A DNA stretch of 64,000 bases, taken from positions 17,068,948 to 17,132,947 of the forward strand of contig NC_057743.1 of the NCBI RefSeq assembly GCF_004010195.1, given 5' to 3'. The notes beneath the pieces were generated by a model, which saw only the letters and a program-made list of their open reading frames with translations, was not told where the DNA came from and made no database searches. This document shows, piece by piece, positions 1 through 64,000 of the stretch. This DNA comes from Chiloscyllium plagiosum (taxonomy: Eukaryota). Position numbers and translations under genes: made by a program. Positions within the stretch are counted from its first letter, which is position 1, and every line of letters begins with the position of its first letter.

Positions 1-745
1 AAAGGTTGCTGTGTGGGGTCCGAACACAGCCTGTTAGTCCCTTCAATTCTTTGTTGCTTTCTTTGTTATTAAATAAAAGAGATTATTCCATGAATTAAGG
101 CAGTGCAATATATCCCTGCAATATTCCAGCCTGCCTCTGTGTTGACCTAAAATGCATCCAAACGAACTCACAACTCCAGGTAATCCTGTGTGAGGCATAT
201 GATAAAAGGCACTATATAAATGCAAGTTTTACAAAACCCACAAATCATGGAATTAAACTGCAAGATGCACTACCCTAAGGAAGAAGCGGCCTCGCCAGTC
301 ACGTTTGGAAATCGAACAGCCTTCAGAGACCCACTGGGACTCGAATCCTGTCACTGGAAGCAAACTAATTCCCCTCCGTTCCCCCCCAGCACCCACCTCC
401 CCTTCCACAGGACAGACACACTGCTGAAGCCTGATTTATTTTGCTGATTTTTCTTGGATTTCCTCACCCCCTCCACGCCCCCTGACCTCTGGTTTGACAT
501 TTGCATTTGTCTTTTTGTCAGGTGTCCGTTGGGTGAGCTGGGGGTAACAGGGGAAAGGGGGCACAAAGCTCGGAGTGAGAGCCAGGCTGAGGCAGACCGT
601 GCCTGCAGGCTGCTGGGCTGCAGCGAGGAGCTGCCCTCACTAATTTCATGGTCAGCGAGTTCTGAATTGGAAGTGTGTCAGGTTCAGGGGATGCCGGCTG
701 GATGCCAGGCAGCGGGACCACGCACACAGCAAGGCAGATCGTTCC

Positions 746-1332
746 AGCACACAGACACACACACGGGCACACACAGAGATACTAAGGCACACAGATATAC
801 ACACAGGCGCGCACACATACACACACAGATACAGAGATACACAGGCACACTGATATGCACACAAGCGCACACACACAGAGGCACAGAGATACACAAACAG
901 GCACACAGAGATACACACAGATACAGAAACAGGCACAAAGACATTCACAGTCACGCACACACACAAGGCACACAGATATACACACACAGGCACACAGAGA
1001 TACACACACACAGGCACACAGATATACACANNNNNNNNNNNNNNNNNNNNNNNNNNNNNNNNNNNNNNNNNNNNNNNNNNNNNNNNNNNNNNNNNNNNNN
1101 NNNNNNNNNNNNNNNNNNNNNNNNNNNNNNNNNNNNNNNNNNNNNNNNNNNNNNNNNNNNNNNNNNNNNNNNNNNNNNNNNNNNNNNNNNNNNNNNNNNN
1201 NNNNNNNNNNNNNNAGACAGACACAGATGTACATATAGGCACACACAGAAATACATAGAGACAGGAACACAGTCAGAGAGACAGACACATACAGAAATGC
1301 ACAGAGATAGAGACACACAGACAGAGACAGAC
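746..1332. repeat. Degenerate (CA/GA)-rich microsatellite containing an assembly gap (N run 1031-1214)
   Basis: ACACACAG/AGATAC-type low-complexity units flank 184 Ns; the many overlapping ORFs here are artefacts. Confidence 0.95.
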
Positions 1333-2523
1333 AATGGAATGCAGCCTCCCCTTCTAATAGCAACACCTCAAACCCCCTCCCAATCTTTCCTCCTCACTCC
1401 CACCTCACTGAGCTTAGCTGGCAATAGCCACCCCATGACCTAGTAGCTAATCCCCACATACTAGCCCAGTCTGTACAGACAAGCTGTTCGATCATCGCAG
1501 CATCACAGGCATTCCAAACACATCCTGGGCAGTGTACCTTCCAGCGAGGATCAGCATCAGCAACCTCACACCACAGAAAGCAGGTGACACCACATTTGTT
1601 CAGTATGTGGCAGTGTTTACAGGTTACACTGTACAGCCGCCCCAGCCATAGTTACAAACACTGCATGGAGACCCAAAGGACATGTGAATAGTGGTTTAGA
1701 TCCAGCGACAGAACTAAACTGAATGCACATCCCTCACACTGAGGTCACCTCCAGTGGTCTCTCTCTCTCTCTCTAATGAGAGAGCAGCCCTATGGTCTGG
1801 TAAGACAATGACCAATTTACCTTTAGGCCCAGCATGAAGCCATCATTGTGGCAGACTGTCCTCGTTCATTGAAAGGACAACAGAATTACGCAAAGGCAGG
1901 TGCTGGGCTACATCACTACAGATACCCCGCAATTCTCATTGAAATTCAAGCAGCAAATGGTAACCTAGATATTTTCTAACCAACCTGTTCAGAGATGGTC
2001 CTAAACACTCTGGAACATGTAGGACTTGTACAGCTGTCTATTTCACCACCAGAAGTTTCGATGTTAAATCAGTGGTGACACACAAATGCCAGATGGCACT
2101 GCCCATTCCCGTCAGATGTGATAAACATTCTCTTGGTTAGGGATGCCAATACCAAGCAACAAGAGCCAGATACCACTATAACCAAACAGGTATAATCCAT
2201 AGTGAGTCATTTTGTAAACCTTTTTGTTATCTTAAGCCAGTTCAAATACAGCAAGCAAGATGGGATCTGAGCTGTAGACAGGACAGCAAATCTCTAGTGC
2301 AAACGGGAGAGAGACAGAGTGAGCAGCAGTGATCCAGAGACCATGAGGCCATGACTGTGAGAATATAAGTGAGCAAGATAAAAGACACAACATGAATGTA
2401 GCTTGTGTGGGGATGCTTCAGTGTAATTTGCTGAAACCAAGTGCAGGAGCCAGTGATCTGTGCAAGGGGAGTGAACGGGTTCACATAGGAGTCAGCACAG
2501 CCAAGCCTGTTAGCTATGAGCCA

Positions 2524-2540
2524 GGGTGAATCAGAGGTCA
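2524..2540 (+). promoter_or_regulatory. DR5 RARE-like element GGGTGA-atcag-AGGTCA in DHRS3 intron 1
   Basis: Two nuclear-receptor half-sites with a 5-nt spacer; a second imperfect DR5 (GGTTCA-catag-GAGTCA) lies at 2478-2494. Confidence 0.4.
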
Positions 2541-3005
2541 CCTCCAACACAGAACAGCATTAGCCTTGCACACTTCTATCTGCCCCCCACCCCCGATACC
2601 TCAATCCACCCATCCACGCTAAAGTAGTGAGAGAGTGACACTGTCAGTATTGGGATAGGCAGCGTCATTAGCTGAGGTCAGGAATGTTTAAACCTGGGCA
2701 GAAGTCTGTACTTGGGTATAGCCACAAATATCGCACAATCATGTTGAATTGATAATTACAAACGAAGGATCTAGTTTGATCGTTTTCTTTTAAATCAGGA
2801 GGGGGGGAAATTAAGCAAAACATAATTAATGATCAATGTAAAAATGAAACGGAGGACCGATCCTTAGCAGTTGATTTGGTTAGTTTGCCTTGGGTAAAAA
2901 TAGTTAAGCTGGTTAGGCTACACAGAATGGGAGAGTGTGGAAAGCAGATGCTGTGAACCAGCAGATTAAACAGCCAGGGGCACTGGGGACTGATCTCAGG
3001 ATCCT

Positions 3006-3204
3006 CATGATTTGGAGGTGCCGGTGTTGGACTGGGGTGTACAAAGTTAAAAATCACCAGGTTATAGTCCAACAGGTTTAATTGGAATCACTAGCTTCCG
3101 GAGCGCCGCTGCGTTGTCAGGTGCCACCTGTGAAGAACGCTCTGAAAGCTAGTGCTTCCAATTAAACCTGTTGGATTATAACCTGGTGTTGTGTGATTTT
3201 TTAA
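3006..3204. mobile_element. Palindromic Penelope-derived mini-element, family A
   Basis: Inverted arms (CCAGGTTATAGTCCAACAGG / CCTGTTGGATTATAACCTGG) plus an unpaired ~40-nt tail; 11-bp TSD CTCAGGATCCT at 2995-3005 and 3205-3215. Confidence 0.8.
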
Positions 3205-3831
3205 CTCAGGATCCTGAGCTTGAGAAAGAGAATCCATCTGCTGTTCGACTCCCGGTCACAATTCTTCAAACCTGTTCTTGAAACTGCATCCGCTAAACCT
3301 GTAAAGGGCTACATTTGGCAAAAGCACCTTCCACTTTCAGACACAAGGAATAACTGCTCCTAGCAAGCTGTCGAATGGGGAGCCTGTGCACTGCTGGGAA
3401 AAGCCAGCAATCTGAGAGCATCCAGATCCTGGAAATCTATCAGACCAACTTCCTTCAAATATATAAATTGGAAAATAAATGCAACACATTCTGTGAGGCA
3501 CGGTGACAAATTCAATCTGAGTTTGACTGGGTTTTCAAACTGCTGTTGCTGAGGTCAGACAACTGCAATAAACAGTAAAACAGGTTGTCCCTTTCAGGTC
3601 AAGTGTGTGTTTACAAAATGCCTTGTGTCCCAAATAACTGGCTAAAAATAAATACAGCAACATGCTTGCTGCTGGGGTGCTTTAAGGAAGGAGCTCACCA
3701 GGGTCTGAATGAACCAGTTGCAGCCTGCATAGCGCCCCTAAGCACCATGCCCAGCCCTCCTCCTATGCCCGCTGGACGTGCGTTTCCTTTCTAAGTGGTA
3801 AACAAGATTAATGACATCAACAGCACTCGGC

Positions 3832-3848
3832 TGACCTCCTGTTGAACC
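3832..3848 (-). promoter_or_regulatory. Canonical DR5 retinoic acid response element GGTTCA-acagg-AGGTCA in DHRS3 intron 1
   Basis: Plus strand reads TGACCT-cctgt-TGAACC, an exact RGKTCA-N5-RGKTCA; extra half-site TGAACT at 3861-3866; DHRS3 is a known RA-induced feedback gene. Confidence 0.6.
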
Positions 3849-4097
3849 CGAGGCTGTGACTGAACTGCAAGGTGCTCCTCCAGCTACTCGAGAGAAAACG
3901 AGGCTTTCAAAGCATTCAGCAAACCTTGTGGCGGGGGTGGCAGTATTCCCATCTCTGAGCTGAGAGGCCCAGAGTTCAGATCCCACTTGCTCCGGAGCTG
4001 TACCCTGAGCAATACAGGGAGGACGCAGAACAAGCTAAACACAACACACATCGGAAACAAAACAACAGCAAATAAAGGGGCAAAATGTGAGAGGAAG

Positions 4098-4413
4098 TTA
4101 GATTAGATTCCCTACAGCGTGGAAACAGGCCCTTAGGCCTAACCAGTCCACATCGACCCTCCGAAGAGTAACCCACCCAGACCCATTTCCCTCTGAATAA
4201 TGCACCTAGCACTACGGGCAATTTAGCATGGCCAATTAACCTGACCTGCACATCTTTGGACTGTGGGAGGAAACCAGAGCACCCGGAGGAAACTCACCCT
4301 GACACGGGGAGAATGTGCAAACTCCACACAGACAGTCGCCTGAGGCTGGAATCGAACCTGAGACCCTGGCACTGTGAGACAGCAGTGCTAACCACTGAGC
4401 CACCGTGCCACCC
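4098..4413 (-). mobile_element. HE1-type tRNA-derived SINE, near full length
   Basis: A box TGGCTCAGTGG, B box GGTTCGATTCC, conserved body and (TCTAA)n tail; many copies in the window. Confidence 0.9.
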
Positions 4414-4759
4414 ACAGGCACAAAAAGAATGGGGGTGGGAGTCGGGGTGGTAAAGGACAAAATAAATGAATACAACAGAACGACAAGAAATGGCAGAGTT
4501 ATGACAGAACAAAAGCAAACAGTTTAGGAAAAGTTACTTTTCTTTAAAATGAGTGAATTACGACCACAGGATTGGCGTTTTTATCCAACTGGCGTCAAAC
4601 TGAATTATTTTTTTAACCCCCGCTGCCCCATCCCGAAGTCCACAATTCAGATGCAACCAAACACCATAAATTAAATGCAACCAGTGTGGCCCAATTATTT
4701 CCCTGGTGGATGTCCATGTTAATCCTCAAATCCCGGTCTCCAGATATCATAATTCTCTT

Positions 4760-5207
4760 AGCGAGTTTTGAGACACTACATTGGACAAACAGACAGAAAA
4801 CTAGCCATCACGATACATAAACATCAACTAGCCACAAAAAGACATGACCCACTCTCACTAGTGTCCTCACATACGGATGAGGAAGGACATCACTTCGACT
4901 GGGACAACACATCCATCCTAGGACAAGCCAAACAGAGACACACATGAGAATTCCTAGAAGCATGGCATTCCAACCGGAACTCAATCAACAAACACATTGA
5001 CTTGGACCCCATTTACCACCTCCTGAGAAAAAGAACTGGAAATGACATAATCACAGAAAATGACATCACCAACCCAAGGAATTTAAATACATAAATAAAA
5101 AGCGGGCCATACCACCAGCGCTTCACCAGAGACTCTCACTGATGATGTTACCTAGAATGGTGACGAAAAGTCTGGAAACAAACCTTCCAGCTCAACATAC
5201 ATCCATT
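4760..5207 (+). mobile_element. Penelope-like element 3' fragment (GIY-YIG endonuclease remnant plus hammerhead-bearing terminal repeat)
   Basis: Translates to HYIGQTDRKLAITIHKHQ...HHFDWDNTSILGQAKQRHT*EFLEAWHS; 11-bp TSD ATAATTCTCTT at 4749-4759 and 5208-5218. Confidence 0.8.
5137..5174 (+). ncRNA. Minimal type I hammerhead ribozyme-like motif
   Basis: CA-CTGATGA-TGTTACC(tagaat)GGTGAC-GAAA-AG-TC-TG: conserved core, stem II and a UH cleavage site. Confidence 0.6.
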
Positions 5208-6068
5208 ATAATTCTCTTCCTAAACAACTCAGCCTTACAATGTCTCTTCCTCTCTCTATCAATCCACTTTTCACAAAAAATAAAGTCACTCTGGCCAAGC
5301 TCTTGGCCAAACAGTCATCTTCTTTTTATATTAAGCAGTTTAGTGCCAAAGTCAGGGCTAACAATGCTCCAGTGAAGTGCTTTAAGATGTGTTACTGAAA
5401 TAGAGGTGCTATATAAATGCAAGTTTTGGCTAGTGTCAGAACCTACTCTCTACATCATCAATTGCATTACTGTCTGGAACAGGACAAGTTGGGACACAAG
5501 GAAGGGGCATGTTGATGTTGGGTAATCTCAACTAACTACACTGAACCTCAAAACCCCTCCACCCCTGAAATAATGTCAAAGAGGCATAAACCTGCTGTAA
5601 ACCCCCCCACCCCAGCTCCCAAAAATGGCTCCAATTCAGCAGGGCGGTGGGGAAACGTTGGCTAAGACCAGGTTTAGAGTTGGCTGTGATGCCTCTGATG
5701 GTTGAGCAGCCAGGATTAACATAGTTAACATTAATGGAGCAGCACTGATTGCAAAATCCAGGGTCCAATACATGACTAAAAGAACTCCTAGGGCACTAAG
5801 AACACTGGAGACTAAGTAACTCTGGAAGACAATGGTGGAGGAGGAAGGGATGGGGGAAGGGCTGTAAAACTGGAGCAAGGCAATACAGTACGCATTTTAT
5901 AATCAATGTTAAATTCTTTTAAGATGTGTGGAGAAGCAAAACTTTCGAAATCGCTGATCCTGTTCTATCACTGGGCCAGAATCCTGGAACTCCTTCCCAA
6001 GCAACATTGCAGAGGACCTGCAGCACATTGACTGCGCTGGTGCAAAACCCTTTTTCATGGGAGATTAA

Positions 6069-6375
6069 GGGCAGGCACGGTGGCTCAGTGGTTAGCACTG
6101 TTGCCTCACAGCACCAGGGTCCTGGGTTCGATCCCAACCTTGGGTGACTGTCTGTGTGGCGTTTGCACATTCTCCCCGTGTCTGCGTGGGTTTCCTCCGA
6201 GTGCTCTGGTTTCCTCCCACAGTCCAAAGATGAGCAGTAATTAGCCATGCTTAAATTGTCAATTAGGTGCATTAGTCAGATGGAAAAGGGGTTTGGGTGG
6301 GTTACTCTTCGGAGGGTCGGTGTGGATCTGTTGGGCCGAAGAGCCTGTTTCCACACTGTAGGGAATCTAATCTAA
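6069..6375 (+). mobile_element. HE1-type SINE
   Basis: A/B boxes, HE1 body and AATCTAATCTAA tail. Confidence 0.9.
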
Positions 6376-6753
6376 ATGCTGGCCTTGTCAGTGGTATCCA
6401 TATGCAACCAGCGAGGAAAATTCTTAAAAGCCAAGAAGCTGCAGAGGGGGTTCCTGTATTTACTGAGTGCTGCAGAGAAGGCTGAAAGCATAAAAGTCCA
6501 GTCCCAAATTATTAACTTCATATCACTTGCAGGTCTTCACTTTACTCCAAATGATCTCACAAACCCATGACCCAAACAAACACTTTTGTCCCTACACAGA
6601 TACCAACAACAACCCCAAACTCCTCAAAGAAATTTAAAATACTCCACAAGGCTTGAATGCAATGACTACATGAAGATGTTCACTTGCAGTAATACCAGCC
6701 AACTTCTGCAGCTCTACCTCAAATCTAGTATCAGCACTGGTTCCCTCATAGAA

Positions 6754-7090
6754 AGTTAAAAATCACGCAACACCAGGTTACAGTCCAACAGGTTTATATG
6801 GAAGCACTAGCTTTTGGAGCGCCGCTCCTTCATCAGGTGGTTATGGAGTATAAGATTGTAGGACACAGAATTTATAGCTAAAAAGTTTACAGTGTGATGT
6901 AATTGTAATTATATATTGAAAAAGACCTGGATTGTGTGTTAAGTCTTTTAGAATGGGCATGTGGGTTTCAGTGCTTTCATATGTAAATCCCAGAACTTCC
7001 TTCTCAAGTGAACTTTAACAATAAGTGCCATGTTGGCTCAAATAATGCATTGAAGGTGTGAGGTGCCCTGTGTGAGATTGTCTGTCCATC
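6754..7090 (-). mobile_element. Penelope family A terminal-repeat fragment with a mutated hammerhead (GAAA->AAAA)
   Basis: Same sequence as the mini-element arms, extended; minus strand reads CAC-CTGATGA-AGGAGC(ggc)GCTCC-AAAA-GC-TA-GTG at 6805-6839. Confidence 0.7.
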
Positions 7091-7382
7091 ATAGAAGCCT
7101 TCTAATTAGTTAGCTATAAGCAATCACCAAATACACACCAGCCATGTCTGATATCCATGCTTTACATTAGGAGTCACTGGATTAACCATCACATGCGAGA
7201 GCCCTGATCAATTTCCTTCTGCTCAATTGTACCCAATGGAATGATTCAAGTAAATCCAGAGGCTCAAAGCAATTTAGAATCATTCTGTCTTATGTTGTAG
7301 TATCAACCACTGATGCCAAGAACACTCCTTTCTCCTCACTTAAATTGCCTTATTCTCCCAGTTGCCATGGTAGCATCTAAAG

Positions 7383-8033
7383 TAGACAGGCAGGAGGCTG
7401 GAAGAACACAGCAAGCCAGGCAGGGGGTGCAGAAGTCGATGTTTCAGGTGTAACCCTTCTTCAGGACTGGGGGTGGGTGTGGGAGGGAGCTGCAGATAAA
7501 GGGCGTAGCGGGGGGGGCAGGGGGGTGAGGTGGGAATAGGTGAAGACAGGTAGAGGGTACGACCTGGCTGGACAATGGGAGGAATGGATCCGGTTGGTGG
7601 CTGGGAGGGGGAGAGGCTGGGAAAGGAGTCAGGGGATGCCGAATGGAAGTTATTTGATGTTGGAGAACTCAATGTTGAGTCCTCCGGACTGTAGGTAGCC
7701 CAGGCGAAAGATGAGGTGTTCCTCCTCCAATGTGGGCTGTGGTTTGTTTTAGCAATGGAGGAGGCCAAGAATGGTCATGTCTGAAAGGGAGTGGTTGGGG
7801 GAATTGAAATGGGCAGTGACTGGGAGGTCTGGTCGGCCCCTGCGGGCCTGGCTGAGACACTTGGTCAGCTGTTCCCTAAGTTTACGTTTGGTCTCCCCGA
7901 TGTAGAGAAGACCACATCGGGATCACCTGATGCAGTAAACTAGGTTGGAGGAGAGGAAGGTGGATCTCTGTCTCACCTGGAAGGACTGTTTGAGACTGTC
8001 TACTTTGAATTCCAGCATCTGCAGTGTTTTTTA
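7383..8033 (-). mobile_element. Penelope-like (Neptune-type) element 3' fragment with GIY-YIG remnant and inverted tail
   Basis: Minus strand encodes SFQVRQRSTFLSSNLVYCIR*SRCGLLYIGETKR...HFNS...LEEEHLIFRLG; 18-bp TSD CCATGGTAG(C/A)ATCTAAAG at 7365-7382 and 8034-8051. Confidence 0.85.
7434..7468 (-). ncRNA. Minimal type I hammerhead ribozyme-like motif
   Basis: AGTC-CTGAAGA-AGGGT(tac)ACCT-GAAA-CA-TC-GACT: perfect 4-bp stem I and intact core, downstream of the GIY-YIG remnant on the same strand. Confidence 0.65.
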
Positions 8034-8261
8034 CCATGGTAGAATCTAAAGCCTCAGATTTAGCTTGGACTGTGAGCTTAGTAGATCATGGACATTACCA
8101 CTACTCTACTGTCTCATCTTTACCTTTTCTAATCTTATAATAACATTTAGAAATAGTTAGCCTGTAGTGGGGCACTGTAACAGAGAAACAATCAATCAAT
8201 CCAAGGAAGAAATTAGCAATGGCACAGGATAAGCCACTGTTGGGTCTTAATGAGAAGGACG

Positions 8262-8417
8262 CAACACCAGGTTATAGTCCAACAGGTTTATTGGGAAGCA
8301 CTAGCTTTCGGAGCAGGACCAGCGCTCTGAAAGCTTGTGCTTCCAAATAAACCTGTTGGACTATAACCTGGTGTCGTGTGATTGTTAACTTTGCCCACCC
8401 AACACCAGCACCTCCAC
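8262..8417. mobile_element. Palindromic Penelope-derived mini-element, family A
   Basis: CAACACCAGGTTATAGTCCAACAGG ... CCTGTTGGACTATAACCTGGTG inverted arms with tail. Confidence 0.75.
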
Positions 8418-8499
8418 GTTAATGAGAAGCAGCACTGTCCTTGCAAAAGCAGATGTACTACACATTGCTATCATGGACTGAACAAGTTACATTGTGATC

Positions 8500-8728
8500 A
8501 CAGACTCCCTACAGTGTGGAAGCAGGCCATTCAGCCCATCAAGTCCACAAAGAGCATCCCACCCAGATCCACCCCATACCTGTAACCCTGCACACCCCAT
8601 ACCTAACTCACCTGACCTGCACATTACTGGACACTACAGGGCAATTTAGCATGGCCACCCCGCTCAACCTGCACATCTCTGGTCTGTGGGAGGAAACCCA
8701 CTCAGAGAAGGGGAGAACATGCAAACTC
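8500..8728 (-). mobile_element. HE1-type SINE, 5'-truncated and diverged
   Basis: Similarity to the other HE1 copies (body and tail). Confidence 0.75.
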
Positions 8729-9675
8729 CTGTTGTGTACATCTCAGCGGTGCATGTGGCATTGTTAACCTACTGCCTCAACCAATGATGTTGGCTGCCCC
8801 ACATGAGAACAGTAGTGTTTATAAAATCTTAGCTACCACAAGTCAACAAGTCCCAGTCATTAGTATCAACCTCAGCTACAAGGCTTACCCCATTCAGTCA
8901 GTTTCACTACGTTCTGTTGCTGAGGGATTATGGCATAATCCAGCATGTGGGTGATACTGGTAACCAAAACCTGGAAAATGCTGGCTTTAAGCGATGCCAA
9001 AATGGGTGCAAATGGGATAGTGAGCCACACACCAAAATGGCCCTGAGATAGGAATAACAGACCAGCTTGTGAGCTCAGCATTCCTGTTCCCACTGTCTTT
9101 ACATCTGATGCCAGGGGAGGGAAGGATAGGAATGCTATCTGGCCTCTTCCTGTGGTGGGGATAATACAGACTGCCCCTTGTATTATAGGTCAGGGTCCAT
9201 GGGTACTGAACACATTCATTCCAAATTGTCCAGTCCAGACAGTATTAATAAGCTATTGCACTGGGGGAGGCATCAGAGAATATCCAAGTTCTGCCCAATT
9301 AACCCTCTAGTACACACTATCCTAATGATGTAGTGGTAGTGCCACTACCTTTGGGTCAGAAATTCTGGGGTCAAAACCCACCTGTTCCTGGGATGTTGAT
9401 GTAAACAACTGCTCACTGTCCAGCCAGGACGGGCTGGTTCAAAGGGACTTGTGCCCTGGCAACAGGTCAGTACAAACTGCATGCAAACGGGCAAAAGACA
9501 CCTTGGAGCTAAATAGGTAAGATGTGAGTTGTTGTTTGACGTCAAATGTTGCAAACTATGTTGCTACTTTTGAGAAGCGCAGTAGCTACTGTACACCTCC
9601 AGTTCCTATATGCTTCAGGGATGCGATCCACCATTAGAATGGCAATTCAGCTCAATTACAACAAACCAGAGGTTA

Positions 9676-9846
9676 AAATTCGGAGATGCCGGTGTTGGAC
9701 TGGGGTGTACAAAGTTAAAAATCACACAACACCAGGTTATAGTCCAACAGGTTTAACTGGAAGCACCTAATGAAGGAGCGTCGCTCCGAAAGCTAGTGCT
9801 TCCAATGAAACCTGTTGGACTATAACCAGGTGTTGTGTGATTTTTA
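9676..9846. mobile_element. Palindromic Penelope-derived mini-element, family A, with a single hammerhead core at the hairpin apex
   Basis: ~51-bp inverted arms (9716-9766 / 9796-9846) enclose CTAATGA-AGGAGC(gtc)GCTCC-GAAA-GC-TA; 8-bp TSD AGAGGTTA at 9668-9675 and 9847-9854. Confidence 0.8.
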
Positions 9847-9973
9847 AGAGGTTACAAGTCCTCTATGTTAAGACACCAACATGCAAATCACTCCTGGGAG
9901 ATTCTATGAGGCAAACGCTTCAAATAATTTCAACATTTGTTTTCAATTGTGAAATCAAGTCATATTATACAAG

Positions 9974-10240
9974 CTTGCATTTATACAGCATTTTTTTCAG
10001 AACCACAACGTCTCGGAGAATTTCACTGCCAGCCCAAGTACTATTGAAGTGTAGAGGACTCATACAATGTTGCATCGGGGCAGCGGATTCATGCACAGCA
10101 AGAGCCCACAAGCAGCAATGTGATAATCTGTTTCTGAGATATTTACGAGGGGGTAAATACTGACAAAAATATTGGGAATATTTCACCTGTTCTTCTTCAG
10201 AAGCGACTTGGGATCTTTTACATCTGCCTGAGCTTGGGTT
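9974..10240 (-). mobile_element. Old Deu-domain SINE (SacSINE1/AmnSINE1-like) fragment
   Basis: TTGCATTTATA tail and AAAGATCCCA...GAAGAACAGG-type central domain; related decayed copies near 15575-15870, 18058-18500 and 43385-43625. Confidence 0.55.
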
Positions 10241-10922
10241 TGACCTTTTTTTAAGGACCATCTATTGGAGGACATTATTGCAGGACAGGTGACTGGATAG
10301 AGGGGAACTAATTATCTGAGGAAACTGAGCGAGGTCCACTTTTTGGTCTTTGGGGAGAGAGTTCGAGCTGGCAAGCACCCCTCCAGTATCTCATCCAAGT
10401 GGAATGCTCCATGATCGGGAATGGCGTTTAACCCTTTCAGCACCAGGTAGTACCCAGGCTGAATGGGAAAATGCACGCTCACTTCATAGATAATTGCAAC
10501 ACGAGATGAGATATTTCTTCAACTGGCACTCGAACTGTAACACATATTTCGGGGGGCGCCCTAAACAGTGCATAATGCCTTACGTTACAATCTTTGCTTT
10601 CTTCCTGTTAGGATTATTTTTAAAGAAACCTTAGACGCGGCTGGATCCTCCATCACAGAATAGACATTTTAAGTCAACCCTTTAAGGCATGTTATGACAC
10701 ATCTCTGGTGTAGGCGGGATTTGAACTCAAATCTCCTAGCCCAGCAGTAGGGAGAGGACCACTGCACCACAAGAGCTCTCCCAGCATATGGTACACTGAA
10801 TAATATATCATTGGATAATAATCCGACTGGGTTTAAAGAGATAAATAACCTATTTCGTCTGATGTGGGAATCCAGAATAATAGCTGGGGGGCGGCAAGGT
10901 CACTTATGGAGATATCCTTCAA

Positions 10923-11120
10923 AAGTTAAAAATCACACAACACCAGGTTATAGTCCAACAGGTTTATTTGGAAGCACTAGCTTTCGGAGCGCTGCTCCTT
11001 CATCAGTTGTTTGGAGATTAAGACCATAAAACAAAATAATTTATAGCAAAAGATTACAGTGTCATGCAACTGAAATGATATATTGAAGAAACCTGGATTG
11101 TTATTAAGTCTTTCATCATA
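10923..11120 (-). mobile_element. Penelope family A terminal-repeat fragment with intact hammerhead core (10975-11006)
   Basis: Minus strand reads CTGATGA-AGGAGC(agc)GCTCC-GAAA-GC-TA-GTG; colinear with 6754-7090. Confidence 0.75.
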
Positions 11121-12670
11121 CCAGAAGATGACATTTTTTTTGTTAGGGTATTGGCAGTATCATGGTAAGTAAGAATTCAAGGTACAGATTAGATCAAGCT
11201 CGGAAGGGGGGAGGGGGTTGTCCTATCAAACAGCTCCAGTGTCAAATGCGACTGGAGAGGATTATTGGTTTCTCGTCTCTTGCCCCAAAAAGGGACATCT
11301 TTCTGCTGGCCTGGGCTTGCAGAGTGAACAGCAAGAGTTGGCAGGCGATACGGAAGTCTGGTGGCAGGGAGGAGTGTAAGTACACCAAGTCTAATCTGAT
11401 CTGACCCAGTGACCCAATGTCCACCCCCAATCTCTCCCTTCGACAGGGGCTGAGGGGGTGACTTGGCAGCAGTGGACAACACTGTAATCTGCATTCCTTT
11501 AACCCCAGACGCTGCATTACACTGGAAATATCAATCTGCTGAACTGGCTGCAGACTCCGTTCAGAGCCACAGGGATAAAGCGTGGGTTCCCTTCCCCTCA
11601 AACGGCGATGCAATTAATATCATTGGTTCGGGAAGAAACACTCACCAGCGTATTTAAATAATTCAACATTGTGCGCTCCGAGGGGGTGGTGAGGTAACTA
11701 CAGCTACAGGCTGCTGCTAGTGACACATCAGGGGACTCTCTCTATCACAATACACACTGCACTAGTCTCACTGCTAAATACGAGGAGAAATCTGCACACG
11801 TTCCCTGCAATAAAATATTCCCAGATTTCCCTCTGCCTCTCTCTAAAAGCATTAGCGACGCGCCTGTTAGCAGGGTGGGTGTCCGGAATAGCAGCTCCCT
11901 CGGGGCTACATTCTAACAGCAGCACAGATTATCAACTAGAACTGCAACCCTCCCACTCTCAATACAACTGCCTACAAACTCTTCCAGTCACACAATTCGC
12001 CGTCTCCTGCTACCTGAAATGTATGTAAATATAGTATTGAATTTATACAAGAACTCTTTGGTTTTGGGATAGAGTCAAACTCCAATGTTTGTTTCCGTGA
12101 TGTGCTACTGTACAGAACAGAACTGCGTCTGTAACAATGTATCCAAAGATATTATTATGAATATATTTTTAAAAATCCACCGCCTCACTTTCCATCTGTA
12201 GGTTTTTAATCTCTTCATAACCCACAATCGGGGGGGAGGGAGGATTGGGGGCTGAATGTGAAAATCACCCCCATTGCTCTAACCCCTTACTCGGGGAATT
12301 TTAAAAAGACACATGTTGTTTCCTAAAACACCTTTTTGAAGGGCATACACACATTTGTGCAGGACTGGTTCTAATCTGTAAAAGTCCCCCTCCTACCCCC
12401 CAGCCCCCATCACCTCCTGTTGTCTGTAAACAAAACAATGCTGGAAATCACAGTGGGTCAGGCAGTATTCGTGGAGAAAGAGCAACCTAACATTCGGAAT
12501 CCGAATGACTCCTCATCAGAGCTGACATGACTTCCAGAATTTTATTTTTGTTTTCAGAACTGACTCCAGCATCTGCACTAACGTCCTGCTACTCACTGCT
12601 GCCTCCCTCTCTCTCTGCACGAATTGGATTCATAACATTTAAGAACTATTCCGTGCCATTTCAGAAAGGG

Positions 12671-13010
12671 ACACACACAAACACACACACAGACTCTCAC
12701 AATATACACACATACATACACACACACATACACACACAGACACACAATATACATACTCACCCAGACACACATATACATACACTCACCCAGACACACTAAC
12801 ACACAAACGCACTCACCCAGACACACTTATACATAACTCACCCAGACACACTAACACACATATACATACACTCACCCAGACACACTAACACACAAACGCA
12901 TACTCACCCAGACACACAAACACACATATACACACTCACTCAGACACACTCACAGACACAAACATATACATACACTCACTAGACACACACTCACACAGAG
13001 ACTCACACTC
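12671..13010. repeat. (CA)-rich compound microsatellite at the start of DHRS3 intron 1
   Basis: ACAC / ACTCACCCAGACACAC units abut the splice donor. Confidence 0.9.
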
Positions 13011-13012
13011 AC

Positions 13013-13207
13013 CTTCCTCGCCCCTTGCTTGGCGAACTCCAGGGCCAGGTGGCGGCCGATTCCCCTGCCTCCCCCGGTAATGAGCACCGTGTCCCGGCTC
13101 AGCTCCCTCAGCCTGACCGGCAGCAGTAGCGACACGGCGGCTTTCACCACGTAGAAAACCATCTGCACGGGGAAAAGCAGGAGGGAAGCCAGGCTCCTCC
13201 AGTCCAT
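13013..13207 (-). CDS. DHRS3: Short-chain dehydrogenase/reductase 3 (retinaldehyde reductase), coding exon 1; remaining exons are not found in the window and presumably lie left of it
   Basis: [65 protein letters not shown] (65 codons, 195 nt) matches the DHRS3 N-terminus with the TGxxxGxG Rossmann motif; ends at AAG|GTGAGT donor; alternative in-frame ATG at 13219. Confidence 0.95.
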
Positions 13208-13544
13208 CTCAGTGTTCATTCTAAAACAACGACACACAAACACATAGGAGAGAGAGAAAAAAGGGGAACTGCAACCGGTCCTCTTGCAAGTTAGCAAAAA
13301 AAAGTTTTTTTTCCCCTGTGCCCCTTTTAAAGTGCGTGTCAATTTCACTGTTTGCTGTTCAGTCAATTTCACTTGTTCTTTCTAAAAGCCACCGGCTTTT
13401 CTTTTCAACATTTTATTTCTTTCTTCTGTTCTCTGTCCAGGATCAACCAAAGGTTAATGGTCGCAGGGCAATGAGCCACAGAGACATCCATATAAATAAA
13501 AGAGCTGGAAGCGTTTGTGTGTGTGTTCGAGAAGCCGCGGTGAG

Positions 13545-13552
13545 TTTTTATA
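13545..13552 (-). promoter_or_regulatory. TATA box (TATAAAAA) of DHRS3
   Basis: Consensus TATA in the correct orientation ~340 bp upstream of the ATG, within CpG-richer sequence. Confidence 0.55.
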
Positions 13553-16380
13553 CAGCGGGTCCATTAATCCTGATTGACGACTCTAAGTGTCGGGTGGGAG
13601 CTGATCCGCTCGGTACTACTGTATGGAGGCGATCCCTCAGCCCACACCGCCCCCTCCCTCCCTCCCTCCCTCCCTCCCTCTCTCTCTCTCTCTCACCCTC
13701 CCCCTAGAGTCAGCCTGCAACAAGCCAACCTCTGCACCAAAACTGCAGGCTGCTGTCTCTCTCTCTCTCTCTCTCTCCAACTCTGTCTTCGCCCGTACCC
13801 AGCTCTTGCAGCATCTGTACAGTGCAGCGACCACTGAGGATTACTCGTCTGAGGGCACATTTGTCGGAACAAGCGTTCTTTACGGAGCAAGATGGATTTG
13901 CAAATCGTTTCTGGTTTAAATATATGTAGGGCAACTCTTCTTTCAGGGAAAAAAAAACACCACTTCCAGCAATTTGCAATCTGTGCCTTTAATTAAAGAA
14001 GCAACATCTTCATACCTGGGACAGCACACTCATTCACTTTTCACAGCAATCCCACATACAAACTGCACGGTAATCTGCCTCGTGTATTTGCACCCAGGTT
14101 CCAGTGTCACTGCCCCTTTAAATGCTGTACACACTGTACAACAACAACTCGCATTTATATACCTTAAAAAAAGAAATCCCAAGCTCCCCACCGTGTGATG
14201 TTTGAGGACAGATGACTAAAAATATTGGTCAAAGAGGTAGGTATTGATGAGCATCTTTAAGTCCTAAGGCTGGAGGGATGGGAAGGAGCGGAGCTTGAAG
14301 GGAACAGCCGTCAGTGGTGAAATGTTTGAATTTGGGGGTAATCAAGAGGGCAGAATTGATCTATTCCCAGAAGTTGGGAGAGATGGGAGAGATAGGGATG
14401 GGTGAAGCCAAGGAGCGATTTGAGAATTTTTATTTTTATTTTCAAGAATAAGCATCTCAAATGGTTCCCTCAGGCAAGGTACCGACTCGGTGCCTGTGCC
14501 TGGTCTGCCCTGTATTACCCATTGTCAGTTTAGGAGCTATCGCCCTCAGTTCTTGAATAGGTGCCCCTCCTGTTCGTTCAACTGGCGCCGGCGAGACGTT
14601 AACACGGACTTTCCCCAAGACAAGCGAGCCATGCAATCACCTGCAGCAGGGTATTGTGACTGCCTGGGAGTTATTGCAACACTGTTGCAGAGAGCACGCA
14701 TTTTTAAAAAAAAAATTAATAGAATGAAAAAGGAAGTCTCTGCCCAACATGTGTCGGAATTGAGAACAGCTGGCCTCGCTTGTAAAACCGGTACCTCCAC
14801 CCACAGGTGAGTGAGTCAGTGTTCATGATGTTCCCCTCCACCGCCTCATGACCCCGGCGCCCAACTCACCAAACCACCTTCCATGCCCTGTGCTCAATGA
14901 ACCTGACACAGCAAGATGTTGGCTGGTTTTGCCTGATGTTGCCACTGGGGGGATTATGAGAGCAACTCAATGTTACGTGTGTGTGTGCGGCTTCCTGCAC
15001 ACCTCCCTCTCCCTTGCCTGTCTCATTTTATCATTGTCTCCTGCCCTCTCTTTCCCAGTTTCCCCTTTGCTATCAGCTAGTGCCAAGAGTCTGGCTTCAC
15101 AGTATGGCATCTTCTCTGGGGCATGAACTGCACCCCACATCCTCCCCTCAACGCTTCCTCCCCTGGATATTTCTTTAAATGCACCTTCATAGCTGTTGTC
15201 TTTCACAATCTTTCCTGATGAATCAGGCATATACAAGAGAATATGGGTCAAAGATCAGAAACTGGCAATTCCTGCATTGAACTTCAAAAAAAAATCAGGG
15301 TGTGTAAGCAAGAGAAAACTGATTATCATTGAACTCCGAGACATGGTGTTGTAGTCAGAGAATCAAAGCATTCCCAAGAGGTCATTCAATGATTGTCCAA
15401 ATAGAAGTTATTATGAACAGAGAGCTTGAGCCAGACATGATACTCATTGGGAGAGCCAGTTCTGACCAGATAACTATTCTGTCATACTGTGGTGAGCTTT
15501 CGATTTGTCAGGAAACCAACAGCACAGCTACCCAGTCTGCCTGCAGATAATTGCTATAGTTGTGCAGAAATGAAAAACTTCCATGTGCATAGCACCTTTT
15601 GCAACATCACAGTGCCCTGATGTACTTTACAGTCACTCCAGTCTTTCTAGGGTGCTGCCATTGCTGTGATATAGGGAATGAGGTAGTGAGTTTGCACACA
15701 CTCCTACAAGCTGCACTGGGATCACGACCAGCTAACCTGCTTTTGAATGCGGGATTGACCTGGATACAGAGGAGAGCTCTTTTGCTCTTCTCCAACACAG
15801 TGCCATGGGATATGTTATATCACTCTGAAAGGACAGGTGGGACCTCAGTTTAACATCACATTCAAATTGTAAGTAGCCAAAATGACCCTGGATCTCTATC
15901 TGTCACATCCTTCACATCAGCCTGTGTGTTTTTGTATATGGTTCATTGAACCCAACTATGTGTTTCTGCCTCTGTCACCGACCCTTACCTGCACATCTAC
16001 TCAGGTTTCCCAATCTGGTTCCTGACCAGTGACCACTTCCAAGATGTACACTCGGCTCTGCTGTCAGCACTTAGAGGGAGCAATTTTAACCTAACCCACT
16101 GGGTGGCAATCGAGATAGGATTGGGTGGGATGCTGGTTTTATGTTGTGATGATGGACAGATTGATTCAGAGGAGAACAAAGAGATGGGAAAGACTTCCAA
16201 CAGCTGGACTCTGGGTCCATTAACCTGCAGCCATCAAGGAAACACCAGGAGTTGACACCTCTGATACTAGCTCTTCTTGCGAATTGCAGATTTGAAGGCA
16301 GGGTTGTGCTGCTCTCTACTGGGCACATTCGCAGGCTCTGAGCTGCCTGAATGCAATAGTGAGGAATCACTGTCCAACAT

Positions 16381-16512
16381 AGTTAAAAATCACACAACAC
16401 CAGGTTACAGTCTAATGGGTTTATGTGGAAGCACTAGCTTTCGGAGCGCTGCTCCTTCATCAGATTTTTAACATTGTCTGCCCCAGCCCAACACTGGCCC
16501 TGCCACATCACA
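16381..16512 (-). mobile_element. Penelope family A mini-element with intact hammerhead core
   Basis: Plus strand CACTAGCTTTCGGAGCGCTGCTCCTTCATCAG, followed by the inverted tail. Confidence 0.7.
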
Positions 16513-18924
16513 GTCTGACATGTAAGATACTGACATATATCTCAAGCTGAAACCATAGGAGAGAACAGATCAGAGCTCTCATCCCCAGCTTCTTCCACAC
16601 ACACACCCCCCCCCCTCCCCGAGGCAGTCCCTTGGGTTTGAGGGGTTCTGAGAGAGCCATTGGCAGGACAGTAGGTTCTTGAAGGGTTCAGTGGGTGGCT
16701 TATTTGGAGATTTCGGTGTTCCCTCTGACACCTCAAGTTTACCTCCTCACAAAGCTCTCTCAGTGTGATCAGTGCTTCCCCCACTAACCCTTATTTACAG
16801 TCAGTCACAAACAGCAGTGTCTCATGAGTTGGCAGTTTGGTTTGACCACTTCAGGGACTTAAAGAGTCCAGCAGTCCTCCTTGAAGACTCTTGATGTAGC
16901 TGAGCTCTGAGTTGAGCGGCTGCTTCAGGGGTTTGAAGTCACCTATACCACCACCATGCCTCACCCTGCAGACTGGCTTCGAGTGATTAGTACCTCAATG
17001 CTGGGCAAATTGGCTTGGGAGAAAACACTGCCTTTTTGCCCCGGGTCTGGAGGAATTAGAATTAGAACGTCCTTTATTGTCACAATACACAAGTACAGGA
17101 GTGCTGTGAAAAGTTTACAATGTTCTCCCATTTGGCGCCATCATGGCATCCTCACTTCCTCACATATGGCGCCATCTTCGAGTCAAAGTACCTTGATACA
17201 GATCTTTGATACAAAATACAGAAATAAAGGGAAATAGAAAGGAGAAAAGTTATATTCCTTGTAGTTGCTTATCTTGTGAAGGTTACTCTGGAGGTCAGTA
17301 TCCAGAGCGTTGAAGTGTTTACTGTAAGTGGACCCAGTCTCTGAAACCTGTAGGAGCATGGGGGATCACTCTGCCCAGGAAACTTTAGTCTTGGTTCAAA
17401 AATATTCATATTCAAAGCTCGGATAAGATAGCACAGCCAAGACAGCAGCTTCAATGCACACAGCACAACGGTACTCAGAGACACAAGCAACAACGATGTT
17501 CACAAGTTTATGTTTGATTAATATGGATTTAAGTGATGTATGTGATGACCTTAAAACAAGATTTTGGAATGGTTCAATAAGATGTTCCCTTATAATATTT
17601 ATTTAAATTTTAAAGTGTTTATATTTCTGTCTAATTTAGAAGAAACCAGCGCATATACACTTTTTTATGTATAGGGGCTAAGAGATGACAAAATATATAA
17701 CTTTACATTAATTTGGATGTAGTGGCAATTGAAAGCGGGTGGGGTAGGATCACCAAGTAGTTCAAGTCTAAGTGGTTTGAGGGGGAATAGTACAGTGGCT
17801 TAGTCCAAGTTGGTTTTCAGTTGGTTCCAAGTGGTTAATTTGAGTAAGGATTTATCTTGTGGTTATAATGGGAAAGAGGGAGACTGTTAAAGCCCAGAGG
17901 GGTTACTTTCAGTTTGTCTACTTATATGTCTAAACGAGTTTTATCCATTAAATGCACTCGCGGCATTCCACAAGTCTCGAGGAGTCTCAGAGTTGAAAGG
18001 ACGTCCTCCACGTTTTTAATCTTTCTCCAAAAGGTTCAGTCTACACAAGAAAGGAGAGGATTTGCATTTACGTGATGCCTTTTACGAGCTCAGGTTATCC
18101 CAAATTGCTTTACAGCTATTTGTGTAGTTTTGAAGGTGTAACCCTGGGGAGACATCAGCCAGCAGGCACACAATAAACTCACACAGGCACCAACGTGATC
18201 GTGACCAGGTAACCTGCTTTTGTGATGTCGGTTTGAGGGATAAACATTAGACAGGACTTTGGATTTAATCCCCTGCTCATTTTCCAAATAGGGAAGCCTT
18301 CCAATTTGGGAGCCTTCACGTTGACAGTAAATGAAGTTTATGTTTTCTATCTCATCTGAAAGGCATCATCTCAACAGAGCAGCACTGCTTGAGTAATGCG
18401 CTAGGGCATGACCTGAACCAGCACACTCAAATCCCTGCACTGGGGCTTGACCATCCAGCAGAGAGCCAGGGAATAATACCAACTGAGCGAAGGCTGCATA
18501 CCACAGTGTATAAACTGGGCTGCTGAATCACAGCAAACCATTCTGTCCGTTTAATATGATTTCATTGTCATTGATCAACTGAGACAAAATGTCCTAAAAG
18601 GTCCCAGGTTCAATCCTCAGCCTGGGCTGAGGGGTCTGGGTACAGTAACTAGAATTTAAATCATTGGAAACTTAGTCAGCACCTGGTGACTTGCTAATGC
18701 TCACTGTCTCAGTGTGTACAAACTAATCCAAGTTTACAAACATGGAATTGTCACTTGTACTGAATGGTTCCCAGCAGGATGCTGCATTATAGGAGAGGAT
18801 CCTGAGGGAGATCAGACGCAGCCATCGTTGAGAGGGGATTTCCACCTCACCAGCTGGGGCTGGATTCCATCTGAAGCTCTGCTGCAGCCCCAGTCACACA
18901 GACCAGTCACCTTCCACTCCACTC

Positions 18925-19394
18925 CTGGCCAGCGCACACTCAGATTGGGCAATTGCAAGAAACTACAGAGAGTTGTGAACGCAGGCCAGTCCGTCACACA
19001 AACCAGCCTCCCATCCATTGACTCCATCTATACTTCCCACTGCCTCGGGAAAGCAACCAACATAATCAAAAACCCCTCCCACCCTGTTTATACTCTCTTC
19101 CACCCTCTTCCATTGGGCAGGAGATATAAAGGTTTGTCTGCACGTACAAACAGATTCAAGAACAGCTTCTTCCCTGCTGTTATTAGACTTCTGAATGGAC
19201 CTGTGAAATTTTAAAATGTAATGTTGACCTCACTGTATGTGCACCTTCTCTGCAGCCGAAACACTGTATTCCTCCCTCTGTTCTATTACCCTTGTGCGCT
19301 TTGTATGATATGATCTGTCTGTACTGCACACACAACAAAATTTTGCACTGTACTTAGGTACGTGACAATAATAAATCAAATCAAATCAAATCAA
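18925..19394 (+). mobile_element. Rex1/Babar-type LINE 3' fragment
   Basis: KLQRVVNAGQSVTQTSLPSIDSIY...IIKNPSHP...LPLGRRY...RTNRFKNSFFPAVIRLLN; AATAAA plus (TCAAA)n tail. Confidence 0.8.
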
Positions 19395-19609
19395 AAGTTT
19401 TGCAGCTGGGCCTAAATTATGGTGCAAATAAATAGGCAGATAGATTCTTAGAAAGAGACAAAAATCTCGCAAGAAAATCTTAAAGCACAGAATGAGACCC
19501 CTCTGCCCATTGTTCCTGTACTGACTCTTTAAGAGAGCTTTCCAGTTCATCCCACTCCCCCTGTAAATTTATCCTGTTTATGTATACACAATATTCAACC
19601 CCTTTCAGA

Positions 19610-20275
19610 GAATATAGAACATTACAGCATAGAAAAGCCCTTCAACCCTGTGAAACCAATCTAACCAACCTAAACTGACCTCTGAAGCCCATCTATCCTA
19701 CACTATTCTATTTTCATCCATATGCCTATCCAATAACCATTTAAATGCCCTTAAAGTTGGTGTGTCTACAACTGTCGCAGGCAGTTCCATGACCTTAATA
19801 TTCTCTGAGTAAAGAAACAACCTCTGACATCTGTCCTATAGCTATCACCCCTCAATTTAAAACTATGCCCCCTCATGCTGGCCATTACCATCTGTGGAAA
19901 AAGGCTCTCACTGTCCACACTATCCAATCCTCTGATCATCTTGTATGTTTCTATTAAGTTACCTCTCTGTCTTCTTCTCTGTAACAAAGACAGCCTCAAG
20001 TCTCTCAATCTCCTCATAAGACCTTCCCTCCATACCAGGCAACATCCTGGTGAATCTCCTCTGCACCCTTTCCAATGCTTCCACATCCTTCCTATAATGC
20101 AGTGACCAGAACTGTATGCAATAGCCCATGTGTGGCAGCACCCCCCAGAGTTTTGAACAGCTGTAACATGACCTTAGGGTTCCAAAACTCAATCCCTCTC
20201 CCAATAAAAGCTAACACACCTTCTTATCAATCCTATCAACCTGGGTGGCAACTTTCAGGGATCTGTGCATATGGA
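19610..20275 (-). mobile_element. CR1/HER1-type LINE 3' fragment
   Basis: YCIQFWSLHYRKDVEALERVQRRFTRMLPG and GNLIETYKMIRGLD motifs, frameshifted. Confidence 0.85.
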
Positions 20276-20611
20276 AGTTCCCTTTGAATGTGTTTCCACC
20301 TTGGGACAGCACATTCCAGATCACTGCGAATTGCATTAAATAAATTCTAACCTCGTGCATTATCTCCTTTTGTCCGCTAGTTACCAAACCCCTGCCAGTT
20401 TCCACCTGCTTGTTCTTTTCTTTGTTTCCCCTTCCTTCCTGAAGACAAGCTCCACTACTTCCTTTCTTCTTTCTCAGTTTCTCTGCCTGAATGTCCCCTG
20501 ACTCTCCCCTTCACCATCGGGCGGGCACGAAGGTGGATCCCAAAACCACCCCGGGCAGAATGGTGATCAAAACCCCCTGCTCGACACCAATCTGATCTAT
20601 ACTGGCCCCCA

Positions 20612-21310
20612 ACAAAGAGACCTTGGAGTGCAGTTTCATAGCTCCTTGGACGTGGTAGATAGGATAGTGAAGAAGGTGTTTGGTATCTTTCCTTTATTGG
20701 TCAGAGCATTGAGTACAGGAGTTGGGAGGTGATGTTGCTGCTGTACAGGATGTTGGCAAGGTCATTTCTGAAATGCTGTATGCAATTCTGGTCTCCCTGC
20801 TATAGGAAGGATGTTGTGAAACTTGAAAGGGTTTAGAAAAGATTTACAAGGATGTTGCCAGGGTTGGAGGATTTGAGCTATAAGGAGAGGCTGAACAGGC
20901 TACGGCTGTTTTCCCTGGACCGTCGGAGGCTGAGGGGAGACCTTATAGAGGTTTATAAAATCATGAGGGGCATGGATAGGATAAATAGACAAAGTCTTTT
21001 CCCTGGGGTGGGGGAGTCCAGAACTAGAGGGCACAGGTTTAGGGTGAGAGGGGAAAGATATAAAAGGGACGTAAGGGGCAACGTTTTGACGCAGAGGGTG
21101 GTACGTGTATGGAAAGAGCTGCCAGAGGAAGTGATGGAGGCTGGTACAATTACAACATTTAAGAGGCATCTGGATGGGTATGTGAATAGGAAAGGTTTAG
21201 AGGGATGTAGACCAAGTGCTGGCAAATGGGACTGTTAGGTTGGAATATCTGGTCAGCATGGACGGGTTGGACAGAAGGGTCTGTTTCCGTGCTGTACATC
21301 TCGATGACTC
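20612..21310 (+). mobile_element. CR1/HER1 LINE 3' fragment
   Basis: MLPGLEDLSYKERLNRLRLFSLDRRRLRGDLIEVYKIMRG...FKRHLDGY, then the 3' tail shared with HE1. Confidence 0.9.
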
Positions 21311-22009
21311 AGATAATTATGTAGCTCATCCCCATTCCAAAGGAAGGCAAGTTGCTGTGGCGATATCCATCTTTTTCATTGTAGTCTTGATAATAACAGA
21401 GCAGTCTCCAATGTTCTTTCCTCCACATGACTGACCAGGAAATTCTCCTGCTCCTGTTGCCTGCTACTGGCACGTGTTGGAAGATTGACAGGTTGACATC
21501 CGACCTGTTTGTTGTATGTTGTGAACATAACCCTCCTTGACATCATGAGTGAGTGAATGATTTATTGTCACATTTATCTTGGGAGATACAATGAAAAGTT
21601 TTCTGTGGCCACCAGTGTCATTTCAAGGTGCAAAAGAGTGAGAAGGATGTACTCAAATATAGATCACCTTTATCACCCGGAGTCCCAGATACCACTCTGA
21701 GCATGGTCAACCCTCCAGGCCTGCTACCACCTAGTGTCCCTGCTCCTTCATCACTGCAGCATCACTGCCAATTCCAGGAGTCCACACATCGGGCCTCCGA
21801 AGCCAGGGGTCCCAACTCCAGTCACCACCGATACCAGCCTCTCCATGATATCAGGAAGATGAGGGAAAAAAAAGGAAAGGAGAGAGAAAGAAAAGGATCA
21901 AGTCCTGATATGGGATTTGAATCTGGAGCTTCTGGCCCAGAGGCAAGGACACTACCCACTGTGGCCCCTTTAGCTGCCAGAATGAACAAAGGGCTGAACG
22001 TACCACCTA

Positions 22010-22183
22010 GAGTCGAGTGTGTGGTGCTGAAAAAGCACAGCAGCTCAGACATTTTTCCCGATGAAGGGCTTATGCCTGAAACTTCGATTTTCCTGCTCCT
22101 CGGATGCTGCCTGACCTGCTGTGCTTTCCCAGCACCACACTCTTGGCTCTGAGCTCCAGCATCTGCAGTCCTCACTTTCTCCT
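22010..22183. mobile_element. Penelope-derived mini-element, family B
   Basis: GATGAAGGGCTTATGCCTGAAAC...GCATCTGCAGTCCTCACTTTCTCC, with a partial inverted arm. Confidence 0.7.
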
Positions 22184-23106
22184 GAAGATGCTACCCTCCC
22201 CAACCTTTTCCGAAGATCGATCATCAGGCACTGGATCCAGGTGAAGCACCTGACAGGCGTATGGGTGAAAAGGTTTTAATTTGTGTTTATTTTCCATGCG
22301 GTGAGTGCCAAAGATTCATTGAGAGTTTTTTGGCCTTACTGTCATGAATGAAATATCTGAAGCAGAGTCATGGGTTCACCTCCACTGGTGTGGGCACAGC
22401 ATGAAATGGGAGTCGGCAATGCAAACCAGTTGCTGGCTCCAGGAAGCAGATGGTCTTCCGTTCTCATTCCGCCTTTGACAGGGTTCCAACACTGCTCCCC
22501 GCCCTTCCGTTTGTACCTGCACTTGGCTCTGAGCCACAGAAACCAGGGAGGGGCCTGTTCCTGCTCAGCAGTAGCTGTGGGGCCTGTGGTGAACTTGGGC
22601 ATGTTCTTTGTGGAGCAGTAAAGATCTCCAAGCCCCAGGTTAGGCAATCAGCTGCCATTATGGAATATATAAAATCGCCTAAACTGGCCTTTCAGCCCGT
22701 CTCTTTCATGCTGTTTATGCTTCACACAACCTTCCTCCCTACCATCATATCCATCTCCATCATGTATCTAGCAAGCTTCCTCTGCAGTGTAACCAATGCT
22801 ATTTCCTACGAACGCTGCATGTGATACTGAAATAACATTTGATAGACAGGCCATTCACTCAGCCGCTTTGTGGCAATGTTTAATGTTCCACATTTTGGGG
22901 AAGGAGCCTGGTGTTACCAAGTTCCTGATTGATCCTATATCTCCACCTAGTGGATGCAAGCAATAATGGTCCTTGCACAAATTCTGCACACCCCCTTCAT
23001 TGAATTATCGAATCCCTACAGTTTGGGAGCAGGTCATACAGGTCATTAAATCCAAACTGATCCTCGTTTAAGAGCATCCCACCCATATCCAAACCCGTCT
23101 CACTAC

Positions 23107-23364
23107 TTTAGGGTGAGAGGGGAAAGACATAAAAGAGACCTACGGGGCAACTTTTTCATGTGGAATGAGCTCCCAGAGGAAGTAGTGGAGACTGATACAA
23201 TTGCAACATTTAAGAGGCATTTGGATGGGTATATGAATAGGAAGGGTTTGGAGGGATATGGGCCGGGTGCTGGCAGGTGGGACTAGTTTGGGTTGGGATA
23301 TATGGACGGGTTGGACCGAAGGGTCTGTTTCCGTGCTGTACGTCTCTGTGACTCTATGACTCTA
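23107..23364 (+). mobile_element. CR1/HER1 LINE 3' end
   Basis: Same 3' sequence as the other copies, with (GACTCTAT)n tail. Confidence 0.85.
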
Positions 23365-24277
23365 CAAAAACAGGCCTCCACCATCACCCATTGCCACCTC
23401 TTTATAAGCCAGTTTTGGATCCAGTTTGCCAAATTACCTTTTGGACCAACCTTCCATGTTGCATAAGCCAGTGACTAAGCTGGTACCCCACGATTAGGAA
23501 AGCAACATTTCAGAACTCGGGCTGTTTCATTTAAGGTGGAGGTGAGGAGGAATTTCTTCTCCTGGTTGAAGGTTTGGAATACTGTTCCCCAGAGATCGAT
23601 GGAGGGGGGAGTCATTAAATATGTTAAAGACTGAGTGAGAGAAGGTTCTGAGGAGCAGTCAGGAACGATAAGGTGAGGCCAAGACTAGATTAACCTTGAT
23701 CTTACTGAATTGTTTAGAAAATTCAATGGGCCGAATAGCCCACTCCTGCTCCTACTTCCCAGACTCTCATAAACACAGCACGCCCGCTTTAAATATTGCT
23801 GGTGATGATCCTTCCTGCTGCTTTGGGCCACATTAACCATACCTGGCCTCCTCACTCACTCACTCACTGCCGTTGCACTACTTTCACCAGCTGCACCAGC
23901 CACTTTCTTCGCACTCAATCCCTCCCTATGTCTCATTCCAGGGGAAAGTGATACATGATCGGGCTGAGACAGCCACGATGAAGGCTGGGCTGCTCTACAT
24001 TTGACACCTTTGCCTTTATGACGAGAGGATACTGACCCTGACCTGCCCCATGGACTGGCTGACCATGCCTTAGATCCTGGGCTGATACTGGAAGCTGCCC
24101 TGAATATACTATGCCAGGACCCCCTGTCTGAAATATATCTCCTTTGACTTGACTGAATCACAGAGTCCCTACAGTGCAGATGGATAGCCCATTCTCCCCA
24201 GCAAGTCTGCAATGACCTCTGAAGATCTTCCCACCTCGGCCCAGCCCCGACCCTATGCCTGTAACCCTGCATTTACG

Positions 24278-24874
24278 ATGGGTTCAGAAAAGATTTACAA
24301 GGATGTTGCCAGGGTTGGAGGATTTGAGCTATAGGGAGGGGTTGAATGTGATGGGGCTGTTTTCCCTGGAGCGTGGGAGGCTGAGAGGTGATTTTATGGA
24401 GGTTTATAAAATCATGAGGGGCGTGGATAGGACCAATAGACAAAATCTTTTCCCTGGGGTGGAGGAGTCCAGAACTAGGGGCTGAATAGGCTGGGGCTGT
24501 TTTCCCTGGAGCTGAGGAGTGACGTCATAGAGGTTTACAAAATTATGAGGGGCATTTATAGGATAAATAGACAGTGTCTTTTCCCTGGGGTGGGTGAGTC
24601 CAGAACTAGAGGGCTTAGGCTTAGGGTGAGAGGGGAAAGATATAAAAGAGACCTAAGGGGCAACTTTTTCACACAGAGGGTGGTACGTGTATGGAATGAG
24701 CTGCTAGAGGAAGTGGTGGAGGCTGGTACAATTACAACATTTAAAAGGCATTTGGATGGGTATGTGAATAGGAAGGGTTTGGAGGGATATGGGCCAGGTG
24801 CTTGCAGGTGGGACTAGATTGGGTTGGGATATCTGGTTGGCATGAACAGGTTGGACCGAAGGGTCTGTTTCCGT
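24278..24874 (+). mobile_element. CR1/HER1 LINE 3' fragment with an internal restart at ~24480, nested in an HE1 SINE (24155-24277 and 24875-24980, minus)
   Basis: Two successive copies of the GLFSLE...GVEESRTRG segment; HE1 halves on either side. Confidence 0.8.
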
Positions 24875-25091
24875 GAGCACACCCACATAGACATGGGGAG
24901 AACATGCAAAACTCCACACAGACACTCATCCAAACTGCAATTGAGCCCAGGTCTCTGGCACAGTGAGGCTGCAGTGCTAACCGCCCAGCCACTGTGCCAA
25001 GTTCTCCTTCAACTTTGAGACTTGGCTAAACTTTGAAACGTGGGCAGTCTGTCCTGGGTTGGCACTTGATGCGGGTGAATCACTGATGTGG

Positions 25092-25301
25092 GCTGAAAAT
25101 GTGTTGCTGGAAAAGCGCAGCAGGTCAGGCAGCATCCAGGGAACAGGAGAATCGACGTTTCGGGCATAAGCCCTTCTTCGGACTTATGCCCGAAACGTCG
25201 ATTCTCCTGTTCCCTGGATGCTGCCTGACCTGCTGCGCTTTTCCAGCAACACATTTTCAGCTCTGATCTCCAGCATCTGCAGACCTCACTTTCTCCTGAA
25301 A
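25092..25301. mobile_element. Young palindromic Penelope-derived mini-element, family B
   Basis: ~80-bp near-perfect inverted arms (GCTGAAAATGTGTTGCTGG...CGGGCATAAG); 11-bp TSD CACTGATGTGG at 25081-25091 and 25302-25312. Confidence 0.85.
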
Positions 25302-26346
25302 CACTGATGTGGCAAGGTGGCATACAGCAGGATGGACGCCCACTTGTTAACAACATTGACGAGCCACCTGTGTGCACTAAAAACCATGGCAAGGCAGAAG
25401 GTGAGTGAGTGAGGCTGGGAGAATAAGCGATCAGTGCCTGCCATGTAGGTTGCTGCAGGTTATGAGCTGGGTACATGTCCCTGCACATACAGTGAAGCAG
25501 CTTTACAAAGCGGGCTCCAAAATGTAGCATTGAAGTTCAGAAGGGCCCCGCAAACGGATCAGATATGTGCCATGATGAGGTGGAGAGGTTGGCACAAATC
25601 TGATGGCAGCTTCCAGTGTGCCCATGGTCACTGCCCATGGAGTGTGCCCTGAGATGTTAGCTACTGACATCCAAGATGGAGGTGCCCAGGAACCAGCAGC
25701 AAGGAGCTGGGGTTGCCTGGTACCCTCTCTGACTATCATGTTGGTGTCTAGTGTGGGGAACAGGGAATTGCACATCAGTGGGGTGAGATTCAATATTAAC
25801 GAGGATGATAATGAGTGCTAAACCCTCTGAATAAACCTCTCGCTACTCACTGCTGAGAATCTCATCTCGATGGCTTAGACTCACTGAAAAATACCACAAT
25901 TTACTCCCAACATCAGAAAGGCTTTACTCGACATCTCACGTGATTTTCACAAATTTCTCACTGTAGCCCACGTCACTTAAAGCCTGGACAGATCACTAAC
26001 AATCAGCCTGAAACAGAGCAGGACAGTGTGATTCGATAACCATCTGAAGCTGACCATTTTGCAGGGTTACAGGGGAAAAGGCAGAGGAGTACAGCTTAGC
26101 TGAGTCCCTCTTACAGAGAGACTCCTTCTCTGCTGTTGGCATTCAATGGGTCAATGAAACACACATTTCCCAACACACACCACTTCCAGTTCCTGAGTTA
26201 GCAGTGAGGTAATTCCTCTTCCTGAGTTCCTAGCAGCCCTAAGGGCACTGAACAGTAGAGTGTGGACATTAACCAGCAGGACAAGGCTCTAGCCTGTCTG
26301 GACGCTCACTGAGTCTGTTGAAAGACCTATTTTCCGAAACCTTATT

Positions 26347-26523
26347 ATGGATCTGGTGCTTTGGACTTTGACTATGATGCTGGCTCTTGTGGTGGGCTTG
26401 TTTGTGCTGTTGGTTTCTGGAGTGATTTACACTGTATTCACTGAGTCGGTAATGCCGCCAGGTATCCAGGGACCAGGTAAACTCAGGCTCATCTACGGCA
26501 TGCAATTGGCATTAGGCACTTTG
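26347..26523 (+). CDS. AADACL4: Arylacetamide deacetylase-like 3/4 family lipase, exon 1 (N-terminal signal anchor)
   Basis: MDLVLWTLTMMLALVVGLFVLLVSGVIYTVFTESVMPPGIQGPGKLRLIYGMQLALGTL; 177 nt, phase-0 donor TTG|GTAAGA. Confidence 0.85.
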
Positions 26524-26984
26524 GTAAGAAACACTTGGAGAAACTTTGCAAGCTACAACAGAGCAGTTTAATGATACGTACCTTGTCTCAGTGAGCTGAT
26601 TAAACATTCAATTCTTTTCAGGAAGCAAATGCATTTTACCCAGACTGGTCTCTTAAAGGCAAACACCACCCTGAGACTTAAAGATGAACTTTTCTGACTG
26701 CACACTTCCAGTGCAGAATCTCAATTACTGGAGCTTCACATTCCGTGGTGTTCTGTTGTAGTGTGTGCCATCAGTTAGAGTTTAACCTTTACCTTACAGA
26801 TTAAAAACAACAAAGTGCACTAACTTGTTGACAAGTGATAGATATGGGGGACTTTATGAATGGATTAAAATTGAATGGATTACAAGCACCTGTGTAGCAG
26901 AAGAATGATGAATAATAGACAGTTTTCTAGCAGCAATTGGAAATTGTGCAAAGAATTTCAGATGGGAAAGAGTCCGATCAGACA

Positions 26985-27865
26985 GTGTTAATGAGCCTGA
27001 TAGCTTGGGGGAAGACACAGTTGCGTAGTCTGGCCGTGAGAGACCGAATGCTCCGGTATCTTTTGCCAGATGGCAGGCTGGAGAAGAGTTTGAGTGAGGC
27101 GTGTATGGGGTCTTCCACAATGCTGTTAGCCTTTCGTTTTACGGCGTGTGGTGTAACTGTCTGTAATGGAGGGGAGGGAGAGAGAGAGACCCCGATAATC
27201 CTCTCAGCTGTCCTCACTATCCGTTGTAGGGTCTTACAATCCGAGACAGTGCAATTCCCAAACCAGGCAGTGCTGCAGCAGCTCAGGGTGCTCTCAATGA
27301 ACCGTATGTAGAATGTGATGAGGATGGAGGGTGGGGAGGTGGGATTTCCTCAGCCTGTGCAGAAAATAGAGACACTGCTGGGCTTTCTTGGCTATGGAGC
27401 TGGGGTTGGCGGTCCAGGTGTGATTCTCTGCCAAGACATTTGGTGCTCCTCACGATCTCCACAGGGGAGCCAGCATGGAATGGTTGCTCCGTGACCTCCT
27501 GAAGTCAACAACCATCTCTTTTGTCTTATCCACGTTCAGAGACAGGTTGTTGGCTCTGCACCAGTCCGTTAGCTGCTGCACTTCCTCTCTGTAACGCTGA
27601 CTCATCGTTCCTGCTGATGGGACCCGCTACAGTCGTGTCATCAGCGAACTCAATGATGTGATTCGGCCTACGCATCGCTGCGCAGTCCTGTGCTAGCTGG
27701 GTGAACGGGGGGTCCCCGTGCTCAGTGTGTTGGTGTTGGGGATGCTGTTCCCAATCCGGACTGACTGATGTCTCCCGGTCAGGAAGTTCAGGATCCAGTC
27801 ACAAAGGGAGGGATTTAGGCCCAGCAGACTCAGCTTTCCAATCTGGTGCTGAGGAACGAGAATGT
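26985..27865 (-). mobile_element. Rex1/Babar-type LINE fragment with internal deletion
   Basis: [26 protein letters not shown]-like RT motif, and RTAERIIG...LPSGKRYRSIRSLTARLRNCVFPQAIRLIN. Confidence 0.8.
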
Positions 27866-28806
27866 TAGCAAGGGAGAGTTGCAATAATTATTCGCTGTAA
27901 TAAGATTTACTGTTGGGCTTTGAGGAGATATGTTTAATTTATTAAAGACTGAAAAGTCCTGAGACTCCCTATGGGTTGCTGCCTGTTTCTCTCCTCAGGT
28001 CTCTAACTGGCTGATTAATCAAAAGGAGCTGAACAAAAGGTTTCACTTGTTTTGAGTTTGTTCAAGGTCACAGTACAATAGGAGCGTTTCATGCAGCCAA
28101 GGAAAGGCTGGGTCAATAAAGCCACATACATCCAGGGCCTGATCAAAGTCAAATAGGTGGCGGGAGCAGGGAAGCCCTTTGACCAACAATGCTGCATACA
28201 CAGCAGGACTTCACTGGAAACAAGAGTGATGCCTGTCTTCCTTTTGAAGGCACCCACACTCCCCTCCCCACCCCATTCCTTCAGCAGAGGCAGAGAGTCC
28301 AACCAGGATTTGACCAGGTGGATGTAGGAAGGCTGCTTCCTCTAGTAGGAGCATCTAGAGCAGGGGGTTATGGGTTAGAAATGGGGGGCGGGGAGGGGTT
28401 CACCCATTTAAGATGGAGATGAGGAAAACATTTTCAGAGGGTTATCTTTGGAATTCCCTTCCCCTAAAGGCAGTATATACACAGTCTTTAAATATTTTTA
28501 AGGCAGAGGCAGATAAGTCCTTGATTACAAAGGAGAGGAAAGATGATCAGGAAATGGGGAAATGTAGAATTGAGGTTAAAATCAGTCAGCCATGAACATC
28601 TTGAATGGTGGAGCAGGCTCGAAGGACCATGTGATTAGTCTTGGTCCTGGTTCATATGTTCTTAGATCAAAGAGGCTTGCCATTGTATTGAGCACTGAAT
28701 AGGTCCTCAACTAGGAGGAGCTAGATGAATGGGAAGGTGATAATGTCACCAGACTGGTAATCCAAAATGCCAATTTAATGTTTTGTGGACTTGGTTCAAG
28801 CTCCTG

Positions 28807-29720
28807 GGAGAAAGTAAGGACTGCCAATGCTGGAGATCAGAGTCAAAAAATGTGGCGCTGGAAAAGCACAGCCGGTCAGGCTGTTATGAAGATGTGGGTG
28901 TACTGTAGCTTTAACAAAGTTAAAAGCAAGCAGAATTACCTGACAGCACCAAGTGTTCTGAACAAGATACAATGTACCCTTTTGGTCCAGCAGCTAGTGT
29001 AGCTGGTTGCCTGGAGACAAAAACAAATTTGAATTAGGCCAATCAGTTTAAATTATACCCTAAGAAAACCAAACTCCAATCAAGTTTGAATTGAGTATAT
29101 TGTCAATATTAAAAGCCAGTGACACAATCCGATCCTTTGGGGGTATAAGACCAGGGAAAATCGGACAGTTGAAAGAGAACTGCCAAGCCACCAGCACGTA
29201 CAGGCTGTCCGAAACACAGCTCTCTTAGAGGCAACCTTTATCGATCAACAACCTGTGGAAGAGAAACCCTGAGAAGAAAATCAACAGAGAAAGATACAAA
29301 GGGAAGATTTCACAGCTGGCTGGGTTTGAAATTTGAATTTTTGGTAAATCTTAATCGGGGTTTTATCGGACTAGTATTATCGAACGGAAAATAAACGATA
29401 AGTTAGAGGAAGGAGTTGTAAATAGTTGTGAGTTAATTTTTCCCTGTAATACTTTAAGAAACAACGTTGTTAATTTTTACTTTAAATAGCCCTTGGCCTC
29501 TCACATTTTCACAGATTACTGCACGGTGTAAACCTTTTCTGTGTTGCTGGTTTCAATTAGCAGGGGATGGGAGTTTACCCCGTGCCGTAACATTCGAGGA
29601 GCAGGAGAATAACCCCTTCATCGGGAATGTCAAAGAGCTTGTGCCTGAAATGTCGACTCTCCTGCTCCTCGGATGCTGCCTGACCGGCTGTGCTTTTCCA
29701 GCACCACAATTTTTTGACTT
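28807..29720. mobile_element. Family B Penelope mini-element split by an LTR-like insert, itself inserted in an older tRNA-SINE (28722-29850)
   Basis: Arm 28807-28881 resumes at 29593; imperfect flanking duplication GACTT(G)GTTCAAG at ~28788 and ~29716. Confidence 0.7.
28882..29592 (+). mobile_element. Solo-LTR-like insert (~710 bp)
   Basis: TGTTA...TAACA terminal inverted ends and internal TATAAGA near 29145; interrupts the host element cleanly; TSD not clearly recoverable. Confidence 0.55.
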
Positions 29721-31151
29721 GTTCAAGTCCCACCGGGGTAGGTGGTAAATCTTGAATCATTAAGAAAATTAGCCTAAGATAGTCACTGTTGATTATTGTA
29801 AATATCTATCTGGTTCACTAATGCCCCTCCTTTAGGGCAGGAAATCTGCTGCTGCTGGCAGTGAGATGGGAGAAGGGGTGGGGTGTTGTTGTTGGCGATA
29901 TTTGTTCTTCTTTGCCAATTCTTTTCAATCTGTTTTAATTCTTGTCCCAGTGTTTAAATCCCTCCTGGCCTCTGCCCTCCCCCATCTCTGGGACCTTCTC
30001 CAGCCCGACAACATTAAAAAAAAACTCACCCACAGGACGTGGCCATGAATTCTAGGCCAGCACTTTTTACCCATCTCGAACTGCCCAGAGGTTAATAGGT
30101 GATGGCCTAGCAAGACCCTAGAGGGCAGTTCAGTGTCCAATACATCACATGAGGCCAATTTCCTTCCCAAACAAGGCACAAGTGAACCAGATGGGTATTT
30201 TTCCAGACACCAATTTCACGTTTGTCATTAATTCTTATTGAACTTCAATTCCACCCTGGTTGAGCCACGTCCCAAGAACATTACCTGGGTCTCTGGATTA
30301 ATAGCAGAGCAATATTACCACGAGGTGATTGCCTCACCATTGTGAGAACCCTCAAGCTCTCTAACCACTTGTCAATCCCTGTCTTCTACCTCTCTAACAC
30401 TGGCAGCCTGGACTCGTGTTTTCCTGCGTCCCTCCCTCCCTAAACCTCTGCCCCTCCTTTAAGATGGTCCTTGAACCCTAATTTTCCGACTGAGCAGTGG
30501 CTGACAGTTCCTGGCTGCTGCTATCGGACCCTTGCCCCTCAGATGCCAGCAAACACCTGTTTGGGTACCTACTCTGGACAAGCCCGGTGCTCCTGTCCTC
30601 AGCGAGGGGTCCTAGTCCTCCTGCTCCCCACCCCCGCCACCTCCAGCCTGTACAGTCAGCTCCAGAAACTTCCCTTCCAGCCGGTCGATCTGTCCCTTTC
30701 TTTGGGTTGACCCTGACCCCTTCCGGCTCTGGTCACATCTCGGAGTTGCTGTTGTGCGGGGTCCTACACAGGTTGCTTCCTCCCTTCCCTCCCCCACCAC
30801 ACCCCCCATATTGTTCATTTTCTTTTTGCTGCGGCCTTTGAGGGGGTCTTCCTTTAGCTTAAGCCCCTGTCCAGTCAGCTGCCCCCAGGCTTGCAGATTG
30901 CCTCGTCTGCCTGAGTCAGGGAGCTCAGTGAATCTTAATTCAAATGTGAAATCCACAAACTCCTCTCCCAAGTTCAGAGGGTTTTCGTCCAGGCTATCCG
31001 ATGGGGAGTTTTGTCCCACCTGACACTGTATCTGCAAACATTCTGATGCAGTGCCTTGATTTCACTTCTATGATGTTAAAGGCAAGTTAGGTGCATATTT
31101 TATATAAATGCAAGTTTCTGGTATATTTTATCCCCGTTCCCCTCCACTTAG

Positions 31152-31377
31152 GGAAAGATCGCACAGAATCTGGGGCTGGGACCACAGGTCACTGTTGTTC
31201 GGTATCTACATGCCAAGACCCTCAGGAGGATGTCCAAGGAAGGGACTGGCCTGATCATCCGGGATCTCCAATTTGATGGTGTCCCCGTCAGGGTTTACCA
31301 GCTGAGGTCAGCATCGGCGGAGAAAAGGCGTGGGATCTTGTACTTCCACGGTGGTGGATGGGTGTTTGGCAGCATAA
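31152..31377 (+). CDS. AADACL4: AADACL3/4-like exon 2 (HGGG oxyanion motif)
   Basis: TTAG|GGA acceptor; GKIAQNLGLG...DLQFDGVPVRVYQ...GILYFHGGGWVFGSI; 226 nt, phase-1 donor A|GTAAGT. Confidence 0.92.
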
Positions 31378-31499
31378 GTAAGTGCGAAAGACCTGTCCCC
31401 TGGTTAACGTAGTCTTTCACTTTAATCCGAAGTCCCACTGCTCTGAGGCAGGTGTTAATAAATATCCACGAGCATAGTCAGCGAATCGTAAGCTGGTCT

Positions 31500-32780
31500 G
31501 GTATAGAATAGGCCAACAAAAGGTCATTTAAATTTACTCTAATCCCACTTTCCAGCATTTGACCCATTGCCTTGAAAGTTGTGACATTTCAACTGGTCTT
31601 CCAAGTACTTTGTAAAGGTTTCCTACCTCAACTAGCCTCCCAGGCAGTGCATTCCAGACCCCTGCAACCCTCTGGGTAAAATAAAAATTGTTCAAAACCA
31701 CAATAAACTGTGTGATTTCACTTTAAAATTATGCCCACTAGTTATTGACCCTTCAGCTATGGGACGCAGCGTGTTTCCATCCATCCTGTCCATGTCCCTC
31801 ATAACTTTATACACCTCTGCCAAGTCTCCCCAGCCTTCTCTATATCTCAGCATATCCAGACTCTCTTCACCGCTAAACTGCTCCATCCCAGGCAATGTCC
31901 TGGTGAATCTCCCCTGCAACCCTTCCAGTGCAATCACATCTCTCCTATAGTGCAGTGACCAAAACTGTACACAGTGCTCCAGGTGTGGCCTAGCCAAAGT
32001 CTTGTACAGCTCCTACCTCCCTGCTCTTATAATCTATGACATGCCTGACAAAGGCAAGCAATCCGTGTGCCTTCTTAATGACCCCATTATTCTGTCCTAC
32101 TGCCTTCAGGGATCCATGGACAAGCAACCCAAGATTTCTCTGTTCCTCTGAGCTCCCAACGTCCTGCCATTCACTCAGCACTCCCTTGTCCTGTTCCTTC
32201 TTACAAAGTGCATCACCTCACATTTATCCGTCTGTCACTGATCTGTCCATCTGACCAATCTGTCAATATTCTCCTGTAACCTAAGATCTTCTTCCTCACT
32301 GTCAACCATCCGGCCAATGTTTGTAACACCCACAAACTTACTTATCATTCATCCTGCATTTCCTTCGTTATAGTTTCTATATGTTACAAACAATAAGAGG
32401 CCTAGTACTGATCCCCATGGTATGCCACTGGGCACAGGCTTCAGTCACACTAACAGTCTTCTAGCTCCACCCTCTGTCTTCTGTCAATAAGCCAATTTTG
32501 GATCTACCTTGCCAAGTTACCCCAGATCCCATGAGCTTTTATTTTCTTTATCAGTCTCACATGTGGAACTTTGTCAAAGGTTTTGCTGAAATCCACATAA
32601 ACTCCATCAACTGCATTGCCTCACACCTTCACACATCTTCATACCTGGTCACCTCCTTGAAAAATTTAACCAAATTCATGAGGGCATGACCTCCCTCTGA
32701 CAAAGCCACGCTGACTATCCCTGATTAAACCTTACGTCTCCAAGTGGAGATTCATTTTCTCCTTCAGCGTTTTCTCCAAC
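31500..32780 (-). mobile_element. Diverged CR1 LINE fragment
   Basis: RPHLEHCVQFWSLHYRRDVIALE motif; RT remnants with deletions. Confidence 0.8.
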
Positions 32781-32786
32781 TGGTTG

Positions 32787-33392
32787 ATGGGGACTGTGTA
32801 GAGGGAGCTATACTCTGTATCTAACCCCGTGCTGTATCTTTCCTGGGAGTGTTTGAAGGGGACAGTGTAGAGGGAGCTTTGCTCTGTATCTAACGCCATG
32901 CTGTAACTGTCCTGGGAGTGTTTGAAGGGGACAGTGTAGAGGGAGCTTTACTTTGTATGTAATCTTGTTTTGTACTTGTGCTGGAAGTGTTTGATTAGAT
33001 TAGATTACATTACAGTGTGGAAACAGGCCCTTCGGCCCAACAAGTCCACACCGACCCGCCGAAGCGAAACCCACCCATACCCCTACATTTACCCCTTACC
33101 TAACACTACGGGCAATTTAGCATGGCCAATTCACCTGACCCTGCACATCTTTTGGACTGTGGGAGGAAACCGGAGCACCCGGAGGAAACCCACGCAGACA
33201 CGGGGAGAACGTGCAAACTCCACACAGTCAGTCGCCTGAGGCGGGAATTGAACCCGGGTCTCAAGCGCTGTGAGGCAGCAGTGCTAACCACTGTGCCACC
33301 GTGCTGCCCACTGGTTGGGGATGGGGATTGTGTAAGAAGAAGCCTTACTCTGTATCTATTCCCGTACAGTCTCTGTCCTAGTAGTATTTAAT
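32787..33392. repeat. ~68-bp minisatellite (3 units plus 1 diverged unit) interrupted by an HE1 SINE
   Basis: Unit GA(T/A)GGGGACAGTGTAGAGGGAGCTTTACTCTGTATCTAAC...CCTGGGAGTGTTT starts at ~32787, ~32855, ~32924 and ~33320. Confidence 0.8.
32993..33309 (-). mobile_element. Young full-length HE1-type SINE
   Basis: Intact A box, B box GGTTCAATTCC, CpGs largely retained, (TCTAA)n tail. Confidence 0.92.
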
Positions 33393-33492
33393 GCTGCCAT
33401 TAGCTGTTTGGAAAGTCACATCCTCCATTTCCCAGTACTTGGATTCCTCATTTTGACAGAAAGTAACTAATGTGTATGTATTTCGTTCTCAG

Positions 33493-33556
33493 ATGAATAT
33501 GATAATTTGTGCCGGTACATCGCCAAGGAAACTGAGTCGATTGTGGTGTCAGTGGA
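33493..33556 (+). CDS. AADACL4: AADACL3/4-like exon 3
   Basis: CTCAG| acceptor; (N)EYDNLCRYIAKETESIVVSV(E); 64 nt; GA|GTGAGT donor; phases 1 and 2 join exons 2 and 4 in frame. Too short for the ORF track. Confidence 0.92.
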
Positions 33557-34159
33557 GTGAGTATCTGTTGCTTGGATAGGATCACAGTCCTTCATCCAAT
33601 TGACAAATTCCTAATGCCAGGCTGACCTCAATCCAGCACAGCACTGTTCCGGGACACATGACAGACAGAGTGGAAGCTAAGTTCTCTTCCACCTCCACTC
33701 TATTTCATTCAGAAGTAATGCTTTCGTTTCCTGTCTAATCCTTCTTTTTCTTGGCTTGACAAATTTGAACACACGGCACGTACGCCTAGGCCCTCTGGTT
33801 ATCGTTTGGTTGAAAGCCAGGACAGTTAGAAAGCTATTTAACAGTGATGGAAGCACAGCCAACCCTCCATGTTCCTCTCGGATACATGGTGGGGCTTTGT
33901 GTCTGTCATACTCACACATCTGTGCTCATTTTGCTGTTATTACACCCATGTATATCCGATTCTTATTCAGAGGACCATAAATCCATAAGACATAGGGAGC
34001 AGAAATTAGGCCACATCCTTTACTTTTGCTATTTTCTGAATGGCACACCAAATTAGTAACCTAAAGATGAGAGCTGGTCTCTGTAATGATGATCATGAAA
34101 CTATTATTGATTGCTGTAAAAACAGGATTAAATTTCCATAGCAAAATTGACCATAACAC

Positions 34160-35745
34160 CATAAGATGTATAGAAGCAGAATCTGGCCCATATAATTTGC
34201 CCTGCCATTTCATCATGGCTGATATGTTTCTCAACCCCATTCTCTGTCTTCTCCCATTAGCGTTTGATCCCCTTATTAATCAGGAACCTATCTCTGTCTT
34301 AAATACACTTTGCAACTTGGCCTTCACAGTCTTCTGTGGCAATGAGTTTCACAGGTTCACCACCCTCCCATTCAAGAAATTCCTTGTCATCACAGTTCGA
34401 AGGTGTTGTCCCTCTCCCCTACTCCTGGAAACATTTTCTCCACATCCACTCCATCCAGAACTCCTGGTATTCTGTAAGTTCCAATGAAATCCCCCCTCAT
34501 TGTTTTAAATTACATCAAGTACAGACCCAACTGTCCTCACCTGCTCCTCATTGACAAGCCCTTCTTCCCCAGGAACATCCTTGTAAATCTCCTCTGGATC
34601 CCCTGATGAATATGCTTCCTTAGATACAGGGCCCAAAACTGCTCGCAACATTCCAAATGCAGTCTGACCACGGTGTTGTACAGCCTCAGCAGTACATCTC
34701 AGCTCTTGTGTTCAAGTCCTCTTGGAATAAATGCTAACGTTGCATTTACCTTTCTAACTGCCAAATGAACCTGCATGTTAACTTTAAGAGAATTCTGAAT
34801 TGAGACTTCCAAGTCCTTATGCTTCAGATTTCTGAAAACCTTTGCTGTTTAGAAAATAATCTGCACCTCTAATCTTCTTACCAATGTGAAAACCTCACTT
34901 GTACACATTGTATTCCATCTGCCACTTCTTTGCCCACTCTCCTAGCCTGTCTGAGTCCTTCGGCAGCCGCCCCTGCTTCCTCGACACTACCTGTCCCTCC
35001 ACTTACCTTTGTGTTAAGTGAACACTAACAACAATGCCCTCAATTCCTTTGTTCAGGGCATTAATGTCGAATGTGAATAGATGTGGTCCCAACTCTAACC
35101 CCTGCAGATCTCTCCTAGTCACTGGCTGCCATCCTGAAAAAGACCCCTTTATCCCCACTCTCTGCTCTCTGCCAGTCAGCCAATCCTCCAAACATGTCAT
35201 TACCTTACCCCTAACACCTTTGGCTCGTCTTATTTAGTAGTCTCCTGTGTGGCACCTTGCCAAAGGCCTTCTGGAAATCCAACTAGATTATATCCACTGG
35301 CTCCCCTTTGACTAATTTGTTTGTTCACTCCTCAAAGAATTCTAACAGATATAATCTTCCCTTGATGAAGCCATTCTGACTCAGTCCTATTTTACAGTGT
35401 ACTTCCAAGTTCTCCGCAATCCATGCTTAATAATGGACTCTAAAATCTTACCGATGACCAAGGTCAGGCTAAATGACTGTAGTTTCCTGTCTTCTGCCTG
35501 CCTTTTTCATAAACAGGGTGTTATGTTAGCTATTTTCCAGTTCCCTGGGACCTCCCTAACTCCAGTGATTCCTGAAAGATCACCATCAATGCCTCCACAA
35601 TCTCCTCTGCTATCTCCTTCAGAACCCTGGGGTACAGTTCATCTGGTCTGAGTGGTTTATCCACCTTCAAACCTTTCAACTTTCCCAGCACCTTCCCCTT
35701 AGTCATAGCCACTACACTCACCTCTGTCCCTGACCCTTGAAGTTG
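34160..35745 (-). mobile_element. Diverged CR1 LINE (RT to 3' end)
   Basis: KVDKPLRPDELYPRVLKE and WLTGREQRVGIKGSFSGWQPVT motifs with frameshifts. Confidence 0.85.
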
Positions 35746-36929
35746 GGGTTTCATGATTTAGGCTATCTGGTGGAAAGCACCTCTTCAATGTAGTTGCACT
35801 CATATCACCTCAATTCTTAACTGCGTACACATTATTATCCAATTGTGGGTGACGCTGGTCATTTATTGCCCATCTCTAATTGATCAAGGTAAGCAGTTAC
35901 CATGGGTCTGGAATTATATGTAGGCCAGACCAGGTGAGGATGACAGATTCCCTTTCTTAAAAGGCATCTGTGAACCATATATGCGTTTTTGCAACAATGA
36001 CTACATGTTTGCCATTAGGCTACTAGCTCTTACACCAATTTGTTTTTAAAAATTGAGTTCAAATTTCACTATCTACTCAGATTTGAACCCATTTCTTCAG
36101 AGCATTAGCCTGGGTTTAGCTGAATGAGTCCTGTGACATTACTACTAGGCCGTCCCCTAGATGGCAACACTCCCTTTGGAAGCCTTTCAGAGAGGGTTCA
36201 TTTAGTTAATTATTGGGGTGAGGGAGTTTTCTTCTGAGGAAAAGTTGGACAGGTTGGGCCTATAAATATTGGAATCTAGATGAATGAGAACTGATATTAT
36301 TGAAGCATTTAAGAGCCTGAGGGGACCTGACAGGGTGGATCTAAAAGGATGTTTTCGCTTGTGGAGTAGTCTAGAACTGGAGGACAATAAGGAATAACCC
36401 ATTAAATTAGAAATTAGGATTTTATTTCTCAGATGGCTATTAATCGTCTGCAAAAAGTAGTGGAGGCAGGGTCATTGAATTTTTTTTCGGCCAAATGGGA
36501 TAGATTCTTGACTGACAAAGCAATTGGAGGTAGACAGGAAAGTAGGCAAGATCAGCCAGGATCCTAACAATTCATGCAACAAGGTTAAGGGGCTGAATGG
36601 CCTCCTAAATCCTATGTTCCTGTGTTCAACATTGACATTGCTTCACATCTGCCTTTCTTGTCTCTACTCTTGAAAACCTCCAGAACGCAGACAAGAGCCC
36701 CCCACTGCACCATCCACCTGGCACTGAAGCCATTTCTGTAGCCCGAGGTTGAAAGGTCACAGGTCAGAGGCATATAACAGCAGACTGTCAAATCTGCCCT
36801 GACCAACTCATGCAGTCGAGAGTCTTTCTTCAACCTTAATGCGGCCCAGCCCTGTAGAAATGAGCACTTCAACAAGTTACAATAAAAACAAACCCTTCTT
36901 GGCCTAATGTTTCCCTGTTGGTTTCCCAG

Positions 36930-37713
36930 GTACCGCCTTGCACCTGAGTACAGGTACCCCTCTCAGCTCGAGGACTGCCTAAATGCCACTCTGCATTTCC
37001 TCAAGACCACAGATGATTATGGAGTTGACCGCAACAGAGTCGTTGTGTGTGGGGATAGTGCTGGGGGTAACCTGGTTGCCGCCGTGTGTCTGAGAGTCAC
37101 TTCCATGAAGGACAGCTTGGATGTTCCAACCCTCCGCGCCCAGGTCCTGATCTACCCAGCCCTTCAAATGGTCGACTTCAACCTGCCCTCCTACCGACAA
37201 AACCAGTTTGTGCCCATCCTGTTTCGAACACGCATGATCTTCTTCTTCCTGCAGTATCTGAACGGAGACATGTCCATTGCAGAAGATGTGCTGTCAGGTC
37301 ACCATCTACCTGTGGAAGTCAAATCTAAATACAGGAGGTGGCTAAACCCAGATCTGATCCCAGGCAACTTTCAGGTCGGAGATCAGAAGCCCAACCTTGC
37401 CCTCACCCATGTCGATGAGGTTTATGATCTTGTGAAGCCCAGCTTAGAGCCAACCTTTGCCCCACTCCTTGCCAGTGATGCTGCCATTAGCAGGCTCCCA
37501 CCAGCGTACATTTTGACCTGTGAGTTTGACGTACTACGGGATGACGGATTGCTGTTCAAGAAACGATTGGAAGACAATGGCGTTCCAGTGTCCTGGTACC
37601 ATATTCAAGATGGCTTCCACGGGATAATCAGCTTCTTTGATAATGGTTACCTGACCTTCTCATCCGGGAAACAGGCCGTTGATAACATTGTCTCCTTCCT
37701 TAGAGACATGTAG
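36930..37713 (+). CDS. AADACL4: AADACL3/4-like exon 4 (catalytic triad); full CDS join(26347..26523,31152..31377,33493..33556,36930..37713) = 416 aa
   Basis: CCCAG|G acceptor; YRLAPE, GDSAGG (Ser), CEFDVLRDDG (Asp), DGFHG (His); TAG at 37711-37713. The symbol choice between AADACL3 and AADACL4 rests on synteny, not phylogeny. Confidence 0.95.
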
Positions 37714-38679
37714 GGCCGTTTTTCCAAGGAGTGGTGATCAGAGTCATCTTGTCACTCTGTTCCTCCTTTGTTCCGTTTGTACACAGCTTTGCGTTCCCGG
37801 CAGGAGATTCTGATTACTGCTCCTTCAGAAATAGTGAGCATTAGCACAATCCCACAGCTCTCTTGCAGCATAGGATCATAGCAAGAATTTAAACCATGTC
37901 CGCCTTTTCAGGGCACTTGGTGCTTTACTCTGTGATTTATATTTTAAGTGCGCAGCAGCAAGGACAGCCACTCCACCCAGCCCCATTAAAGGGTAAAGGT
38001 ACAAGATAAGTGTGTGGGTTCGGGTGCCAAGTAGGTAGAGTGTCAGATGAATTGGATGCCAGGGCACAAGCTGGCCAGCATAAATGGTAAAGAGTTAAGG
38101 TAAGTTGGTGTGAGTAGGAGTATCAGGCCCAACAGTGAGATAGCAATGGGGGAATGTCCATACTGGGTGGGGATTGATGTTTCTGCTGGAGGAGGTAGGA
38201 GGCTATCAGATTCTGGGGAGAATGGGGTTGACCATTGGGGCCCCAGAATTTTGAACAGATGGAGGAAAGTTGGGTTATGTGGTGAGGGTGGAAGATTGAG
38301 CATTGGGGGTGGGGGTGCAGAATGATGGAGTGCCATGTCTGTTGGCAGGAGTAAGTGTTGGGTCCTGGGGTGGGTGTCCTGGCTGGAGGGGGGGGGTGTG
38401 GTCCTTGGAATTGATGTGGGTTTCCTGTGCACCCAGCACAACCCTCTAGTTTCTGTATCTGTCCACTATCCCTACTCCTAATTCTCAAATAATATGCAGT
38501 CCAAGATTACTGTCAGTTTTGTGTGTATTCACATTAATGTGCTTGAATGATTTCTGGGAATCTGTACCTTTATTTGCATGTGTAACTTCACCTGCCTAAT
38601 GGTCACCACCTCAAAATTTCAGTGAACACCGTTATCTTTAACAAAGCCATGCTGACTCTCCCTGATCAGCTCATGTTTG

Positions 38680-38908
38680 ACCAAAGTCAAAACGTGTGGT
38701 GCTGGAAAAGCACAACCGGTCAGGCAGCATCCGAGGAGCAGGAGCACAGCTCCTCATCATGCACCCCCCCCCCTCACATTTCTGTTGAAGAGCCTATGCT
38801 TAAAACATCGGCTTTCCTGCTCCTCGGATGCTGTCTGACCTGCTGTGCTTTTCCAGCACCACACTTTTTGACTCTGATCTCCTGCATCTGCAGTCCTCAC
38901 TTTCTCCT
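38680..38908. mobile_element. Palindromic Penelope mini-element, family B (diverged)
   Basis: GTGGTGCTGGAAAAGCACA...TGTGCTTTTCCAGCACCAC inverted arms with tail. Confidence 0.75.
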
Positions 38909-39747
38909 CAGTTTGACCACCTTGGTCACAGGTTAGTCTTTAAATTGATGGGACTCTGTTTACTTGACTTCCCTCTCCTTGACCTCCTTAATACCCACAC
39001 CTCCTGCCTACAAGGAGTGACATTCATAAGTTTTGAGGCGGTGGAAGAGGAGCAGCCTATCTCTGAGAAGCAGCAATTCTGTAATGGGAGGGGGTTGGGG
39101 AAGATTACAGAAACTGAGATTACACCACCGAGAAACTTCCTCAGTTTCCCAACTGAAGCTTACGGCAGGAACTACAATGCATGTTGACTCAATTTTACGG
39201 CTAATAATGTACACAGTTGGCAAGTAGTGAACAGCACTGGTCAAATTTCCAGCATGCACTCCCTACTGCAAACTCAACTCCACATCTGACCCTTTTACAT
39301 ATCTGCAAACAAGAGGTACTCAAGCAACACTGTTCCACAGAGCGGAACGATTCACAGCGATTATTAGCAATGTGATTATTACCCCTGCAGGGATTCAAAC
39401 ACTGGGAACCACAAGAATGTATCTCTCTCTGTAAATTTATAGCATGATTCTTTTAAAGTCCCTTTTCTTCTCAGGATTGTTGCGATGCCTGGTATTCCCT
39501 GTTTGGCCTCCATGATGGGAAATGGGCACAAACATATAACATGCGTTTGTCAAACGCGATTTGGTTGAAATGTGATTGAAATGTGAATTTGCAGACTTTT
39601 TTTTTGAATAAGGCGATTCCACCCTCGGCAGCAGATGAGCAGCAAAACCCAGCCTCAGGATCCTCTGTCTGCAAAATGCCCACTCAGTGTGTTCAGCTAA
39701 AACAGGAATGCAATCAGCTCTGCAAGCCTTGAAACTTAGATTGAAAC

Positions 39748-39917
39748 AAAGTTAAAAATCACACAACACCAGGTTATAGTCCAACAGATTTAATTGGAAG
39801 CACACTAGCTTCCAAGCTAGTGTGCTTCCAATTAAATCTGTTGGACTATAACCTGGTGTTGTGAGATTTTTAACTTTGTACACCCCCAGTCCAACACCGG
39901 CACCTCCAAATCATGAC
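39748..39917. mobile_element. Palindromic Penelope mini-element, family A, hammerhead core deleted
   Basis: ~65-bp near-perfect inverted arms around a TCCA loop; 11-bp TSD TAGATTGAAAC at 39737-39747 and 39918-39928. Confidence 0.85.
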
Positions 39918-40370
39918 TAGATTGAAACTGGGAATTGTAGTCTATAATGAGAAGGAACATTGGCTGAGAATCTTGAGGAGGGCTGGACTTATGCTTCAGC
40001 ATCACCTGGACAGGCAGCTTACGCACTTCCAGGTGAAGAGCTTCGTGAAAGGTACAGTGCTGTAGTCAGCAATTTTTGTGCTAAAATGTTAAACCTACTG
40101 TATTATTTCATTAAAATATATGATTTAAAGATTTACTTAGACTGTGCTTTCATTTGTGTAAGGCTAACTTCTATTTTTGTTTCAATCTTTACTGATATTT
40201 TTGATGGTTTGCCCCTAACCCTGTTTTTCCCCATAGGCCCTGTTATTTATCTCGTGTGATTTTCTATGACATGGTGTCCCACAGGAACGCAGCTACTGCG
40301 TTATCAGAGAACTACCTGTGTGCTGAGTGACATTCCACACTTACACATTCTAGTCAGTGCCTTAGAGAGC

Positions 40371-40593
40371 TGAAAAATGTGTTGCTGGAAAAGCGCAGCA
40401 GGTCAGGCAGCATCCAGGGAACAGGAGAATCAACATTTCGGGCATGAGCCCTTCTTCAGGAATTCCTGAAGAAGGGCTAATGCCCGAAAAAAATGATTCT
40501 CCTGCTCCTTTGATGCTGCCTGACCTGCTGCGCTTTTCCAGCAACACAGTTTTCAGCTCTGATCTCCAGCATCTGCAGTCCTCACTTTCTCCT
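40371..40593. mobile_element. Palindromic Penelope mini-element, family B, with two divergent hammerhead cores around a GAATTC axis
   Basis: CTTCTTCAGG-AATT-CCTGAAGAAG centre; 15-bp TSD AGTGCCTTAGAGAGC at 40356-40370 and 40594-40608. Confidence 0.85.
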
Positions 40594-40687
40594 AGTGCCT
40601 TAGAGAGCCAATAAAGGAAAGGCTGCTTGATTGCAATACTGTAATTGGCTGTTTAAAGCAGTGTGAATTATAATGCGAGTCGGTGGA

Positions 40688-40926
40688 TGTTGGACTAACT
40701 CCACAGAGGCTGGTATCCCGTCCCACCAAGTCTCCTTTTATTTACATGTGGAGCGGCCTTGACACTGATCCAGCTCCCTCAGAGCCAGCTCTCAGAGTGA
40801 ACACCATGTCGGACACTCCTGCTTATCTGTCAGCCAGGGCTCCCTGATTGGACCGGATTAACAGCCCCAATCAGGGGACCCATATTCTGTGCGGTCTACC
40901 CAGCTGACCTCATTACAATCACTACA
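40688..40926 (-). mobile_element. Possible short solo LTR
   Basis: TG...CA ends (minus strand starts TGTAGTGATTGTAATGAGG), with CCAAT and AATAAA on the minus strand; TSD unclear. Confidence 0.35.
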
Positions 40927-41384
40927 GATGCCATTTTGTTTGACAACTTCTGTTTTTTTTCTGTGGATTGATTGTTTAATTAAAAAAAACACTGATTATT
41001 AAAGAGTCTGTTTACAGACTGATACATTTCCAGTCAGATGGTCTGCTCCTGCATTATGACTGGGCTACAGTGATGCCACTTTCTGCTTGCATTATAAATG
41101 CCATTACCCGAGATGGCCGTGGATATTAAGGAGCTAAAGAATCACTGTGAATAATGAAATGATAGTGCTACTTGCACCAAATGTTTCTAAGGGATTGATT
41201 CAGGAAATCGTGGAAGATAACTGGGCCATGATTCCCTTATTGACTATGCACTGCATAGAACACAAGCTGAAGTGCTGCCTGAAGGCTCATTTCAGTCCAA
41301 GTTGTCAACATTATCCACACAAGCTCAACTCCAGAAAACGCACTCTGACTGATAATGTATTACAACTTGAAGTTTTTTTTATTC

Positions 41385-41935
41385 CACGCCGACCAGATAT
41401 CCCAACCCAACCTAGTCCCACCTGCCAGCACCCGGCCCATATCCCTCCAAACCCTTCCCATTCATATACCCATCCAAACGCCTCTTAAATGTTGCAATTG
41501 TACCAACCTCCACCACTTCCTCTGGCAGCTCATTCCATACAAGTACCACACTCTGTGTGAAAAAGTTGCCCAGTAGGTCTCTTTTATATCTTTTCCCTCT
41601 CACCCTAAACCTATGCCTTATAGTTCTAGACTCCACGACCCCAGGGAAAAAGACTTTGCCTATTGACCCTATCCATGCCCTCATAAGTTTGTAAACCTCT
41701 ATAAGGTCACTCCTCAGCCTCCGACGCTCCAGGGAAAACAGCCCCAGCCTGTTCAGCCTCTCCCTGTAGCACAAATCCTCCAACTCTAGCAACATCCTTG
41801 CAATCTTTTCTGAACCGTTTCAAGTTTCACAACAGCTTTCCGATAGGAAGGAAACCAGAATTGCACACAATATTCCAACAGTGGCCTAACCAATGTCCTG
41901 TACAGCTGCAACATGACCTCCCAACACCTGTACTG
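41385..41935 (-). mobile_element. CR1/HER1 LINE 3' fragment
   Basis: ORF 41412-41795 LEDLCYRERLNRLGLFSLERRRLRSDLIEVYK. Confidence 0.88.
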
Positions 41936-42446
41936 ACTCTATGACTCTGTAAGTTCAGTGGTAGCTTATGTGCCCATTGACTGGATTCACAGAGGCAATG
42001 TCAGAGACAGCGTTAACAGGTCACTACGTAACTCTGGGTGCAGGCAGAAGCTGGATAGAGTTGGGAGGGGGAGTTGTAGCGTGCAAAGGGGAGAAGGTGG
42101 ATGCAACCTCTGCAGAAAAGAGATCAAGTGACTAATCAGTAGTAAGAAAGCAGATTTTGATTGTAAAGGAAAGGCTTGTTTGGGGCCTTTTATAGAGCTA
42201 TGTCAGCTCAAAGCTCTTTCCAATCAAGGAAGTATTCAAAATCAAGAGGAGTGTAGACAGAGGAGATTGGGAGAAATTATTCCACATTTGAAAGGTTGGA
42301 GAATGAGAGATCTAAAGTAATTAGTTAAAAGAAACAACAGTGACATGAGTAGTTATCTTTTCACACAGTGACTGGAATGTATCAGGAAATGTCAGATTCA
42401 ATTATGGTTTTCAAAGGTAAATTAGACTCATCCAGAAAAGGCAGAG

Positions 42447-42727
42447 TTAGATTAGATTACTTACAGCGTGGAAACAGGCCCTTCGGCCCAACAAGTCCAC
42501 ACCGACACGCAACTCACCCAGACCCATTCCCCTACACCTAACACTACGGGCAATTTAGCGTGGCCAGTTCACCTAGCCTGCACGTTTTTGGATTGTGGGA
42601 GGAAACCGGAGGAACCCCACGCAGAGAATGTGCAAACTCCACACAGAGAGTCGCCTGAGGTGGGAATTGAACCCAGGTCTCTGGCGCTATGAGGCAACAG
42701 TGCTAACCACTGTGCCACCTTGCCACC
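42447..42727 (-). mobile_element. HE1-type SINE
   Basis: A/B boxes, body and tail as in the other copies. Confidence 0.88.
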
Positions 42728-42993
42728 CAGGGAGAAGATGGGAGAAGGGCACTATACAAATGATAATTCAAAGAGACAGACACAATGTGCTGAATTCCCT
42801 CCTTTGGCACAGCAATGATTCTGAGTTTTGAGAGTCACTGTTTGAATGTGGCAGGTACCAGGGAGAAGATGGGAGAAGGGCACTATACAAATGATAATTC
42901 AAAGAGGCAGCGCAGACACAATGTGCTGAATTCCCTCCTTTGGCACAGCAATGATTCTGAGTTTTGAGAGTCACTGTTTGAATGTGGCAGGTA
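42727..42993 (+). repeat. Recent tandem duplication of a ~131-bp unit
   Basis: CCAGGGAGAAGATGGG...GAATGTGGCAGGTA at 42727-42857 and 42858-42993, identical apart from one small indel region. Confidence 0.9.
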
Positions 42994-44189
42994 ATTTGCC
43001 CATGGTAAGGTCCTGAAAGAAGCAATGCTAATGACCATGTAATTGTTTTGTGGAGGTTTATAAAATCACGAGGGATATAGATAAGGTGAATGACCAGGGT
43101 CATTTCCCTCGGGCGGTAGAGTTCAAAATTAGGACCATACTTTTACAGTGAGAGGAGAAAGATTCTAAAAAGATATGAGAGGCAACTTTTTCATACAGAG
43201 AGTTTGTATGTGGAATGAGCTGCTAGAGGAAGGGGTGGATGCAGGTATGGTTAAAAGGCATTTAGATAAGTACTTGAATAAGAAATGTTTGGAGGGATAG
43301 GGGCCAAGTGCAGGCAGGTGGGAGTAATTTAGATTGGGATTATGGTCAGTATGGACTGGTTGTTTCCGTGCTGTATGACTCTGAGTTGACTGAGGGATAA
43401 ATATTGGCCAGGGCACTTGGGAAAACTTCCCCTCTTCTTCAAAGTAGACTATGAGATCTTGCCTACACATCCGAGAGAGCACACATAGTGTTGGTTTATA
43501 GTCTTCCCTGAAGGACAGTACCTGGAATAGTTAGGTATTCCCTGCAGCAGAGTGCCAGGCGGGATTCAGTGTCAGACTCTCTGCACTGGGATCTGAATCA
43601 ACAATCAGAGGCAAGTAAGCTAAAGATGGCACTTTGCAAAGTTTAGAATAACAACATAAATGCTTGTCCTGTAAATTTTAAATCTACTGCCAGGACTTTC
43701 TGAAACCTAAAACAGCAGGGATATGGGCCAAATGCTGGCAGGTGGGACTAGATTAATTTAGGATATCTGGTTGGCATGGACAAGTTGAACTGAAGGGTCT
43801 GTTTCTGTGTTGCACATCTCTACTCTGATTTGTGCTTATCAATTTGCAAGTGATATCAGAATATTTAAGCAATGATAAAGGGGTATAGGCTTCATTCACA
43901 GTCACCATCTTTGTCTCAACAAACTGTGCTCAACTTCTTACCATATGTAATGTGTTTTTGGGATGGTACAATGGACGAGGGTAATTGGATAGTGAGGGGA
44001 CTAACTCCTGGCAAATTACATCAAATTAGATTATAGAGAGCTAGGATGAAGTCCTTCAGCAGGATAAAAATTTGATGAATTCACTAATGACCCAGTTACT
44101 TAATTCATTTTGTATCAGTCACAAGATTATTTAGGATGAAGGCCCCTTCAGCCCATCAATAACTTGTTTGCAGAATCAACTATGATATC

Positions 44190-44618
44190 TTTACAAGATT
44201 GTTGCCAGGATTGGAAGGCTTGAGCTAGCAGGAGAGGCTGAATAGGCTGGGGCTATTTTCCCTGGAGCTGAGGAGTGATGTCATAGAGGTTTATAAAATC
44301 ATGAGGGGCACGGATACAAGGTCTTTTCCCTGGGGTGGGGGAATCCAGAACTAGACTGCATAGGTTTAGGGTGAGAGGGGAAAGATATAAAAGGGATCTT
44401 TTCCCGCATTGGGTGATGCATACATGGAATGAGCTGCCAGAGGAAGTGGTGGAGGCAGGTACAATTATAGCATTTAAAAGGCATCTGGATAAGAAGGGTT
44501 TAGAGGGATATGGGCCAAGTGCTGGCAAACGGGACTAGATTAAGTTGGGATATCTGGTCAGCATGGACGAGTTGGACCGAAGGGTCTGTTTTCATGCTGT
44601 ACATCTCTATGACTCTAT
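44190..44618 (+). mobile_element. CR1/HER1 LINE 3' fragment
   Basis: ESRTRLHRFRVRGERYKRD...WNELPEEVVEAG, then the 3' tail. Confidence 0.85.
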
Positions 44619-45173
44619 TAGATCTATTTTGTAAATAAGTCCAGCATCTTTCTCGCTCTCACCTACAACCCCACTGCAGCTGCTCATCTCCTTTTAAGAA
44701 GGAATCCCCCAAATCTGTAGCTATTGTCCACTGAAGGCAGTTCCAAGGAGTTAGATCCGAGAGAGTGAATGGAGGTACATCCAGGAATCAGCTTTAACAT
44801 CACACATTTTCACATTAGGGGAGGGTGCGGAATCCTTACAGATATTTTTAATCACCCTATTAAGATCATGTAATGACACATATCTGAAGCAGGTGGGACT
44901 TGAACCCAGGTGTTCTGGGGTCTGAGGCAGGGACACTACCACTGTGCCACCAAAGCCTTATTGGAGACCTTGTAGATATTTTTTAATCATCTTGTTCCGA
45001 GATATTATGACCCACCTTCAGAGTAGGTAGGCCTCTTGGCTCAGAGGTAGGGACACTGTGCCTCAAAATGCTTAATGAGGACCATGTGGTCTTAACGAAA
45101 ATATTAAAGGGCCAAGGAGCTGAGACCTGGTGGATCCCCGGTATTTGTTCTGAGCGGAGTGTTGGTGAAGGCG

Positions 45174-45197
45174 GTCTCCATGGAAACGGTAAACAAA
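45174..45197 (+). promoter_or_regulatory. RFX X-box (GTCTCCATGGAAAC, 45174-45187) with adjacent forkhead/FOXJ1-type motif (GTAAACAAA, 45189-45197) in the CFAP107 promoter
   Basis: Matches GTYNCC-AT-GGNAAC and RYAAACA; lies ~70-90 bp upstream of the ATG of a motile-cilia gene. Confidence 0.7.
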
Positions 45198-45265
45198 GGA
45201 GCTGAAAGTGACACATTGAAAGTGACACACATGCACCTAAGCCTGGCCAATGTTCTTGCAGCGAC

Positions 45266-45400
45266 ATGGCATCGCTTTGCCCTATATCCCGTGAAGATCG
45301 ATTTGCCCCTGATCCCTTGGCAACACTGCCCAGTTGGAAAATACAACAGCACTATCAGAACCGTGTGCTGGTCGGCAACTGGGCAGAGGAAAGGGAGAAG
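45266..45400 (+). CDS. CFAP107: Cilia- and flagella-associated protein 107 (C1orf158), exon 1
   Basis: MASLCP...PSWKIQQHYQNRVLVGNWAEEREK, resembling the CFAP107 PSW...VLxGNWxEER motif; 135 nt; AAG|GTAAGA donor. Confidence 0.88.
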
Positions 45401-45669
45401 GTAAGACTGAGGAGCCACATGGGGCTGGGAGGACAGGGTCAGGGACTGATGAATGAAGGTCACTTCTAGCCTGAGTGTGACTCCAGGGAGAGCTTGCCAT
45501 GCCTCATTCAGCTCATGCAGGAGCCAGAAGGAGAGAGAAACAAAGTAATGAGGCTGATGGGCATTGAACATAAAAGTGGGCAAAGCTGGAACTACATCAT
45601 GGGCAGGAGACACCAGTCTGTGACCTTTCATCAGAACTTTGAGATGTAACAAGTGCAGAGGAGGGATCA

Positions 45670-45982
45670 TAAAATTCCTACAGTGTGGAAACAGGCAATT
45701 TGGCCCAACAAGTCCACACCAACCCTCCAAAGAGTAACCCATCCCCCTATTAATCTACATTTCCCCCTGACTAATGCACCTAACCTACACATCCCTGAAC
45801 ATGATGGGCAATTTAGCCTGGCCAATCCGCCTAACCTGCACATCTTTGGATTGTGGGAGGAAACCCATTCTGACATGGGAGAACATGCACACTCTACACA
45901 GACAGTCGCCCGGGGTTGGAATTGAACCTTCATCCCTGGCACTGTGAGGCAGCAGTGCTAACTCCTGAGCCACCGTGCCACC
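45670..45982 (-). mobile_element. HE1-type SINE
   Basis: A/B boxes and body similarity. Confidence 0.85.
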
Positions 45983-46959
45983 AGGTGGAGGGATGGAGAA
46001 CCAATGGGAATGTCTGTGTGTTCGTTTTTATTAATTCATGGGATGAGGGCAACACTGGCTATGCCAGCATTTATTGCCCATCCCTAATTGCCCAGAGAGC
46101 AGTTAAGAGTCACCCACATTGTCGTGACAGGATTAAGACCTCTAGATGCTAAACAGGAACATATTTTCATTTTGCCTCTGTAATTTAATTTGTCCTCTTG
46201 CTGAAAATCCCTGAATTACTTACCTTCTTGGTCAGGATGCGAGGTAATGTAACAGGGACAGGACTTGCTCCACTCAAGGTCTGACCTTCCAGTGGGAGCC
46301 CATGCTGGAGGCTATTGGATTGAAAATGACAAACAGAAGTGAAATAGATCCTATTGTCAAGAGTCTCACCTTCATCATCCTCTACACCTGAGGAGAAAGG
46401 TTAGTTGGTGCTCCAATGGATGTACTCCATACATTTTACCTTACTGGGCTGCTTTGCGAAAAGGAAGATATAAACTGCCCAACCAAGTTGAATAACAAAT
46501 TATTTTGGAGTGGGCCAAGATGTTGCGAAAGCCAAATAGTTCTATCTTGACAGGACATGAGCACCTCAACATTTGTTGCCCATTCCTAATTTCCTTTTAA
46601 TGGAGTGCTTTGCTCAGCCATTGAAGAGTCAACCATCTTGCTGTGAGTCACATGTAGGCCAGAGTGAATAAAGATGACCTATTTCCTCCTCTGAAGGGCA
46701 TTAGTCAATCAGAGAGATTTTTACACCAAAACACAATGGGCACCGTCACTGATACTAGCTTTATATTCCAGGGTAATTAGCCAAATTTAAATTTGCCAGA
46801 TGACTCCTCATCTTCAGTGTATTCACCAGGGTGCCTGGATTACTGGTCCTGTGACATTACGTCTCTACCCCAGCTCTGGAGATGAAGAGTGAGCAGTTTG
46901 AAATGTACAAAAACAGGGACATTGCGAGTTTACTGGTATAACCTCCAAATTATGACTGG

Positions 46960-47507
46960 TACACCCTCAATGTAAAACAAAATTATTGCTCATGTCTTTT
47001 TTAAATCCCTCTCCTGTCAGCTTTAAAATGTACCCTCTAGTCTTGAAATCCTCAGTCCTAGGGATAGGACAACTGCCATTAACACTATCTACACCCCTCA
47101 TTATTTTACAAACTTCTATAAGGTTGTCTCTAAACCTCCTACGCTCTAGTGAAAAAGTCCCAGTCTACCCAGCCTTTCTTCATAACTCAAACCTTCCATA
47201 CCTGGCAAGGCAAATCCTGGTAAATCTTTCCTGAACCCTCTCCAGCTTAATAATATCCTTCCTATAACTGGGCAACCAAAACTGGGCACAATATTCCAGA
47301 AGAGGCCTCACCAATTTTCTGTACAACCTCAACATGACGTCCCAATTCCTATACTCAAAGGTCAGAGCAATGAAGGCAAGCATGCTAAACACCTTCTTAA
47401 CCACCCGGTCTATATGTGATGCAAACTTCAAAGAATTGTGTACCTGAACCCCTAGGTCCCTCTGTTCTACAACACTACCCAAGGCCCTGCTATTAATTGT
47501 ATAAGCC
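46960..47507 (-). mobile_element. CR1 LINE fragment
   Basis: EQRDLGVQVH...LVRPLLEYCAQFW...LERVQERFTR. Confidence 0.85.
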
Positions 47508-48502
47508 ATGCAATCACAGGGATTGTAAACACCAGATAGTGATGGCTAAACCCATAAAGGGAATCAGGATCAACCTCTTCAATTAAAGTAGCAGTGTAAT
47601 GTGGGGATTCGTTAGCTCAGCTAGCTGGCTGGTCAGTGATGCCAACAGCATGGGTTCAGTCCCCACACCAGCTGAGCTCACCATGAAGGACTGTCCTTCT
47701 CAACCTCTCCCCACGTGAGGTATAGTGACCCTCAGGTTAAACTGCCACCACACTCCCTTTCTAATCCTACACTCTGGTGACTTCACCTAGTTAGAATGTC
47801 AAACTTGTTATAACAGTGTATAACTGTGACAAATAACACAAATAAATACAGGGAACAAAAGAGGATGATTTATTATATTATAATAGTGGGCATTGTTCAC
47901 TAGCCCATCCTTATTTGCACTGATTATGTCAATGGAGAGAGATGATGTAGGATGGGAAGGGGCTTGAGAGCAGTATAAATGCTAGCATGGACAAATTGGG
48001 CTGAATGCGCTGGGTCGGTGCAGTAAAACTCCACAATGTGCTGGCTATGTCAGCCGAATACAGCACTGACTCAGCATATACCTGTAACCCCTGAAACGGA
48101 CCCGTTAGAAGGTTTTAACCCTTCACAGCCCACTAGGTATTGAGGGAAATTGTACAACATCCCCTATCACTCTGGCTGGTATCAGAAAACAACCCAAAAT
48201 GCTATTGTGCTCTGCAGCTATCCTCCTGCCATCATTGACTAAACCGCTAGAGGAACTGGACCATTCAAAACAAAAGCAGATACACCAACCTTTTCCCAGC
48301 TACAACCAGTTCTGAGTAAGGGTCACTTGACCCAAAACATTAACTCTGCTTTCCTACCACAGATTCTGCCAAACCTGCTGAGATTTTCTAGCAATTTCTG
48401 ATTCTGTTTCAAAACAAGGTGAAATTTATTCTCAGGAGCTCAGGGTTACTGGAAAAGCTGGTATTTATTTCCCCAACTCGAGTTGCCCTTAAGAAGCTTG
48501 AT

Positions 48503-49062
48503 TCACTGACCATGTGGTCACTGCCTTTGTCTCACTTCAACAGTTTTAAAGTGCCATTGTCTTGATTTCCTTTTCCCCCAAAGTTCCAAAACAATGCAAC
48601 AGCTTATAAAACTGTGGCTCAATGGTTAGTACTACTGCCTCACAGTGCCAGGGACCTGGGTTTGATCTCAATCTCAGGTGATTGTCTGTGTGGAGTTTGT
48701 ACATTTTCCTCATGTCTGTGGGTTTCCTCCGGGTGCTCTGGTTTCCTCCCACAATCCAAAGATGTGCAGGTCAGGTGAACTACCATGCTAAATTGCCCGT
48801 AGTGTTCAGGGATGTGTCGATTAGATGCAATAGTCAAGGGTAAATGTAGAGTAATAGGGTAGGGGAGTGGGTCTGGGTGAGTTACTCTTTGGAGGGTTGG
48901 TGTGGAATTATTGGGCTGAATGGCCTGTTTCCATACTGCAGGGATCCCATGAAAACAGTAATTATTGCTCCTGATATTCAAGGAAATCAGCTCCAACACT
49001 GAAAGTGCCTCAAAAAAAGAGCAGTTCTTACAACCTCAGTTTTTTCCCTTCCTCCATCTTGG
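48503..49062 (-). mobile_element. Isolated 5'-end fragment of the CR1 element at 60641-63716, interrupted by an HE1 SINE (48612-48947, plus)
   Basis: Colinear with 63500-63716 (CCCCAAAGTTCCA..ACAATGCAACAGCTTATAAAAC / AGGAAATCA.CTCCAACAC). Confidence 0.7.
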
Positions 49063-49490
49063 AGAGGCTATAGGGAGAGACTGAACAGGCTGGGACTGTT
49101 TTCCCTGGAGTGTCAGAGGCTGAGGGGTGACCTTACAGAGGTTTATAAAATCATGAGGGGCATGGATAGGGTAAATAGAGAAGGTCTTTTCCGTGGGGTG
49201 GGGGCGTCCAGAACTAGAGGGCATAGGGTTTAGGGTGAGAGAGGAAAGATTTAAAGGGGACATAAGGTGCAACGTTTTCATGCAGAGGGTGGTGTGTGTA
49301 TGGATTGAGCTGCCAGACGAAGTGGTGGAGGCTGGTACAATTATAACACTTAAAAGGCATCTGGATGGGTATATGCATAGGAAGAGTTTAGAGGATATGG
49401 GCAAACAGGACTAGATTAGGTTAGGATATCTGGTTGTCATGGGCGAGTTGGATTAAAGGGTCTATTTTCATGCTGTACATCTCTATGACT
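49063..49490 (+). mobile_element. CR1/HER1 LINE 3' fragment
   Basis: Typical 3' ORF2 and tail sequence. Confidence 0.85.
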
Positions 49491-49616
49491 GAATGATTGT
49501 GAGCTGTTGGAGATCTTTCTCTGAAATATCTGCAGTGAGAGTACATCGAGGTGCTTTTAGGGAGGGAGTTCCAGAATTTTGACCCAGTAACAGTGAAGAC
49601 ACAGCAAACTTTCCTC

Positions 49617-49747
49617 ATTCCTGAAGAAGGGCTTATGCCCGAAACGTCAATTCTCCTGTTCCCTGGATGCTGCCTGACCTGCTGCGCTTTTCCAGCAACA
49701 CATTTTCAGCTCTGATCTCCAGCATCTGCAGACCTCATTTTCTCCTC
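49617..49747 (+). mobile_element. Family B Penelope terminal repeat with intact hammerhead core (49617-49652)
   Basis: ATTC-CTGAAGA-AGGGC(ttat)GCCC-GAAA-CG-TC-AATT; direct repeat CACAGCAA at 49600-49607 and 49748-49755. Confidence 0.75.
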
Positions 49748-50041
49748 CACAGCAATGTATTGCCAAGCATGTAGTTTGCAGGATGGCTGACAGGTGGCAG
49801 TGTAAGCATGTGTCCGCTGTCCTGCTCTTTCTGGGTGGTTGAAGTTGTGGGTTTGGGAGATGTTGTTGAAGGAGTCTTGGCAAGTTGTTGCAGTGTATCT
49901 CGTGGACAGTATACATTGCCGCTGTGATGGGTTGGTGGTGCAGTGAGTGGATGGTTAAGGTAACGGATGGGGTATCAGTCAAGCAGGCTGCTTTTAATTC
50001 TACTGTAGATCACCAGAGACTCTTTCTTTTGGTTCATACAG

Positions 50042-50152
50042 TTCATCAAGGGGACTTGCTTCGGGACCACCACATACCGAGCTGACTACAAGCGCTATCC
50101 ATACACCATGCCAGATATCAGAGAGAAAGTTCTAATCCAGAAAAAGCATCAG
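50042..50152 (+). CDS. CFAP107: CFAP107 exon 2
   Basis: TACAG| acceptor; FIKGTCFGTTTYRADYKRYPYTMPDIREKVLIQKKHQ; 111 nt, phase 0/0; CAG|GTGAGA donor. Not in the ORF track. Confidence 0.85.
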
Positions 50153-51334
50153 GTGAGATGAAGAGGGGGCAAAGGGTGGGGGTGAGGGTAAGATAAGTGG
50201 TTCTTCGAACCAGGAATGTTGAATAGCATTTGGGAAAAATGCTTTCTGAACCCTGGCGATCAGACAGATACGAAATGGTTTTGAGTACGTGTCACAGTGC
50301 TGGTTGGGGAGGAAGTGTGTGCTGGAGTTTGTTTCAGTGGGCACCAGCTGGTGTCTGGTTCCTGCTCCAAATATCTGAGTCCAGTCAGTGAATCTGTTTG
50401 GATAAGGGGTATTGCCCACACTTAGCAGCAAGGGTGGATGGAAAGCAACCTGAAACAGGAGCTCTTGCTGATTTGTCTAGGCTGCTTGTCGCTATTATCT
50501 TGGTCACAAAGAAAAGTGATCTGTGGGCCGTCATGCAGAATCCTGCTGAGGAGTCAGGGACCCATGACACCCCAAAGTCTGAGCATCCACTGCTGTTTGC
50601 AGGTTCCCCTTGTATCCTAAGATGCCATCTGAGTGCTAATTGGGAGTGAATGTCTCCTTGGTGCTCTATTTCAACAGCAAACATTGTCTACCTCTCATAT
50701 TGCTTTCGTAAGCTTCAAATTCACCTCCATTAACATATGCCGTTGTGCAGTGATTTATCAGTTTAATAACAAGGAGTTGATGACTTTCCTATTACAATAG
50801 TATTCACCACACCGATATTGTAACTAGCCAATCTGGTCATAGACTGGTAGAGTATTACAGCCTAGAAAAAGGCCCTTTGGCCCATTGTGTCAGTGTCAGT
50901 CATCAAGTACTGACCCACTCTCCTTCCATTTCCCATTCGGGTCAGTCCATTTGCAAGGTGGAATTTGGAAGCCATCAGTGAGCTGAAATACCTCTGAAGG
51001 TGATTCAGTCTGAGATAGTGGTCATCACAGCTCCTTCCAGGTACCTTTGCTGAGAAGTGATCTTGATCTGTTTTCACTAGAACTCTACCTCCCTCTGTCT
51101 GAGCAGCACGAAACTGATGGAAAGTGCTTTGCTAGGTGTGTACCGCTCTGTACTGGTAATGAAGTTTGGGGAAATTCCTATGGGCTGGCGTAATCCTCTC
51201 AGTGTCTGGGGGATTCAGATGTTTAGCCAACAATAAAACAATTGGTGTGTGTCTCTCTGAACATTAATCTCAACAACCCTGTAATCTCAGGTAAAAAAGA
51301 CAGGATTTGATTCATTGTAAATCAGGAGCCCTTG

Positions 51335-51662
51335 AATCATAGAAGCCTACAGTGTAGCAGCAGGCTATTCAGCTCATCAAGTCTACACTGGCCTTCCAAA
51401 GAGCATCCCACTCAGACCTACCCACTATCCCATCTCTGTAACCCTGCATTCCACATGGCAAATCCATTAGGGTCCGCACATATCTGGATATCGTGGGTAA
51501 TTTAGTATTACCAATCCACCTAATCTGCACATCTTTGGACAGTGGGAGGAAACCGGAGCACCCAAAGGAAACCCAGGCAGACTCAGGGAGAATGTGCAAA
51601 CTCCAGACAGACAGTCATCCAAAGGTGGAATCGGACCCGGGTCACTGGAGCTGTGAGCCACC
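51335..51662 (-). mobile_element. Diverged HE1-type SINE
   Basis: Body similarity to the other HE1 copies. Confidence 0.75.
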
Positions 51663-51719
51663 TTGAGAACCCTTATGATTAACGCTTCCTCAGACAGTAC
51701 TTGACCAGGAAGAGACTCT

Positions 51720-51965
51720 AGGAGAAAGTGAGGCCTGCAGATGCTAGTGGGCCAAAGTTGAAAAGTATAGTGCTGGCAAAGCACAGCAAGTCAGGCAGCA
51801 TCCGAAGAGCAGGATAATCGACGTTTCAAGCATAAACCCTTCATCAGGAATGTGGAGGGGTTAGGGGGATGAGTGATGAATAGGGGAGTGGGGGTGGGCT
51901 GTGGGGGGAAGAACTGGGAAGGTGATAGGTGGACGTAGTTGGGGGGTGATAGTGATAAGTCAGTG
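51720..51965 (-). mobile_element. Family B Penelope 3' fragment with intact hammerhead core (51816-51851)
   Basis: Minus strand ATTC-CTGATGA-AGGGT(ttat)GCTT-GAAA-CG-TC-GATT, preceded by a C-rich tract like that of the 7383-8033 element. Confidence 0.7.
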
Positions 51966-52001
51966 GAGAAACTCTAAATGAGCTGCTTTGTTTTTTTTCA
52001 G

Positions 52002-52176
52002 GGTGTACCTATTACAGTATTATTCTCTCATCACAACGTTCCATGCTCCTGGTACTACGTTACTCACTACGATGAACATATTAATCGGCGTCCAAACCCA
52101 TGTTTGCCTCCACTTCGTAAATGGAATGCGAGGCGATCAGCCTGGGTCCCAGAGCGTACTGACTTCCCATTAATAG
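52002..52176 (+). CDS. CFAP107: CFAP107 exon 3
   Basis: T8CAG| acceptor; GVPITVLFSHH...YVTHYDEHINRRPNPCLPPLRKWNARRSAWVPERTDFPLI; 175 nt; G|GTATGG donor. Confidence 0.92.
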
Positions 52177-52577
52177 GTATGGATCACAGAGCGTATTGTG
52201 CTTATTCTCTCCCCTTTCTGTATCTTCTTCCTCCTGTGAAGAGACTGATGATTGGCAGAGTATGGTTGACTGGGTGTTAGCAACTCCATTGCTCGGGCAG
52301 TTATTCATCAGTAAGACGTCTTGGCAGCTTATTTCTCCAAAGGTGGTACTGGGGACTGAAGAGGCTGGGAGGTTCTCAAGACCCATGCATGTGCTATTCA
52401 CGCCTGAGATTTCTAGCAGATAATGCTAAAGAATCCAGAGCTGTTTCCCTGTTGCAATGTTTGTGCTGCTAAGCCCCACCTGGCTATGGCCTTTGAGATC
52501 AGTTAGTTCAGTCCTGAACAAGGATGAAGCCTGTAATTACTCTTCCTACTGGCAGCCCTATATATCTGTTGGAGATT

Positions 52578-52883
52578 GCCTACAGTATGGAAACAGGCCC
52601 TTCAGTCCAACAAGTCCACACCGACCCTCCGAAGAGTAACCCACTCAGACGCATTCCCCTACATTTACCCCTGACTATTGCACCTAACACTATGGGCAAT
52701 TTAGCATGGCCAATTCACCTAACCTGCACTGTGGACTGTGGACTGTGGACTGTGGGAGGAAATCCACACAGACACGGAGAGAATGTGCAAACTCCACACA
52801 GACAGTCACCCAAGGTGGGAATCGAACCCAGGTCCCTGGCACTAAGAGGTAGCAGTGCTAACCACTGAGCCACCATACCACCC
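52578..52883 (-). mobile_element. HE1-type SINE
   Basis: A/B boxes and body, with an internal (CTGTGGA)x3 slippage. Confidence 0.85.
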
Positions 52884-53238
52884 TAGAGAAAGCAGTTGAG
52901 AAGGATAGTCCTTTAGAGTAACCTCAGCCACTTTGGGAATTGAACCCATGCTTTTAGCATCTTTCTGTATCAGAGACCAGGTGCCCAGCCAACTGAGCTA
53001 ACGGAGGTGAGGTCTTAAAATCTTTAATCCCTCCTAAGACACGCTCCCCTTTTCTTCTCTACCTCACTTCCCTGTTTAAGATGCTCCTTAAGACTTCCCT
53101 CTTTGACCATGCTCTGTGTTACATGGCTTGGCACCCATTTTAATTGGAGACCGCAATGGGATATTTTACCACATGTCTGTGAATATAAGCTGCTGTAGTT
53201 GGAACTCAGAGATGTCTTTTATATCTGTTTACTTTCAG

Positions 53239-53408
53239 CTCCTCCTACAAATTTTGGCCTTTTGGAGGAGAAGTTAGCTAAATTGAAGAGAAAAGAAGAG
53301 AACCAGCCAGCGGCATATGACACTATCTACACTCTCTCCTATGGTCCCAAATCCCTTATTCCACAAGAGCCCATAAGTAGCTACCACCAGCCTGTCGGGG
53401 AAAAATGA
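53239..53408 (+). CDS. CFAP107: CFAP107 exon 4; full CDS join(45266..45400,50042..50152,52002..52176,53239..53408) = 196 aa
   Basis: TTTCAG| acceptor; (A)PPTNFGLLEEKLAKLK...TIYTLSYG...; TGA at 53406-53408; phases are consistent. Confidence 0.9.
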
Positions 53409-53600
53409 CATTCATTGCTTCAGTATTTCTTAACTGGACTTAATTTGATGTCAAAAATGGGAGCATGGCAATCTGTCCAGCAATGTGCATTCATTTTCCT
53501 GGAACATGTTGGGAACACTGTCTCAGGCACATCTGATCATGACCAAAAAAATTTTGGACGAGTTGTCAACAGAATTAATGTTAAACAAGAAACTCTCAGT

Positions 53601-53606
53601 AATAAA
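53601..53606 (+). terminator. Candidate polyadenylation signal AATAAA for CFAP107
   Basis: First AATAAA ~190 nt after the stop codon, followed by a T/G-rich tract. Confidence 0.5.
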
Positions 53607-56600
53607 TGGTTGATTTTTGAAACCTGTGCTGTCCCACTTTGCTTTTCGAGCTCTCTCTCTGTTTTAGAGGGGATACCAGAAGATTGTAAACTGGATCGTC
53701 CGCCTCACCTCCTGCATATGGTATGAGTTTCTGGCCAAAATCCTTGAGCTTGATTGGATTTGGGGGTGTTGATGCCTGGAAGGGGAGATGGCTCTACTAT
53801 TACTTTACAATGGGAAGGGGAGCAAAGAGTACCCACAATGTAGGAGGGTAAAAACAGAGGAGCTGAATAGACATGGAAAACAGTTGGAAACACAGCAAAT
53901 TCGGAACAACTCCAACAAACTCGCAACAAGGACGTTAGAAAAGGATTCAAATATCAATGAACTGTTGGAGACACCAAGGGCTTTGAAGATACAACGCAAC
54001 TTCAGACAGATAATTAATCCTGCAGGATTGGTGTTAGCCAATCAGAACAAAGGATTCACAAATTCGAGACACATTATGCATCTGGTCACTACATTGGGGG
54101 CTTGCTAGAAAATGTAGACTAATGGATCTTGAATAAGGAGAAGATAACAGAAAGGGAATAGCAAGGTGAAATGTTGTGTTGGTTTTCAGACTCTTCAACT
54201 GATGAAGACGAGTCATTGCAGTAACAGAAATCCTCATCCTCACGCAGTGTTGATCCAAACCAAAGCTAGTGAATCTATGTAAAATTACTGTAGTTAATGT
54301 TCTTTTCTGAATTGCTCTGCTTTTATAAGAATCATTTGACACTTACGATGTAAAAGGAATGAATTGCCCGTATGCTGGATATTTGCCAATGTAACTGGGT
54401 GTTTGCAGTGGCCATATAAGTTGTGCAGTAACTTACTGGATGCTGCAGACTTGTTACAAAGCATTTCATATGCAGTTTTGTTTTGAAATGCACTGACTAT
54501 TGTCTCAGCAAACATAATTGCCATGCGGCAAGATGTCCCACAGGCATCAGTAAAAGTAAAATACTGAAGATGCTGCAAATATGAAGTAAAAACAGAAATT
54601 GCTGGAGAAACTCAGAAGATCTGGCAGCATCTGTGGAGAGAGAAACAGTTTACATTCTGAGTCCAGTGTGACACTCCTTCAAAACCGCAGTTCTGAAAAA
54701 ATCACATTGGACTCAAAGCATTATCTCTATTCCTCTCGCCATAAATGCTACCAAACTGCTGAGATTTTTCAGCACTTTCTGTATGTACCACAGTCACCAA
54801 TAACTGTGTCACCCCAGTGCAAAGGTGTGCAGGTTAGGTGGATTGGCCATGGGAAATTCAGGGTTACAGAGGTACGGTGTGGGGGTGGGTCTGGGTAGGA
54901 TGCTCTTTGGAGGGTCAGTGTCGACTCAATGGGCCGATGGCCTGCTTCCACACTGTAGGGATTCTATGATTCTATATTTGATAGTTTGGTGTCAGTTAAT
55001 GGAGAATTGCAGTCCAGGGTACAGGGAGAACTTCCCTTCAAATAGTGCCTGGAATCTTTCTGACCACTTTAGAACTCCAGTGTATCAGCTTAAATGAGGG
55101 CCATCACAGCTAACGATGCAACACCGTCCTTAGTACAAGAGTGTCAGACTATGTTGTATGTTCAAATCCTGACATGGAACCTTCTGACTTGTACCAGTTG
55201 AGTCAAGTTATTGCTGTCAATTAGGAACTATGCATGGTAACCTGCCAGGCAGGAACTGTTGTCCTGTAGAACCCTGATATTTGAAGGAAAGGACAAATGT
55301 ATTCAAGATCATTACTCGGAAGCTACACAACATGATGATATCCCTCAGTATATGAAATGATTTATCTACAATTTAACAGAAGTGTTAAGTGATATTAAAG
55401 GAAAGTTTTTTGAGTAGGGTGCATTAATCTTTCGGTAACATTACAAAGGCTGATGTCACTGTACTGATATGTAATTACACATGCCCCCACCAGAGGGAGC
55501 CAGCCATGCACCTATTTATTTTTAATATCTTCAGTTCCATTGTCTTCACTTTTTAATGACCAGCAGCTTTTACTAGAACCCAGATTGTGAGACTCAACTG
55601 TCATCACTGAGAGAAAGAGAGAGAGAGAGAGGATACTTATATCTCTTCTGTTTGAGGCAGGATGCAATTCAGGTTCCTGAAATTAAATAGCTTCCCTTCG
55701 AATCAAGATTTCTAGGAAGACGCATATGAGTACTGGGGTGCTGCCAATTCAGTTACGTCTGGTGTTGGATGGGGGGGATGGAGAGAGATTCAAGTCTGAT
55801 AGACTTACAACATTACTCAGAGAGGAAAATATGAGAGGCACAGACTGAAATGAAAAAACAAAGTCTGTGATTCTATTGGAAATCCAGTGTAACTAAGGAA
55901 GTGCAACAATTCCTGCAGGGAAGGGTTGACAGAATGTGGAACTAATATTGAACAGACAAAACAAAATGGAAGTGGTTGAGGGAGAGAGAGCATAAAAATA
56001 TGACAAGAAGGAAAACAAAACAATGAATGAGACAGAAAACCAGATCAAATAAGTGTTTGACAAAGGAACACCACCAACGTTTTAGTAACTGCATTGAACA
56101 GTGAGGACCAATGGGACAGATCTCCACTTTAATCTCTAGCTCTTACTGTTTGTAGTTTGGAAGTTGGAGCACAGCATTGCCACTGGGCCAAGGGATAGGA
56201 AGTCAGCAAGGGTACCCAGTCCTGACGGCTATACAGTAAGGCTCCACTGGAAAAGCTTAGGGCCAAGATGTATTGAGCTCGGTGATGGCCATCATGATGA
56301 CGATTAAATAGGGAACATGCTCCAATAGGAAGGAGACCAGAATTGCACATAATATTCCAAAAGTGGCCTAACTAATGTCTTATACAGCTGCAACATGACC
56401 TCCCAACTCCTGTCTTCAATATTCTGACCAATAAAGGAAAGCATACCAAACACTTTCTTCACTATCCTATCTACCTGCGACTCCACTGTCAAGGGAGCAG
56501 GTGCAAACAGAAATGCAAGCAGCAAAATTCAACCCTTCAGGAGAAAGCAAAAATTGGTGTGGGACAGGTGGAGGAATTATTCACCAAGAACTGCAAGGAG

Positions 56601-56635
56601 TGGAGGACATAGGCAAAGCTTAGAACTTAGAGCCA

Positions 56636-57533
56636 CAGAGTCATTGAGCTGTTCCGCATAGTAGCAGACCCTTTGGTTCAACTTGTCCATGCCGACCAGA
56701 TATCCCAACCCAATCTAGTCCCATTTGCCAGCTCTTGGCCCATATCCCTCTAAATCCTTCCTATTCATAAACCCATCCCAATGTCTTTTAAATGCTGTAA
56801 TTGTACCAGCCTCCACCACTTCCTCTGGCAGCTCATTCCATACACACACCTCCCTCTGTGTGAAAAAGTTATCCCTTAGGTCCCTTTTATATCTTTCATC
56901 TCTCACTCTAAACCTATGCCCTCTAGTTCTGGACTCCTCCACTGTAGGGAAAAGACCCTGCCTATTTACCCTATCCATGCCCCTCATGGATTTATAAACC
57001 TCTATAATGTCACCCCTCAGCCTCTGACGCTTCAGGGAAAACAGCCCCAGTCTATTCAGCCTCTCCCTATAGCTCAAAACAGCAACCCTGGCAACATCCT
57101 CGTAAATATTTTCTGAACCCTTTCAAGTTTCACAACATCCTTCCAATAGGAAGGAGACTAGAATTGCACACAATATTCCAAAAGTGGCTTAACTAATGTC
57201 TTATACAGCTGCAACATGACCTCCCAACTCCTGTACTCAATACTCTGACCAATAAAGGAAAGCATACCAAATGCCTTCTTCACTATCCTATCTACCTGCG
57301 ACTCCACTTTCAAGGAACTAACCTGCACTCCAAGGTCTCTTTGTTCAGCAACACTCTCTAGGACCTTACCATTAAGTGTATCAGTCCTGCTAAGATTTAC
57401 TTTCCCAAAATGCAACACCTCACATTTATCTAAATTAAACTCCATCTGCCACTCCCCAGCCCATTGGACCATCTGATCAAGATCCCATTGTACTCTGAGG
57501 TAACCTTCTTCACTGTCCACTACACCTCCAATT
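56636..57533 (-). mobile_element. CR1/HER1 LINE 3' part (end of RT to tail)
   Basis: KIGGVVDSEEGYLRVQ...WQMEFNLDKCEVLHFG...FKRHWDG; a shorter near-copy lies at 56326-56495. Confidence 0.9.
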
Positions 57534-60500
57534 TATTTAAAATATATTTTCATTGAAAAAATAGATTTTTTAATATTACAACAAGTACAAAACAATACAA
57601 TTCAAAACAGTACAAAAGAACACCCGAAATAAAAAAAATCTCCAAACCACCCTCATACAAATGTATAAACATGTATAGAAAAATATAGAATTTAAAAAAA
57701 CCCAACTGGCTATTTAACTAAATAAATAAATAACCAACAACAAACTAATAAATAGTAATAACTCAGCCCGACCAAACAAAACGCTCATATGTTCACAGTT
57801 CCTCTTCCTTGCATATTGGACTCATGAAACACAATCATTATGGCTATATAAAAGCCCTTGTTAGTTGTGGCAGATAAATCTGTGTCCAGGTATTCCAAAA
57901 AGGGTTGCCATGTCTTGTAAAAATTCTCAGTTTTGTGGTGTACCATATTTGTGAGAAAATCCAGGGGAATATGCTCCATAACAATCTTCCGCCAACCCGA
58001 CAGGCCTGGGGGGTTTTCTGATATCCAACCTAGCAAGATATTCTTCCTTGCACAGAATGTAAGAATATTGAAAAGTTTTTTCTTATGCACATCTGCAGGA
58101 AATATAGTGGGCTGGTCCAAAAGGAGAGAGATAGGGTCCTTCTCCACCCTTACGACCAAAATCCTCTCCATTGCACCCACCACAGCGCTCCAATATGTTT
58201 GAAGCCTGTCACAAGACCAAAGACAATGGGTAAGAGTACCCGTACAGACCTTGCACTTGGGGCATGCTGAAGATACCCCTGGTTTAAATTTTGACAAACG
58301 GTCTGGGGCTAAGTGGACCCTGTGGAGAATCTTCAACTGTAAAGTATGGGTCCTATTGCAAATTGATATCTTCCTTGCATTCTCCCAAATATCCTCCCAT
58401 GCCTCTGAAGAAACTTCAACACCCAGCTCTCTTTCCCACATCTTGCAGAGTCGATCAGAATCATCTGAGGTGGCACCCCCCAATTGGTGATATAAAATAC
58501 TGACAGAGAGTGTACTCTTAGCACTGAGCACCCCTCTTTCTATGTCAGATTTGTAGGAATCAGTCAAAAATGTGGTTTGTTTTTGAATAAAATCCCTAAC
58601 TTTAAAAAAGGAAAGAGGTCTCTATTAGGTAACTCGTACTTCCGTACTAACTGATCGAAGGACATCATTACATCTCCCTCAAATAAATCACCCATGCAGG
58701 ATATACCCCTAGCTGCCCAACGTTTAAATCCTGAATCTATCATCCTATGAAAACTCGGCATACCCACTAAAGGTGTAAACAAAGATGTTTTGCCAATATT
58801 GCCTTCCCTCTGCCAAATTGCAGTATTGATGACTATTGGGTTATGGCAATATTCCCTCACTGTCCTCATCTTATCCAAAAACAGCAAACTAGTAAGGGGG
58901 GCTGGGAGGCTTCGATATCTAACCATATTGAAAGAGGATCCCCACAAACCCAGTCACTCACGTCGGTCAAAAGTGAGCTTAGATGGTAATTTTTAACGTC
59001 TGGAAAATCCAGTTTGGCAAATTTAATGAGGGTCCGCTTACGATGCCAAATAAAGGGGCTGAACCAGAGTTTGCTTATTGAAAATCAGGGGGAGCATCCG
59101 TATAGGGTATAGCAAACGAGGGAGAATATTCATCTTAATAAGCGCTATCCGACCCAACCATGAGGCTGGAAGTGTTCCCATCTTTGAAGATCTTGTTTAA
59201 TTTTTCCAAATAATTGGATAAAATTGGCTTTGAACAGCCGATCCAGAACTGGAGTAATGAATATGCCCAAACATACAAAACCCCCCAGTGACCACCTCAG
59301 TGGGAATCTATAGTCACCCCTAGCTCCTTCGTAAGACTACCCATAGACATAGCCTCTGATTTCGCAAAATTAATCTTGTACCCCAAAAAGGTGGCAAACG
59401 CTGAATGCATTGTATCAGGAAAGGCACTGAAACTGCTGGATTTGTCAAGAAAATTAGTACATTGTCTGCATACAACATCTTATGTAAATTTGACCGCACT
59501 TCTGGAGCTGATATATTGGGATCCCCACGAATGGCCTCCGCCAATAGTTCAATCACCAACGTAAAAAGCAGTGGTAAAAGGAGACAGCCCTGCTGACTGT
59601 CCCTAAAAATATTAACATTGCTTGATCATACCCCGTTGGTGATAACTGCTGCGAGAGGGTCACCGTAGAGAACCTTTACCCATCTTATAAAGACTTCGCC
59701 CAGACCAAACCGGTCTAGGGTATAGAAAAGGTACGGCCACTCAACTCGGTCAAATGCCTTCTCTGATTTAGAGAAATCACCAATCCCTGTATTGACTGCT
59801 GTTGGCATGCTTGAATTACATTAAGCAGCCTCCTAACGTTACTGGAGGATCTGTGACCCTTTATAAAGCCCGTCTGATCCTCTTTAATAATAGTCTCCAG
59901 CCTTAACGTGAAAGTCTTAGAGAGGATTTTAAAGTCCACATTTAAGAGCGAAATGGGCCTGTACGAAGCATAGTCTTCCGGATCCTTCCCTTTTTTAAGG
60001 ATAAGTGAAAGATTGGCCTCTCTGAGATGGTGGGAGACAAACATAACTGTATGAATCATTAAACATATTGAGCATCGGGCCTGACAGTGTTCTTGTAAAT
60101 TCCTTATAGAATTCACTGGAAAGTCCATCAGGACCGGGCGCCTTTCTACTCTGAAGTTGCCTCACAGCTTCCTGCACTTCTTGCTCTGATAATGGGGCAT
60201 TGAGAAAGAACTGTTGTTCAGGACTCACACCCGGGAGCTTCAGATCCCTAAAAAAGGATTCTATTTTGGCCTGCCCCTCCTCACAATCCTCAGACTGGTA
60301 TAACTTAGAGTAGAATCTCTGGAATGCCACATTAATCTTTTTCGAATCACATGTTAGGTTCCCGGACCCTTCCCTAATCGCTGTAATGGGTTGTGGGGCA
60401 CTCCTTTTTCTGGCAAGGTATGCTAAGTATTTGCCTGGCTTGTCACCATGCTGGTATAACCATTGCTTTGCAAAAGCCAGCTCCTTCTTTGTCGTCTGCG

Positions 60501-60640
60501 TGAGCATGGAATTTAGTGCAGACCGCAGTGACATAATTCTCTGTAGTTTGACCAACAAGGGTCTGTCAAAATAGGCCTTCTCGGCTGCCTTCAACCGTGC
60601 TTCAAGGAGACGTTGCTGCTCACCCTTCTGCCACTTCTTC
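57534..60640 (-). mobile_element. 5'-truncated, frameshifted L1-clade LINE (ORF2 RT to C-terminal Cys-rich domain, 3' UTR, A-rich tail)
   Basis: KAPGPDG, SYRPISLLNVDFKILSK, EKAFDRVEW, LYADN(D), CPKCKVCTGTLTHCLWSC spread over successive broken ORFs. Confidence 0.92.
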
Positions 60641-63600
60641 ACCTGTGACTATCGATGATACAAATATCTCAGTAAGGGGCCCAGCAATCACTTCCCTAGC
60701 TTCCCACTTATAGAGTTATATAGGATATATATAACTCTATAACCTGATCAGGTCCTGGGAATTTATCCACTTTTATGCATTTCAAGTAATCCAGCACTTG
60801 CTCCTCTGTAATATGGACATTTTTCAAGCTGTCACCATTTATTTCCCTACATTCTATACCTTCTCGACAGTAAACACTGATGAAAAATATTAATTTAGTA
60901 TCTTCCCCATCTCCTGCATCTCCACATAAAGGCCGTCTTGCTGATCTATTCTCTCCCTGGTTACCCTTTTGTCCTTAATGTATTTATAGAATCCCTTTGG
61001 ATTCTCCTTAATCCTGTTTGCCAAAGCTATCTCAGGTCCCCTTTTTACCCTCCTGATTTCCCTCTGAAGTATACTCCTACTGCCTTTATACTCTTCTAAG
61101 GCTTCACTCGATCTGTCCTGTCTATACCTGACATATGCTTCGTTCCTCTAGTCATCCAGCATTCTCTACACCTATCCCTTTCCTTCCACCCTGACAGGAA
61201 CATACTTTCTCTGGATTCTTGTTATCTCATTTCTGAAGGCTTCCCATTTTCCAGCCGTCCCTTTACCTGCGAACATCTGCCCCCAATCAGCTTTCGAAAG
61301 TTCTTGCCTAAACATTGGTCAAAATTAGCCATCCTCCAGTTTAGAACTTCAACTTTTCGATTTGGTCTATCCTTTTCCATCACTATTTTAAAACTAATAG
61401 AATTATGGTCACTGGCTCCAAAGTGCTTCCCCACTGACTCCTCAGTCACCTGCCCTGCCTTATTTCCCAAGAGAAGGTCAAGTTTTGCACCTTCTCTAGT
61501 AGGTACATCCACCAACTGAATCAGAAAATTGTCTTGTACGCACTTAAGAAGTTCCTCTCCATCTAAACCTTTAACACTATGGCAGTCCCAGTCGATGTTT
61601 GGAAAGTTAAATCTCCGACCATAACCGCCCTATTATTCTTACAGATAACTGAGATCTCCTTACAAATTTGTTTCTCAATTTCCCTCTGACTATTAGCGGG
61701 TCTATAATACAATCCCAATAATGTGATCATCCCTGTCCTATTTCTCAGTTCCACCCAAATAACTTCCCTGGATGTATTTCCGGGAATATCCTCCCTCAGC
61801 ACAGCTGTAATGCTATCCTTTATCAAGAACGCCACTCCCCCTCCTCTCCTGCCTCCCTTTCTATCCTTCCTGTAGCATTTGTATCCTGGAACATTAAGCT
61901 GCCAGTCCTGCCCATCCCTGAGCCATGTTTCTGTAATTGCTATGATATCTCAGTCCAATGTTCCTAACATGCTCTGAGTTCATCTGCCTTCCCTGTTAGG
62001 CCCCTTGCATTGAAATTAATGCAGTTTAATTTATTAGTCCTACCTTGTCCCTGCCTGCCCTGACTGTTTGACTCGCTTCTGTTCTCAACTGTACCAGTCT
62101 CAGATCGATCTCTTTCCTCACTATCTCCCTGGGTCCCACCCCCCCACCTTACTAGTTTAAATCCTCTTGAGCAGCTCTAGCAAATCTCCCTGCCAGTATA
62201 TTAGTCTCCTTCCAATTCAGGAGCAATCTGTCCTACTTGTATAGGTCACTTCTACCCCAAAAGAGATTCCAATGATCCAAAAATGTGAATCCTTCTCCCA
62301 TACACCAACTCCTCAGCCATGCATTCATCTGCTCTATCCTCCTATTCCTGCCCTCACTAGCTCATAGCACCGGGAGTAATCCAGATATCACTACCCTCGA
62401 GGACCTCCTTTTTAAATTCCTGCCTAACTTTTTGTAATCTCCATTTAGAGTTTCATCCTTTTCCCTTCCTAAGTCATTGGTCCCAATGTGTACAATGACC
62501 TCTTGCTGGTCCCTCTTTCCTTTGAGAACATTCTGCACCCTCTCTGAGATATCGTTGATCCTGGCACCAGGGAGGCAACACACCATTCTGATTTTTCACT
62601 GCTGGCCGCAGAAACATCTGTCTGTGCCTCTGACTAGAAAGTCCCCTATCACAATTGATCGTTTGGAACCCAACATACCCCTCATTACATTTGAGCCTGT
62701 CTTGATACCAGAAACTTGGCTGTTTGTGCTACATTCCCCTGAGAGTCCATCACCCCCTGCGTTTTCCAAAGCAGCATAATTGTTTTAAATGGGGATAGCC
62801 ACAGAAGACTCCTGCACTACCTGCCTACTCCCCTCTACACTTCCTGGAATTAACCCATCTCCTTGACTATATCTGCGGCTTTTCTCCCTTCCTATAACTG
62901 CCATCCATCGCATCCCTTGGCTCTTACAAATTCCTTATTGCCTCTAACTGCCGCTCCAACTGATCTATGCGATCTGATAGGATTCGCAACCAAAGACACT
63001 TCTTGCAGACACTTCCTGCAGACATAATCATCAGTAACATGGAAACTCTCCCTAAACTCCCACATCCGACAGAAAGAGCATATTCCTCTCCTAAAGGCCA
63101 TCTTTTCTCCTTCACAATCTACAGACCCAGAAAATAGCACGGTCTTATTGCTCTAAAAACAGTGCTTTCAGCTAACTTAGTATTTATGGTTTATATTTTA
63201 AAAATTTAATCAAGGGACAGATCTCAATAAAACAGAAAATCAAGAAAGAACCCACTCTACTCACTATTTTAAACTTACAGCAAGATAACATATTAAAAAA
63301 AACTATGCACTTATCTGTTCTTGTGCTGTGAGCTCGCCCACACTGGTCCCTCCAAGGTTAGCTGTGAATTTTGCTGTTTGTTAATCTTTCTTTGATGCAC
63401 TCCAATGTCCAGAGATATATGAACTGAGACAGCAAAGGCAGTAACTTTGCAGATTCACTGCTGTGTCAGTTAGCATTGTAGGTTTCTTTCTCTCTCTCCC
63501 TCACTGACCATGTGCTCACTATCTTTTGTCTGTCTTCCTCCGTTTAAAAGTGCCGTTGTTTTGACCTTTTATCCCCAAAGTTCCACAACAATGCAACAGC

Positions 63601-63716
63601 TTATAAAACAGTAATTGCTGCTCCTGGAATTCGAGGAAATCACCTCCAACACCTAAAATACCTCAAAAAAGGAGCAGCTCTTAAAGCCACAATGTTTTCC
63701 CGTTCCCCCACCTTGG
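60641..63716 (-). mobile_element. CR1/HER1 LINE 5' part: 5' UTR, ORF1 (zinc finger plus SGNH esterase) and ORF2 APE endonuclease, degenerate
   Basis: CSFCRMWE...YVCRKC; CLPGARI...VIVHIGTND; LLGLYYRP, VMVGD, PTREGAKLDLLL, SDHNSI. Confidence 0.9.
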
Positions 63717-64000
63717 AATGCATCTCTCTAAACCCAGATGATGGTTTGATGTATCAAATTGGCCTAAGCGTTCAGAAAACTAATCCACCAAAATCCACTT
63801 TAACTGACCTTTCAGCCAGCAGTGCGCCATTACATTGTGAACGAGTGAATGAGTGACTCCTCACTCTGTGGAGTTCTGAACAGCATGGGACCAATCATTG
63901 TTCATTTTCTGTTCTTCTCACTTTGAGGATGATTCACTCCACGTCGCTCTAATTCCATTGCTCATCAGTTTGTGATGATGACTGAGCTGACATTTGGGCC

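What the first reader, a model, noticed from the sequence alone, without database searches (positions are those of the whole stretch)
3006..51965. Dense population of ~200-bp palindromic, hammerhead-ribozyme-bearing mini-elements derived from Penelope-like retroelements
Seen: about 13 short elements in two sequence families (A: 3006, 6754, 8262, 9676, 10923, 16381, 39748; B: 22010, 25092, 28807, 38680, 40371, 49617, 51720). Most have no coding capacity. Many are long hairpins with an unpaired ~35-40-nt tail on one side, and several have 8-15-bp TSDs. Their centre reads CTGA(T/A)GA-stem-GAAA-(GC-TA or CG-TC), a minimal type I hammerhead with a palindromic 4-nt stem III (AGCT or ACGT). Established: Penelope-like terminal repeats carry such hammerheads and often insert with an inverted partial repeat plus tail. 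Inference: these are either extreme truncation products or a self-processing non-autonomous retrozyme/MITE-like class at roughly one copy per 5 kb. The variable hairpin apex favours independent truncation, but amplification of particular hairpins cannot be excluded from one window.
Basis: partly seen in the sequence, partly recalled or inferred. Interest (0 to 1): 0.72.

Follow-up and report, generated by a model that had tools for sequence, protein, structure and literature searches.

The report
Penelope hairpins built from capped leader
These hairpin repeats are real and very abundant, but they are not a separate mobile family: each was likely built on the spot when a known jumping gene (Penelope-like) copied the first 90-130 letters of its probably capped RNA into both sides of one DNA cut, so they record a poorly understood step of its replication.

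Summary
The repeats are real: 8 of 14 listed copies are hairpins, 5 are single-arm and 1 is probably a split hairpin. An unbiased 577-kb sample gives one copy per 5.2 kb. Families A and B are the end-pieces of two Neptune-type Penelope-like elements with GIY-YIG-coding parents. None of the 8 window hairpins keeps an intact hammerhead core.

Junctions recur (159 copies of one), but the hairpin is not the mobile unit:
- 50 young hairpins give 31 loops, and the same loop occurs with the tail on either side.
- Both arms share subfamily variants.
- The tail is one-sided in 47 of 50.

Arm ends pile up at one base just 5' of the ribozyme, not at its cut site. An untemplated G precedes it (68/100 in B, 94/100 in A; controls 14 and 21/100), and a TATA box lies 30 nt upstream in A.

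Best reading: twin target-primed reverse transcription from two internal start sites runs off a capped RNA end, and the cDNAs are joined head to head. The layout is published; I found no paper reporting the cap signature. This scan noted the cap reading before, elsewhere in this genome.

The parts
3006..3204 (.). Family A hairpin, tail on left; hammerhead core mutated in both arms; TSD 11 bp exact (13 with 1 mismatch)
6754..7085 (-). Family A single arm reaching ~250 nt into the parent's 3' UTR, TATAAAT ~30 nt before +1; GAAA box mutated; TSD 12 bp with 1 mismatch
7383..8033 (-).
8258..8418 (.). Family A hairpin, tail on right, apex inside stem II, no CUGANGA; TSD 11 bp
9676..9846 (.). Family A hairpin, tail on left; joined at the 3-nt stem I microhomology; core mutated; TSD 8 bp
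10923..11118 (-). Family A single arm with part of the 3' UTR; core boxes intact, stem I not paired
16381..16470 (-). Family A single stub ending a few nt 5' of CUGAUGA; core boxes intact, stem I 2 bp
22009..22183 (.). Family B hairpin with a 43-nt left arm, tail on right; core mutated; no TSD found
25092..25297 (.). Young family B hairpin, 89-nt arms, 6-nt loop, tail on right; lacks CUGANGA in both arms; TSD 16 bp with 1 mismatch; its junction type recurs at 159 genomic sites
28807..29718 (.). Family B hairpin probably split by a ~720-bp insert (arms 28807-28881 and 29600-29718)
   Evidence: (I13); the split reading is inferred
38684..38910 (.). Old family B hairpin, tail on right; core decayed; TSD 9 bp
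39748..39917 (.). Young family A hairpin, 66-nt arms, apex at stem III, no hammerhead core; tail on right; TSD 11 bp
40371..40593 (.). Family B hairpin whose two arms both reach +1; core boxes present, stem III mutated in both; TSD 15 bp
49608..49747 (+). Family B single arm with tail, extends ~9 nt upstream of +1; core intact, first stem I pair lost; TSD 8 bp
51720..51965 (-). Older family B single arm with tail and pyrimidine-rich 3' UTR; weak stem II

Best explanation
The hairpins are insertion by-products of two protein-coding Neptune-type Penelope-like retrotransposons, each likely built anew at its site by two reverse transcriptions that probably ran off the capped 5' end of the element's RNA. 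Step 1 (inferred from promoter-like motifs and the G): transcription starts at an A 4 nt (B) or about 9 nt (A) before the hammerhead's CUGA. The RNA then begins with hammerhead, core and tail; in B the ORF's ATG follows at +167 (shown). Step 2 (by analogy with the in vitro data in PMC11167929): the GIY-YIG nuclease nicks both strands about 10-16 nt apart and each nick primes RT. One RT starts at about +93 and the other at about +130 (both end positions shown), which gives the one-sided tail. Step 3 (inferred): on the RNA's 5' leader, RT reaches the RNA end after 90-130 nt and adds a C opposite the cap. Step 4 (junctions shown, pathway inferred): the two cDNA 3' ends are trimmed and joined head to head through 1-3-nt microhomology or short templated inserts. 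If only one arm survives, a single stub results; priming in the 3' repeat of a longer RNA gives the long 5'-truncated copies. The ribozyme is copied uncut and is predicted to be buried in a ~90-bp duplex in any hairpin transcript.
For: Parents: B continues upstream into GIY-YIG and RT coding sequence (Pfam GIY-YIG 24.5 bits, above cut-off) and downstream of the tail into the ORF start. A continues into a GIY-YIG end. Both have a CX4CxxC linker. De novo assembly: 50 consecutive of 7,334 young B hairpins give 31 distinct loops, 38 when oriented to the tail; 29 microhomology, 19 insertion or mutated, 2 blunt; the commonest loop has the tail on either side, 5 vs 3. At four non-CpG subfamily sites the minor allele is in both arms in 7, 12, 22 and 7 loci against 1.1, 3.4, 11.0 and 1.4 expected, with 1-2 discordant loci per site. 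30 loci gathered for one junction span 4 symmetric haplotypes. Two start sites: 3' ends peak at +93 and +130/131 (186 arms); tail one-sided in 47 of 50 B and 20 of 22 scorable A hairpins. Either arm can reach further 5' (14 vs 14). Run-off: of 35,633 exact young-B arms reaching C3, 10,499 extend 5 nt past +1. The base before +1 is G in 68 of the first 100 non-C cases in B (4,602 matches) and 94 of 100 in A (553 matches); 26% is expected and the templated base is C. Controls one base either side give 14 and 21 of 100 (Fisher p 4e-15 and 2e-11). Two ORF-bearing copies also begin G-then-+1 (L276, L298). TATAAAT lies ~30 nt before +1 in 15 of 19 printed A copies. Ends at the ribozyme cut (+33) number 125 against 72 at control +37.
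Against: No transcript 5' end was observed; the reads laid from a related organism showed no start peak, so cap and promoter rest on DNA signatures. In 18 of 20 A loci inspected the G could come from the opposite arm, and in B singles it is often shared with the target flank; non-hairpin B gives G in 10 of 17. G could be a cap-independent terminal addition. B has only TTTATCT at about -31, not a canonical TATA. The hairpin pattern allowed loops up to 30 nt only, so longer palindromes are excluded by design. Arm concordance cannot separate one RNA from two RNAs of one source locus, and gene conversion between arms was not tested. At least one same-junction hairpin is duplicated with its flank (L199), so some recurrences are DNA duplications. 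No intact full-length parent was recovered; long copies are broken or run into gaps.
Confidence: 0.78

Rival explanations
1. The hairpin itself is a non-autonomous mobile unit (MITE-like or retrozyme-like) amplified from master hairpins, helped by self-cleavage.
For: One exact junction at 159 sites; 29 other loci 98.5-100% identical to the 25092 hairpin, most with their own TSD; 7,334 young B hairpins.
Against: That junction is about 2% of young hairpins, lacks CUGANGA and spans 4 symmetric haplotypes. Loops occur in mirror image. In the same-junction set, arm-asymmetric differences shared by 2 or more loci were CpG-type pairs, one non-CpG pair, or a 1-nt junction variant. Hairpin RNAs fold at about -170 kcal/mol, burying the motif. 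One same-strand motif pair within 1.2 kb in 641 kb, made of two different families.
Confidence: 0.04
2. Twin priming is right, but arms end by RT stalling at the folded hammerhead or by random truncation; there is no cap, and the G comes from microhomology bias or terminal addition.
For: Ends spread over +1 to +13. G is often shared with the flank or the other arm.
Against: G enrichment is confined to one position, at equivalent sites in two families with unrelated leaders, 30 nt after a TATA box in A. Stalling would be expected on the 3' side of the structure, where ends are rare.
Confidence: 0.1
3. One cDNA folds back and self-primes (the self-priming idea of PMC3846280), and the nuclease later resolves the hairpin, leaving the tail.
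For: Head-to-head palindromes, concordant arms and templated inserts at the apex are all expected.
Against: Fold-back needs the tail-bearing arm to reach furthest 5', but the split is 14 vs 14. Single stubs end at either site with TSDs. Some loci carry G-then-+1 on both arms (L260/L261).
Confidence: 0.06

Closest known systems
Insertion units of EN+ Penelope-like elements: inverted 5'-truncated pLTR, optional 30-40-bp tail, TSD (PMC8557442, PMC3846280; passages read)
   Same: Head-to-head inverted copy, one-sided tail, TSD, microhomology at the 5' junction, TATA/Inr-like motifs in the pLTR.
   Different: Here both arms are usually only the 90-130-nt leader, about 10^5 hairpins per genome, with a sharp 5' end and extra G. 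The passages read attribute the palindromes to self-priming and the tail to nuclease resolution.
PAc, Poseidon of Anolis carolinensis, in vitro (PMC11167929; parts 1-2 of 4 read)
   Same: Both target strands nicked and extended; two internal RT start sites bounding the tail; ribozyme cleavage not needed; predicted dimer.
   Different: Different clade; its ORF begins in stem II, whereas B's begins at +167. The parts read do not describe hairpins, coupling of the two sites, or a cap-derived G.
Minimal hammerheads of metazoan PLEs (PMC4209133; parts 1-2 of 4 read)
   Same: Type I minimal motif, extra base before stem II, palindromic 15.2-16.2, short stem I; opposite-strand pairs 100-700 bp apart were already noted.
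   Different: Cleavage untested here; absent or broken in all 8 window hairpins.
Non-LTR retrozymes (PMC7229834 passages; bioRxiv 10.64898/2026.07.22.740005 parts 1-3 of 5)
   Same: Short, non-coding, PLE-derived, type I hammerhead.
   Different: Retrozymes are head-to-tail arrays giving circular RNAs; these are head-to-head, dispersed and TSD-flanked.
L1 twin priming and the extra 5' G of full-length L1 (recalled; the cited paper was not held)
   Same: Two primings at one staggered cut, inversion joined by microhomology, cap copied as G.
   Different: L1 primes at poly(A) and at a variable internal site; here both sites are fixed and lie in the 5' leader.

Membership tests
EN+ Penelope-like element (parents) | C-terminal GIY-YIG endonuclease with two cysteines inside the motif | tested here: met
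   B: (PF01541 above cut-off). A: by translation and tblastn.
EN+ Penelope-like element (parents) | RT upstream of EN in one ORF | tested here: inconclusive
   B: RT and EN in one open frame in L210 and L212, but RVT_1 only 16.3 bits, below cut-off; no complete ORF. A: RT not reached.
EN+ Penelope-like element (parents) | pLTR at both ends, 30-40-nt tail, TSD | tested here: met
   B repeat follows EN and precedes the ORF start, seen in separate copies; TSD 12-19 bp in 41 of 50 hairpins. For A only the 3' position was seen.
Neptune/Nematis clade | CX2-5CxxC linker before GIY-YIG (PMC8557442) | tested here: met
   B L212; A L300.
Neptune/Nematis clade | Placement in an RT phylogeny | not tested
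   No reference RTs fetched; the name 'Neptune' rests on the linker motif.
Minimal type I hammerhead | Core boxes, stem II, palindromic stem III, short stem I | tested here: met
   37 motifs in 641 kb; met by the parent-type sequence, by 0 of 8 window hairpins.
Minimal type I hammerhead | Self-cleavage as a dimer | not testable with these tools
   Unconstrained cofolding of two natural copies did not give the dimeric hammerhead fold as minimum energy.
Non-LTR retrozyme | Head-to-tail repeats with a hammerhead in each unit | tested here: not met
   1 same-strand pair under 1.2 kb in 641 kb, of two different families. Rare arrays elsewhere in the genome are not excluded.
Non-LTR retrozyme | Abundant linear and circular monomer RNAs cut at the ribozyme | tested here: inconclusive
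   No begin/end peak in one poly(A) single-cell run of a relative; that library would miss circles.
MITE | Clonal amplification of one internally fixed element | tested here: not met
   31 loops in 50 loci, mirror junctions, arm concordance.
MITE | Symmetric terminal inverted repeats and fixed-length TSD | tested here: not met
   One-sided tail in 47 of 50; TSD length varies.

The most novel reading that the evidence does not exclude
A dimeric Penelope RT-nuclease sits on one capped RNA with its two active sites locked to two different start sites 37 nt apart, so every two-armed insertion uses each site once. On the 5' leader this yields a strong-stop-like product that is integrated instead of transferred, filling a genome with about 10^5 hairpins. 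The same rule would explain the inverted repeat, the one-sided tail and why active elements need tandem copies to keep their upstream promoter.
Probability: 0.35. Interest if true: 0.75.

Novelty: new variant of a known kind. Interest (0 to 1): 0.56.

Why it matters
How Penelope-like elements form inverted repeats and the one-sided tail is stated as unresolved in PMC8557442 and PMC3846280 (passages read). Thousands of young hairpins act as a fossil record that discriminates between models: two fixed start sites used once each, either arm can be the longer, ends at a probable cap and not at the ribozyme cut. Each point can be tested in the existing in vitro system. For annotation, these hairpins mimic MITEs and microRNA precursors (Rfam MIR860 at 74 bits, below its cut-off), and identical junctions alone do not show that a palindrome is mobile.

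Tried and rejected
Identical junction as proof of a mobile hairpin: rejected. Ribozyme-cut RNA as template: no peak at +33 (125 vs 72 at +37), against roughly 2,900 purine-purine-preceded ends at +1 (64 of 100 listed, scaled to 4,602; the patterns cover different stretches, so the ratio is rough); 25 loci inspected were mostly ordinary microhomology joins or small deletions. A subfamily with G at -1: rejected for B, the base before G varies (A 25, G 23, T 20) and the flanks are unrelated. A 3' splice site at +1: rejected, the templated bases before +1 are not AG. Rfam: no hammerhead hit. Expression: no RNA holder listed. Laying reads: X21 gave no reads; X20, from a related organism, covered the mini-element in both directions at depth in the hundreds and the ORF start at 0-4, with loose ends at the two start sites and no begin/end peak, as expected from passive transcription of dispersed copies. 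Intact full-length parent: not found among 16 long-frame candidates, most long frames were N gaps. The local 5'-end profile had only 43 B and 9 A arms and an offset error of one base; corrected, +1 is the largest single B bin (8 arms, 6 with G). Three of 33 same-junction loci failed parsing and were dropped; 8 of 30 A loci were unscorable for tail side. Two papers could not be read. No supplementary files were read; those of PMC11167929 (genomic ends of PAc) may bear on the novelty of the 5'-end claim.
Full report
OBSERVATION. All 14 listed sites carry family A or B sequence. Eight are hairpins, five are single arms, and 28807 is probably half of a hairpin split by an insert. TSDs of 8-16 bp were found at 9 of 14. 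The window is G000:C34:17068948-17132947 of a 3.56-Gb genome; 'shark' is my recall of the repeat landscape and the wording of earlier scan notes, not a result of my calls. Sixty 10-kb stretches taken at round-number positions on 42 contigs (577,266 non-N bases) hold 86 B and 25 A copies, 30 of them hairpins. That extrapolates to about 0.5-0.8 million copies and 1.1-2.6 x 10^5 hairpins. The 'hammerhead-bearing' label fits the parent sequence but not the window's hairpins: intact cores occur in 4 single-arm copies and 0 of 8 hairpins, and hairpin transcripts fold into ~90-bp duplexes at about -170 kcal/mol.

PARENTS. Young B copies extend upstream through a 3' UTR into a GIY-YIG end (Pfam) and RT sequence. 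In other copies the same repeat lies directly before the ORF start, with the ATG at +167. Family A extends into a different GIY-YIG end. Both have the CX4CxxC linker that PMC8557442 (passages) gives for Neptune/Nematis. Longer insertions show the same inverted-arm-plus-tail layout at every size (L119, L131, L132), so the hairpins are the short end of a continuum. No intact full-length copy was recovered.

IS THE HAIRPIN MOBILE? But a junction-blind pattern finds 7,334 young B hairpins. The first 50 in genome order give 31 loops: 29 joined by 1-3-nt microhomology, 19 with inserts or mutations, 2 blunt. The commonest loop has the tail on the right 5 times and on the left 3 times, which one master cannot produce. 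Subfamily variants are shared by both arms far above independence (7, 12, 22, 7 loci against 1.1, 3.4, 11.0, 1.4), and 30 loci gathered for the 25092 junction fall into four symmetric haplotypes. Family A shows the same spread (539 matches, first 50 loci listed). So junctions recur by hotspot, and each hairpin was assembled at its own site.

TWO START SITES. Arm 3' ends peak at +93 and +130/131 (186 arms from all loci held, not an unbiased set). The tail is on exactly one side in 47 of 50 B hairpins (p 2e-11 against 0.5) and 20 of 22 scorable A hairpins, so the two arms almost always use different sites. In simple junctions the tail arm reaches further 5' 14 times and the other arm 14 times, which argues against a single cDNA folding back. 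PMC11167929 (parts 1-2 read) shows in vitro that a lizard PLE nicks and extends both strands, starts RT at two internal sites that bound the tail, and does not need ribozyme cleavage.

WHERE THE ARMS STOP. In the 50 hairpins no arm is templated more than 14 nt above stem II (loops limited to 30 nt). Genome-wide, 10,499 of 35,633 exact young-B arms extend 5 nt past the A at position 12, which I call +1. Excluding the templated C, the base before +1 is G in 68 of the first 100 listed B matches and 94 of 100 A matches, by hand count, against 26% expected. One base downstream and one upstream it is 14 and 21 of 100. In A, TATAAAT sits about 30 nt before +1 in 15 of 19 printed copies. In B, +1 lies in an initiator-like TCATTCC (consensus recalled) with only TTTATCT at about -31. 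Two ORF-bearing copies also start G-then-+1, and contigs of two runs from a related organism show the same G-led start (table 5c). Ends at the predicted cut, +33, are not enriched. Caveats: the G is often shared with the flank or the opposite arm, which fits its use as microhomology but is not independent proof, and no RNA 5' end was seen.

MECHANISM. Shown: parentage, two fixed 3' ends used once each, concordant arms, microhomology or insert junctions, a 5' pile-up with extra G. Inferred: promoter and cap at +1, twin priming by a dimer, and end joining by the host (the pattern resembles polymerase-theta joining; recalled). The short copies would be complete copies of the RNA's leader rather than random truncations, and dead on arrival because they lack the upstream promoter and the ORF.

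COMPARISON AND NOVELTY. The layout is published (PMC8557442, PMC3846280; passages), as are minimal hammerheads and opposite-strand pairs (PMC4209133, parts 1-2) and a pLTR promoter (PMC2377424, passages). The elements fail the retrozyme and MITE tests. Ten literature searches listed no paper reporting cap-derived G, run-off at the start site or strict pairing of the two sites in PLEs; most subscription journals, Repbase and Dfam were not searched. This scan has noted these hairpins at least 45 times and the cap reading at least four times in this genome; my reading was recorded before those look-ups.

VERDICT. Real and abundant; not a new mobile class; a new variant of known PLE insertion products with testable mechanistic content. 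Interest 0.56.

Noticed in passing
window 7383-8033 (-): A third, older PLE family with a broken GIY-YIG end and hammerhead-like core; 40 scored relatives at 81-84% identity.
   Followed up: partly
window 36886-37713 (+): Exon with an alpha/beta hydrolase (Abhydrolase_3, E 3e-39), resembling an arylacetamide deacetylase-like gene (name recalled).
   Followed up: partly
window about 12950-13150 (-): First exon of a short-chain dehydrogenase-like gene (adh_short, below cut-off).
   Followed up: partly
window 57785-60648 (-): Broken L1-like ORF2 fragments, and many CR1/L2-like RT fragments elsewhere (family names recalled, no Pfam hit).
   Followed up: no
G000:C16:42817619-42817933: Five matches to a family B core piece at multiples of ~47 bp: a minisatellite born from a PLE leader fragment.
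   Followed up: no
L199:250-1100: A same-junction hairpin duplicated with its flank at 538-bp spacing; DNA or assembly duplication.
   Followed up: partly
L198:380-460: Apex holds a 39-bp tandem duplication of the junction, suggesting repeated slippage during joining.
   Followed up: no
L275, L278, L285 leader: The B leader holds a short upstream frame across core and tail before the main ATG, and AG-ending pyrimidine tracts lie at both start sites; no splicing was tested.
   Followed up: no
L032, L033, L070, L078, L081: Some B subfamilies have a 4-bp stem I where the youngest has 2 bp, a mismatch and 1 bp; stem II loop sequences vary with pairing kept.
   Followed up: no
L257:1500: A family A stub inserted into a family B arm.
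   Followed up: no
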